A stretch of DNA of 64,000 bases from Octopus vulgaris (GCA_951406725.2 OX597823.1:32488001-32552000), one strand, 5' to 3'; counted from the stretch's first letter, positions 1 through 64,000 are shown. Numbers and translations are program-made. The notes: generated by a model not told the origin, from the sequence alone.

Positions 1-302
1 TCCTAGTTTCCGGTTTCTAGCACGTTCTTCGAGGCTGCCAATATACACCACCGACCCCCATCGCATGTTTTTTTACTTTATCAATATGTTCCTCGCAAAA
101 AAAAAAAAAAAAATAAATAAATAAATAAATAATCCTCTCCCCTCCCCCCATCACCACCAAGTATTCCTCACTGGCTGAAGTTTCCCCTTCCTTTTCCATC
201 TCCCTGCTCTCCACCTCTAATTCTACCATAGACCAGCAGCCGGTTCCTACTATGCATGTGTAGAGACAGATACATAGGGTGAGCAGGGGTGGTGGATGGG
301 AT

Positions 303-347
<45 letters not shown>

Positions 348-1320
348 TAGATAGATAGATAGAAGTGGGTGGGGGGAAATGGTATCCCTGTGACATTTGA
401 GCTAGAGTTAAAGATAAATCCCAGTGACATCACCATATTTGTTGTACAACAGATGTCTCTCCATCTTTTATCTTCTTTTTTACCTCATACTACTACTACT
501 ACAGTTTCTAATCTCCTGTTATTTTTCTTTCTCTGAATATGTCTGTCTGGCTCTCTCTCTCTCTCTCCTGTATAGGGACGTCTGGCCATCTTCTCTCAGT
601 TCTATTTCCTCTTTATCCATCTCTCTTTCAACTCTCCCACTCTTAATCCCTCCCTTCCTCTCCCTCTCTCCAGTTTTAATCCCAGTTTATCAAATACCTT
701 TCTGTTCCCCTCTCCCTCCCCTATTCTCCTACTTTTTTCTCAGTCTTTCTTCCTCGCCTCCCTACCTTATCTATCTGTCTGTCTCTTTCTTTCCATTCCT
801 TTTCCCCCCTCTTTTGCTTCTTTCTCATTCATTCTTTCTCCCCTCCCCACTCAGCCTCCTCTCTATCACTTCCATTTCCTTAACTAAATCCCAACAATGT
901 CAACTGATTGACTTCTGCTTCAATGTTTAGACACTCTCAACTTAATTAATTTGAAATAAGGGTTTCAATTGATTGAAATGAATTTTCCATCCTGTTTTTT
1001 CATTAAAGGTATTAATCTTTTCCCCCTCCTTGCCCTGTGATCATGGTTATACTGACATTTTAAGTGAGATCTAACTTCCTTATGGACACCCCAATCATTC
1101 TTTCTATGTATGCATGTCTGTGTGTCACTATGTCTGTGTTTCTGAATGTATGTGCCTTTGTGTGTGTGTGTGTGTGTGTGTGACTAGCTGTGCGCCTCTC
1201 TATATTTGTGTGTGTATTTCTGAACGTAGGTGTCTGTCTCCACAGGTATTCTTTTTATGTGTGCATGCCTGTATATTTTTATAAGTAATTATGTATGTGT
1301 TTCTAATTGTTTGTATATAT

Positions 1321-1673
1321 GGCATGGCCGTGTGGTAAGTAGCTTGCTCACCATCCACATGGTTCCGGGTTCAGTCCCACTGCATGGCACCTTGGGCAAG
1401 TGTCTTCTACTATAGCCCCGTGCCGATCAAAGCCTTGGATTTGGTAGATGGAAACTGAAAGAAGCCTGTCATATATATGTGTGTGTGTGTGTGTTTGTGT
1501 TTGTCTTCCACACCTATGTTGGTGTGTTTATGTCCCCGTAACTTAGCGGTTCAGCAAAAGAGACCGATAGAATAAGTACTGGGCTTACAAAGAATAAGTC
1601 CTGGGGTTCATTTGTTCGACTAAAGGCATTGCTCCAGTATGGCCACAGTCAAATGACTGAAACAAATAAAAGA
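1321..1673 (+). mobile_element. tRNA-derived SINE family A (octopus OR-type)
   Basis: A-box TGGCCGTGTGG, B-box GGTTCAGTCC, body ccttgggcaagtgtcttctactatagc, internal (TG)n and tail tgactgaaacaa-taaaaga; near-identical copies elsewhere in the window. Confidence 0.85.
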
Positions 1674-2889
1674 ATATGTATGTGCATCTATTCATTTATA
1701 CATGTAAGTGTATGCATTTGTTTTACTGTATGAGTGTGTTTGTGCAATATGTGTGTCTGTGTGCATGTTTGTGCATTTATCTGTGTGTGTGTGTGTGTGT
1801 GTGCGCATGCATCCATTTGTGTCTGTATGTCTATACTTATATGTGTATGTTTGTGAGGGTGTATATGTATGCATGTGTATATATATATGCAAATAGCTAC
1901 TCCCTTACTGAAACAAACCCCTATTAATTTCTCTCATAAGCTTCACTCGAATGGTAAAGGTAATAGAATGTCAGAAACAGCAAAATACCAGCCAAAATGC
2001 AATTTATCAGTGTTTACTTTTACTGCACAATATTCTCAGTTCAAATCCTGCAGGCTTCAAATTTACCCTTCAGCCTCATGAGGTTCAGTAAAACATGCTA
2101 CATTGCAGAGGAAGGGAAACAGTCAAATTGATTCCAGCATTTCACTAAAGTTCTATTTACTCACATATCACCACATCAACACAATTTGAAGCACTGTACA
2201 ATTTGGAGCCTCATATGTATGTTAGGATAATGGACAACAGTTAAAAAGTACTGGAGTCATTTTGACTGTGTTCTCAAATTTCTGGCTTTGTGTTACAAGG
2301 GTGAGTCAAAAATTAATGCCATTTTGTTTAGGACAGGTATAATTACCAACACAGGAACATGTATCATACATCAAAATGATGTATGATACACAGCAAAGTG
2401 TCCACGTTAGGATTGAACCCAAAACCCCATTGTTTAGAAGCAAGCTTCTTAACCACATAGCTATGCCTACCCACATTATGTTAATGTAAACTTAAATTTG
2501 GTAACAAACACTTTGGATACTGACAGCTATTGAGAAGATTATTTTAAGTTCTTCAACTTTTGAGAAAATACATTTTCCAGGGCATCTATCATCTTCATTC
2601 TCTCCATAAAATTATATTTTATCTAGCACTGGCAGCTAATAACTTTATATTCTTCCCTGAAACTATATCATACTGGACAGTGAATGCTGTTGTATATTTC
2701 CCAAAAACATGTCTATTACAAGATAACTAATGTCTTTGATAATTCTTGTATTATCCCAAAGAACGCCATCAATTATATGTTTGGATTTGATAAACGTTTC
2801 ATGTGAAATTTTACACAAATATCATTAAATATTCTTAATATTGCATATATACAGCTAACGTCTTTGCTGTTTCAATATGTAGTTTTTCA

Positions 2890-3104
2890 AGGCCGCAAAC
2901 TGCCAGAAACATTAGTACACCGGGTGAAATGCTTAGTGGTATTTCGTCTGTCTTTACATTCTGAGTTCAAATTCCGCTGATGTTGACTTTGCCTTTCATC
3001 CTTTCAGAGTCAATAAATTAAGTACTATTTGTGTACTGGGGTCGATCTAATCGACTGACTCCCTCCCCCCAAATTTCGGGCTTTGTGCCTAGAGTAGAAA
3101 AGAA
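2890..3104 (+). mobile_element. SINE family B (degenerate tRNA-like head plus tttcatcctttcggggtcgataaattaagtacc core)
   Basis: B-box GAGTTCAAATTCC and tail tgtgcctagagtagaaaaga; at least eight related copies in the window. Confidence 0.8.
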
Positions 3105-3488
3105 TATGGTGCTTTTCTGTTACATCCGTACATCTCAAAGGTGATTACTTTTGCTGATATTCTGGAACATCTGCTAATTGCTTTGCATGTGTCTTTTACT
3201 TTTCATCGGAACTTAGTGTCATAACTGCATCTTTTGTTTATTATACTTAGCACATCTTATTTTGATGATCATGCCACATTCTTCGAAGTTGTCGAAAAAG
3301 TGCTCCATTTTTTTTTGCCATGGATTGATGTATTTTTCCCTCTGTTCATAACATCACTTTATTAAATCCAACTGTAATTTAAGACGTAGGAATTACCATT
3401 TTTATTGCAGTTTTCGTCAAGTAGGTCCAATTCAGTTCTTCACTCTTATGAAATATTGGTCTTTGAATTTCTATTTGAGAACTTTGTT

Positions 3489-3531
<43 letters not shown>

Positions 3532-4096
3532 CAGTAGCAGCAGCAGCACTGCTGCTGCTCACTTTTCTCTCTGTTGTTCCTTGTGTAAGAAAGTAGATTC
3601 AAGAAACATTGATATTTGTTTTAAGTAAACTTCCACTATTTACCCTTTCAATACCATGTCTGTCCTAATATTGACCCTTACAATCTGTCCTGGTATTTAT
3701 ACCCTTATAGTTTCCCCTCAAAATGCCACATGTCACTCAAGTCAATATATGCATCATTTTCCTCATTCTCCACTCTCAATAAACATTGCTCTGTCAACAG
3801 CCATGTACAGATTCTTGGTTTTGCAAGGCTAATGGACATCTCATTTATCAGTAACCTTGTATCAATTAAATGTACCCCATCATACAACATAACCCTGTAT
3901 CAAAAATCAGTGTGCCCCATATTACATGGGATATATTGATATTAAATGAAAATATACCCTATGTCACAAAGCCATGTAACACTGTACTTGGTAATAATGT
4001 ACCCATGTAACATATCAGTGTAACTTTGTATCAGACATCAATGTATCCCCTGTTACACTATAGTACAACCCTCCTATCAGACATGTACTCTATATC

Positions 4097-4311
4097 CAGG
4101 AGTATAGCAAGGGTAAATGGTGCCCAGAGCAAGCATCAAAATTGTACCCCCCACCCACCCAACCAAAAAGCAGAAACACGCATGAAAAAAATAACTGGGT
4201 TTTTTTTTTTTATGGATTAATTAGAAAATGATTTTGGTAAAATTGCCCCCCCCCCCTCAAAGTGGTGCTCAGAGCATGTGCCCTGCTTGCCCCACCCTCG
4301 CTACATCCCTG
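4097..4311. mobile_element. hAT-type MITE
   Basis: TIR-like ends CAGGAGTATAGCAAGGG / CCCTCGCTACATCCCTG; 8-bp flanks tctatatc / cctatatc (7 of 8 identical), consistent with a TSD. Confidence 0.7.
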
Positions 4312-5996
4312 CCTATATCAGATAATGTACCCTGTGACACACAGCTGTGTAACCCTATATCTCATGTTACACAGCTACCTAAGCCTGCACTACACAGCTA
4401 GTAGTGTAATCCTTTATAAAATAACAGTATTTTATATGATATTAGGGACCGATATAAATCCATAAGCCAGGTTATATAAAATATGTGTCCACCCTTCTCA
4501 TTAGTTGTCCATTAATATTCTCTTTTCCATTTGTTTTACAGTGAAGAGTTATCTGTTTGAACAGAAATGCCTTTGAATAGATAATACATCTCAGATCAAA
4601 GTAGCCATATCTTTTACACTTCACCACTGTTATTCACTCTATCAAACATACTATCAATGCTGTTGTACTTTTAATGCATGTAGTGCTCTGTATGCCATAA
4701 ATAACTGTTATCTATGTGTGTGTGTGCGTGCATGCATGCACATGTGTATAGACATATATCTTCAGAGATATGTTTGTATGTAAAAATATGCACGTATAAA
4801 TGCTTGTATATTTAACCTGTGAAAAGGCATTTTCACTGCAGTTTGCCATGGAAAAAAAATCTCACTTTAGGTTGTGTTAAAAACACCGAAGTTAGTTCAG
4901 AGCCCCTCCTTTGGATTGGTAGATGTATTTCTAGCTTCATTGTTGTCTTCCCTACCAGACAGTAAGCGAGGCAACTATAAACTTGATTGAAAGACTCTAC
5001 TTCCTTATAAGAAGAAATCAGAAGATATTATCCATTGAGGGCACATGTTGGCTGCCAGAACAAAGTCTATGGGTTTGGCTTGAAACAGTTGTATATAATA
5101 AACAAACTTTGTTTGAAACCATTGCTGTGAGCCCCACCCATATATTGACTTTTAATTTCTTTATCTGATTTCATACTATCAACTTATTTGAGTTAGTTTT
5201 CTTTAACTCTTTTATATTTTTATTAGGTTACTGCAGGGGTGGGGATGGAGCTTAGTTGGCAAATCAGTGAAAGCATTTCTCTGCTGAATGTACCTTATCG
5301 CCATAATCCACCCAATCAGTATTATACTTTACCACCTTACCCATCATCACCATCTTCTTAACCACTGGCAACGTATTATCTTAGCTACTACCACCACTGT
5401 CTTCTAAATCACTCAACACTACCACCATATCTTACCCACCACCACTACCACAGTAGCTATTATATCTTTGTCACCTACCCCTGCCACCCAATTCACCCAC
5501 ATCTATCACCACTACCCTACCCTTTACATTATCACAATTACCCTCCACATTTCCTTTTAATTCAATTTTATTCAATAATCTACAATCAAATTATAAGAAT
5601 TGGCTTCTAATTTTGTCCCCTTTTGACTGACATCATCTGCTGTTTTAGGGTCTCTCTCTCTTACTTAACGGGGCCATATATAACATTATCTAATGTTTTA
5701 AGGTCTCCCTCCTTCCTCCCCCCTCATCTCTCATACATCACACAGTTCTCACTCTACCCCCATTATTTCTGATTTTGACAAGGATATGACATTATCTTCT
5801 ACTGTTCTAGGATTTCTCTCTTACTTTACACACACACACACACACACAAACACACGCATGCATACACACACTACTCAAACACTTTCTTGTCACTCACAAA
5901 CACCTCTCCCCCTTCTTTTCTCCTTTTCTCTCAAACACTTGACATTCAAAACTTAACAGGTGTGTGTATATGTGTGTGTGTTTGTATTCAAAGGGC

Positions 5997-6037
<41 letters not shown>

Positions 6038-6204
6038 TCTGACTCACCTCATTCTACCTGTGGATTACATTAAGGTTACACCATGTCTATGGGATGCACA
6101 GCTCAATTACATTACAATGCAATGAATAGGTTGTGAAATTAATCTCATACATACTTGCATGCATGTATGCATACATACATACATACATAATGTGTGTGTA
6201 TATA

Positions 6205-6575
6205 CAGAGTGATTCAAAAGTCGCCATCCATAAGAACAATTTATCTTTTTATAAGAAACAGTTTATAAGAACAGTTTTTTTTATTTAACAGGCTCTATAT
6301 GGTTACCCTTGTTTTGATTAGACATTGCAATACGTTTACCCAACTCGTTGTGGACTCGTAATAGCACATCTGGTGATAAGTGTGCAAATGAGTTGGTGAT
6401 GCGTTCCTTCAAATTATTTATGTCTTTTATCTTTCTGCGATACACCATGCCTTTCAAATGTCCCCAAAGATAGAAACCAAGAGGGGTCAGATCAGGGAAT
6501 CGAGGGGATCTTATAAACTGTTTCTTATAAAGAAAATAAATTTTTCCTTTGTATGGAGACTTTTGAATCACCCTG
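6205..6575 (-). mobile_element. Tc1/mariner internal-deletion derivative retaining the transposase C-terminus
   Basis: TIRs of about 65 bp (CAGAGTGATTCAAAAGTC... / ...GACTTTTGAATCACCCTG) after TA. Minus-strand peptide SPRFPDLTPLGFYLWGHLKGMVY...LKERIT...GNHIE matches the SPDL.P.D..LWG.LK motif. Confidence 0.9.
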
Positions 6576-8599
6576 CATATATATATATATACATATATAC
6601 ACACACACAACACATACATTTGAAAGAATAACAGAAGGCAATAATTTTTTCAGATATCTGTGTCTCTTTCTCTCTGTCTGTGTCTGTCTATCTGTCTGTG
6701 TCTGTCTATCTGTCTGTCTCTCTCTTTCTGTGTGTGTGTGTATGTATATATATAATTGATTATTTTATTATATTACTAAGATACCTCAGTTTTCTACTGT
6801 TTGTATAACCTGTTTTGTGTGTGCGTGTGTATTTGTAGTGTTAGTGCTATACACAATACTACTGTATGAAAGAGGTTAGCTGAAGGCACCAAACCTGCAG
6901 ATTTAAGGATTAGACATGTCAACAACAATGCTAGCCAGACCTCTTAAACATTCTCATAGCTCTGATATTGTTACTGTTGTTGTTTTTGTGGTAGTGATGG
7001 TGGTGGTGGTTGCGTCACTGATGAAAGTGGGTTTCAGTGGTGATGGTGGTTTTGATGATGATGATGGTGGTGGTGGTGGTGGTGATGATGGCGATAGCCC
7101 ATTTTCCTGTTCAAGGGTCACGTCACATCACTGACTCATAACATTTAAGCTGCACACAGTTTTATATGTATTTTCTCTCTTTGTCTCCCCCCCCCATCTC
7201 TCTCTCTCTCTTTCTCTTTCCTTAGCTTTCAAGTGTTTTCCCCCCACCCACTCTCTGGTTCCTACCTTTCTCCAGGAGAACACTCATCCTAATGTATTCC
7301 AGAAAGTGGACAGGCTTGTCCACGCCCCCTCTTACCTGTTCAGGGTCAGTGATTTTAAGATTCTGTAGTTCTCTATTAAATAATTCAAACAAAACCGAAT
7401 CAAGAGAAATAACTCAGAGTGGCCAGTGGCAAGGATTCAAACGACATGCACAAATACAGGTATATCAAATACCACACAACATAGATTCATGCTTCATTAA
7501 AACTATCTCTGCCTCTAGAGAATATATCATAATTACCAAATAGCAGATGAGACCAGTTCCACTTGAAAAGGAGAGATAATTCCAAGAACCAAGAATTCTC
7601 TAAAAGTTGACATCCCATTAAGGAAAAGGAGAGGCTTATTGTTTGTAGGACAGACATAGAGACATGTTTCTACCTCAATAGACATCATCAGCATGCTATA
7701 TACATAAATATATACGATGGGCTTCTACACAGTTTCCATCTACCAAATTCACTGACAAGGCATTGGTTAGCCTGGGGCTACAGTAGGAGACACTTGCCCA
7801 AGGTGTTATGCAGTGGAACTGAACCCGAAACAATGGGATTGCAAAGCAAGCTTCTTAACCATACAGCCATGTATCTGTAATTTAAAAATGCAGCCTTGTC
7901 TGATTCTACTTGAGGGTTACATTAAGGGTACATGAGTCTGTGGAACACTCAACCACTTACAAGTTAATTCTAGAGCAGGTGATTCATTTGAGCTGTCAAA
8001 CAACTGGATCCTCACCATTGAAATCAACAAAGACCCATCTCCTGTTTACTAACTTTTGAAGATAATTAAATAACTGCTGTGGTTTGGATATAATTGTCTA
8101 TTTATGTAAAAAAAAAATGGATTCCTCTATCAGTTTTAAGGATTTGTACTCAGCTGTTGGATCAAGTGAACAAATTATTCATAAGATTAATAAGTAAGTC
8201 CGTAGCCACACTGTGGAATTGAATGCATCACTTCACAATTGCAGAGCTAGTTTCTTAAGGTGCTTTGTGTGTGTGTGTTGTGTGTGTTTTACTAGGTTGT
8301 TATATCCTATCATACATGTGCCAGTGTCTGTGTCTGTTTTTGTATGTTGTATATATCATACTGTATCTTGATACTGTGTTATTGTCCTTCATTGAGATTA
8401 TAGTTCTAGTAAGGGTTAAACTTGTTTAGGGAGTTTATAGTTTATGGAAGTTTTGTTGCATAGACACACGCACACACACACACACACACACACACGTTTA
8501 TGTATGTATATATGTCTGTATCCATCTGTACGTGTATTTATATGGATGCAACTATACATTTAAATGCTTTCTTCATTAAAAAAAAACACTTCATGTAAC

Positions 8600-8677
8600 T
8601 GGCTCTGAAGAAGCTATGTCACATTGGCACTCAACTCTGGATGCACAGTTTCTCATAGTTGAAACAGCTGTAAGCTA
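8600..8677 (+). ncRNA. Type I hammerhead ribozyme motif with an intact core and a large loop 2
   Basis: TGGCT-CTGAAGA(8605-8611)-AGCTATG...CATAGTT-GAAAC(8661-8665)-AGCT-GTA-AGCTA. Stem I is 5 bp, stem II is 7 bp, stem III is the palindrome ACAGCTGT, and the cleavage triplet is GUA. Confidence 0.7.
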
Positions 8678-9562
8678 ATGAAAGTGACTAGACAGACACT
8701 ACATACTTTACCAAAACTCTATATTTAAAAAGCAAAGGTTCCACCGGGCTTAATTAGAGAAATGAAAGGGCAGCATCATGATCCTTTTTTAGAGAGCCTC
8801 CATGACTTGTGGTAGGAGATAGGGAAAAAGATATCTTCAAACCAAAGAGCCATTCGAAGGACTTGTAACAGAGTGTCCAATAAACAGTCTCTTGGATAAG
8901 CTTCCACAAGTTTCCATTCACCTAATTTCGTTCACTCACAAACTGAGGCTATCTTAGAAGACATTTGACCAAAGTGCTGCTTAGTGGAATTGGACCTAAG
9001 ACTATGTGGTTGCAAAATAAAATTCTTAAACCATAGAGCTATGCCTGCACTAGAAATACATTTATCCTTTCGTAACCCTCTCTAGACCCCCACTTAGGGT
9101 TAATAAAACAAGGTGCTGGGTTTGATTTATATTCTAAAAATACATTCTGGACGTGAGAGGAATTATAATAGAATTATAAGGTGTTAAACTGTTTTCTTTT
9201 TGTTGTTTGTTTATTTATTTTGTTGTTGGTTTGGTTTCTGATTCAAAACTGTCTGTTTTAAATGTTTGTATTTGAATTAAAACCTGTCATCATAATTTTA
9301 TATAAGACCCTTCAGCTTTATAATGAAATAATAAAGTCAGTTATTGAACTAAATCGCCTTGAAAAATATTTTCAAAATTAATTGAAACAGAATGAGAAAT
9401 ATGATCACAAAAATGGGTGGTTTTTTTTTCCACATAAAACCACAAATATATTTATTGTGAATGTGTATGTGTGTGTGTGTGTGTAGGTATGGTAGAACAA
9501 ACAGGATAAAAAGAATCCAATGCATGAATATATATATGTTTTATTATTTTTAATCAGCTATG

Positions 9563-10160
9563 TTGGTGAGCTGGCAGAAATGTTAGTACGCCAGGCGAAA
9601 TGCTTAGCGGTATTTCGTCTGCTGCTACGTTCAGAGTTCAAATTCCGCCAAGGTCGACTTTGCCTTTCATCCTTTCGGGGTCGATTAAATAAGTACCAGT
9701 TACACACTGGGGTCGATATAATTGACTTAATCCGTTTGTCTGTCCTTGTTTGTCCTCTCTGTGTTTAGCCCCTTGTGGGTAGTAACGAAATAGGTATTTG
9801 ATTTGTCTTTATGTTCTGAGTTTGAATTCTGCCGAGGTCAACTTTGCCTTTCATCATTTCAGGGTTGATAAATTAAATACCATTTGCATACTGGGGTCGA
9901 TCTAATTGACTGGCCCCCTCCCCCAGTCAAAAAAATTTTAAGGCAGTGAGCTGGCAGAAACGTTAACATGCAGGGTGAAATGCTTAGCGGTATTTCATCT
10001 GTCTTTACATTCTGAGTTCGAATTCTACCGAGGTTAACTTTGACTTTCATCCCTTCGGGGTCGATAAATTAAGTACCAGTTGTGTACTGGGAGTCGATCT
10101 AATCGACTGTCCCCCCCCCCTCACCCAAAATTTCAATCCTTGTGCCTAGAGTAGAAAAGA
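9563..10160 (+). mobile_element. Tandem cluster of three SINE family B copies
   Basis: Units at about 9563-9797, 9798-9935 and 9940-10160, each with the gtcgactttgcctttcatcctttcggggtcga core. Confidence 0.85.
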
Positions 10161-10351
10161 TTATTTTTAATCAGTTGAAGTTGGAAAAGTAACTCAAGGG
10201 TCAAGAATTTCATAACTGCCTTGAATGAAACTCAGCATTGGAGTCACTTTGTAACTTCCGCTAATTCAGAATATGGTATATATACATTTGGATTGTTGGC
10301 GATTTTTTTTCCCTCCATCTTCCTTTTCTCTTGGACTTTCCTCCGTCTCCA

Positions 10352-10386
10352 GTTTCTGAAGAAGAGCTTTGCTCGAGACATAAAAC
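10352..10386 (+). ncRNA. Degenerate minimal hammerhead motif
   Basis: GTTT-CTGAAGA-A-GAGC-TTT-GCTC-GAGAC-ATA-AAAC, two substitutions from GAAAC-GTA. Confidence 0.45.
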
Positions 10387-10574
10387 CACCTTTCTTTCCT
10401 TTCCTTAGCATCTGTTAATACTTTACATGTACCACATACGAGCATTGTTGTTTTTTTCTTATGTTTTTTCTTCGTTTTTTTTTATTGATTATATATATAT
10501 ATATATCTAATATGAAAATTTTATCAGTGGCCAGCATATTAAAAAATACCTTTTAAGGTGAAAATTATAAACAA

Positions 10575-11030
10575 CTTATAAATAAGGGCAAAAGAAAAAA
10601 ATTCCAATGCCAAATATGCTGATGATAGACTTTAAATCGTCAATAATCACATATAATTCATCACTAAAAGCATGCATCTCGAAGCAAGCTGACAGAAATT
10701 TCTAAAAAAATTCCGTTATTACTGAGTCGGTCTGATTTCTGAGATAATTCATAAAGAATTTTCTCATCATCAGTGGTAAATACATTAAGAAATAAATGAA
10801 ATACTTAATTTCACCCATTGAAGAAGTAGACACTAAGTCATGAGTACACTTAAGTACCCCAAATATATCCAAATAGCAATTTTGCAGTACACTTCAAGGC
10901 ACGTGCTATCAGATTGAAAATTCTCATAGAGTAAGAGGCAGTGATGAATTATATGTGGTTATTGACGATTTAAAGTCTATTCTCTGCATATTTGGCATTG
11001 AAAATTTTTTTCTTTTGCCCTTATTTATAA
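10575..11030. repeat. Inverted-repeat element: arms of about 90 bp with a spacer of about 275 bp, flanked by (TA)n
   Basis: ttataaataagggcaaaagaaaaaaattccaatgccaaatatgc...cacatataattcatcact at 10576-10664 and its reverse complement at 10940-11029. Confidence 0.8.
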
Positions 11031-11299
11031 ATATATATATATATATATATATATAAGCCAAAAAGCTATTTCTAAAATCTCCCTAAGAGGGGAACACAAT
11101 AGTTGTACTAGCAAGTAATGAGGTTTGTAGCAACTTCAACATGACCGTTCCATTCGAACGGACTTTACTGCAATTTTTTAACCCCAAAAGGAGATGATCT
11201 CTTGAGGTTAAAAAATCGCAGTAAAGTCCATTCGAACAGAACAGCCATGTTGAAGTGGTTACAAACGTTACTTGATATATATATATAAACTTTGTTAAG

Positions 11300-11702
11300 G
11301 TTAACTTAACAAGGACAGAAACAGACATGACCCTACCCACTTCATGTAGGTGGACTTGTTTGATTTGTAGGTAATGTGTAAGCAGGAACTCCATACTGTA
11401 TATTCAGTGTAATGTATGGACACGCAAGAAGTGTAGTAGAATAATTGGAAGGTTATCAGAGAAACTAGTGTTCATATGTGGAAGATGCACATTCTCTCAA
11501 ATGCGGTGGTGGCTCAGTAGAGGTAGTTAATAATGTCTGCTACCTAGGGGGCCAATTTAGTTGTGGAGGAGAATGTATGGAGAGTGTAATTGCTAGAATA
11601 AGAATAGAATGGAGGAAATTCAGTGTGTTGTCACCTCTGTTGGCTGTGAAAGGTTTCTTTCTCCAAATGAAAGGAAGATTGTATGAGGCATGTATACAGA
11701 CA
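11300..11702 (+). mobile_element. RTE-clade LINE ORF2 relic (Cys-rich finger and post-RT region)
   Basis: WTCLICR*CVSRNSILYIQCNVWTRKKCS...FICGRC, then SVEVVNNVCYLGGQFSCGGECMESVIARIRIEWRKFSVLSPLL...KGRLYEACI. Confidence 0.8.
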
Positions 11703-12216
11703 AACAACAAGGTGTCAATAGAGTTAGGAGATAATTGTTCTTGGCTTGGTGTGATTGTGGCAGCAGTCAAAATGTTGTTAGTGCTGGCTGTACTACTGTC
11801 TTCTAATGTCTCTTTGGGTCAGCTGTTGTCCACTGTCCCTTTACCATCTGTCTGCTGCCGTTTCCTCCTAGTAGTTGAGGTACACTGAATATATGGTAAT
11901 GGTTAGGTTCAGAAAGAAACACACCAAAAGAGGAAATTGTTGCTGGAGCCGGTTCCAGGCAAAGTCTTGCTTAGTCAAATCTTTTCAATGACATGGATAA
12001 TATTCTAGTGAATCATGACATCAGATATAGTGATCCGATTGCTAAATATTCTTGCTACACCTATATGCATGCATACATATGTACGTACATATGCCTGTAT
12101 GTATGCATATGTACATAAATACATACATATATACATACATACATAAGTATTTTATACACATAATATATGTTATGATTATGACTTATTTCTTTTTTTTTGT
12201 CTATTTTTCTTACTAG

Positions 12217-13144
12217 GGTCAGGGAAATGTCACTGTTTCTGCTCTGAAAGCCCGATTTGATGCACCATTGTCCAATAAAACTGAAATCAACACAACACGG
12301 AAAGTCGCTGATAGAAATTCTAAGTTCAAACCCCACACTACCACAGATAAAATAACAAACACAACATCAACAACAAAACCTTCTCTCAAAACCTTGGAAT
12401 CTAAGAATGTTTCTACTGTAGACCGGAAGAATGTTTCGACACTTGATCGGAAATCCATTTCAAGTTTAGAGCAGAAATCATTATTGAAACAAGAAGAATC
12501 GGGAAAAAAGTTGTTGAATAATAAAGTTGAGTCGTCCTGTGATACACCTAACAGTAACTCAGTGATAAACGGTGGATCATCTTCGGAGTCAGGATCACGA
12601 TTAAGTATCACAACAAATAAGATAAACATTCCAGCTGCTTTTGCCTGTGAAACTACAAACACAACTTCATCAAAACAACTTCATGCGCGGAAGTCTCCTT
12701 ACCAAACCAGTCGGCAGAACAGCCAGCAGAGCAATCATGAAAATTCCACAGAAAGTCCCCAAACAAAGGTAAATGCTTCCCCTAAACACGTAGTTCTTGA
12801 CAAAGGAATCGCAATGCGTGATCCTGAAGAAATAAAGTCCCTTGGAGGTAGTTTAATTAAGAAGCGTACTGAACTTTTGACACAAGCAATTCATGGAAAC
12901 ACAGGAACTAAAAGTAAAGTGTCAGCGCCGCCAACTCCTGAACGAAGTGATTCCCTCCCAAAAGGCTTTGAATTAAATAACAAAGATGTGATCATAAGAA
13001 AGAGAGACAACAAAAAGTTCCAATTAATCAATAAATCAAAATTACAAACTGTACAAAAATGTCCTTCCAAACCCAGAAAACTGGAATCCAATGAAATAAT
13101 ATTTCTGTTGAGACAATATGAGAAAGCAGTTGAAGAATTAACAA
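12217..13144 (+). CDS. FYB1: FYB-like large exon (GQGNVTVSALKARFDAPLSNK...RQYEKAVEELT), S/T/K/N-rich disordered region
   Basis: Acceptor tttttcttactag|GGT at 12216/12217, in frame with the 306-aa ORF 12268-13188; donor ACAA|gtaagt at 13144/13145 (phase 1). The acceptor TAG is in frame, so the start codon must lie on an upstream exon or far inside this one. Confidence 0.85.
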
Positions 13145-15021
13145 GTAAGTCTGTTTTTTTACTATATTATGTTTCCTTCATCAGCTGACATAGCTGATAT
13201 CCTTCCTCCTCTCTCTCCCACTCCTCTTCTTATCTCCCCACTACCTCATTTCTCTGACTTGTAAGCTTTTTCATATATTCATAGTGAAAAATAAAGTGCA
13301 AATTTGACTGTAGTTACAGGAAAGCAAACGTTACCTCAAAGGATATGGTGCAAGAAATCCAAAGACGAATGCAGACAAATTTCAGCATTATTATGATCTC
13401 ATCAGCAAAGCATAGATTTCACCATACTTTTACGTGTAATAATGAGAGAATCATTGAATAAATATGCAAGATTGTACATTTCTTAGCTTGGAGAATAGAA
13501 ATGCTTAAAAGTTAATTATTCAAGATATACATAACATATGTTACATGACTTCTTATTATTTTACATATACAATATGTAGACAGGAAGTATTCTAAGTTAT
13601 GTTATAAATATTACATAAATGACAAGTAGCCCAGAAATACATTGAAATGTCTCTTCTCTCTTCATAACACCCACCATTCTGTCATAAAATTATTCAGAAG
13701 AATTTCCAGAATGCCATCTGACAGCTTTCTACTTTGGTAACATTATTCCGCTCAAGTACTGAAGCCGTACAATATTTAGTGAATATTTGGGTGGTTCACT
13801 AGTCATAGTTGATAATTTCTGTTACCTAGGTGATTTAATTAGTACCAGTGTGGGAGGGAACTGTTGTGAGAGTTTTGTAGCTAGAATAACGAAAGGGAGG
13901 AAGAAGTTCAGGAAGACATTTCACTGTTGACAACAAAGAGCTTCTTTCTTTGTATGAAAGGCATAGTGTGTGATGTATATCTGAGGAGTATGATGCTATA
14001 TGGTAGTGAGTGAAACAAAAGAACAAAGAATGTGGAACATTAGTCGAGGTCAGAGAGAGAAATTTCAGTAAAATCTCTTAGATTTGTAATGTTAACATAT
14101 TTGAGAGATTGAGGATAAGTTTAATGAGAAGGTGGCCAGATATTAAATCTAAAGTCAGTTGATTAATGAAGTATGTTTAAAAAAGTCTTTGCGGGACATG
14201 GATGTTGAATTTGGATATTCTGTGAAAAACTGGAGAGAAATGTGATGACAGCCTTTTGGTCTTATTGTGTAAATATCCCCCACCCCACCTGCCAGCCTCA
14301 TTCTCCCACAAATCTGTTTAAGCAAGGTAAAATTTCCCTGTGGCCAGACACATTTTTGCAGAATATTGAAAACGGATGACACAGCTTGTATGACAGTGAT
14401 GCTCATTTACAACCACCATGAGATGTCAAAACAAGGGAACACAAACATACACACATTCACTCACTCACACACACACACGCACACACACACACACGCACAC
14501 ACACACACACAGAAGCACAGGAGTGGATGTATGATAAGCTTGCTTTCCAGCCACATGGTTCTAAGTTTAGTCCTGCAGTGTGACACCGTGTGAGTGAATT
14601 TGGTTCACTCAGAAAATGAAAGAAGCCTGTCATACATACATACATACATACATACGTATGTACATATGTACAAAAATGGATGTAAAATAAGTGAAAATAA
14701 ACACACACACACATGCACGCACAAACTCTACAGTATGGATTTACTGTGAATTGTTTGATGGAAAAGAAACTAAGGAGATAGAAATTATGTTATTATTAAG
14801 CAGAAATGTTCTCATTTATATTCAGTTTATAGAAATATATTCCTTGAACAATCTTAGCTTACGTATAGCTTTATTATTTCAATTACCTGGCAGAGTATGA
14901 AAGGGATTTAAAAAAAAAAAGATAAATAATACAAAGAACACAAATTACTGTAAAAAAAATATTGAAAGAAAATTTATGAAATTAAATTTATTCAAAGTAA
15001 AATATCTCTATTATATTATAA

Positions 15022-15063
<42 letters not shown>

Positions 15064-18000
15064 TAGCTTCTTAGTTTATAATATATATTAGAGCTTATTG
15101 CTGATTTATAACATACAATATACAATTGGTATTAGAGTATGACAAATATTAAGGCCTATTGTTGTATTAGAGCCTGTTATTAGAACTAAATATGTTATTA
15201 TTAGAACCATCATCATCATCATTATTACTATCAAACATTGGTTTTTTTTCCATGTTGTCATGAAAATTTTGTCTGCCACTAATTGTGATCTTTCATCATC
15301 TTTTCTATGAAACTCAACATCTAGAGTTTTCATATTTTCTTTGGTCTTCTACTACCACAAATACTCTTCACTGTCAGCACATTACATCATTTTATCACCC
15401 AGCATGCATTGTCCAATCACATCACATGCCCACACCATACTCAACCAATGTAGCCATCTCTCAGACATACACTGCTTGGTACCTTTAAAAGCCAACCACT
15501 CTCTCACCTCACCTCCACATTCATATAAGTCCACGTTATACATGCAACGTCTTATTTACATCATTTCTCTCCAGTCTCCTCAGGTTCTTATACATTCAGT
15601 CAAATAATTTTCTACCAGGATATGATAATTGATTTGATATCATCATCATCATCAGTTAAGGTCCATATTCCATGCTGGTATGGGTAGGATGATTTGACAG
15701 GATCTGACGGATCCAAAGACTGTATGATAGTCTAATATCTGCTTTGGCCATTCCTAAACACCAAACACTTTACAGTATGTACTGAGTGCTTTGTTTCAGT
15801 TGCACCAATGCTTGTGAGATCACTATGAAGCTGTATGGTCAAGAAGTTTATACAAGTACAGCACAACTGTGTGACTAACATGTTTGTTTCCCAACCATGA
15901 GGCTTCAGGTTCAATCCCCCTGCATAGCACCTTGGTGCCCTTTACTATAAATCAAAGCCTTGTGAGTGAATTTGGTAGATGGAACTGGAAGAGGAAGCCT
16001 ATTGTGTGTGTGTATGATTCATTGTTTTGACTTCACTTTGGTTGTTGTAAATGAGCATCACTGTCATACAAGCAGTGTCATTCATTTCCAATATTCCATG
16101 GAAACGTTTGGCTATTGGGGGGAAATATTACCTTGCTTAGAGGCAGATGAAGGTTGGTGACAGTAAGGGTATTTGGCCATAGAATATCTGCCTCAATAAA
16201 CTGTATCTGACCCAAGCAAGCATGGAAAAGTGGACATTAAATTGATGACAACGACAGTGATGATAAATGACCTATGCCATACCATATAAAGCTGGAAATA
16301 TTAATCTTAAAACCATCTATGAAGCTGAATATGTAGCTTTCAAACTGAAAATTTTTACAGATTAGTCTATTTCTAGAAAAACCTGATTCAGTATAAAGAA
16401 AACTAAAATAGTTTTCCACAGAAACCAGAATAATCCAATACTTTGTACAACACCAGAACTGAACAAGAAAAATAATAATTCCATCGGAAAATATAAAATA
16501 ACTTTAAAATGCCCATATTCGGAATAGCAGCATCTAGATTATTGAATAGCAGGAATTTCTGATATGCTGCACATGTATGGTCTTTTAATGAGAATATCTT
16601 TAAAATCGATTGTTAATTACTGCTTTCTCTTATAAAAAGGGTGGCAGTAAGGGGTGGGGTGCGAGCTGGCAGATACATTAGCATGCCGGGCAAAATGCTT
16701 AGTGATATTTCATCTGCCGTTCAAATTCTGCCAAGGTCGGAATTCATCTCTTTCGGGGTCAATAAATTAAGTACCAGTTACACACTGGGGTTGATGTAGT
16801 CGACTTAATCCGTTTGTCTGTCCTTGTTTGTCCCCTCTATGTTTAGCCTCTTGTGGGTAGTAAAGAAATGAGTAAAGGGGGGCGGGTGATAGTGGTGGTG
16901 GCAGCATTGTTGTTGTTGTAGTTGTTTAGCCCTAGGTCATCTGTGATAGAGCACACTCGTTTATGGTCAAAGACATACTACACGGTCTTTTTTATATCCA
17001 GAACTACACTGTCCACTGTATCTTTGTTTTTAAGGCAGTCTTGTGTACTTTGAGGACAATTCAGTTGCTATTTATAACAGATCCAGTGACCACATAGAGG
17101 TTCCCTTGTTAGTTTACTCTTTTATTCTTTTACTTGTTTCAGTCATTTGATTGTGGCCATGCTGGAGCACCGCCTTTAGTCGAGCAAATCGACCCCAGAA
17201 CTTATTCTTTGTAAGCCTAGTACTTATTCTATCAGCCTCTTTTTGCCAAACTGCTAAGTTATGGAGACGTAAACACACCACCATCGGTTGTCAAGCAACA
17301 TATACACACACATACACATATATATATACATATATACGACGGGCTTCTTTCAGTTTCCATCTACCACATCCACTGACAAGGCTTTAACCAGCTCGAGGAT
17401 ATAGTAGAAAACACTTGCCCAAGGTACCACACAATGGGAATGAACCTGGAACCATGTGGTTGGTAAGCAAGCTACTTACCACACAGCCACTCCTGCGCCT
17501 ATGTTTATTATTTACTGACTTTGTTCCTAGATTTAATCTCTATAGTAAGAGACCCATAAAGACATGATACATTATATGTCACCTTGTTTCCAGCCATTAC
17601 ACCCCAGTATTTTATCAACCATTAATATCCAATAACCTACTTCTGTCTATTTACAAATAGAGAAACATGAATCAGTTATGCTTTATGGGTTCACAGGTCA
17701 TTCCCCGAGTAAGACCTGTGGAACTATGGACATAGGAGTAGATGAAAAGCCATCAAGAACAGTGCAGAGGCTGCCGAGAAAGCCTCTGGACAGCTCCAAT
17801 TGAAAAGAGGTGATTGTTGGTGTTAGCAGAATGCTGCTTGAGCTGAGGCATCTCTTTAGGTTGAGGCCCTTGAGAGAATGTGTATGTTGTAAGACCCCAA
17901 ACACTCAGAAATTTCAGGATACAACACTTATGATGTAGCTATTGATGTAGGTTGAACTTACTTCTATCTATGTATTTACTAAAAGAGAAACCTCAATCAG

Positions 18001-19230
18001 GAATACTTTATGGTTTGGAAGTTGAGTGTTCTTAGTTGTTCCTTGAGTAAGGCCTATGAAACCTTGGGTGTTACAGGAATGAGCAGAAGGACAGCTACCA
18101 ATAACAGTGTAGTGGCTACTGAGAAAGCATCTAGATGGCTGTGGTTAGAAAGAGTTGACTGGTGCTATCAGTAGAATGCTGCTTGGACACAGGCCTTCGC
18201 TTGATAACCCTAGGTTCGATTGCCTGAACAAAGGTGTATGTTTTGAGAACCAATACACCCAGTAACCCCAAGATACAATACTGACAATGTGCCTAAGTAT
18301 TACATCTCTAGCTGTATGAAGAACTAACTTCTTTCTATCTATTTACTAAAAGAGAAACATGAATTAAGAATATTTTATGGTTTGGAAGTTAACATGAAAC
18401 AACTATAAATTATAAAACTCGAAGTTCAAAAAGTCGAAAATGTAAAAAAATAAAATATCTGCAAAGAAAGAAAGGAAGAAGAATTGGGTTTGAAATGCTT
18501 ATTTTAAAAGAACAAGACAATTCTTATTGATAATTTATATTCAACTTTGAAATATCTTTTTTTCCTTTCAGAATCTAATGATACATCACAGGGGCAAGAG
18601 CGTTGTTCTCTAATGTAAGTCAACAATCTTTTAAGTTTAATTCCTTCAGTTTCTAGTTAACCATTAATGGAATGTATTTTCAATGTATTGATTATTTGAT
18701 AAAACTAGTTCTTTATTCAACTTGCTTCTATAGTCTTTTCTTATTTTTGATTTTTCAAAGTGAAATCTTTGCCAAAATTCAAACTCCATTTGTTTTGTAC
18801 AATAAATGATAACTCTCCTATATCTGCATTTTCTTTCAACTCTACATTTCAGTTGCTATGTTCTTCGATTTTCTTCAGATCGTCATCATTGTCGTCATCA
18901 TCATTATTTATTTATTTATTAATTTACATATGTACATTTTATCTGACATTCAAATGAACCCTTCAACATATTGCCTGACAAAGACTTTCATTGTTGTTAT
19001 TCACCTAGCATATCAGTGTTCTTATGGGCAAGAACACAATTTTTCCAGACTGTCTATCTCATCTTTAGAGTGTGTATTTACAATATTTATATATATTTAC
19101 AACTTATATATTTACCGGAGTAAATACATAAATGTGAAACAAGATGGAAAAAAGAGTACTCAAATACCAGGGGTAGAGTAATATGCTTTATTTAAAAGGT
19201 TTTGTTGAATTTCTGCTGCTTTTAAATAAA

Positions 19231-19273
<43 letters not shown>

Positions 19274-20017
19274 TGCAAGCATGGCTATGTGGTAAGAAGT
19301 TTGCTTCTCAACCACATGGTCCCAGGTTCAATCCACAGCATGGTATCTTGGGTAAGTGTCTTCTACTATAGCCTCAGGCTGACCAAAGCCTTATGAGTAA
19401 CTGTGTGTGTGTATGTAGAATATGAGGGGTTTAGTTCACTGATGATCTAAACCAAGAGGTCATTGGTTAAGTGCTATAATTGGTCATCCATTAGTTTCCA
19501 AGTTCACAGCTGAGGCTGGAGATAGGGATCCATTGTAGGGTTCTGAGTCAGCAGGAATGCTTTAACCCTTTCATTACCGTATTTCTGTTGAGTTGCTCTG
19601 TGTTTCTTTCAATTACTTCTAATATAACAAATAATTTAGTAAAATAACTTAGTTATTCAGCTAGTCTAAGGAACATAAATTGTGACTAAGGTTTGGTGGA
19701 AGATTTTAATTCAAAACTTATGGAAACAAAACATTTGTACTACAGAGCCAGAGATGGTTTCAGCCGGGTTTGTAACGAAAGGGTTAAAGGGAAAGGAAAA
19801 TAAAACCAAGGCAAGACGAGTCTCTCAGATCATTTAGAATATTTAATTTAGAGTAAGGTGAATCAAAACTGGAGCAGTAATTAATGTGTTACAGCTGTTT
19901 CTGAGATATCTCAGAAGCAGGTGTATGACATTAATTACTTCTATTTCTCAAGTTTTGATTCTCCTTCCACTAATTAAATATTCTAAATGACCTGAGATAC
20001 TCATCCTGTCTTGTCTT

Positions 20018-20053
<36 letters not shown>

Positions 20054-20112
20054 TTATATGTATGTATATATATATGTGTGTGTGTATATATATATATATA
20101 TACACACACACA

Positions 20113-20154
<42 letters not shown>

Positions 20155-20180
20155 CACACACACACACACACACATACACT

Positions 20181-20236
<56 letters not shown>

Positions 20237-21140
20237 ATCAAAATAAGCAACAAGTATATCCGAGGTTGCTTATTTTGATTATAATCACCCCATGGATTTA
20301 TATGGATAATACCATACAAAATTCTGGTGCCTTTGACTTAAGTACCATATTCATCTGAATCTAAATTTTGCTGAACTTTTGCATATATATATATATATAT
20401 ATAGTCGCCAGGCACAATGTTCTTATTAAAGAGATTCACTTTTTTTTCCTTAGTCAATAATGTACTTTCTTTTGATAATCAGTACTTAAAAGTTACAAGT
20501 AACATCTTTTATATCAAATAACTGTGATAGAATATTAAAAATAAAATCCTTTTTTTCAACCACCGATGGGGCATGCATTTTTCTGGAAAGCTATAGTGGG
20601 GACCTGGGGGAATATAGGTCAGGAAACACTGGTCTAAATCCAGCATGAATAAGTTGCATAACAACAATCGGGGATGAAATGAAAGAGAGGAGGGAGTTAG
20701 TTGATACCTATTTCTTTACTACCCACAAGGGGCTAAACACAGAGGGGACAAACAAGGACAGACAAACAGATTAAGTCGATTACATCAACCCCAGTGCGTA
20801 ACTGGTACTTAATTTATCGACCCCGAAAGGATCAAAGGCAGACGAAGTACCGCTAGGCATTTTGCCCGGCATGCTAACGTGTCTACCAGCTCACCACCTT
20901 ACAGTTTCTGTCTACCAAATCCACTAACAAAGGTAACATGCTGTGGGACTGAACCTGGAACCATGTAGTTTAGAAGCAAGCTTCTTACCACATAGTATGC
21001 ATTATCTGGAAATAATTTGGAGTATTTAGTATAACACTTAAGGTAAAAACTACAGGAATTGAAAGATTGGGGTTTCAGCCTTGTTTTGTCTCATCAGCTT
21101 CAATATGAGTAGAAACATACATGTTCTATCTGTCTGTCTG

Positions 21141-21174
<34 letters not shown>

Positions 21175-24100
21175 ATTAAGGATGTTTATATATTGGTCAG
21201 TATCTGCAAGTGAATCCTTAATCAAATGTGATGTCCGAATTTTTTTTATTCAGTCCTGACATGACAGAAGAAGAAGAAGAAATAGAAGACTCTACTTCAT
21301 CACAAAGCAGTAGCACTACCGGTTACCGACCAATACCCCCTCCTCCTCGAAAACCCGGTAAGTTACATTTTGTTCAATATGGGAAGCAATGAATCATTTT
21401 TAGAATGTGTATTATCCATTACAAAAATTCATACTGAACTTTACACTTTAGTACAGATGTTAAATTCTTTAATATTGTTGCTGCCATTGTTTTGCTAATA
21501 TTGGTAACATTGCATTTAGTTTACATGCTGATTAAGGCTATTTAAGATGGCTGCAAGTTCAGTGTCACAGCTTGGTTATTCAGTTGAATAAAGCTTCTGA
21601 ATTTAGAGGATTGCATGCTGCTGCGGCTTTGTATTGATAAACATTGCATGATTTGACAATGGTGTAGTCACTGAATAATGAACTTCCACTAAATGACCAG
21701 GATATTAGAGAGGCTTGGCTGTGATGGCTGATATTAAAGAGGCTTGGTTATGATGCAAGATATCAGAGAGGCTTGGCTGTCATTCTTTGTTTCCACAGCT
21801 TGAACAATAAATAATGCTTCTGGGTACTGGTGAAAAACAAAACAAAACAAAAAACTGTTTATTTTATAGTAAATACAATGGCCATACAAAATTGTTAAAC
21901 TTCATAAATTTGGAGAAATGGATTTTAGTAATGTAAGATCTCCAATAATATCCTCAGTTTATCCTGCCAAAAAACTGGAAAATTGTTGGAGTCAGATTCT
22001 TATCTGGACATCAAAATCTGACTGAAACCCTTCAAACTTATTATCAGAGATGATGTGAATCAGCTTGTGTTTTGTGAATTGGGACAAAATGGAATTCAAG
22101 GGAAAAATACAGAAGATGAAGTGATTCAAATGAGCCTCATAGATGTAGAGCAATCATCTGAACATTGTATAAAAGCATTTAAATATCTTCTGTCAGGTTC
22201 TTGGAGGCTTAATGTCTATATTGAATCCATTCAGGAGTTTCATATGATTTCTAAATTTCAGATGACTTACATGATTGTATAAAATAAGCATCAGTATGTA
22301 TAACATTTATAGCAAATGTGGAATGGCATTAGCCATGATATTTTGTCTCAGAGAAACTTTTCTAAGAGACTTGTATGTTAAAAGACATACATTCTGAACA
22401 AGGCTTTGTTCAGAATAACAGTGGGTTGCAGTATTTTAATCCACTGCTATTTCAAGTGTGTGTATTAATATAAAATAAGCCTAACCTTAATGATATGACT
22501 GAGTCATTTGGTGAGAGAAGCAAGTATATATCTGGTTCTATATGTTGCTTTTCTAGATATAAACATGCATTGTCAAAATGTTCTGCATTTGATAAAATGT
22601 GTTGCAAGGGTAAAAATAAATGATCTTTCATACTATATATGAAATCCAATATCAACATTAAGATGCAAGTTGACACTGACAGTCAGATAATTGTGATACC
22701 TCAGATCTTCTTGATTGATTTGAATAAATTGAAATTAAGGAAGTGTGATGCCAAACTAAAGTAGTTTCATAGGTCACTCATTGCAGTTTCAGATAAGTTT
22801 GACACATTAATTGAAATATCTTATGAGAGAATAGAATTTTTGAGTGTCGTTGTGACTGAATGTGGAAAAATAGTTAGTAGGATGTAGTAAGTGTTGATAT
22901 ACCAGTATCAGTTGCTGGCATTGAAGCTAACATTCTTCTCAAAGGAAATATCAGGCCATGTTATTTTGAACTAAGATCATTAACAATCCACTTTAACATT
23001 AATAATAATGAAGCTGAGGAAACTAATTAGTGAAGGTCTTTTTAGAAGTTCCTAATGAGGAGGTGAATAAATGGACTTCTACATCAAAGGTTGTTGTGTA
23101 AAGCAGATGGAAATCTCGGAATATGTTATTCTGAAGTGAGATTACCAATCTACATCAAACCATTAGTTGTAATGAAGCTGAGAAAACTAATTAAAAAGGG
23201 TATTTTATGAACAGTTCATCCTTATGGGAGTAAACTGGCCTCTCTTTTAGTGGTTGTGTGGAAGGTAGATGGAAATCTCAGAATATGTGGAGACTATAAC
23301 ATAGGTGTAAATGACAGAATTTGTTCAAATTCTTATTATCTAACTTCAAAAATTGAAATGGCATTTCATTCTCATGTAATATTTTGCTAATTTTAAAATG
23401 GTATATATAATTTTTGGTAAGGAATTAAACCAATCAACCCAATATTTTGATGAGAATCTGAACATATTGTTAAAAATGACATCATCATCATTTAGCATCC
23501 ATGATCCATGCTGGCATGGGTTGGGCGGTTTGAACAGGGCTGGCAAGCTGGGGGCTGCATCAGACTTCAGTCTGATTTGGCATGGGTTCTATGACTGGAT
23601 GCCCTTCCTAATGCCAACCACTTCAAGAGTGTAATGGGTGCTTTTACATGTCACTGGTATGGGTGCCATTTGCATGACACCAGTATCTGCCATGACTGTG
23701 ATTTTACTAGACTTGACGGGTCTTCTCAAGAACATCATATTGCAAAAGGTCTCAGTCATTTGTCATTGCCTCCATGAGGCCCAGCGCTCAAAAGGTGCTC
23801 TTTATGTGCCACCGGCACAGGTGCTAGTATGCAACACTGGCATCAGCCACATTGCCTCCGTGAGAATATCATTTATTGGTATGATGTAGACATTAGTGGG
23901 GAAGCTGTTGAAAGTTCACATTACAAAGTAGATAAGAGCATAAAAGGGTTGAAATTATCAAGCTTTATTATTAATTATGAATGTGAATGAATCTGAAATT
24001 ACTTCATACAGTGTAGACATGACTTCAAGAAATTAAAGCATGAATATATTTGGATATAGCTGATACTTGTTGAGGCATACTCTTAATAGCCAAGAGCAAT

Positions 24101-26681
24101 TACAGTTAATAATAAAGAAAGCAGAAACAGTTAGGCTAGTATCCAGAACAGGAATGGCTTGTGAAAGCTTTGTATGCCATGTACATAGATGCCATCTTGT
24201 AAAGTGAGAATTAGCAAAGGGTTCAACGAAGAATCCAGCATGTGGGTAGGTGTCCATTAGGGCTCAATTCTGAGTTCCTTCTTATTCTTCAGATGACAAG
24301 AGAATAGTTTAAAACTTTAAGACTGGCTGTTCATGGAAAGCTCTGTATGCTGGTGGTTTAATTTTCTCAGTTGTTGAAGAATCAAGGAAGAATTTCCACT
24401 TATGAAAGCAAAACCTGATGTCTTCAAGTAAATCTGTCAAAGGCAAAAAGTTTTAGTTAACAGGAAAAAAAACAGAACTCTACTACCACCTGGAAAGGGA
24501 CCATGTTTGATATGTAGAAAAGGAATAGGGTGGAATACCATATGGGTGCACAGCAAATGTAGTGGGATCAAAAACATGCTGGCAGTGTAGAAGGACTTTG
24601 TAAATAGCAAATCAGATGCACAGGAATAATTAACAATAAATGCTTGAAGGGTTCTTTAGAAGAACTTGATAGCTTCTGTTACCTAGGTGGGGGACCTAAT
24701 TAGTAGTGGAAGAGGATATTTTGAAAGTATAGGGAACCAGAATGGGGTGAGAATAGTTCTTTGAGTTTTTATTTCTGCTGACACTAAAGAAAATCTCTCT
24801 CCAAGTGAACACAGATATATTTGTGTATGAAGTGTAATGTTGATAAACATGGTATTGATTGTAAATGTTATGCAAAGGCTAGAAAGAAATGATGCAAGCA
24901 TGCTCCACTGAATATGAAATGTTAGTGTGCACGAATGGCTGAGCAGAAACAAGCCAAGAGAAAAACTGTTTATAACAAGAATCAGTCATGGTGTGCAAGA
25001 GAGAGAATATTAAATCAGTGTGATGTCTGGTGGTTGGATAAAAGAAGGGCCAAACCATTCAAGTGGAAGGAAGCTGTGGAAAAGGAAAACTAAAGAGAAG
25101 ACATAGGAAGAAGTGGTGGATGCTCATCTCAAGATACTGAACCTCATAAAGGAGGTCACAAATGACTGCATTAAAAGGACAAGACATTGCTGTTGCAACA
25201 GAGGTGTTAGTGGTGGCAGCAACTGTTGTTGTTGTTGCTGTTGCTGCTGTTATTTTGGTTCTCTATTTAAAATATTAGATATTTCATATTCATGCAACAA
25301 GCTAACATACCCAGTTTTTACTTGTCTCATATATCAAACCATCGTTGTGCATTCTCTTACAAACCCAGACAATATTATATCATATTCAGCCTTGCCGTGA
25401 ACATTTTCTCAGTCTTTTATGTGAGATAAAGAATACCTGTCATTTAAGCTCATACATCCCTCTAGCCATCCAACACCCCTGAACATGGATCATTCTTGCT
25501 GTATCAATTGTTAGAAATAATAGCGCCATGCAGTATATCGTTAGCCAGCTGCTTAATTAATATGATTATGGACTATGTTGAATGCAACTACCATCTCTGC
25601 AATTATTTCTTCCACAAACTAAATCCTGCTGATAAAGAACATATGTGATGATCATGACTGGAACTCCCCACCTCCTTGATTATAATTCTTCTCTGTCAGC
25701 ATTGACTAGTTGCTAAACAACATCAACACACACACACACACACACACACACTTCCACTCATTCATCTTCATTCTCTCTCTCACACACGCAAATATACACA
25801 TTCACACATCTGCCATATCTTATGACTTTACTGCATGATAAATCAGTTATAAGTAATTAAATAGTAAATTAATTAATCTGTTCATTAATTAATTTATTCC
25901 AGTTGCTAGTTCTACCAGTTCTGACCAGACATATGATGATATTGGGAATACGGTAAGTAGTGTGTGTGTGTGAATATGTGTGCGCACATGTAAATATATG
26001 TATGTATGGCGGTGGTAGTAGTGGTGGTGGTAAGAAAGATTAAGTTGGAAATTTTGAATATCAATCTCTTTTTCATTATGTACATTATTTACATTTGATG
26101 GATATTTGTCCTCATCTTGTTTGTTGTTAACACAACGTTTCGGCTGATATATCCTCCAGCCTTCATCCAGTGTCTTGGGGAAATTTCAAACCACCACCAC
26201 CACCACCACCATCATTCAGGTCACTGCCTGGAATCGAACTCGGAATCTTGGGGTTAGTAGCCCACACTCTTAACCACTACGCCATATGCCCATGGGCAAG
26301 TGTAAAAATAATGTACATAGTTCCTCATCTCTTAAATATAGAACTGTACAATCTCTTTTTGTCTGTCTGTTTGTCTGTCTCTCTCATGTGTGTGTTTGTA
26401 ATACAAACAAACAAAAAAAATGAATTTTGCAACTTGGCAATAAACCCTTAAATAAGATATAAATACATATTACAGTAGTTAATTGGCAGGGATGGGGAAT
26501 GTCACTCTAAATATTGGTTGATATTTCTGGAGACTCTGATGCAAACCAAACAATAATGAGTTATTCTGGTAACAATCCAAAATGTCTCCGGTTCTTAATA
26601 TTGTTGAGAGGTTTCTCACTGAGTTTCCACAACTCTTCACAATCTCCACTGTTGGTAAAAGGCACGTGTGAAACTGCAGGA

Positions 26682-26716
<35 letters not shown>

Positions 26717-26768
26717 GCCTTCTTCTTAATCAAAATGGCAAATTGAGGTGACATATCACAGCAAGAGA

Positions 26769-26799
<31 letters not shown>

Positions 26800-26925
26800 A
26801 TTTGTGTGTATGTGGTTATACATAAGAAGGTGTAGAATATCTGGCAATCTGACAACAAACAAACCTTTAACTGCACCAGATGCACTGCAGTAGCTGACAA
26901 TGTGAACTACTTGGATGTGTGTGTA

Positions 26926-26969
<44 letters not shown>

Positions 26970-27151
26970 TACACACACCTTGGTGATATAATTAGTACAG
27001 GAAGTGGAGCTAATGATAGCTGAACAACTTATCTCAGAGCGATGAGAATATGAAGTTTAGAGACTTGCTATTTCTGAAACAAATATTTTCTATGTACCTC
27101 GTCTCTGTCTCTCTCCTTTTCTAGCCCTTTGTCCTCTATGTTCTCTCTGTC

Positions 27152-27220
<69 letters not shown>

Positions 27221-30200
27221 GATGTGAGGTAGTGCATGACAGCAAAATATGGCTAGAAATACAGAGGATTATAACATGTGGTGTTTTGTAAGATGTGTGA
27301 TGGTGTACAGTAGTGAAGCACTGACAGTAAATGTAGAAGACTATGTCATGTGATTGTGGTGAAACATGAACAATGAATGTAGAAGGCTACATGTGATGTG
27401 ATAAGATGTCTGGTGGTGTTTGACAGTGAATTTAGAGGATTGTATGTGTTGAATGTAAGATATATGATGGCGTATTGTAATGGAACCTGTAGAGAAAACT
27501 CAATGGTGGATTTTGAGGGTTTCCAGTTATTGAGGAAGGAAATTATATGATCCACTGGATGTGAAATGTTGATTTAAATCTGAACTGAAACAGTGTTTGT
27601 GTCTCAGGTGATTGGAAGATATCAACTGGGTGAAGCTATCTTTGGGGCTTCACATTGGATGTTAATCAGCTGTAAAGATGGAAAATGAAGTGTTTAATAG
27701 TTTGTTGTCAGTTGAGAATATTGGAGCTCAAGGACACAGCTATAAAATGAAAATGAAAGAGTGTATATTTACAGATCTGTCCAACCCATAGCAATGGAGA
27801 AAATTGACTCGCAACATTACAAAATGACAATGTCCACAATGATACCTGTGTGTGTGTGTTCTTACACATATGCATGCACATTTGCATGCATGCACCTCTT
27901 CAACACTTTCCTCTAACTCTATCCATTCTTTTCCATTTCAGCCAAGAGTTGATGAAAGTGATGATGCATATGATGACTTAACTGAGTAAGTAATCTTTTA
28001 CCACCATTATTGTCACCTGTGATACAGTTTTACCCCATCCCCCACCCCACCCCACTTCCTCATTTCAGGTCACATAATTAATGTTCTGCTGATCTGCAAT
28101 GCATGCACATTATATAAAGCATTAAATACAGGTCATGTCTTTGGTGGTAGTTTTTGTATTTGTGTATGTCGAACTCTTTTGTTGTTTTAACAAATGAAAG
28201 TTTAGCAAGGCACAGCTGCCCAGTGGTCTTAATCACTGGACTTAATGAAAATGTGTGATGGCATTAGTGTCTTGGTTTGCTGAATAACCAACACAATGAA
28301 TATTATTAAAATGGACGTAGTTGTGCAGAGCCATTCCCATTCTCTTCTCCTTCAAACTTGTATTGGTTTGGTGCAACTAGTGAACATGAGCCAAGTATTT
28401 ATCAGGATGCAGGAATTGCATGGATTACCTTCTCTTTGTTGCAGCAGCTAATGAGCTGAAGGGCCTCATCTGCCCTGACTCTGTTGGAGTGTCTGTAAAT
28501 GACATTCTTCCAGAGGTCCTTTTGTGTATGTGTATGTGTGTGTAGTTGAAATTTACAGGAAGACAAAAGACAAAGATAGGTGTATAAACAACAACCAGGT
28601 GTATTAGTTTGATGTTCAGAAAGGTGAGAAAGTCTTTTATATTTTGAGCCTACGCTCTTCAACAGAAAGGAACGCAAGAAAATAAGCAGAGTAAGAAAAA
28701 ATAGAAAATTCAAAAAATTCAAAAAAGTTCAAACATTGTGGTGTATTGGAGCGATTTTTCATGAACAGAAAATTCCAGTGAAATCCATAAGTATATCCAG
28801 TAGTAATATATATATTAAAACTTTTTTTATTCTCTCACTGTTTATTTTCTCGTGTTCCTTTCTGTTGAAGAGCATAGGCTCGAAACGTAAAAGACTTTCT
28901 CACCTTCTCGAGCATTAAACTAATACACTTGTTTGTTGTTTACACACCTGTCTTCATCTTTTGTAAATTCCAGCTATATATATACATAGACAGACTCACC
29001 TATGTATGTCTGAGTAACTAGATCTGTGTATGTGCATGTTTTTTTTACATCTGAGTCCCTCCTAAAGTCTCTGAGCTGCAAGTTGTAATGATGTTGTTAT
29101 TTTCCCTGTCAACAAATCATCCACTGTCTTTGTGCTTTTGAAGATGTGTGAAATAAGAGATCTCCCACCTGCAAACAAGGGTTAATGACAGGAAGTATGC
29201 ATCTGGCTGTAAAACAATGCTTCAGTGTTATAGTCAGCTACTCAATGCCAGCGTGGAAAAATGGATGTAAAAACAAATGAATAAACTACACTTTAACTCT
29301 CAACATTATTTTATTTTATATCATTTGCCATAAAGGCAGTACACAGATATGTATGTAGCTTTGCAGGCTGGACAAGACATTAATGAGGCGAATGATAATT
29401 ATACAAGATGATAAAGATGGGAGAAGACAGAAAGCGCCCACCGGCCCTCTGCTTCTCTAAAACATTGTTCGTTAAAAACAACATATATAGTGGTATTAAA
29501 CCTCTTACAAATATATACAAAAAATTGGACTAGAAGTTCATCACAAAGGAAACAAAATTTATACATATGGAGGCAATAAACCTCTTACATTACTCCCTCA
29601 ATTAACTCTTTTGCGGCCTGCAGGTATTCCTGCAACCACCAATCGGAGCCCAAAAAAGTAATCTGTATTCCTCCCTTGGGAAGGATCTTGATCTGTGGAA
29701 AAAATCTTTTCTTTACAGTACCAGTGCAGCCACCTGCGAAGGCCACTCTGGACTGTCAATAAAAATCGGGTCCATCAGAACCCGACTATCAAGATTATTT
29801 GCCACATACTCCTCAATCGCCCCTCCCCTGCGATAGAGGAATACAAATTCCTCATCACTTTCATTGAGAGGGACCTCAACTACCTCGCTCGGTGGCACAC
29901 ATCCCACCGACAAGGTTTCCTTCTTCTCCTCCTCCGGTGGCACACATCCCACCGAAGGGATTTCGGGACATGCCATCACCAGCAATGCCCCGTTTTTCTT
30001 TTTCTTCTTTCTTTTCCCCTTTGCGACAGGAGGGTGGAGTTCCTCCGACATGTCCAGAGGTCCCTTTAACTCTCAACATACTTATATGCAGCAAGGTAGA
30101 CAGTACTATTGACAGTTTAGTGTGTTGGTCATAGACACAGCACAACAACCTAAACCACACTTTGATGCCTATTTGCATGCAGCTAATTAAACTGGACTGT

Positions 30201-33200
30201 TAATAGTTGTCATGGACACAGTAGAGTAAACTCTACCACACTTTGGAACCTGCTGACTGCTAAGTGGACTTTTGGTATCATATAATACCAGGTACAACTG
30301 AAGTATGACATCTGACATGCTTTTGTTCCTCTAAGCCATTCCCTACAGTATACGGCCTTTAAGAAAAATATGGTCACATGACTAATTTTGTTAATTTCTG
30401 CTTGACCTTTCCTCATTTTTAACCTTTCCTGTTTGACCTCTTCTCTAGCTTCCAGGAAAATGAAAAGAAACGAGAGAAGGAACAGAAGGAACGGCGAGAT
30501 AAAGAAGAGAAGAAAAGGAAAGAAAAAGAAGAGAAGGTTAGTATGTGTGTGCGTGTGTACATGTGTGTGTTTATTTTACATAGTTGGAAACTAAACAGTC
30601 AGTGATCCATGGTTGTATCTATCACTGGCTGAGTTGTGATGTTCATGGACCTCTCATGGGTATTAATACAAGTTAGTTGTCAATGTCAAATGGAATTGGT
30701 TTGTAGGTTCAGTTACTCAAGAGATGATGATTCCTCATAACCTTGGAATTTTCACTAATTGGAATAAATCTTAATAAGTAACAACCAGAGGGTTATAGAC
30801 AGATAGATAGGCAGGCAGGCAGGCAGGCAGACAGATAGATAGACAGATAGATAGATAGACAGATAGATAGACAGATAGATCGATAGATAGAGAGATATAG
30901 ATAGATAGATAGATATAGATAGATAGATATAGATAGATTGATTGATAGATAGATAGAGATAGATTGATTGATAGATAGAGATAGATTGATTGATTGATAG
31001 ATAGATAGAAATAGATTAATTGATAGATAGAGATAGATTGATAGATAAGGAGATAGAGAGAGAGAGATAGATCAATAGATAGAGATAGAATTGTTGGAGG
31101 AGGAGGAGGAGGAGAATAATGTTGTTAGCTGGTACCCTCAGTTCAGCTCTTATCAAGCAGACCTATGATCAGAGGTATTCCAATCATGACCTTCCTGTCA
31201 TTCAGTGTAAATTTAGAACATTATCCAGTATGTTCTTACTTCTTTTTTTGAGAAGATACCATGCAATTTGTGAGAGATTTAACTGCTATTTCTAACAGTT
31301 TCAGTGGCTACATCGAGTCTCCTTCATTTTGGCTTGGTGTTTAATTAGTAACTACAGCTGCAGACTGAGAGAGATGGGATCAACTCATAAGGAACAAGAT
31401 TCAGAGGATTTTTACTTGTAGTAACTACTGCTACTGCTGCTGCTACTACTTTACATAATGTTACCAGCAGCTGTAAATTACACATGATTGATAAAAGTTG
31501 ATAGAAAAAAAGAAAATTGCAGTGAGTTGATTTGCTGAGAAGAGAGAAAACATTCATTTTCGACTTTTATTCTTCTTTGCAGAAAGAAAGAGAGAGATTA
31601 TAGAAAGCAATAGCAGGAGTTGGTCTGAGAAAGGTGAAGGAGAGGAAAATATGGATTTGTAGGTGTGGGGAGTGAAGGGGAAAAGGACAGTATGCGTAAG
31701 GTGGGAGGAAGTAAAGTGTGAAGCTTCCTATAATATTAGTTGTTAAAATTTCTAGGAGAGCCAGGTTAGGGAGAGATAGACAGACAGAGAGTTGAGGGCA
31801 GAGTGAAGAAAAATGTACAATAAGATATGAACATTTAAAGTCAGAGAAGTAGGAAGATATAAAAATGGTTTGTTGAAAATATATAATGAACTCTGAAGAG
31901 GGTAAAGAATTGTAAGAAAGAAAAAAATGGTATTTTCGGAAGGGAGACAGGCAAATGTAATGGTCTGAGATAAAATGTAGGGAGGATCAATTATGGCTGA
32001 CCTGAGGCTAAACAACAACATATATTAGGTGATGTGCAGTCAAGATTGGTGAGTGATGTTGATCCATAAAGTGTGTGGTGGGGCCTAGTGGAACAGTTGC
32101 ATAAGAGATGAAGGGAGAAGCAAGGTCACATAGTTGGGAACATTTGGAAATGTTAGGTTGGGCATGTCTGGGAGAGAGTGAGAGAAGCACTGGTTATGAG
32201 GTCAGAGTTTTAATCATCTTTGCAGGATAGAGGTAGAAAGTCAGGAAAGGCAAGAGTGAAAACAAGATTTGGATGACTGAGAGCAGAAGGAGGATATTCT
32301 AAATCATCGAGTAGCAGGATGAGGTTAGAATTCAATAGTTTCACTAGTTAGAGGCTGACTTTGCCTTACATCCTTTCGGAATTCATAAAATAAGTGCCAT
32401 TGGGGTCCTCCCCTAAAATTGCTGGCCTTGTGCCAAAATTTGAAGGCAATTTTTATTAACTCCCACCCCACCCTCTCAGTTCAAATGGGATTTTTAGTCA
32501 TGTGATCTTATGGTGGCCTCATAAGTGCAGATGCCATGAAAAATATACACCTCAAAGTAGTTGCTGATTACTTCACTTGAACATCATCCCACAAAACATA
32601 AGGGTTCCAATGCATCTAAGAAACAACTGGACATTCTTTATGTATCTTTTTGCAAAAAGACATAAAGGGAATCAAAGTTCTTCATTCACTGCTTATCAAC
32701 CACAAAACAAAGAATGCCTCCACAATGATGGGGATGCTGCAATATGGTTTATGATGAAAGATCAATGTATTTATACATTTTATATATATATTTATGAATA
32801 TGTATTTATATTCTTTTATCTATGTAAATAAATACTGAGGTCGATACATTTGACTAAAAATGCTTCAGTTGTGATACCCGTGCCTGTGGCACGTTGGGCT
32901 TCACAGTGGAAATATGCTGTGACTGCGAAGACCCGACAAATGAAGTGAGTTCATGGCTCGCAGGACGGCCTGCTGTGGTAACTTTGGATCGTAGAGTGAA
33001 CCGTTGTGCTTGAGGAGACCTTATTGAGTCAAGTATATCAACATCAAAATAAAAATCAAATGGAAATTGTAGTTATGATATCCCTGTCAGTGGCACATAA
33101 AAAGCACCATCTGAACGTGGCTGATACCAGCGCCGCCTGACTGGCATCCGTGTCGGTTACACGTAAAAAGCACCAACCGATTGTGGATGTTTGCCAGCCT

Positions 33201-34202
33201 CCTCTGGCCCCTGTGCCGGTGGCACGTAAAAAGCACCCACTACACTCACAGAGTGGTTGGTATTAGGAATGGCATCCAGCTGTAGAAACAGTCAGATCAG
33301 ACTGGAGCCTGGTACAGCCTCCTGGCTTCCCAGACCCTGGTTGAACCGTCTAACCCATGCTAGCATGGAAAACGGACGTTAAACGATTATGATGATGATG
33401 ATGATGTGGTGACTCAGAATGACTGAAACAAGTCAAAGATAAAAGATGTATTTGAGGAAATTAGAAATTATTTGTGTTACTTTATCACTTATATTGTATT
33501 TTTTTTTTTTCATAGGAGAGGAGAAAGCAAGAGAAAGAAGAAAAGAAAATGCGGGCCAAACTTAAAGTAGGTAACCCTTTATTCACTGCCTTTTACTATT
33601 TTCCTGTTTCTTTGAACCCTAATCTGAAACGTCAACCCTTTACACCTTTAACCCTGTCTATTGAACCAATGTCTTCAACTCTTTTCCAACAGAGAGTATT
33701 ATTCACATTTACTGCACGCCCACCTCACCTATCACAACATAGCCTGACTCTTGAACTCTTTACTCTCCATCAACTCCTTGTAATTTGTCTTCAGTCTTGA
33801 ACTCCCTACTAACATACCACACACAGCTTCACTTATATTACAAGACATGGAGAAGGGCTAGAATTTGACTTTATGGAAAAATATAACATCCTTGTATTTA
33901 CAGTTCTATATTTAAGAGATGAGGAATTATGTACATAATTTACATTATTTACATTTGATGGATATTTGTCCTCATCTTGTTTGTTGTTAACACAGCGTTT
34001 CAGCTGATATACCCTCCAGTCTTCATCAGGTGCCTTGGGGAAATTTCAAACCTGGGTTCTCATTCCTAAGGTATTTTTTGATGTTATTATTATTATCATT
34101 ATTATTCAGGTCACTGCCTGGAATTGAACTTGGAATCTTGGGGTTAGAAGCCTGTGCTCTTAACCACTATGCATAGTGGTTAATTATTATTATTCAGTGA
34201 CA

Positions 34203-34245
<43 letters not shown>

Positions 34246-35710
34246 TAATATCAAAAAATACCTTAGGAATGAGAACCCAGGTTCAAAATTTCCCCAGGAC
34301 ACCTGATGAAACCTGGAGGGTATATCAATCGAAACGTTGTGTTAACAACACACAAGATGTGGACAAATATCCGTCAAATGTAAATAATGTATTCTTGTAT
34401 TTGTTCATCTCTTTTACATCCATTTTCCCATGTTAGCATGGATTAGACAAATTTAATATTGAAGCATTGTTTTACAGCTGGAGTCTCTTCTGGTTGGTAA
34501 CCTCCTCTTGTTTTTCAAATAAGGAATTTCTTATTTCACATGTCTTTGAAGGTGTGAAGTAAGTGGACAATTTGTTGTCAGAAGTGAGAATAACCTTACT
34601 GGTTGAGCTTTGGTATTTTTGTAGACCACAAATGTAAACAAGCACACAAATTTATATATATATACAGTAACTAGCAGCTAAGCCCGGTTTCACCCGGTCG
34701 GTTTGGATGATGAGGCTGTAAAACCTTCTCTGTGTAAGCATTCGATTTGTTTGGGCACGCTTACGTTAAAAAACAATTTTAGAATGACTTTTCTGTCAAA
34801 ACGCTAAAAATAACTGACCAACAAAAAAAAAACCAACCAAGATTCAACCAAATCAAAAAATAAACCCATATACTAAGTGAACAAAGATGAATCACCCCAC
34901 TTCCATTGTGTGTGCACACACACACACATATATTCACAGAGTTGAAACAGTGTTTGATTTATTTTTTTCAGCGTACAATTTTCATCATCCCACTACCAAG
35001 TATGACATCGCCCCTTCCTTCCTTATTCATCTATCACCCTTTCCTTTCTCATTCATAAACACAAGAGTATTATCATAGAAGATTATCTCAGTAACCATGG
35101 GAGCTATGAAAAAAGTGCAAAGCCCAGCATCACCACCGGATCATCGTCTGTGTAATTTTTTGCACAAATGTAAACAAACACACAAATTCATATATGTACA
35201 GTAATATACTGGTGTCTATATCATCCATATAATCCAATCTCACTAAATACTATCCTTCAGTATGTTTTCTTCCTACCAGATACGAGTAATAAACTGGTAT
35301 CAATATAATCCACTATCACCTCTTTCCACCATATCTCTTTACTCTTTTACTTGTTTCAGTCATTTGACTGTGGCCATGCTGGAGCACCACCTTTTTAGTC
35401 GAGCAAATCGACTCCAGGACTTATTCTTTGTAAGCCTAGTACTTATTCTATCGGTCTCTTTTGCCGAACTGCTAAGTTACGGGGACGTAAACACACCAGC
35501 ATCGGTTGTCAGGCGATGTTGGGGGGACAAACACAGCCACACAAACATATACACATACACAGACATATATATATATATATATATATATATACGATTTGTA
35601 TTTATGCTTGGGAAAATTAAATATCTTTTATGCAACATACAATAGGTGTATGGCCAGTTTCCGATGCACCGTTTCATCATGATGGTAACTAACCTGATTA
35701 ATAAATCAAG

Positions 35711-35750
<40 letters not shown>

Positions 35751-37229
35751 TATACACATACACAGTCTTTCAGTTTCGTCTACCAAATCCACTCACAAGG
35801 CTTTGGTTGGCCCGAGGCTATAGTAGAAGACACTTGCCCAAGGTGCCACGCAGTGGGACTGAACCCGGAACCATGTGGTTGGTAAGCAAGCTACTTACCA
35901 CACAGCCACTCCTGCGCCTGTGGCCTTGTGCCAGTATTAAAGAAGACAAAGATGTTATTTCTAAAATTAAGTAAGGTTTATCCTCCAACACCTTAACCTC
36001 TTACCCGATGTGCCACACATTGTAGTAAACTGCACGATCTGGTCTTCAAATTATTATGATATTATTTTCTTTATAGACAATTTGTTAATGCAGTAATCAT
36101 ATTTATCATTTGATTGGTCCACAGATGGATGGTACTGAACAGGTACTCAGCGAAGGAACATACACAGGTGAAGTTTTTAAACCGGGCAAGCTGGATCTCG
36201 CCATTAAGAAAGGAGACAGAATAAACATCCTTCGAATGCATAACAATCCTGCAGGGAAGTGGCTGGCCAAATCTGAGGATGGTCGACGTAAGTGGGAATG
36301 CCTTTGTGTTCTTGGTTTATTGAATTTATTTTAGTCTTTTATGTTTTTATAGATTTTAAAGTGTGTGTGTATGTATATGTATGCAATTATGTAGGTAGGT
36401 TAAAATCCAAGCTGTGTATTCTTGAAGCATGTCTGCTTATTCCAGTATTACAATCCAGTGTGCAGTTGTATGTGAGGTACATGTTAGAGTTGAAAATACT
36501 GGAAATACTGTTTGCAGAGTTATTATATATCAAAACTGAAAGTTATAAAAATTTTTTGATATTATTTATACACCATTACACATGTTTCATTTGCTAATAG
36601 GAGTTACAAAATTGTACATGTTGGATGTACAACTTTCTAATTCCTATTAGCAAATGAAACATGTATAATGATGTATAAATAATACTAAAATATTCTTCCA
36701 GTTTCCTGTACAGGGTGTCCTGTAATTAATTATTTCAGTGAATTCAGACAATTTTTTTTTTAAAACTCATTTTTATTTATGTTTATCATGTTTAATATGT
36801 ATTAAAAGTCTATATATTTTTAATTTTGTTTATAATTTTTTTTTTATAATTTTACTTTCATTCCTGCTGAATCTTGTTTATCTGTCCATGACAGCTTTTT
36901 TTCAATTTGGCAGAAATAGTTTAGCTAAACTTAAAAGAACACATTCAGTTAGCAATGCAGGAGATAATTCCTGAAATGCTTCAAAATGTGTTTTGCAATG
37001 CTAAAGATAGATTTGAAATTTGCAGGGATACAATCGGAGTACATATTGAAAATTTTCAATAAAATTTTGACATAAGATTTATAAATCTATTTGTTTTTGG
37101 TATCACATTAAGTATTAAACATGAAATTCTGTCAGTTTTTCTTAGAATTTGCCTGTAATCATTGAAATAAATAAATAGTTAATTCTGGGACACTCTGTGT
37201 GCATGTGTGTGTGTATGTATGTATGAATG

Positions 37230-37276
<47 letters not shown>

Positions 37277-39876
37277 TCATCATCAACTTTTAACATCTAT
37301 CTTCCATGCTGGCATGGCTTAAACAGATTGAGAGAGTCCAACAGATTGCTGAAATACATCATCATCATCGTTTAACATTCACTTTCCATGCTAGCATGGA
37401 TTGGACGATTTGACTGAGGACTGGCGAACCAGATGGCTGCACCAGGCTCCAATCTGATCTGGCAGAGTTTCTACAGCTGGATGCCCTTCCTAACACCAAC
37501 CACTCCAAGAGTGTAGTGAGGGCTTCTACATGCCACCGGCACGAGGGCTAGTCAGGCGGTACTGGCAATGGCCACGCTCAAATGGTGTTTTTTTACGTGC
37601 CACCTGCACAGGAGCCAATAAGGCGGCACTGGCAACGACCTCGCTCGAATGTTTTTCACATGCCACCAACACAAGTGCCATTAAAGCGACGCTGGTAACA
37701 ATCACACTCGAATGGTGCTTTTTACGTGCCACCAGCACAGAAGCCAGGTTGCTGCTCTGGCAACAATCACGCTCGGATGGTGCTCTTAGCGCAACACTAG
37801 CACGGATTTCAGTTATCGAATTTGATTTTGATTACACCTGCCTCAATAGGTCTTTGCAAGCAGTTCCAATATATGTTCTTCCTCTTCCTTATGCCAATTA
37901 CTTTATAGAAAATGGTACCAGTATGTAATACTGTTGATATGTAACAATATCAATGTATTGCTACTACCAATATGTAACAATAGCAATATGTAATAACAAT
38001 ATGTAACTTACACTACTGTGTCATTATAATAATAATTTTACTACAATGATAGCAATATTAGGTATTACCAATATGCAGTATTATCTATAAATGTAATGAC
38101 ACCAATATGTTACATTATGAATAGGAGATGTTATCAATATGTAATGAAACCAATGACTCAGTGAACACTACAATGTTTATACAGTTCTATATTTAAAAGA
38201 TGAGGAATTATGTACATTATTTACATGATTTACATTTGATGGATATTTATCCTCATCTTGTTTGTTGCTAACACAATGTTTTGGCTGATATACCCTCCTG
38301 CCTTCATCAGGTGTCTTGGGGAAATTTCAAACCTGGGTTCTCATTCCTACGGTATTTTTCCAATGTTGTTGCTGTTGCTGCTGCTGTTGTTGTTGTTCAA
38401 GTCACTGCCTGGAATCAAACTCAAAATCTTGGGGTTAGTAGCCCATGCTCTTAACCATTATGCCTTATGCCCATGGGCATATGGCATAGTGGTTAATTAT
38501 TATTATTCAGTGACCTGAATAACAACAACAACAACATTGAAAAATACTTTAGGAATGAGAACCCAGGTTCGAAATTTCCCGAAGACACTTGATGAAGGCT
38601 GGAGGGTGTATCAGCCGAAACGTTGTGTTAACAACAAACAAGATGAGGATAAATATCCGTCAAATGTAAATAATTTACTAAAATGTTTGTTTCAATATCT
38701 TCTTTCAGTTGGATACGTTGACTCACAGTTTGTCGAAATTTGTGCATCCAATATCAAAAATGTAAGTACGACATGATGTGTAGTGTGTGTGTGTGTATGT
38801 GTGTGTACTCGCAGGCATGGCTGTATAGTTAAGAACTTGCTCCCTGACTATATAGTAGTGAGTTCAGTCCCACTGTGGGGTGCCTTGGGCAAGTGTCTTC
38901 TACTATAGCCTCAGGTTAGCCAAAGCCTTGTGAGTGAATTTCCAAGAGAGAAATTGAAAGAATCCTGTTGTATATAAGCTGGTTACTTGGTTTCCACAGT
39001 GTATAAAATCTATGTGGTTGCAACATGAAGCTTGAATGTGTGTGTCTGTGTTTGTCCTCCCACCATCGCTTGACATCCGATGTTGGTATGTTTATGTCCC
39101 CGTAATATAGCAGCTCAGCAAAAGAGACTGATGGAATAAGTACTAGGCTTACAAAGAACTAGTTCTGCGGTCAATATGTTCAACTAAAGGCGGTGCTCCA
39201 GCATGGCCACACTCAACTGACTGAAACAAATAAATGAATATTGTGTGTACTTATTAATACAACACATTTCTATTAAGAAGGCATTGATATAATGATGGGT
39301 CAGGGACCCCCTTCAGTCATGAATGACCATGGAATTGCGCCTACAAAGTTACCCTCTGAGGCACAAGTCTGGGCAAGGTTGTTTATGGAAGACCAGCAGT
39401 CACCCATGCATACCAGCCTCCCCTCTCCACACCACCGATGCTATCCAAGGGAAAGGCAATGGGGCCAATACAGCTTGGCACCAGTGACATTGCCACTCAT
39501 TTCTACAGCTGAGTGAACTGAAGCAATGTAAAATAAAGTGTCTTTCTCAAGAACACAACATGTAGCCTGGTCCAAGAATCAAACTCACAACCTCACGATC
39601 ATAAGCTCGATGCTCTAACCACTGAGCCATGCACATTGAGTATTAAGTAGGCATTGATATAATGATGAGTAACCATTGAGTATTAAGTAGGCATTGGTAA
39701 TTGATAACAGCACTGCAGAATATATTTTTTGATATAGTAAGACAGTCATATTATATATCTCTTGAGATAATAGCCCTTGTATGTGATATCAAATTTTAAA
39801 TCTATCCTCTCTCTCTCTCTCTCACTGTCCACAGGTCATGGGAATTGGTCACTCACAGACGCAGTCTTCAGAGTAA
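12217..39876 (+). CDS. FYB1: FYN-binding protein (FYB/ADAP/PRAM1 family)-like adaptor with one helically extended SH3 domain; spliced CDS join(12217-13144,18572-18614,21254-21357,25903-25952,27942-27985,30449-30536,33516-33566,36125-36287,38709-38761,39835-39876); 5' incomplete
   Basis: Ten exons with polypyrimidine-AG acceptors and GT donors whose phases chain without a stop (1566 nt, 521 aa plus stop). The C-terminal part EKEEKKMRAKLK-MDGTEQVL...GKLDLAIKKGDRINILRMHNNPAGKWLAKSEDGRLGYVDSQFVEI matches the hSH3 pattern of ADAP/FYB as recalled (K/E helix, FKL.G, I.I.R...NP.GKWL.R...G.YGY). The N-terminal VSALKARF resembles the FYB start VKSLMAK(F/Y). The symbol is a family-level call; orthology is untested. 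Confidence 0.82.
16660..16870 (+). mobile_element. SINE family B copy
   Basis: gcgagctggcaga...cggggtcaataaattaagtaccagttacac...ttgtgggtagtaaagaaat. Confidence 0.8.
17113..17500 (-). mobile_element. SINE family A copy
   Basis: Reverse complement of the 1321-1673 element, from the head (aggcgcaggagtggctgtgtggtaag) to the tail. Confidence 0.85.
17640..18392. repeat. Diverged tandem duplication, period about 325-365 bp, about 2.1 copies
   Basis: tatttac(t)aaa.gagaaac...tttatgg recurs at about 17648, 17973 and 18339; agaatgctgcttg recurs at about 17828 and 18173. Confidence 0.75.
18572..18614 (+). CDS. FYB1: FYB-like exon (KSNDTSQGQERCSL)
   Basis: ttttttcctttcag|AATCT...CTAAT|gtaagt; 43 nt, phase 1 to 2, which bridges the neighbouring exons exactly. 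Confidence 0.75.
19566..19783. mobile_element. piggyBac-type (TTAA) MITE, 218 bp
   Basis: TTAA-CCCTTTCATTAC ... GTAACGAAAGGG-TTAA. A degenerate relative spans about 44378-44791 and is split by a family D insertion. Confidence 0.8.
19811..20015. repeat. About 200 bp fold-back hairpin centred at 19907/19908
   Basis: Centre ttctgagat|atctcagaa; arms catttagaatatttaatt / aattaaatattctaaatg. Confidence 0.8.
20020..20232. repeat. (TA)n/(CA)n compound microsatellite, representative of dozens in the window (e.g. 306-362, 45345-45665, 46020-46125, 49844-49932)
   Basis: Directly visible. Confidence 0.95.
20704..20900 (-). mobile_element. SINE family B copy
   Basis: Reverse complement of the 9563-9797 unit, with an internal deletion. 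Confidence 0.8.
21254..21357 (+). CDS. FYB1: FYB-like exon (IPDMTEEEEEIEDSTSSQSSSTTGYRPIPPPPRKP)
   Basis: tttttttattcag|TCCTGAC...AAACCCG|gtaagt; 104 nt, phase 2 to 1; acidic stretch plus a proline-rich SH3-ligand-type motif. Confidence 0.85.
23480..23860 (-). mobile_element. Family C-related diverged copy
   Basis: (cat)n tail, ccatgctggcatgggttgg and ggatgcccttcctaatgccaaccac. Confidence 0.65.
23900..25190 (+). mobile_element. Decayed RTE-clade LINE (RT core to C-terminus)
   Basis: GVH*GSILSSFLF (GV.QG..LSP.LF), GCSWK-LYAGGL (ELLYADDL), GPCLICRKGIG and DSFCYLG, with many frameshifts. Confidence 0.72.
25903..25952 (+). CDS. FYB1: FYB-like exon (VASSTSSDQTYDDIGNT)
   Basis: atttattccag|TTGCT...AATACG|gtaagt; 50 nt, phase 1 to 0; YDDI motif. 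Confidence 0.82.
26075..26347. mobile_element. Family D element (tRNA-like head plus hammerhead motif): minus copy followed by a short inverted 3' fragment
   Basis: The minus strand reads GGCATATGGCGTAGTGGTTAAG...GAGTTCGATTCCAGGC...gacactggatgaaggctggaggatatatcagccgaaacgttgtgtt; the + fragment aataatgtacatagttcctcatctcttaaatatagaactgt follows. Confidence 0.8.
27942..27985 (+). CDS. FYB1: FYB-like exon (PRVDESDDAYDDLT)
   Basis: cttttccatttcag|CCAAGA...ACTGA|gtaagt; 44 nt, phase 0 to 2; YDDL motif in an acidic context. Confidence 0.82.
28540..28978. mobile_element. Inverted-repeat element with arms of about 155 bp, probably a Penelope-like terminal-repeat relic
   Basis: Arms 28540-28700 and 28822-28978 are reverse complements and each carries the hammerhead-like motif. 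Confidence 0.65.
28858..28893 (+). ncRNA. Minimal hammerhead-like motif (core variant CUGUUGA) in the right arm of an inverted repeat
   Basis: CTTT-CTGTTGA-A-GAGC-ATAG-GCTC-GAAAC-GTA-AAAG; mirror copy on the minus strand at about 28634-28669. Confidence 0.55.
29460..30066 (-). mobile_element. CpG-rich coding-like fragment, probably the end of a retroelement ORF1
   Basis: 112-aa minus ORF with a KGKRKKKKK basic patch, a duplicated SVGCVPP and an acidic tail; GC and CpG content well above the flanks; no usable splice phase with the host gene. Family not recognised. Confidence 0.4.
30449..30536 (+). CDS. FYB1: FYB-like exon (DFQENEKKREKEQKERRDKEEKKRKEKEEK), charged coiled coil
   Basis: ctcttctctag|CTTCCAG...GAGAAG|gttagt; 88 nt, phase 2 to 0. 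Confidence 0.82.
30795..31090. repeat. (GATA)n/(GGCA)n/(GATT)n compound microsatellite
   Basis: Directly visible. Confidence 0.95.
32875..33405 (+). mobile_element. Non-autonomous retroelement family C with internal ggcacgtaaaaagcacc repeats and an RTE-type (GAT)n tail
   Basis: Tandem sub-repeats, then ggaatggcatccagctgtagaaac...aacccatgctagcatggaaaacggacgttaaacgat(gat)n. Confidence 0.75.
33516..33566 (+). CDS. FYB1: FYB-like exon (ERRKQEKEEKKMRAKLK), N-terminal helix of hSH3
   Basis: tttttttttcatag|GAGAGG...CTTAAA|gtaggt; 51 nt, phase 0 to 0. Confidence 0.85.
33900..34392. mobile_element. Family D head-to-head inverted pair (about 490 bp fold-back)
   Basis: Left arm on the minus strand, right arm on the plus strand; axis at taaccactatgcatagtggtta (about 34171). 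Confidence 0.85.
34669..35162 (+). mobile_element. Possible non-autonomous Helitron/Helentron-like element
   Basis: Starts aactagcagctaagcccggtttcacccggtc, which resembles ACTAG...CCCGG-hairpin ends of such elements as recalled; CpG-richer than its flanks; bounded by a direct repeat of about 43 bp. Confidence 0.45.
35335..35919 (-). mobile_element. SINE family A copy, with about 125 bp inserted in its central (TA)n tract
   Basis: Full head and tail in reverse orientation; an unrelated segment at about 35592-35714 lies between two (TA)n runs. Confidence 0.85.
36125..36287 (+). CDS. FYB1: FYB-like exon, hSH3 core (MDGTEQVLSEGTYTGEVFKPGKLDLAIKKGDRINILRMHNNPAGKWLAKSEDGR)
   Basis: ggtccacag|ATGGAT...GGTCGAC|gtaagt; 163 nt, phase 0 to 1; SH3 signatures DL...KGD.I.IL and NP.GKWL. 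Confidence 0.92.
36550..36695. repeat. About 145 bp fold-back hairpin, 260 nt downstream of the hSH3 exon
   Basis: acatgtttcatttgctaatagga / tcctattagcaaatgaaacatgt; centre tgtacat-gttgg-atgtaca. Confidence 0.82.
36711..37197. mobile_element. Tc1/mariner-type MITE
   Basis: TA-CAGGGTGTCCTGTAATTAATTATTT ... AAATAGTTAATTCTGGGACACTCTG imperfect TIRs. Confidence 0.7.
37357..37830 (-). mobile_element. Family C copy
   Basis: Begins with (cat)n-cgtttaac; reverse complement of the family C tail and sub-repeats. Confidence 0.78.
38181..38675. mobile_element. Family D head-to-head inverted pair
   Basis: Same architecture as 33900-34392; axis at tgcccatgggca (about 38473). Confidence 0.85.
38584..38629 (+). 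ncRNA. Minimal type I hammerhead ribozyme motif of family D (this copy carries C3U)
   Basis: Stem I GACAC/GTGTT; core (C>T)TGATGA-A; stem II GGCTG/CAGCC with a 10-nt loop; GAAAC-GTT with palindromic stem III AACGTT. Sister copies at 34303, 47881 and 51379 retain CTGATGA. Confidence 0.72.
38709..38761 (+). CDS. FYB1: FYB-like exon, hSH3 C-terminal strands (LGYVDSQFVEICASNIKN)
   Basis: cttctttcag|TTGGATAC...AAAAAT|gtaagt; 53 nt, phase 1 to 0; completes the SH3 GYV...VEI motif. Confidence 0.88.
38811..39240 (+). mobile_element. SINE family A copy (diverged)
   Basis: Head gcaggcatggctgtatagttaag...gttcagtcccactg with the same body and tail. Confidence 0.8.
39295..39632 (-). mobile_element. tRNA-derived CORE-like SINE
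   Basis: Minus strand gcatggctcagtggttagagc...gagtttgattc...gttgtgttcttgagaaagacactttatttt...cactcagctgtagaaatgag; a related head lies at about 53740-53892. Confidence 0.72.
39835..39876 (+). CDS. FYB1: FYB-like last or penultimate coding exon (VMGIGHSQTQSSE*)
   Basis: (ct)n-cactgtccacag|GTCATG...TCA GAG TAA; phase 0 entry. The stop overlaps a possible donor GA|gtaagg at 39872/39873. Confidence 0.65.
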   Translation, partial: VMGIGHSQTQSSE

Positions 39877-40210
39877 GGCATCTTTCACTAACTTTATTTT
39901 CTCTTATGTAACTTCTGCTACTGTTATTATTGCCTTTACAATGACGAGGTTTTTTTTTGTTTCTTTTCTTACTTAATTTAAAATATATTAAATGTCATTA
40001 AATTATATTATAGCAATCATCATCATGTGTCATCATACTCTTCACTTCACCATCATCTTTGTCTTTTGTATTTATTGTTTTATTATTATTATTATTGCTG
40101 GGGATTTATAATAATAATAATAATAATAATAATCAAAGAGATCTTTATCATTTCTTTCCACCAAATACAACTTCCAGTTTTCTCCATGTTGTTATGAAAA
40201 AAACTGGATG

Positions 40211-40258
<48 letters not shown>

Positions 40259-41344
40259 GCATGTGTGTGTGTGTGTATACACTGTTGGTCTGGTTTGGAG
40301 GAAGGAGCCATGTCCATAAACCTTCATAGAGCTTCAAGACTTGTGTGGCTGTTACCGTTAATGTTCTTTTCTGCCTGCATTGATATAAGTCTGCAGCTTC
40401 AGAAAGATATGCAGTGAGGTGGATATTCCAGAAGACAAATATTAGAGAGAGGAAAGACTGAGCATAATGGCTCAAATGGAGCCTGGAGGGGGTTGGACTA
40501 CAATACAGGCCATGAGAGGTGGGCGAGTAAAGAGTATTTGGGTGGAAGTGACACAAGACCTGAAAGCTCTAATGCACAGAAACTATTATAGTTGCAGTAA
40601 AAAGAAGAAAAAAAGAAAGGGTAAAGCTTGTCTGAAGGTCAGAGGTTAAAAAGTGTTAGTAAATGATTTCATCTTAATCAGTGAAGTGGCTTTTGGGAGA
40701 TGCTGTCAAGATATCTGTATGTGTAGCAGAAGCACTGGCAAAGATTTGGCACTAACATTGCATTGTGTGTCTTACTTGAATCCTGCCAATGTTTTTTTTT
40801 TTTTTTTTTTTTTTTTTTGGTTGGGGGTGAAGTATTTCTGGCTCTGAAGAAAAAAGCCAGTCTTCTAGATTCTCTCTTGACTCTAATGCATGTGTCTGTT
40901 CATTGATTTGTCAGTTAGTTTAACAATCTCAACATGCTACAAAACCATTCAATCCTGACCATAACAAAATTCCAAACACATTAGCTAAAGTAACTCAACC
41001 ATGAAATGCCATTCACAGTATCAGAAATTCCTTGATAAACAAATATGCCCTCAGTCAGTTTTGCAGTTAATTTCCCTTTCAAACCAACAAGTCATTAAAT
41101 TTCCCTAACCTTGAGCAAAATAAAATTCCTGCCTGACAACAATATTCTTAAGTACCACACAAAAGACATGCAAAATCAAAGTTGACAAAATAAAAAACAT
41201 AAATAAAACTTGACCATGTAAAAGCATTTTTAATTAAATTAAAAGACAACTACAGAACAAAAATAAGAATAAATATTCCTTCTCATCAACAAGTACAAAG
41301 AAAATAAACTCCATGCCAAAGGCATAACTAATTGTATGTCTATA

Positions 41345-41792
41345 CTTGTGATGAAGCAAGTGTTGTTATGCATGTGGTGAAGCAAATGTTGTTTATACAT
41401 GTGATGGAGCAAATGTTATACATGTGGTGAGGCAAGTATTGTTATACATGTGGTGAGACAAGTGTTGTTATGCATGTGGTGAAGCAAGTGTTGTTATACA
41501 TGTGGTGAGGCAAGTGTTATACATGTGGTGAGGCAAGTATTGTTATACATGTAGTGAAGCAAATGTTATGCATGTGGTGAAGCAAATGTTATGCATGTGG
41601 TGAGGCAAATTTTGTTATACATGTGTGGTGAGGCAAGTGTTGTTATACATGTGGTGAAGCAAATGTTGTTGTACATGTGGTGAAGCAAGTGTTGTTATGC
41701 ATGTGGTGAGGTCAGTGTTGTTATGCATGTGCAGAGGCAAGTGTTGTTATATATGTGGTGAAGTAAGTGTTGTACATGTGGTGAAGCATGTG
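41345..41792. repeat. Minisatellite, unit about 23-26 bp (gtgttgttatacatgtggtgaggcaa), about 17 copies
   Basis: Directly visible tandem array. Confidence 0.92.
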
Positions 41793-41799
41793 CTGTTAG

Positions 41800-43100
41800 C
41801 CTTGACATTGCAGATGGTTTTGTGGTATGCTGGTCTTCTCCAAAAGCTTATATCATTTGGAATTTCTGGAAGGTTCCTTTGGATTATTTTCTCAATAGAT
41901 TTGGCATTACATTTATTTTAAACAGCTTTTCGTCTACTTATTCCATCTCATGTGGTGTTCAAGATTCTATTCTTGGTCCACTCTTATTCTTAGTTTCTAT
42001 TTAAGATCTTGGTGATATCACATCTAACCTCATCTTCTTTACTGAGGATACTTTTTTGAATTCTTGATTGAGTGAGAAATATGATTTATCTGATTGGCTG
42101 GGAAAAGCTGGATTTTTTGCGCTCCATATTCAACGACTGATTAGCTGCTTAGTGCTTAAATTTTTTTCTTCCATTAATCATTACAGAAACTGTAACATTT
42201 CCTTTTTCTATGTTTGATATTGTTCTTCCTGAGTCTTCCAGTTTTAGGTTTATTTGTTTCTGATAATTACAAATTAAATTACATTTTAAATCTGTTGCTA
42301 AACCAGCCTGTATGAAGGTTGGTTCTCTATACTCATCTCATTGTTAGCTTTCCTCTATATGTATTACCCGTGGCACGTAAAAGGGCACTATTCGAGCTTG
42401 ATCGTTACCAACGTCGCTTCACTGGCACATGTAAAAAGATTCAAGCGAGGTCATTGCCAGTACCGCCTGACTGGCCCCCATGCCAGTGGCACGTAAAAAA
42501 ACACCCACTACACTCTCGGAGTGGTTGGAGTTAGGAAGGGCATCCAGCTGCAGAAACTCTGCCAGATCAAGATTGGGGCCTGGTGCAGCCATCTGGTTCG
42601 CTAGCCCTCAGTCAAAATCGTCCAACCCATGCTAGCATGGAAAGCAGACGTTAAACAATGATGATGATGTATTCTTCATCTTTAGAAGTCTTTTATTTGC
42701 TCCTGTTAGGGATAATATTGTAAAATTTAAGCCGGTGCTCCTGCAAGTGTTTTTCTCTCCTTGATCATTTAAAAATTTAGTTTCTAACATTGTAGATCAT
42801 GTTTTCTAGTATCATGGGTTTTGTCCAGACCCTTTCTCATCACTGCCAGAACATTGCTCCTTTATCTCTATTCTATAAATACTTCCATGGTTGTTGTTCT
42901 GCCAAAACTTCTTCTCTTAATAACCTCTTAAGATTATTAACTAAATAACTCATCTTTATCATCCTTTCATTCTTGTTGTCCCCTCTCATAAGAAGTGTTT
43001 CTATTCAAGTAGTTTCTTCAAATATCTATCCAATGGAATTTTCTTCTTTCTCGTTGTTTTCCTACAAAACAAATATGATCTTAATTATTTTAAATCTTAC
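41800..43100 (+). mobile_element. Decayed CR1/L2-group LINE RT fragment interrupted by a family C insertion
   Basis: WYAGLLQKLISFGISG and SISCGVQDSILGPLLFLVSI*DL (GVPQGSILGPLLF...INDL). Confidence 0.72.
42366..42668 (+). mobile_element. Family C copy nested in a CR1-type LINE relic
   Basis: ggcacgtaaaa repeats, ggaagggcatccagctgcagaaactc and a (gat)n tail. Confidence 0.78.
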
Positions 43101-43219
43101 ATTGATCATTTAATGGATTTTAAGGCAGCTTCTCCATACATACCAAATGGTTGTTTGTGGCCTGTTTTATTACTGGTTGCTCGCTGCCTCATTGAAAGTA
43201 ACTTTGGTGTGTGTGTGTG

Positions 43220-43264
<45 letters not shown>

Positions 43265-44487
43265 TATATGTGTGGACACACACTCACATACATCTACACT
43301 CACATACCATAATCTTACTGTTTGTTCTTCCTTGTGTTATTTTATGTTGATTATCGTAGATAAGACTATGTAGACACACACACACATATAATATGTTTAT
43401 TTTAATATTACCCCCTGGTTCCCAACTTGGAGAAGGCCCAGTGTGGTGTCTGACTACTTCAGACATACTGATAGTTAGAAACTCCTCTGAAAATTCTAAC
43501 AAAAACAGAAGAAAATAGATCTTGTTTCAGAAATGTAATATTTCTACAAACTGCTGAGAAAGTAAAAGAAGACATATTTGTGTATAATTATAAAGACAAA
43601 GTACCTTTAGTTTTTAGGGGACTAGGGAGGGGATGCTGTTTAGTTTTGGTGTAGGGGCAGGGCGGGGCAAGTAGTGTGTTGATGGGTTCTTCTCTATCCT
43701 TATTTTATTGACATTTACTCTCAGACTTGTGTATGCATATACACACATGCATGTATGCGTGTGTGCACTGTGTGTTCTGTAAGTATGTTAGGGTTTTAGA
43801 CATAACATGTGTACACAGTACCAAAGATATAGGAAACCCACTGTATGTGTGTGTTTATATGTATGTATACATGTGTGTGCATGTATTTGTGTATACTCAC
43901 AAAACAGAGGTGTATGTGCATATTTGTACATATTGTATAAGTATGTATATGTATACATATGTTGTATGTGTATGTATTGTATGAGTGTATGTTTGTGTGT
44001 GTGTATATATATATATATATGGTTACAAGTGTGTTTATGTATGCAGAATTGTGGATTGAGCAAGGAAGGTGGATAATGAACTTTTGAAACCAGTAATTTA
44101 TTTAAATTCATCATCATCACCATCATCAACATCACTATTATCATTATCACCACTTCTCCATGTTTGTGTGGGTTGAATAGGTCTTTTTCAATACAGCATC
44201 TCGCCATTTGTGACAGTCTTTATCATCTCTTTTGTACAGTTAACTTTCTTTAAAGGCAGCTTTCACAACTACATCCCACATCTCCTTTGGCCTTCCTCTT
44301 CAGAGGTAATATTTCTTGATGGCCAGTCAAGTTTTCATAAAAGATCCAGGATATAGAATAAACTATCATACTGGACATTAACTCTTTTGTTGCCATATTT
44401 CTGTTGGAATACAGCACCTTCGATTAATTATGAAAATAGTTACTTTCTCAGAATAACTTTATCATCATTAATCTAGTATTTGGAACA

Positions 44488-44714
44488 TAATTTACATTTG
44501 ACGGATATTTGTCCCCATCTTTGTTGTTAGCACATTTCAGCTGATATATCGCCCAGCCTTCTTCAGGTGTCTTGGGGAAACCTTAGGAATGAGAACCCAG
44601 GTTCGAAATTTCCCCCAAGACACCTGAAGAAGTCTGGAGGGTATATCAGCCAAAACATTGTGTTAACAACAAACAAGAAGAGGACAAATATCCGTCAAAT
44701 GTAAAGAATGTAAA
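44488..44714. mobile_element. Family D inverted pair lacking the tRNA head, nested in a degenerate TTAA MITE
   Basis: tttacatttgacggatatttgtcc...cttcttcaggtgtcttggggaaa / ccccaagacacctgaagaag...ggacaaatatccgtcaaatgtaaa. Confidence 0.82.
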
Positions 44715-45527
44715 TTTAAATCATTTGAAAACAGGAAGTTTATATTGTAGAACCAGGGTTGGTCTCAGGTAGGCTGGTATAAAAATGTTTATATTGTATG
44801 TGTATCTTTTTTCTTTATTTCAAACATTATAAAAATTAACAAGTCTGATTCATAGATTATATTACTTGAATATTTTATTACTACAAATTTATTTGTTATA
44901 ATGTTACTATTATAGAACAAACTACGCCATGATATTTGAAACCTTACGCTAGTATTTTGAAGATTTGATTTTTGCAACGAGAAACTTTAATTATCTACAG
45001 CAGTTCCAATGTATGCTATCTTATACATTGTCTTTTAAGAGAGATGGGAAAGAAAGTGTATGAGAGGGAATTAAAAAGAGATTGCAAGAGAAGGCGAAAA
45101 CTGAAAAAAGATGGAGGAAGTAGAACAGTTAATGTTAATGTCTTTCACACTAACACTCCACTACAACTATCATTCTTTCATCATCTCTTTTCTTGAATCC
45201 TCATTCATTTATTCCAGTGGAGCATCTTAGACTCAAAATTTTTTCTTTATGCATTATTCTGGGGGTAAATTTTGGATTTGTGCATAAATTTTGGAAAAGA
45301 TTCATTGGGAAATGGTAGCATTTTTTCAAGACAGATGAACATTGTCACACAAACACACACATGCATTCACGTGCGCGCGCACACACACACACACACACAC
45401 ACATATGCTCACACTCACACATGTAAGCATAAATATATATTTGTATATATGTGCACATATATATGTATAGATGCATATATACATGTATAGATGCACATAT
45501 ATATATGCTTGTATATGTGCATATGTA

Positions 45528-45575
<48 letters not shown>

Positions 45576-45595
45576 TATATGTGTATGTGTGTATA

Positions 45596-45642
<47 letters not shown>

Positions 45643-46093
45643 CTAACATTATATATACATATATAAAAGAGACATGGCATTACCAAATGTATAAAGAACA
45701 ATTTTTCAAAGTAAATTTATTTTTCAAAGGTGTCCTGCAAGATATGGCTGGTATTCTCTTTGTTATGGATTTTGGTAAGTTTTGGATGTCTTCAGGCTGC
45801 TGCAGGTTTCTCGCAGATTTTTTAGTTCAAAACACCAAATATTAAAAAAAAAAGTCAAAAAAGCATGAATTTGGTTACTTTTTTTTTTGAATTGTTATTT
45901 TTTCATTTTGTTTATTTTTGTTCCTTCTTTTATGCATGGCACCAGTTTGAATTTCAAAACCTTCATTAGTGACCTATAAAACTGAACTAATGAACAAATT
46001 TCATTTTAATTAGATTTCATTTTATTATTATTATCATTATTATTTTTATTATTATTATTATTATCATTATTATTATTATCATCATTATTATTA

Positions 46094-46125
<32 letters not shown>

Positions 46126-47549
46126 TATCTTTTTATACTTATTTATGATTTTTTTTTGTTTTATTTATTTTTTATTTCAATTTTTTTTTTTCAAATGAGA
46201 TTATACAACTTTCCCTCGCAGGTCCTCTTCGATCCTGTCTTAGAATCATTCCAAGTGATGTCATCTTATTGATTCTATCAAGTAATTAGTGCAATAAATT
46301 ATATCCATGAAATAATGAAGATGATAAAAAATATAATCAATAACAGAATTCAAATTGACCCCAAGAGGGCGCTAATAAGCATTAAAACCATTAGCCACCA
46401 CCACCCCTACTCTTTTGATCTGGTCATGTCTTGCTCCCTAGTATTGTTTATTGTCTACAGAAAAAAGGTTTGGGGTAAGATGGTAAATTCCTGGTTCTTG
46501 TTCCATTCCATTCCATTCCATTTGCAAAAGACATTCCTAAGTCCTACATATTTCACATTCAATTCCTCACTTAACTCATTCTTCATCTCATCATTTTATT
46601 CATTATTTCTTGTCTCCTGTCTCTCTCCCTTCCTTTCTGTGTGTGTGTGTGTGTATTTATGGTGTCTGTATGTATTTATGGTGTCTGTATGTATTTATGC
46701 ACGACGACAGAATAAAAATATGATTTTCCTGTGTTACACATTACAATGTTATTATTTGTGATTTCTGTCATAGCATCCATGTTGACACCCAGGGGATTGT
46801 AAAATGATGGTCTGTTACAACCATCAGCTCTAAAAAAATATCTCCCTTAATACTTCACTCATTCTGTTTCTATGATAATGTTGTTGTTGTTTAACCCCAT
46901 GCTGGCCCTGTTCAAGTAGACCTATGATCAAAAGCCTGATTGTCCTACCCTTTTAGTAGGCACAGTTTCCAAAACTTAATTAGCCAATATATCCCTTTAA
47001 GATATTTGGGTGTGATTTCAAGGTTTAGCTGCTATTTCTAGCATGCCAAGCGATCATGTTGAAGCTTTCTTTCTGGTTTGTGTTGTATGATTTAACCCCA
47101 GATCAATCTTGATATAGGAAAGGCATTCTGACCATGACTATCCTGCCTTTGTAGGGTACATAGGACAACATTATTCAATGTATCTGTTCCTTTCCCAAGA
47201 AGGAAGTGTATGATTTGAAGGAGATTTAGCTGCTATTTCTAGTATGATCACTTAGAGGCTATCTAGGTTTGTGATGATGTTGATGTTTTCATCTACCCCT
47301 CTCTCTCTCTCTCTCTCCCTCATTATGCTGGCACATTGTCTGCAACGAGTGTGTAGGTCTGAGATTGGTTGTCCTTAATGCAGCCACCACACACAAAGAC
47401 CCAGTCATTATGATGATTTAGAAAAAGAATAAAACATTAACCTCAAATATTGAACTGGGGTTGTTATTTTAGAGTAACAACAGAACATTTTCTGATGGGA
47501 GAGGGGCAGACTCAACACTGAGATTTGAGATATATTTATTGCAAAGTTC

Positions 47550-47969
47550 ATTATTTACATTATTTACATTTGGCAGATATTTGTCCTCATTTTGTTGTTA
47601 ACACATTTTGGCTGATATACCCTCCAGCCTTCATCAGGTGTCTTGGGGAAATTTTGAACCTGGGTTCTCATTCCTAAGGTATTTTTCGATGTTATTATTA
47701 TTATTCAGGTCACTGCCTGGAATCGAACTCGGAATCTTGGGGTTAGTAGCCAGCAGTCTTAACCACTACGCCATATGCCGTGGGCATGTGGCATAGTGGT
47801 AATGATAATAATGATAATAATAATAACATCGAAAAATACCTTAGGAACGAGAACCCAGGTTCGAAATTTCCCCAAGACACCTGATGAAGGCGGGAGGGTA
47901 TATCAGCCGAAGCATTGTGTTAGAATATAAATAATGTACATAATTCCTCATCTCTTAAATATAGAACTG
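47550..47969. mobile_element. Family D head-to-head inverted pair
   Basis: Minus copy with a full tRNA head, axis at about 47781; the plus copy ends ...ctcatctcttaaatatagaactg. Confidence 0.85.
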
Positions 47970-49840
47970 CAAAGGACTTCCAGTTTTACCTTAATAGCTG
48001 ACTGAATTATCTCATTGAATGAACAATTAATTGGAAATTCTAAGTCCCAATCAGCCCTTAATATATATTAAACCTATCCACCACTGAACTGCCTAGACTT
48101 TTTTGTAGATTCTTTGTAATTAAATTAATTGATTTAATTAGACATATTTTAATATGGTTTAATCAGAGATCTTTATAGTCAGGGTTTCTGTGAGGTGTGG
48201 GACAAGCAACAAAATATTTCCAGACAGGAGGCGTTGTCTGAATATTTGCAGTAGAATATGCTCTACTAAAAGTACTCAGAGATGCCAGTTGATGGTGTTG
48301 GCTCCGCATAAGTCCCTGCACAGTCTTTCCTCTCCCAAAACATCAACCTTGTGGAATCTTCTCCTTGTTCATGCCTTTCCTGCAGGTGTTGAACTTCAGC
48401 ATTTAAACAAAACATTAATATCATCAATGTTTTAGTCTTGAAGAGCCTGTAAGGATCATAGGAACTGCACCTTCTTCAAAGCTCAGCAAAATAAATAAAA
48501 TAGTAAGAAAAAAAAAAGATCCCTGTTAGTTTGATCAACTGAACCATCCCCTCTGAACTATAAAGCAAATGGCTGAGGTCCCATAGGCACATGTAAATTC
48601 TCAGGCAGAATCAGTGTGTCACAATATGTGACAAGGTTGTACCTTTGAATTACAAGTACAATCAGTTTGATGGGCTTTCTATTCAGGTTTCAAATCTCAC
48701 CAACATCAACTTTGTCTTTCATCCTTCCAGGCTTGATAAGATAAACACCAATCAGTTACTGGTATTTAATTAGTCAACTATTTTCCCCTACCAAGCATCC
48801 AGTCGTGTATCTATAATAGAAATCCTTATTTTGGTTTCATACAACCATTTTGGTTTGATATAACTATCCATTTCTCTGCTACAGATTTCTTATCTTACGT
48901 TCTAACCTGAAATTGGTATTTTAATCAAATTTATCAGATCTTTCTATAAACATTTAGTGTTTTATCTGTTTCTCATTCTGTTTCTTGCTTTGTATTTTTC
49001 CAGTTGACATTTCTCAATAGAATTCAGTCTTTTGGTGTATTCAAAGAATTTCACCGATTTTCTCGTATTGTCTTTAACAATTTAATCTCTGTAGAGAAAT
49101 GCAAGATTGTTACTTTGCTATGGTCCCAAACAGGTTGTAATACAAGTTTGTACATCAGATTTACACATAGAATTATTGTGTGGTTTTTGTTAACTATGTA
49201 AGGGGTCTTGTATGTAGCTAGTAACTTTATTTCAGCAAACACTTGTCATTCTAGAGGTTATACATGTTGTTGTTGTCGAGCATATGAAAACGTCTTGAGG
49301 GTAGATAGTGTTGAGTGTGTATCAGACTACTATCATAGTTTTCTGCATCAGTTGGAATCTAGCAGTGACCAATTTAGTCTTCCATTCCCTTGTGATGTGA
49401 TTATGTATGAACCAGCAGTAAACTAAGATTGTGTTAATTGGTTCTAATCCATTCTTTAAAAAAAAAATTAATTAATAAATTTAAAAAATCTTTAAATACA
49501 CCATTATTATTAATATTGTTATTGTGTTTGCATGAGATTCCCAGAAATTAGACAAAGAAATTTCCATCATGTGTTAGTTTTGGAAGTAGTGACTTGAAGT
49601 TATCCTTGGCTCAACTATGACCATGCAAGATTTGAACCTGTTTTACCTGAAATGAATTTCACCTTCCTTTCTTCCCCATACACCTCCCTAAAACTGTTTG
49701 ACAGGCATGAAAGCCAACAAGTCATAGAACCTCTCCATTGAGTTAGGCATGTACACTGCCCACTTGTGATCATGAGTGCTGCTAAATATGGCCGTTCTTT
49801 AATGCATGGCTTCAAACATTTCTAAACATACATGCTCACA

Positions 49841-49924
<84 letters not shown>

Positions 49925-51186
49925 TATATACATACATTTATTTGTATGTACATTTGTTGTTGTTTTTGTTGATGATGATGATGGTAAGGTAATAGTAATG
50001 GTTATGGTGATGCTGATGGTGGTTGATGGTGGTACCAGCCTGTTAAGTTGATGCCAACTCATTAGTCATTGCCAACAAGTGTATATGTATGCCTGTGGGT
50101 ATTGTGTTTACATGACTGTATGCATGTAGATGTATGTGTGTGTATATGATATTCTGAGGAAATTAAACATCATTAGCTTTACCACTGTCTTTATATGCAT
50201 CACCATGGTAACGTGTGTTGTGTGAGGTAAGTTTTTGATATTGCCAGTTATCTACACCAAGTGGATATGTGAAGATCTTTTAGGATCTGCTATTATGGTG
50301 TTTTGTATTTGTTTTTATTTTTTTATGAGGCTACCCTAAATCTTCCATCTGCTCGGCTGTATGAGTCTGGTAAGGTTTGTCTCAAGATGTCACTACCATT
50401 TGTCTTTAGTGTGTGTGTGTGAGTCTTGTGTATTTATTTAACTGGAGATCTGTTGCTGTAACAATAGCCATTGACAGAATGATATGTCATATTCCAGCAG
50501 ATCTCACTTAGATAGCTGCTGCTTTGTGAAGGACAATATTATATGAGGTCCATAAACCTACATAGCCAAGACCTGCACTTTAGATATAGGTGTTTCTAAA
50601 TTCAATCTCCAGAACCTAGGACCAGTTGCTACAGTTGGCATCCATGTATCTGACAATGCAATTGTAAATTCCAAAAGTGAAGTACATCTGACATTTATTC
50701 TGTCGTAGCTGTACAAAACCATAGATCAAACTTAAGGATTTCTGTCAGATACAAATCTCCAATGAGGGCCTTATTATCCACAGATGTTTGAGGAAGATGT
50801 TTAGTAAGAATATTGCTGAGTTGTTTGATAAATGATAGTTGTTCATAAGTGTTTGACAATAGTATTATTCATAAATGTTTGACAACAAAGTTGCCAACAA
50901 CAGTGAGGCTAGAGAATCTCTGACTGACAAAGTACCAATTAGATGGATGTAATATCTTAACTTAAAAGGAAGAAAATACATATAAGATAAACGGACAAGA
51001 ACACACTTACTTAGATATAAGTGCGAGTATAGAAATACCTTAAGATAAACATATAAATACACTTAGATACATATAGGAACTTATACAGACATGCATATAT
51101 TAGATACGAGCACATATACCTGTGTGAGCATATACATCTACTTACACAGATCTATGCTGGTTGAGATGTACAAACAAATGTGTACA

Positions 51187-51454
51187 CATTATTTACATTT
51201 GACGGATATTTGTCCTCATCTTGTTTGTTGTTAACAGGCATATGGCGTAGTGGTTAACAGTGCAGGCTACTAACCCCAAGATTTCAAGTTCGATTCCAGG
51301 CAGTGACCTGAATAATAGTAATAACATCGAAAAATACCTTAGGAATGAGAACCCAAGTTCGAAATTTCCATAAGATACCTGATGAAGGCTGGACGGTATA
51401 TCAGTTGAAATGTGTTAACAACAAACAAGCTGAGGACAAATATCCATCAAATGT
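51187..51454. mobile_element. Family D: full + strand copy (51237-51454) preceded by a short inverted 3' fragment
   Basis: cattatttacatttgacggatatttgtcctcatcttgtttgttgttaaca, then GGCATATGGCGTAGTGGTTAA...CAAGTTCGATTCCAGGC...cctgatgaaggctgg...ggacaaatatccatcaaatgt. Confidence 0.85.
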
Positions 51455-51789
51455 GTACACATACATGTGTGTATAATCTATATACATAAAGCAACATGTG
51501 TACAATATGTACACACAAGTATGTAAATAAACATATCTGAGTATGTATAAATGAATGCCTTTATATATACAAATAAATATCTACATTTTACCTGTTTCAA
51601 TCCTTACATTTCTTGGATTTTTAATTGCATTTTTAGCAGCTTAAATTGTGAAACCATGAATTGTATGGTGAGAGCCAGCTTACTGAAATTTCCCTTGAAT
51701 TCAATATGGGATGGACCTATCTATCTATCCATCTATATATATATATAGCTTGCAATTAATTGATTTACAACTAGCTATATTAAGACTGT

Positions 51790-52090
51790 GGAGGCACATG
51801 GCCTAGTGGTTAGAGCAGCAGACTCGCGGTTGAGGGATTGCAGGTTCGAATCTCAGACTGGGCAATGTGTGTGTTTATGAGTGAAACATATAAGTTCCAC
51901 GTGGCTCCAGCAGAATGTAATGGCAAACTTCTGCTGACTCTTTCGCCACAACTTTCTCTCACTCTTTCCTCCTGCATCTTGCAGTTCACCTGCGACGGAC
52001 TGGCGTCCCATCCAGGTGGGGAACCTATATGCCAAGGAAACTGAGAAACTGGCCCTATGAACCAGGCATGGCTTGAGAAGAAACAAACAA
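51790..52090 (+). mobile_element. tRNA-derived SINE with a V-domain-like core
   Basis: A-box TGGCCTAGTGG, B-box GGTTCGAATC, central cctgcgacggactggcgtcccatccagg (resembles the V-SINE domain as recalled) and an (aaac)n tail. Confidence 0.75.
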
Positions 52091-52151
52091 TGTGTTAAGA
52101 CTGAGATTGGACAATGTCTGTAACAAAAGGAAAAGCATATTTAAAAATATA

Positions 52152-52527
52152 TAATAATAATGAAATTATTGTATACAGTGCTCAGGTGCACCACAACTTG
52201 TCAGAAAGTGCATACAAAGCACATGCAGCAATGTAGAAATGTCTGGAAAGCGAACAATGTACGAGTCAGATACATGCTTGTGTGTGTATGGAGGGGAGAA
52301 AATCAAGTGTAGTGTTGGCGAATCTCAGGAAGCATGGAAGTTTTGAAGGATGCAGTGCTCCGACAACTAACAACTGATGCTGGCAGTTAGTTCCATGCTT
52401 CAGCAACTCTCAGCGTGAAAAAATGTTTCCTGAAGTCATGGGAGCTGTGCTGTTTTCTTACTTTGTAAATATGTCCAGGGGTGTTAGATGGGTGGAGTTT
52501 GAAAAGGTGCTCAGAGTTATTGTTTGT
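52152..52527 (-). mobile_element. CR1-type LINE 3' end
   Basis: Minus-strand peptide NTPGHIYKVRKQHSSHDFRKHFFTLRVAEAWN*LPASVVSCRSTASFK, followed by a short 3' UTR and a (TTA)n tail. Confidence 0.78.
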
Positions 52528-53091
52528 ACCTATGTGCCTTTGTATATTTTTATTTGTGCTAGTATTTCAGGCACATAATAGTGTAAACTAAATATAGGGC
52601 ATGTTAAGTGTGTTCAGTATTAAACTATTCAAAAAAATGTTATAGATTAAGAAGAAACAATTAGGAAGTTACCATTTGAGTGTAAATAATGGAAATTTAT
52701 GAGAAAAGTCTCTTGGAGATTATTTGGTAAAAACTAATTCTTAATTGTTGTCTTAAATCTTGGTCTTGTTTAAAAGTCTTTAGAATCTTAGTAACAATTA
52801 ATTAACAGATCTTTTTTTTTAAATTTTATTTGAGAAATTTTCATCTGCTAGTAATGTTTTAAGGGTCTCACAAATGTATAACCAACATTTGCATCCTTCC
52901 CTTCCATAAGAATTTCACTGCTTTAATAATGCTCCATTTAAGATTAAAAATTGACAGCTTTAAATTTGAAAGCCCTTAAGTACTTGGCTAGTGATGTCAA
53001 GTGTATTAATTCAGAGACAAAAACTGTTTATGCACAGAAAACCTAGTTTTGAAATAATTTGAAGTAGAAGCTGCATAATGTTTGCTTCTGT

Positions 53092-53122
<31 letters not shown>

Positions 53123-53604
53123 ACCTATATGTGTGTGTGTGTGTGTATGTGTGTAATAGATGAGTGTTTGGGAATCTATATTTGAGTTATTGATCCTTCT
53201 CAGGTCAAACATGACTTTTCCCTTCACCTCCATTTTTAGCATCGTTACATTCCCTCTTTATCACTATGACAATCATCATCATCATCATCATTGTCATAAC
53301 TGAATATTTACAATTAGAAAAGTTATATTTTCATTTTCATTCTTTTTTCATTTTCTCTTTTTATTTTATTTTATTGTGTATTGTTTTTTTTATTTTATTT
53401 TATTTTTTATAATTAATCTCCACATGACTTTGGTTGACTATTAAATTCCAGCCCTGAGTGATCTATGTAGGTTTGATCCCAAACTTACTGTTCTTCAGTA
53501 ATGAATTCTAATCTTTCGCTGTTGAATTATTTAATCATGACCTTTTCTTGTTTAACTATCAAAATACCAACTATTCTTTGGACCTGACCTTTCTTTCAAC
53601 TTTA

Positions 53605-53892
53605 AGGCCTACATCGTTATTAGGTCATGTCATGAGCTCAGGAACTCGTAAGGCTGGAACCTGATTTTCTATGGCAAGTAAGTGACTGAGAGCACAATAC
53701 ACCCTCCTGGACGGGACACCAGTCCATCACAGGTTTCACTTCCCATTTGTTGCTGGAACTCATGTAGTGTTGTGTGAACTGGAGTAATGTGAAAGGAAAT
53801 ATTTTACTCAAGAACACAAAGCATCACCTGGTTAGGGAAATGAAACCACAATCTTACACTCTGAGTGCAACACTCTAATCACTATGCCATGC
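53605..53892 (-). mobile_element. Diverged tRNA-derived SINE (CORE-like plus V-like segments)
   Basis: Minus strand gcatggcatagtgattagagtg...gtgttcttgagtaaaatatttcc...cctgtgatggactggtgtcccgtccagg. Confidence 0.6.
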
Positions 53893-54654
53893 ACATTCAC
53901 TACATGGCTGTTAGATGTATTATCATTATTGATAAAGTTAAAAGCTTGTCTTTATAAATATTATTCCATTCAAAGGAAGATGCCTATTAAATATTATAAC
54001 TAAAAGTAAACAGCAACAAAATTTAGAAGCTGTTTTATTGATTCCGTTGTACATTCATGTTTACCTGTAATGAATTGATTAAAAGCATTTAATATCATGG
54101 CTGTTTCCTCTGCTCAATAACATTACAATAATATTACATGATTATTAGGTATTGATGTTTCAGATTGAAATAATTCTTTCAGAAGTCAATATTCACACCT
54201 GGAATATGATAACCAGCAAAAACAAAATCATGTTTATAGACCTACTGCCTGCATAAGAGTTATTCTCTAACTTTATCCAGTGGCAGCTCATTTACCAATT
54301 TGACATGTATAGAGACATGCATGTGACACATGGCAAGAGTGCATGTGAAATACAACATGCAACAAGTTATTCTATGTGTGTGTATCTGAAGTGATTGGCC
54401 TGCTGTGAAGTAGTTGGCATAAAGAAAGGCATCCAAGCACAGAGACCATGCCAATTCAGGCACTGAAGCACTATGCAGTCCTTGGGCCCATCAGATCCAT
54501 TCAAATTGTCCAATCCAGCAAGGAATGTAGACATTAAATGATAATGATATATATTCGTATGTAACCAAAATTAAATGCGTTATACAAAATACAGTAATTC
54601 TCTTTTCGGTAGTTTATGACAATGATATCATCATCATAATTTTAATATCTACAT

Positions 54655-54819
54655 AGGCATAGGAGTGGCTGTGTGGTAAGTAGCTTGCTTACCAACCACA
54701 TGTTTCCGGGTTCATTCCCACTGCATGCACCTTGGGCAAGTATCTGCTACTATAGTCTTGGGCCGACCAAAGCCTTGTGAGTGGATTTGGTAGACGGAAA
54801 CTGAAAGAAGCCTGTCATA

Positions 54820-54860
<41 letters not shown>

Positions 54861-55070
54861 ATATTTGTGTGTCTGTGTTTGTCCCCCCAACATCGCTTGA
54901 CAAGCTGGTGTGTTTACATCCCGGTAACTTAGCGGTTTAGCAAAAGAGACCGATAGAATAAGTACTAGGCTTACAAAGAATAAGTCCTGGGGTCAATTTG
55001 CTCGACTAAAGGCGGTGCTCCAGCATGGCCGCTGTCAAATGACTGAAACAAGTAAAACAGAGTAAAAAGA
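54655..55070 (+). mobile_element. SINE family A copy (near full length)
   Basis: aggcataggagtggctgtgtggtaag...aaatgactgaaacaagtaaaacagagtaaaaaga. Confidence 0.85.
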
Positions 55071-55129
55071 AATTATTTCCATGTTTGTATGAGCCAAATG
55101 AAAGTATGTTGGGGCTAAATTTTCTATGA

Positions 55130-57125
55130 TTGTGAGTCTTTTTCTAATACCAGTCCACACTTGTTTTCGAGTGTGGGTAAATAATAATTGAATCATCAGA
55201 TAAGTTAATGGTGGATTCATTTTCACTCTCTAATGTCCTTTATGTAGTTGAATCAAAAATTTATTTTGTCATATTTTTTGGAGTAATAATTCCAGAAAAA
55301 TTGCATCAAGTTTAGATGTTTATCTTAAATATTTAGTGTTTTCCTGCCAGCCATTATCAACAAATTGTTTAATTCAAATAATATTGATATCCGACTTGAT
55401 GGCTGATTCAGTTTCTTCAGTGGTAACTGCCATTTCAATGAGACTTCCTTCAATGATTTCATGTATTTTAAATCCAGAAGCAATGTAATTTCTATGACTT
55501 TCATCAAAATCATAAGGTTCAATCAACATACAACGTTATATCATATATTTGTATGATATCAAATTTATCATCTTGATGCTGGGATTGTTAACACATAAGC
55601 ATCAATATATTTTCATTTGGTAGCAATATGTGTATTAGCAAGTTGTGATTGGTGATTAATTCAAAATTCTTTTCATATTGGAATTGACTAAAGTTATGAA
55701 GACTAAATCAAATAAATAATCACTTTTAATCTATTTACAAACATTGCTGTTGATGTCCAGTGAATGTTTTAGATGTCTGGGCCAATGCACATTCAACTCC
55801 ATTCTCATGTTGCAACATTCTGTTCTTTCAATGCCAACTGGATCTCTTCTACTGCCAAAATTAATAACAAACTTTCATTGTAATGAGGGGGCTCTGTGGC
55901 CTTAATCACTCGTTTCAATTCATTAAAATTTTATTGACAATCATTTAATTATTGGAATGATATGGTTTTTGTTAATTAAGATAATGATGCAGTAATGAAT
56001 GTGTGATAATATTCAACTTCTGAAGCAAATAATGTTTCATTTACCTTCTTATTGAATCGGTAATTTTGTAAAAGCATCAATATTTTTTCTTTCTTTTTCT
56101 TTTTCTTTCTTTTTTCTTTTTCTTTTGATAATGCTTTTGACTGACATGCTAAGAGTATAGCCAAGACAATGAGCTTTGTTATGGAAAACTCTTTCATTTT
56201 ATGACATTTTGAACTTTAGTCTTTTAACTGATTAAATATTTGTTAACTAATTTATTTAAATATTATTCATCCATTATCCAGACACAACACACAGTGCTTT
56301 ATTCCAAATGACAAACGACCAACATGATTTTGAAATATGGAAGCACAATGGAAATTCATTTGCACTTATAAAGACCCAAAAGGCATATTTATTGCTAGTA
56401 GTTTTTGTAATTCTCTCTTCTGATCTATAAATATATGCCTTTTAAATTAGTTATGCTAAAGTTTTCTGCTCTCTAGTTTATGGAATATTTCATTAGATCT
56501 TGGCATTGGATGGTAATCATTTCAATGTGTTTGCTGATCATAACTTAAATATTGCTACTGGCATGAATTTTGCCATTTGGCTACCAAACAGCGATGATTG
56601 GTGCAACCAAAATCACTGTAATTAGTTAGTTGTAATGTACTTTTGAACACTTCACATTCCAGTTCTCCTTTTACTTGTTCAGCTTTTGAAAATGGAAAAG
56701 GTCTAATCTTCCAGTAAATCTGGTTTGCGTTGTGGCCTACATTTTCAGTCAACAGCTGAAAATTGCTTCCAAATGTTTTGCACATAAACCATTGTTTTAT
56801 TTGAAATATTCAGATAAGTTGAATTATCAACATTATTTACAACATTAGTAATATTATTGAGTAGAAGTAACAATGACAGATTAAATGCTTTAACCAATTT
56901 ATTCCGTATAAACACAAATGCACTTTAGAATTAATAAAATGGCCTCTAAATTTTGTGGCCGTTTACATTCCGTTGTTAATATCTGATTGGCATCTTTCTT
57001 TAATTGGAATATCTTTAATACAATAAGCTTTTAACTTTGTCAACACTGGTTCAAATGGAGAAGACCTGATAATTTTATATGTATGAAATCAAAGTTCTAG
57101 TGGCAATGACATCTAATTTGAATTT
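55130..57125 (-). mobile_element. Highly decayed Ty3/Gypsy LTR-retrotransposon pol relic (PR-RT-RNaseH-start of IN)
   Basis: In order on the minus strand: KFKLDVIATRTLIS (protease), RPFPFSKAEQVKGELE...NYSDF, YHPMPRSNEIFHKL, KLLAINMPFG, SIFQ...LCLDN (RT), HYNESLLLILAV...ENGVECALAQTSKTF...EFELITNH (RNase H), QFVDNGW and QLHKGH (integrase zinc finger). Many stops and frameshifts; no LTRs recognised. Confidence 0.8.
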
Positions 57126-57130
57126 AATCA

Positions 57131-57198
57131 ATAATAGCACTGAAATGTAACATCAGTTTCTGATTTCTTTGTTGAGATTTGTAATACATGTGTGTGTC

Positions 57199-57280
<82 letters not shown>

Positions 57281-57564
57281 AGAAATGGAGCAATAATAAC
57301 AGAAGTAGATCATTAGTGTTTTAGAGTCATTTAATAACGATCGTTATTAAATGACTTTAAAACACTAATGATCTACTTCTAACTGTTGTTATTGCTCCAT
57401 TTCTTATTGCTTTTTATATATATTAAACCATAGTTTTACCTTTAAATTACCTACTACCATATACCTTATAACAAGGACCATACATACTGAGGTAATACCA
57501 GGAGTGCCTTTGGGTACATCTATCCCTTAGACAGTTACATTACCTCTAACATATCTTACACTAC

Positions 57565-57634
<70 letters not shown>

Positions 57635-57725
57635 TGTATATATAGACACACACATACACATATACATATTACAAATCTCAACAAAGAAATCAGAAACTGA
57701 TGTCACATTTCAGTGCTATTCAATA
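57131..57725. repeat. Nested inverted repeats: outer arms of about 55 bp and an inner hairpin of about 128 bp (57279-57406)
   Basis: aatagcactgaaatgtaacatcagtttctgatttctttgttgagatttgtaata and its reverse complement at about 57667-57720; inner palindrome centred ttaataacga|tcgttattaa at 57340/57341. Confidence 0.85.
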
Positions 57726-57864
57726 ATATATATAAGGTATGAAAGGTATTGGTGTCAAGAAGACCCAAAGGTGGCAAGTAATGCTGAGTAAGTGTTATGG
57801 ACAGACTATAGTTAAGCTCCAGGTTCGATGATGATACGAATGAGGAGTCCAACATGAGTCTTGC

Positions 57865-58045
57865 ATATGTATAAAAATTGACAGAATGAGATAAAAAATC
57901 CAAGGGTGTGAATAGTTTTCAGAACATTTACAAAGAGGTCTTACAGCAGTTTCCAGGAAACAGCTGTAAGACCTCTTTATAAATGTTGTGAAAACTTTCA
58001 CAGCCTTGGATTTTTTATCTCATTCTTTTAATTTATATATATATA
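57865..58045. repeat. About 180 bp fold-back hairpin centred at 57955
   Basis: gaggtcttacagcagtttcc-a-ggaaacagctgtaagacctc; arms extend to agaatgagataaaaaatccaagg / ccttggattttttatctcattct. Confidence 0.85.
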
Positions 58046-58822
58046 TATATTGAACTGCCTTCAGTATTTTGTTCATTTAATTCACATTCTCTGCTGTCTG
58101 TGGAGCCTGGCACAGCCTTCTGGCTTGCCAGTCCTCAGTCAAACTGTCCAACCCATGCCAGCATAGAAAGCAGATGTTAAACGATGAATATGATAATGAT
58201 GATAATTGTAATTTTCATATTTAGTTTTGTCATTTTTAGTATATCATCATCATTATCATCATCTTCATCCTCATTATTATTATTATTATTATTGAGTGAG
58301 AGTACAACTCATGCCATCAGTGACACGGGTACAAATATATACGCATCATGACTAACTGTCTGATAAGGGTACACCAGGCACATGCATTACAACCATACTT
58401 GTGCAACATGATGACCTCATATCAAGATATACAGAACATAACCTTGCAGATGGGGCCCAGTTAGAAGTTTGAGTAGCCCATCTTGCTCAAAATGTCCCTG
58501 AAAAGGATTGAAACATCCATGTTTCCAAAGGTGAGTTATTCAAACCCCAAAGAATTCCTCTCAACACATGGCTGTGATGCTCCCCCACTACTTTTTGTGA
58601 TCAGAGATGCACGTATAGTCAGCCAAGGGACATGCTCAACTGGTTATGGTCAAGCAACTGACAAGCAAATCTGTGATATTGAGCAGAATATTTGCTGTAG
58701 CCCACCTCTTACACCAAGACAAAACATGTATATGTTAACACTTCCAATCAGTTAAGATCAGAAGCCATGAGAGTCACTGTCTGGTACTGCATCAAGGCAT
58801 TTATTATTATCATTATTATTAT

Positions 58823-59608
58823 AAGGCAGTGAGCTGGCAGAAGCCTTAGCATGCTGGGCAAAATGCTTAGCGGTGTTTCATCTGTCTTTTCATTCTGAGT
58901 TCAAATTCCGCTGAGGTCGACTTTGCCTTTCATCTTTTTGGGGTCGATAAATTAAGTACTAGTTGCATACAGGGGGAGTCTAATTGACTGGTCCCCTTCC
59001 CCAAAATTTCAGGTCTTGTGCCTAGAGTAGAAAAGATCATTATTATTATTATGATTATTATTACAAGGCGAGCTGGTAGAACTGTTGGCATGTTGGATGA
59101 AATGCTTAGTGGCATTTTGACCATCTTTATATTCTGTGTGCAAGTTCCACCAAATTCGACTTTACCTTTCAGGATTGATGAAATAGATACCAGTCATGTA
59201 CTGGAGTCACTATAATCAACTTACCCCTTCCACAAAATTTCAGGCCTTATGCCTATAGCGGAAAGAATTTTCAGGCCTTGTGTCTATAAGAGAAATGATT
59301 ATTATTAAGATGCCAAGCTGACCAAATCATTAGCATGAGAGCTGAAATGCTTAGCAGCGTTTCTAAATACTGCCACGGTCGACCTTGCCTTTCATCCTGT
59401 TTTGGAGTTGATAAAATAAAATACTAGTCAAGTACTGCGGATTGAAGTAATTGGCTCATCCTCTCTCACTAAAATTACTTATGTTTGAAACTTTGAAACA
59501 CCTGCCAGGTAAAATGTTTCACAGCATTTCTTCTTGCTTTATGTTCTGGGTTCAAATTCCACTGAGGGCATCTTTACCATTTATCCTTTCAGGATCAATA
59601 AAATAAAT
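58823..59608 (+). mobile_element. Tandem cluster of about four SINE family B copies of differing divergence
   Basis: Units start at about 58823, 59066, 59307 and 59500; the first ones are separated by (ATT)n. Confidence 0.75.
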
Positions 59609-59609
59609 A

Positions 59610-59892
59610 TCTACTATAGCCTCAGGCCAACCAAAGCCTTGTGAGTGGATTTGGTAGACGGAAACTGAAAGAAGCCCATCATATATATATATATATATTT
59701 GTGTGTCTGTGTTTGTCCCCCCAACATCACTTGACAACCGATGCTGGTGTGTTTATATCCCCGTAACTTAGTGGTTCAGCAAAAGCAACCTATAGAATAA
59801 GTACTAGGCTTACAAAGAATAAGTCCTGGGGTTGATTTGCTCGACTAAAGGCGGTGTTCTAGCATGGCCACAGTCAAATGACTGAAACAAAT
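59610..59892 (+). mobile_element. SINE family A, 5'-truncated copy
   Basis: Starts at tctactatagcctcaggcc and matches the body and tail. Confidence 0.8.
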
Positions 59893-60302
59893 AATATAAT
59901 AATAGGATGACTGATTCTAACAAATAATAATGAAATTTAGGCACTATTTTTTTAGTGACACAGGAATAAGAAAGTTTCAAATTTAACACTTACCTAGATA
60001 TCAACTATAAACAAGTTGAAGTTTGGAATCAAAATCATTCTTCTTGAAGTCAGTATTCACAACTGAAATATGACAGCCAACAAACATCCACCCACCATAA
60101 AAAAAAAGTTATAGTACTGCTGCATATATAAGGATTGATCTCTATCCGTTGAGGTATTATTTTGCAGTGAAATCCACATATAAAGAAAGTGCTGCATGTG
60201 GCACATGCCAAATTTGTGGGTGAAAGGCAAAACATCAATAAATATGTAGACAAGATAAAAACGTTATATGAAAAATATCAGATAAGCTCTTTAATCTCAA
60301 TC

Positions 60303-60446
60303 CCTTCTTTGATTAACTATTAAATCCCAGTTTTTCATTTGGTTAACTATTCAATCCTGACTTTTCTTTGGCTAACTATTAAATCCCAGTTCTTTCTTTT
60401 AAGTATTTAATCCCAACACCTTCTTTGATTAACTATTAAATTCTGA
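60303..60446. repeat. Short tandem array, unit about 30 bp (ttctttgattaactattaaatcccag), about 5 copies
   Basis: Directly visible; single related units near 53430 and 53545. Confidence 0.7.
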
Positions 60447-61511
60447 CCCTATATTTTATCTCTCAGAAACAAATAGCTAAGGGTTACTCCATTGACATCT
60501 TCATTTTTCAGATTAAATGGCTTCTTTTTCTTTTATTTTCATTTTGAGCAAATATTTATCGAATTTAATTTTTATCCCTTTCATAATCCCTTTCATTCCA
60601 TATTCACCCTGTAGCATATAAGGCTAATAAATGTAGTAGTGATGATAATAATGATAATATTAATAATAATAACAACAACAACAATCATAATATATTTGAT
60701 ATTTTAATTAAATTAATTTTTTTAATCCAATCCATTAATGGATTTCTGAAACAATTTTTTATTTGTTCTTGTTTGGTGTTTGATATTTTACCGTTTCATT
60801 GATTAAGAAATCTTAAAACTTATTGTGGAATATTCGTCAGGAAACTGAAGAATATTGAAATATTCACATAATAATATGAGACTTTATGTGTTTAATAACA
60901 CAAATGACTGCTGAAAAATGATTCCATACTTTCAGACATAAGCGAGGTGACAAAATGATGTTTTTAATCTGTATTATCGTTATAAATCTGAATTTCAGAA
61001 AATTTCAAAGAAATAATATCTTTTCATTATAACAATGTAAAATTGTGAGCTGAATATTACTGACAGCAATGAAAAGCTATTGGACTCAACCTAATGACCT
61101 CAGGGTCATCAGGTTAAAGTCTCTGCAGGTATTTCATTGTATCTGAGCAGAAGACTTATTCTTAGTGCCTCGTTTCAGTTATTACAGCCACAGGATATTA
61201 TGAGCATAGTCATGCAGTCTTAGGTTCAATCCCACTGCTTGGTATCATAAGCAAGTTTCTTCTTTTATATCCTCAGGCTGACTAATGCCCTGTGAACAAA
61301 ATTGGTAGGTGGAAATTGTGCAGAAAATTTTCACATACACACACACAGGGGGAGGGCAAAAGTCTTGAAGCATAAAAATACAGTTGGTGCGTCAGTTGAA
61401 GCCACCAGATTATGCCCACAGATCACAAAATGCAATCAAGTTTCATTAGTCTTGCTCTCCCGCATGATTGCTTCCAAGTCTGCTCACCTTGATTCCTACA
61501 TACACACACGT

Positions 61512-61663
61512 GGGTTTGTGGTAAGTAGCTTGCTTACCAGCCACATGGTTCTGGGTTCAGTCCCACTGTGTGGCACCTGGGGCAAGTGTCTTCTACTATA
61601 GTCTTGGGCCGACCAAAGCCTTGTGAGTGGATTTAGTCGACGGAAACTGAAAGAAGCCTGTTG

Positions 61664-61703
<40 letters not shown>

Positions 61704-61885
61704 TATGTTTGTCCCCCCACCCAACATCGCTTGACAACTGATGGTGGTGTGTTTACGTCCCCATAAGTTAGCAGTTTGTCAAAAGAGACCGATAGAATAA
61801 GTACTAGGCTTACAAAGAATAAGTCCTCGACTAAAGGTGGTGCTCCAACATGGCCACAGTCGGATGACTGAAACATGTAAAATAG
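61512..61885 (+). mobile_element. SINE family A copy
   Basis: Same head, body and tail. Shorter fragments also occur near 2395-2470, 7712-7872, 14515-14632, 15870-16010, 19271-19400 and 20900-20995. Confidence 0.85.
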
Positions 61886-64000
61886 TAAACTGATGGACAC
61901 GTGATGTGTATGGAGGAGGAGAGCTGTATAAAGAAGCAGTGCATATTCAAAATGAATGGAACTTGTAAAGCAGGAAGCCAAGAAAGACTTGGACAGAACA
62001 GTGAAGACAGATGTGAAGTTGTTACATTTTATGCAAGAGGTGACAAGCATGTTGACTGGTGACATGTTGGATGGGAGAAGACCTACCTATCTAGGCATGG
62101 TGAAGCAGGTTTTAAAATTGTGTTTATAGATGTGTGTGTGTAGGTAGATAGATAGACAGTGTGTGTGTAGGTAGATAGATAGATAGATAGAAAGCCAGCT
62201 TCTTATCCAGCGACATTAAACTTCATATCAACCTGGAGTTCATGTCTTGTTGCCTTCTCCAGACATCAAGTTTAAAAAATACTGTTTCTTGAAGACTTTG
62301 TGTGTCTATTACTGACAATTGAAGAAATTAAAACATGTAGAATTAAGTGTCCTGTCCAGCAATATAATGAAATACCTGTAACATATCTGAATTTACAATT
62401 TATAAGATGATTTTTCGAGTTACTTCTCTAATAATTTCACCTCATCAATCCTGTTGATATATATTTTTTTCACAATATTCTGGTGAAAAGTTTCACAGTA
62501 GTTATTAATTAAATTATGATGATTAATCATTGTTGAAAAATTTCTTTAAAAGAATGTTTCTGTTTTTACTTAAAACTTTACTAATTAAAATAACTTCAAT
62601 TAAATTATCTGTGTCTTATTACTCAATATATTAACTCTGCTCATGTAGAACAGCTTTATTAAATCCTACCAAATATTATAATGTATCCTTCTGAAGTAAG
62701 GGACTTCACTTACCTCCTCCAACATCACCCTGGGGTCTATGTAATGTTTTAGCACAGCTGTTTTGGCTTTGTTGATTAGACACTGACTTATTTGACATTA
62801 AACATTTCAATGTTTCTCTTGTTTCCTCTCTCTCTCTTTCTCTCTCTTTTTATGTGTGTGAGCATCTAATTATGTTTTATATATGTCCCCCCCTCTCTCT
62901 CTCTCCCCCTCCTTCTCTCTCTCTAAGTGTATATTTCTGTACTTGCATGCATGTGTGTGCGTTTGCCTCCAGTGCCAAAACATACTGTTACTAAAACAGT
63001 TTGAATGTCCAGTTAGCTGAACCAAATTCTTAGCATCCAAACAGTTGCGCCCATTTGTCTCATTCCTCTTCTAGAGATAGATACATCCAAATTGTTTGCA
63101 ATCCTAGAAACTCTGCAACAGCAGTGTTTCAGTGATGGTTATAATGGATATAGCATTTTTACTGAAGTGTGATAAATTCATACCACAGTACAAACATTGT
63201 GCAGAGTCCTGTTAAGTAACCATAAGACGATCAGTAGTTTTTTGGCACCTGAACGTTGTAGCACATGAGCATTGCATTCAACCTGCTGAGTTCCTGCAAA
63301 AAGTCAGTCTCTCTTCATTGTGTGCATTTCTCGCTTGGGTTTGTTGTCTACAGACAGTTTTGTATACTTGCATATTGTTATGACTCTTATACAAGTAAAA
63401 TGAGTTACAAGTTCTTTTCTATCTTCACTGGAACCTTGTGGGCTATATTTATTTAGTCTGCTACTCAAGGCCCTAATAACAACCACAGTTACAGTCAGAA
63501 TGCTATCCTCTTCTGGCAGGTGAGAGAGAACATAACCGCATCAAATATGAAATCCTTTGATTAGAAGCTTCATGATTAATAAGTTGTGAAATCAAATACT
63601 TCTGCTTTAGACTGACTGGATGAATGAAAAACAAGTATCATTTATTTATATCTTGTATTGTCATCACCACTTGACTGCACAGTGGTGTTTCAGAGTAAGA
63701 AAAGTTGGGAATGGCTATGATATCCACACCACAAACTAGTTACCAACAATGCCATCAGACACCAACTGTCACACACACAAACATAGGTTAAAAGTTTTGT
63801 TAAGGTGGTGAAAGGCGATAGTACAAGTGACCCTGATTTTGCCACTAGCTAAGTTCAGAGGAGACAGGGTCGGTCATTAAGTAGAAGAGACAAGAGAAAT
63901 GGTTGTAGTGTGTTGGTAAATGGATATTTACTGAGGATGTTGTAGTAGTGGAAGAAAAGACAGGAAGGAATAACAGTGTCTGTGAGTCAGTGCAGTTGCA

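Follow-up and report, generated by a model that had tools for sequence, protein, structure and literature searches.

A ribozyme-bearing repeat of Octopus vulgaris is the end repeat of a protein-coding Penelope-type element

The closest described systems to the repeat reported here, family D of Octopus vulgaris, are the Penelope elements Poseidon_Ac of the anole (PMC11167929) and Pen2/Pen2a of Adineta vaga (PMC3846280), in which one frame of about 840 codons encodes RT together with GIY-YIG at the C terminus, a pseudo-LTR carries a hammerhead and the first codons, partial tandems occur, and insertions show a 30-40-nt tail on one arm, an inverted 5'-truncated arm and duplications of about 10 nt. 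Family D resembles them in each of these respects; for general Penelope anatomy our comparison draws on PMC8557442. Whether Penelope hammerheads cut in vivo is an open question (PMC4209133, PMC11167929), and in the one Penelope studied in vitro cleavage was dispensable for insertion (PMC11167929). Coding retrotransposons are assumed to be Pol II-dependent, with Pol III promoters belonging to short non-coding passengers, and the autonomous partners of the TRIMp3 elements must use Pol II (PMC10886601).

In the window, by which we mean the whole 64-kb stretch of O. vulgaris DNA that was analysed, family D is found at the six places given by an initial annotation (26075, 33900, 38181, 44488, 47550 and 51187), in each case as two opposed arms arranged head-to-head (6/6). 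The unit is 274 nt long and consists of a head with A-box- and B-box-like motifs, an (AAT)n spacer and a hammerhead consensus, both present as first described, and an AT-rich end that, as also reported, has no poly(A); it has no repeat tail either. That annotation took it for a non-autonomous SINE with a borrowed Penelope 3' end; the whole unit, head included, is instead the pseudo-LTR belonging to an autonomous Penelope element of the Poseidon type, and the repeat is the ribozyme-bearing end repeat of a protein-coding element rather than a separate SINE. The features of the window are as follows.

26062..26073, plus: insertion 1, 12-nt target-site duplication; second copy 26349-26360
26074..26291, minus: insertion 1, long arm, pseudo-LTR positions 1-239, short end, no tail; tRNA-like head, damaged spacer, broken ribozyme core
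26306..26348, plus: insertion 1, inverted arm consisting of the tail alone (43-nt piece, positions 232-274)
33888-33899 and 34391-34402: insertion 2, 12-nt duplication with one mismatch
33899..34172, minus: insertion 2, tailed arm, positions 10-274
34226..34391, plus: insertion 2, short-ended inverted arm that runs from the spacer to position 232
38180..38472, minus: insertion 3, tailed arm, positions 1-274; 10-nt duplication of the insertion with one mismatch
38476..38686, plus: insertion 3, short-ended inverted arm made of a fold-back piece (1-21) followed by 66-240
38584..38629, plus: best-kept hammerhead of the window (insertion 3), with complete stems I and II but U in place of C3; the cut is predicted to fall between 38624 and 38625
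44485..44715, both strands: insertion 4, with positions 130-231 on the minus-strand arm (44485-44580) and 101-235 on the plus-strand arm (44580-44715); neither arm with tRNA-like head or tail, no clear duplication
47546..47779, minus: insertion 5, long arm, positions 2-242, short end; A and B boxes intact, 3 nt deleted at the predicted cut site; 9-nt duplication of the insertion with one mismatch
47780..47969, plus: insertion 5, inverted arm, head fold-back piece, then 77-272 with tail; 185-224 missing
51186..51236, minus: insertion 6, inverted arm, positions 181-231 (51-nt piece)
51237..51454, plus: insertion 6, tailless long arm covering positions 2-222; perfect 15-nt target duplication on both sides
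51237..51309, plus: insertion 6, tRNA-derived head with its A box at 51243-51253 and its B box at 51286-51297
51345..51446, plus: insertion 6, start codon and first 35 Poseidon codons, through the hammerhead
51374-51416, plus: insertion 6, hammerhead with a 3-nt deletion at the predicted cut site

The tRNA-like 5' end described earlier, with its A-box- and B-box-like motifs, is real, except at 44488, which is headless on both arms. A single tailed arm is present in four of the six pairs (44488 and 51187 have none), and an intact ribozyme in none of the 10 window arms that cover it. The target-site duplications around the unit and its coding of the N-terminus of a Penelope protein had both been overlooked. 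Genome-wide, exact matches to a hammerhead pattern of 28 letters number 5,180, far more than chance would give (reversed control, 0), and all family D copies examined are decayed, about 5-12 % away from the majority sequence.

The monomer of the element is 2,655 nt long and comprises the head, (AAT)n, a start codon at position 110 and the hammerhead within an ORF of 838 codons (RT and GIY-YIG); 29 nt separate its stop from the head that follows. The start codon is upstream of the ribozyme, inside the unit, and the frame stays open through the ribozyme; a short frame from an AUG in the hammerhead core stops after 25 codons and is not that of the gene. Among 20 RT loci the unit follows the ORF end in 12, is entered by a jump from mid-ORF in one, and seven are broken off earlier; a majority sequence built from 20 copies has a single open frame containing RT and GIY-YIG motifs. 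At each of 30 aligned loci the unit tail leads in frame into the N-terminus of the ORF; the query of that search began in the tail, which favours matches with this junction. L299 and L309 are partial tandems, and L293 is continuous from head position 1 into the ORF. RVT_1 matches were found on two natural copies; Pfam GIY-YIG was not reported for the two pieces scanned, and that domain is read from alignment with relatives. A relative at 56 % identity (P0004) has a homologous N-terminus. The single ORF, the pseudo-LTR formed by partial tandem, the tail at one end and the inverted 5'-truncated arm are those of endonuclease-bearing Penelope elements.

As judged by alignment, the element appears to belong to the Penelope/Poseidon clade and not to Neptune: the Neptune-type linker and insert (zinc-finger, RT-endonuclease) are absent, and identity to Neptune-type proteins of the same genome is about 29-31 %. 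The clade names are assigned from motifs and from PMC8557442. A first search for a GIY-YIG partner returned Neptune-type families; the young one of 781 codons, whose hammerhead differs and which does not resemble the unit, was rejected. Also rejected was a young family that contains the unit (L144, L171-L206), its copy lying inside a 3.5-kb non-coding amplicon without a Penelope ORF; these copies are excluded from our counts. An older sister family has a B-box-bearing head at the same place, after its own ORF; no usable majority sequence of that ORF was obtained. Among 80 metagenome Penelope loci, many on contigs without the repeat, no tRNA-headed repeat was found. We note one A/B-box match among them (L445), 2.3 kb from the Penelope match.

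The insertions carry the known Penelope signature. A genome sample of 76 loci holds 45 pairs and 32 unpaired arms, some of whose mates may lie beyond the flanks of only about 1.5 kb; pairing is common but not constant, and the proposal that the unit is always an inverted pair fails genome-wide. Exactly one arm is tailed in 44 of the 45 pairs and two in none, and the rule holds in two score-ranked sets (20/20 and 18/18); arm 3' ends fall into two clusters, short and tailed. Target duplications of 10-16 nt flank 58 of 91 pairs as against 7 of 400 mismatched controls, and 45 pairs are head-to-head while one is tail-to-tail. In 86 loci neither direct-repeat mates within 1.1 kb nor head-to-tail arrays of the short unit were found. 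Left out of these sets were L153 (the L152 insertion), L144 (cargo), L238 and L239 (a duplicated segment), and L001, L019, L081 and L287 as window or query copies. The suggestion that Penelope enzymes rather than a LINE mobilize the unit is sustained by this signature and by the adjoining RT and GIY-YIG gene. A partner sharing the 3' region was likewise found in the same genome, although the sharing extends over the whole unit and not the 3' end alone.

Neither ARAGORN nor Rfam calls the head a tRNA in the window or at four loci, and it has no cloverleaf fold. In an end-to-end alignment, however, the head matches a genuine tRNA gene from the same genome better than all 300 shuffles, scoring 16-17 against tRNA-Arg(TCG), with shuffles at most 10-11. 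The tRNA nearest to the head among those sampled is Arg; the sample of 30 genes covers eight isoacceptor types with no Ile gene and does not fix the donor. tRNA-Arg is reportedly the donor of the octopus SINEs OR1 and OR2. The head of the sister family does not exceed shuffles against the sampled tRNAs. With its A and B boxes the family D head nevertheless qualifies, by sequence, as tRNA-derived.

At type 2 promoters Pol III starts just upstream of tRNA position 1. The head is reached by 43 arms: 36 end between -28 and +12, seven run at least 300 nt into the ORF and none ends in the interval; a small hairpin spans the boundary. This sharp 5' wall is an RNA start or a fold-back site, and it does not tell which polymerase is used. 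The sense strand of the monomer (2.65 kb) contains no TTTT where 4.7 are expected (P 0.007, but only 0.044 when codons are shuffled), and 20 decayed copies, which represent one family and are not independent, have 0.62 per kb against 3.1 in a set of 21 related Penelope ORFs whose T content is similar. Two young Neptune copies have 8-9 per 2.3 kb; as exceptions, one Neptune piece has 1 in 1 kb and two of the 21 control ORFs have none. Since GGGG is depleted as well (monomer, 0 vs 3.2; copies, 6 vs 34; controls, 30 vs 35), the absence of TTTT may belong to a wider shortage of runs. Three raw-read RNA-seq runs from one study show both directions equally over the element, with no pile-up of ends at the head or cut site, and depth over the unit, about 100 times that of the ORF interior, follows copy number. 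The whole element is possibly read by Pol III, as the unit opens with tRNA-derived sequence; against this, an uncapped 2.7-kb RNA must then be translated, for which we offer no explanation.

The consensus contains a conserved hammerhead core, stems I and II and a palindromic stem III, and the assignment to minimal type I, made earlier, agrees with metazoan Penelope repeats. A scan with Rfam hammerhead models gave no match in the window or four loci. Across eight related repeats the stems covary at six of nine pairs, with a score that none of 500 shuffles attained; the six outside sequences were chosen by a hammerhead pattern, which favours stem II pairing. Within the family no covariation is seen. 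A two-strand minimum-energy fold of one copy gave no catalytic dimer. In 158 arms, 27 of 54 deletions touch the predicted cut bond; by pair, 61 have no such deletion, nine have it in one arm and two in both. Deletions of at least 7 nt give P 0.007 in the main set and 0.07 with all sets, and the sampling pattern held positions 139-176 fixed in the focal arm. The peak lies in GT microhomology beside AAC repeats, which also lose 3 nt. The pile-up is a possible footprint of in vivo cleavage.

Solo and ORF-linked copies (61 and 90 arms) differ at no fixed diagnostic site; they have alleles and age in common, and the sole contrast is that a 9-nt repeat differs in frequency. In the 115 tailed and 121 short arms, simple repeats and a single 11-nt match apart, unrelated loci have no foreign 3' overrun in common. 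Several arms that start at the head instead extend 5-7 nt into the ORF continuation (L012, L022 and L148). A SINE is non-coding and shares only its 3' end with its partner, whereas this unit encodes an ORF N-terminus. The ratio of solo-type to ORF-linked ends, 36 to 7, is above that predicted by equal priming in both repeats.

A pseudo-LTR origin of the units, a possible Pol III promoter in the head, two-site priming, head-to-head joining and hammerhead cutting of some RNAs would explain these observations jointly, at a probability that we put at roughly 0.55. Following the biochemistry of the anole Penelope (PMC11167929), the enzyme would nick both target strands about 10-15 nt apart and prime twice inside the RNA, at about positions 225-248 and 268-280, the latter giving the tail. 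Joined head to head, the two cDNAs would leave one short-ended and one tailed arm within the target duplication; priming in the first repeat would run off the RNA 5' end to give a SINE-like solo unit, and priming in the last would give copies with coding sequence. The hammerhead, dimerized or aided by protein, may cut a fraction of the RNAs after GUU, and small deletions could arise there when RT jumps the nick. A more far-reaching version, in which an autonomous coding lineage took a tRNA promoter, purged Pol III terminators over 2.7 kb, is transcribed whole by Pol III and sheds thousands of SINE-like units by internal priming, the deletion peak recording in vivo cleavage, we put forward tentatively.

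The same element and mechanism could carry along an old SINE or tRNA insertion as its head, the wall marking a Pol II promoter start or a hairpin fold-back. Both Penelope elements with mapped starts have internal Pol II-type promoters in the repeat (PMC2377424; PMC8557442), and palindromes at inverted junctions are known and interpreted as self-priming (PMC3846280). The GGGG depletion and the lack of a tRNA fold point the same way, and a capped RNA would be translated normally. We nevertheless think it rather unlikely, given a wall at the expected Pol III start just upstream of tRNA position 1, many position-1 arms that join an internal mate point without the hairpin, a B-box head retained at the same place in the older sister family, and 2.65 kb free of TTTT where related elements have 3 per kb.

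In a modified form of the initial annotation's view, most solo units might alternatively stem from solo master copies that Pol III reads into short RNAs, copied in trans by the Poseidon enzyme as a Penelope-dependent SINE. The excess of arms ending at the head (36 against 7), the presence of promoter boxes and both priming zones in a tailed solo copy, the roughly 100-fold RNA depth (though it tracks copy number) and non-autonomous Penelope derivatives described in PMC8557442 and bioRxiv 10.64898/2026.07.22.740005 would suit it. The common alleles and age, with no fixed diagnostic site in the 61 and 90 arms, the lack of a common foreign overrun beyond simple repeats and the 11-nt match, and the head-started arms that extend into the ORF continuation make it unlikely, and the anole enzyme required RNA past the tail (the first 172 nt of the ORF), which would be missing from solo copies should the requirement be the same in this element. 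A MITE with terminal inverted repeats, or a LINE-dependent SINE pairing by chance, is hardly credible: outer ends are inverted with flanking duplications, and tRNA heads are usual in SINEs, but arm ends are ragged and unequal, junctions vary and there is no poly(A) or repeat tail, and both forms are refuted by contiguity with the RT gene on both sides, by pair orientation (45 to 1) and by duplications of 10-16 nt. The MITE that the initial annotation named as its own undoing is thus not what is found.

On our preferred reading, a pseudo-LTR origin with two-site priming, family D shows how SINE-like repeats can arise within a Penelope element, and internal priming would, if true, let SINEs originate within their own parent element. 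The 44/45 tail rule and the 10-16-nt duplications provide genome-scale support for the two-strand, two-site priming proposed in vitro, and the deletion peak offers a cheap test, in any genome, for Penelope hammerhead cutting in vivo. With a tRNA cassette apparently fixed in the Poseidon terminal repeat of two families, the Pol II assumption becomes testable; if Pol III reads the whole element, this would be new for a protein-coding retrotransposon. Pipelines that rely on tRNA heads are likely to class family D units as SINEs.

The putative small-RNA-derived Pol III promoter in a retroelement terminal repeat recalls TRIMp3 Cassandra, Helenus and Ajax (PMC10886601), although those are non-coding LTR elements below 1.3 kb and the family D cassette sits in a coding Penelope element. 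A Pol III-type promoter followed by a hammerhead is also found in schistosome Sm-alpha and Sj-alpha, which, in the accessible text of PMC6765202, are non-coding tandem repeats with no partner named, unlike the tailed inverted pairs of family D. Non-LTR retrozymes likewise are short hammerhead repeats from Penelope terminal repeats, but the accessible texts (PMC7229834; bioRxiv 10.64898/2026.07.22.740005) describe head-to-tail arrays and circular RNAs and no tRNA head, whereas solo family D copies are head-to-head pairs or single arms. The octopus SINEs OK, OR1 and OR2 (Ohshima and Okada 1994) are alike in layout, having a tRNA-derived head with A and B boxes; unlike tRNA-derived SINEs, family D has no LINE-type tail, and its body is coding Penelope sequence. 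The hammerhead shows no structural difference from the metazoan Penelope minimal type I class (PMC4209133), with an extra core base before stem II, a first stem II pair of G-C, a palindromic 4-nt stem III and a short stem I, and goes beyond it in the genomic deletion peak at the predicted cut. Described Penelope elements have TATA/Inr-like or TATA-less internal promoters, whereas the family D repeat opens with a tRNA-derived A/B-box cassette, its sense strand has no TTTT and its solo repeats begin at a fixed point. As far as we have found, the sharp stop at the tRNA-like head, the TTTT-free sense strand and the cut-site deletions go beyond what is in print.

All six insertions of family D, the tRNA-headed, hammerhead-bearing repeat of the window, were recovered where the initial annotation had placed them (26075, 33900, 38181, 44488, 47550 and 51187), each with two head-to-head arms. 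A search of the same genome with one family D copy gave 4,260 candidates, and the 40 of these that were scored are 86-92 % identical, the query itself excepted; a 28-letter hammerhead pattern has 5,180 matches in this genome and its reversed control has none. The majority unit is organized as listed here, and its 3' end is sharp and, as had been described, lacks poly(A).

Features of the family D majority unit (274 nt)
1-74: tRNA-like head
8: A box
near 52: B box
after the head: (AAT)n, then a linker
139-184: hammerhead
after the hammerhead: 3' part with a sharp end

The tRNA-like nature of the head stands in so far as its end-to-end alignment with a tRNA-Arg(TCG) gene from the genome scores 16-17, compared with at most 10-11 in 300 shuffles, the comparison sample being 30 loci that include only 8 tRNA types; the head is nevertheless not called by ARAGORN, has no match in Rfam and gives no cloverleaf fold. 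Two or more other tRNA-like SINE families are also present in the window, as are additional dispersed repeats (38810-38976, 51770-51990, 39036-39262 and others), and a 26-nt unit forms a tandem array at 41334-41824.

Judged from its sequence, the family D unit is the pseudo-LTR of a coding element, a Penelope element of the Poseidon type with an RT plus GIY-YIG frame, because the end of the ORF precedes the unit, the tail (the longer 3' end) enters the ORF, the frame crosses the hammerhead and the N-terminus of a relative is homologous. The original proposal of a non-autonomous SINE is thus superseded, the unit being contiguous with the ORF at both sides. At locus L017 a Penelope RT ends about 30 nt upstream of a complete unit. 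Another 20 RT loci were taken from 150 listed, mostly for their long open frames: in 12 the ORF extends to its end, or nearly so, and passes directly into unit position 1-7, in one there is a jump from mid-ORF to unit position 139, and seven break off earlier. In all 30 aligned loci, which come from a search whose query began in the tail, the tail leads on into the ORF N-terminus; in L293 the sequence is unbroken between head position 1 and the ORF, and partial tandems are seen in L299 and L309. The monomer spans 2,655 nt. Its 838-codon frame begins at position 110, passes through the hammerhead and has its stop 29 nt short of the next head. Identity of the copies to the majority is 83-96 %, and in a relative at 56 % identity the N-terminal homology extends through the ribozyme codons. 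Membership of family D in the Penelope class is established.

The Neptune-type Penelope families, which gave the first GIY-YIG matches, were rejected as partners since their hammerhead is different. One of them is young (L061-L067 and L079), with an intact 781-codon stretch and, about 850-1,100 nt past the stop, a hammerhead with a U3-A8 core variant. In many of the family D copies that include the start of the ORF (L290, L295, L300-L304, L310-L312 and L316), a large internal deletion joins the early ORF to the 3' repeat, giving short two-repeat derivatives. We also note a young amplicon of about 3.5 kb (L171-L206, e.g. L201:774-4309), with no fewer than 40 copies that are about 96-98 % identical. 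It has no long ORF, and its cargo is one family D copy plus debris of other repeats; its ends are of what we take to be Helitron-like appearance.

For the insertion geometry, 78 loci were drawn from the 100 pattern matches that head the listing for contig 1, 68 of them by order of position and 10 for their odd loops; 2 were dropped as a duplicated segment. The loci comprise 45 head-to-head pairs, one tail-to-tail pair and 32 unpaired arms, so that, contrary to what had been claimed, the repeat is not always inserted as an inverted pair. The single tail-to-tail pair (L241), in which both arms are tailed and have mutations and flank in common, suggests a later inversion or duplication. The 3' ends of arms fall into two clusters, at about 220-250 and 267-288, and exactly one arm is long-ended in 44 of the 45 pairs, both in none, where independent arms would predict about half of the pairs with exactly one long end. 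The same rule is kept in two score-ranked sets (20/20 and 18/18) and in four of the six window pairs, the other two being without a tail. Direct repeats of 10-16 nt lie on both sides of 58 of the 91 pairs tested and of 7 of the 400 mismatched controls. In published accounts, Penelope insertions have a truncated inverted arm and, at one end, a tail of 30-40 nt (PMC8557442), and those of Adineta have 8-10-nt duplications (PMC3846280); the family D geometry is the Penelope signature. The (AAT)n spacer contains or adjoins the start of about one arm in four, and some such arms (L090, L106, L162, L102 and L168) are joined to (AAT)n tails of other repeat families.

For an anole element, a published study (PMC11167929) describes an enzyme that nicks and extends both target strands, two priming sites inside the RNA that define the tail, and ribozyme cleavage that needed protein, insertion itself not requiring cleavage. 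By analogy, we infer that each priming site would yield one family D cDNA and that the two would be linked in head-to-head orientation; a cDNA primed in the first repeat would end at the 5' end of the RNA. Copies stop sharply at the start of the head: 43 of 123 arms reach it, of which 36 end between -28 and +12 and seven extend at least 300 nt into the ORF, with none between. A hairpin spans this boundary and accounts for short fold-back pieces at many junctions, and it could add to the wall of stops. An excess of 36 to 7 would still allow for solo masters, units propagating without an attached ORF. Solo (n=90) and ORF-linked (n=61) arms have alleles in common, differing in that gaps are commoner in the latter and in a shift in a 9-nt repeat; some head-started arms enter the ORF continuation for 5-7 nt. 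Apart from simple repeats and one 11-nt match, no foreign 3' overrun common to loci was found in 115 tailed and 121 short arms.

Whether the element is transcribed by Pol III stands at about even odds. The location of the wall at the tRNA start and the persistence of the tRNA cassette in two families count in its favour. The sense strand of the monomer has no TTTT where 4.7 are expected (P 0.007), and the motif occurs at 0.62 per kb in 20 decayed copies versus 3.1 in 21 related ORFs of similar T content; two young Neptune copies have 8-9 per 2.3 kb. Against Pol III, the scarcity has P 0.044 with codons shuffled, TTTT is absent from 2 of the 21 control ORFs as well, GGGG is likewise rare (0 versus 3.2 expected; 6 versus 34 in the copies), and translation of an uncapped RNA is left without explanation. 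In three RNA-seq runs from one study, coverage of the unit is about 100-fold deeper than that of the ORF interior and the same in the two directions, with no pile-up of ends, and at the 47550 insertion the unique flanks are almost uncovered. Pooled family reads over window 47532-47969 show 20-23 A>G sites in RNA versus 6 in contigs of a likely DNA run, some at 15-33 % versus <1 %; A-to-I editing of inverted pairs would fit this excess, although other changes are also enriched in RNA and individuals differ.

The hammerhead is intact in 10 of the 50 arms taken at ORF loci and in none of the 10 window arms covering the ribozyme. Covariation of stems I and II is seen across eight related repeats, where 6 of 9 pairs are altered on both sides, but not within family D. 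In 158 arms, 27 of the 54 deletions of at least 2 nt (range 2 to 58 nt) touch the predicted cut bond, with 26-31 per bond at 176-181, 2-8 at 100-171 and 0-4 at 197-211, counts to be read with the sampling pattern, which shields positions 139-176 of focal arms from deletions. An RT jumping the nick left by the hammerhead cut would produce deletions at this site, for which the peak is suggestive only. The site also has GT microhomology, adjacent AAC repeats lose 3 nt too, and the P value of the long-deletion test is 0.007 for the main set but 0.07 when all sets are used. Within pairs, the cut-site deletion is in one arm in 9, in both in 2 and in neither in 61. Another hammerhead element, with a long stem II and full stem III, lies within (TA)n at L061:4332-4754 and L065 (oriented 9046-9403), and has in common with family D a 15-17-nt motif just upstream of the start codon.

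An older sister family (L111-L140 and L347-L353) has a pseudo-LTR of 351 nt whose tRNA-like head is related to that of family D; stem II and the two 3' ends are the same as in family D, and its hammerhead has changes at tolerated core positions and GUA at the cut site. Its own ORF end lies upstream of the head in 4 of 30 loci and its tail enters the ORF in one; a second search found the ORF-then-head order in 8 loci also. A 9-bp stem formed between the post-ribozyme segment and the tail is kept in both families, with its loop changed, and at L024:1004-1470 a sister-family pair adjoins a family D pair.

Searches of the full-text literature found no paper on a tRNA-headed Penelope repeat, Repbase, Dfam and SINEBase sequences and most subscription journals lying beyond their scope, and a curated database entry may exist; in the PMC13282606 supplement the terms 'hammerhead' and 'ribozyme' are absent. 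What appears to be new, all of it read from sequence, is that a coding element has a tRNA cassette in its terminal repeat, that terminators are missing and that deletions peak at the predicted cut; inverted pairs, the tail and the hammerhead are already known for Penelope elements.
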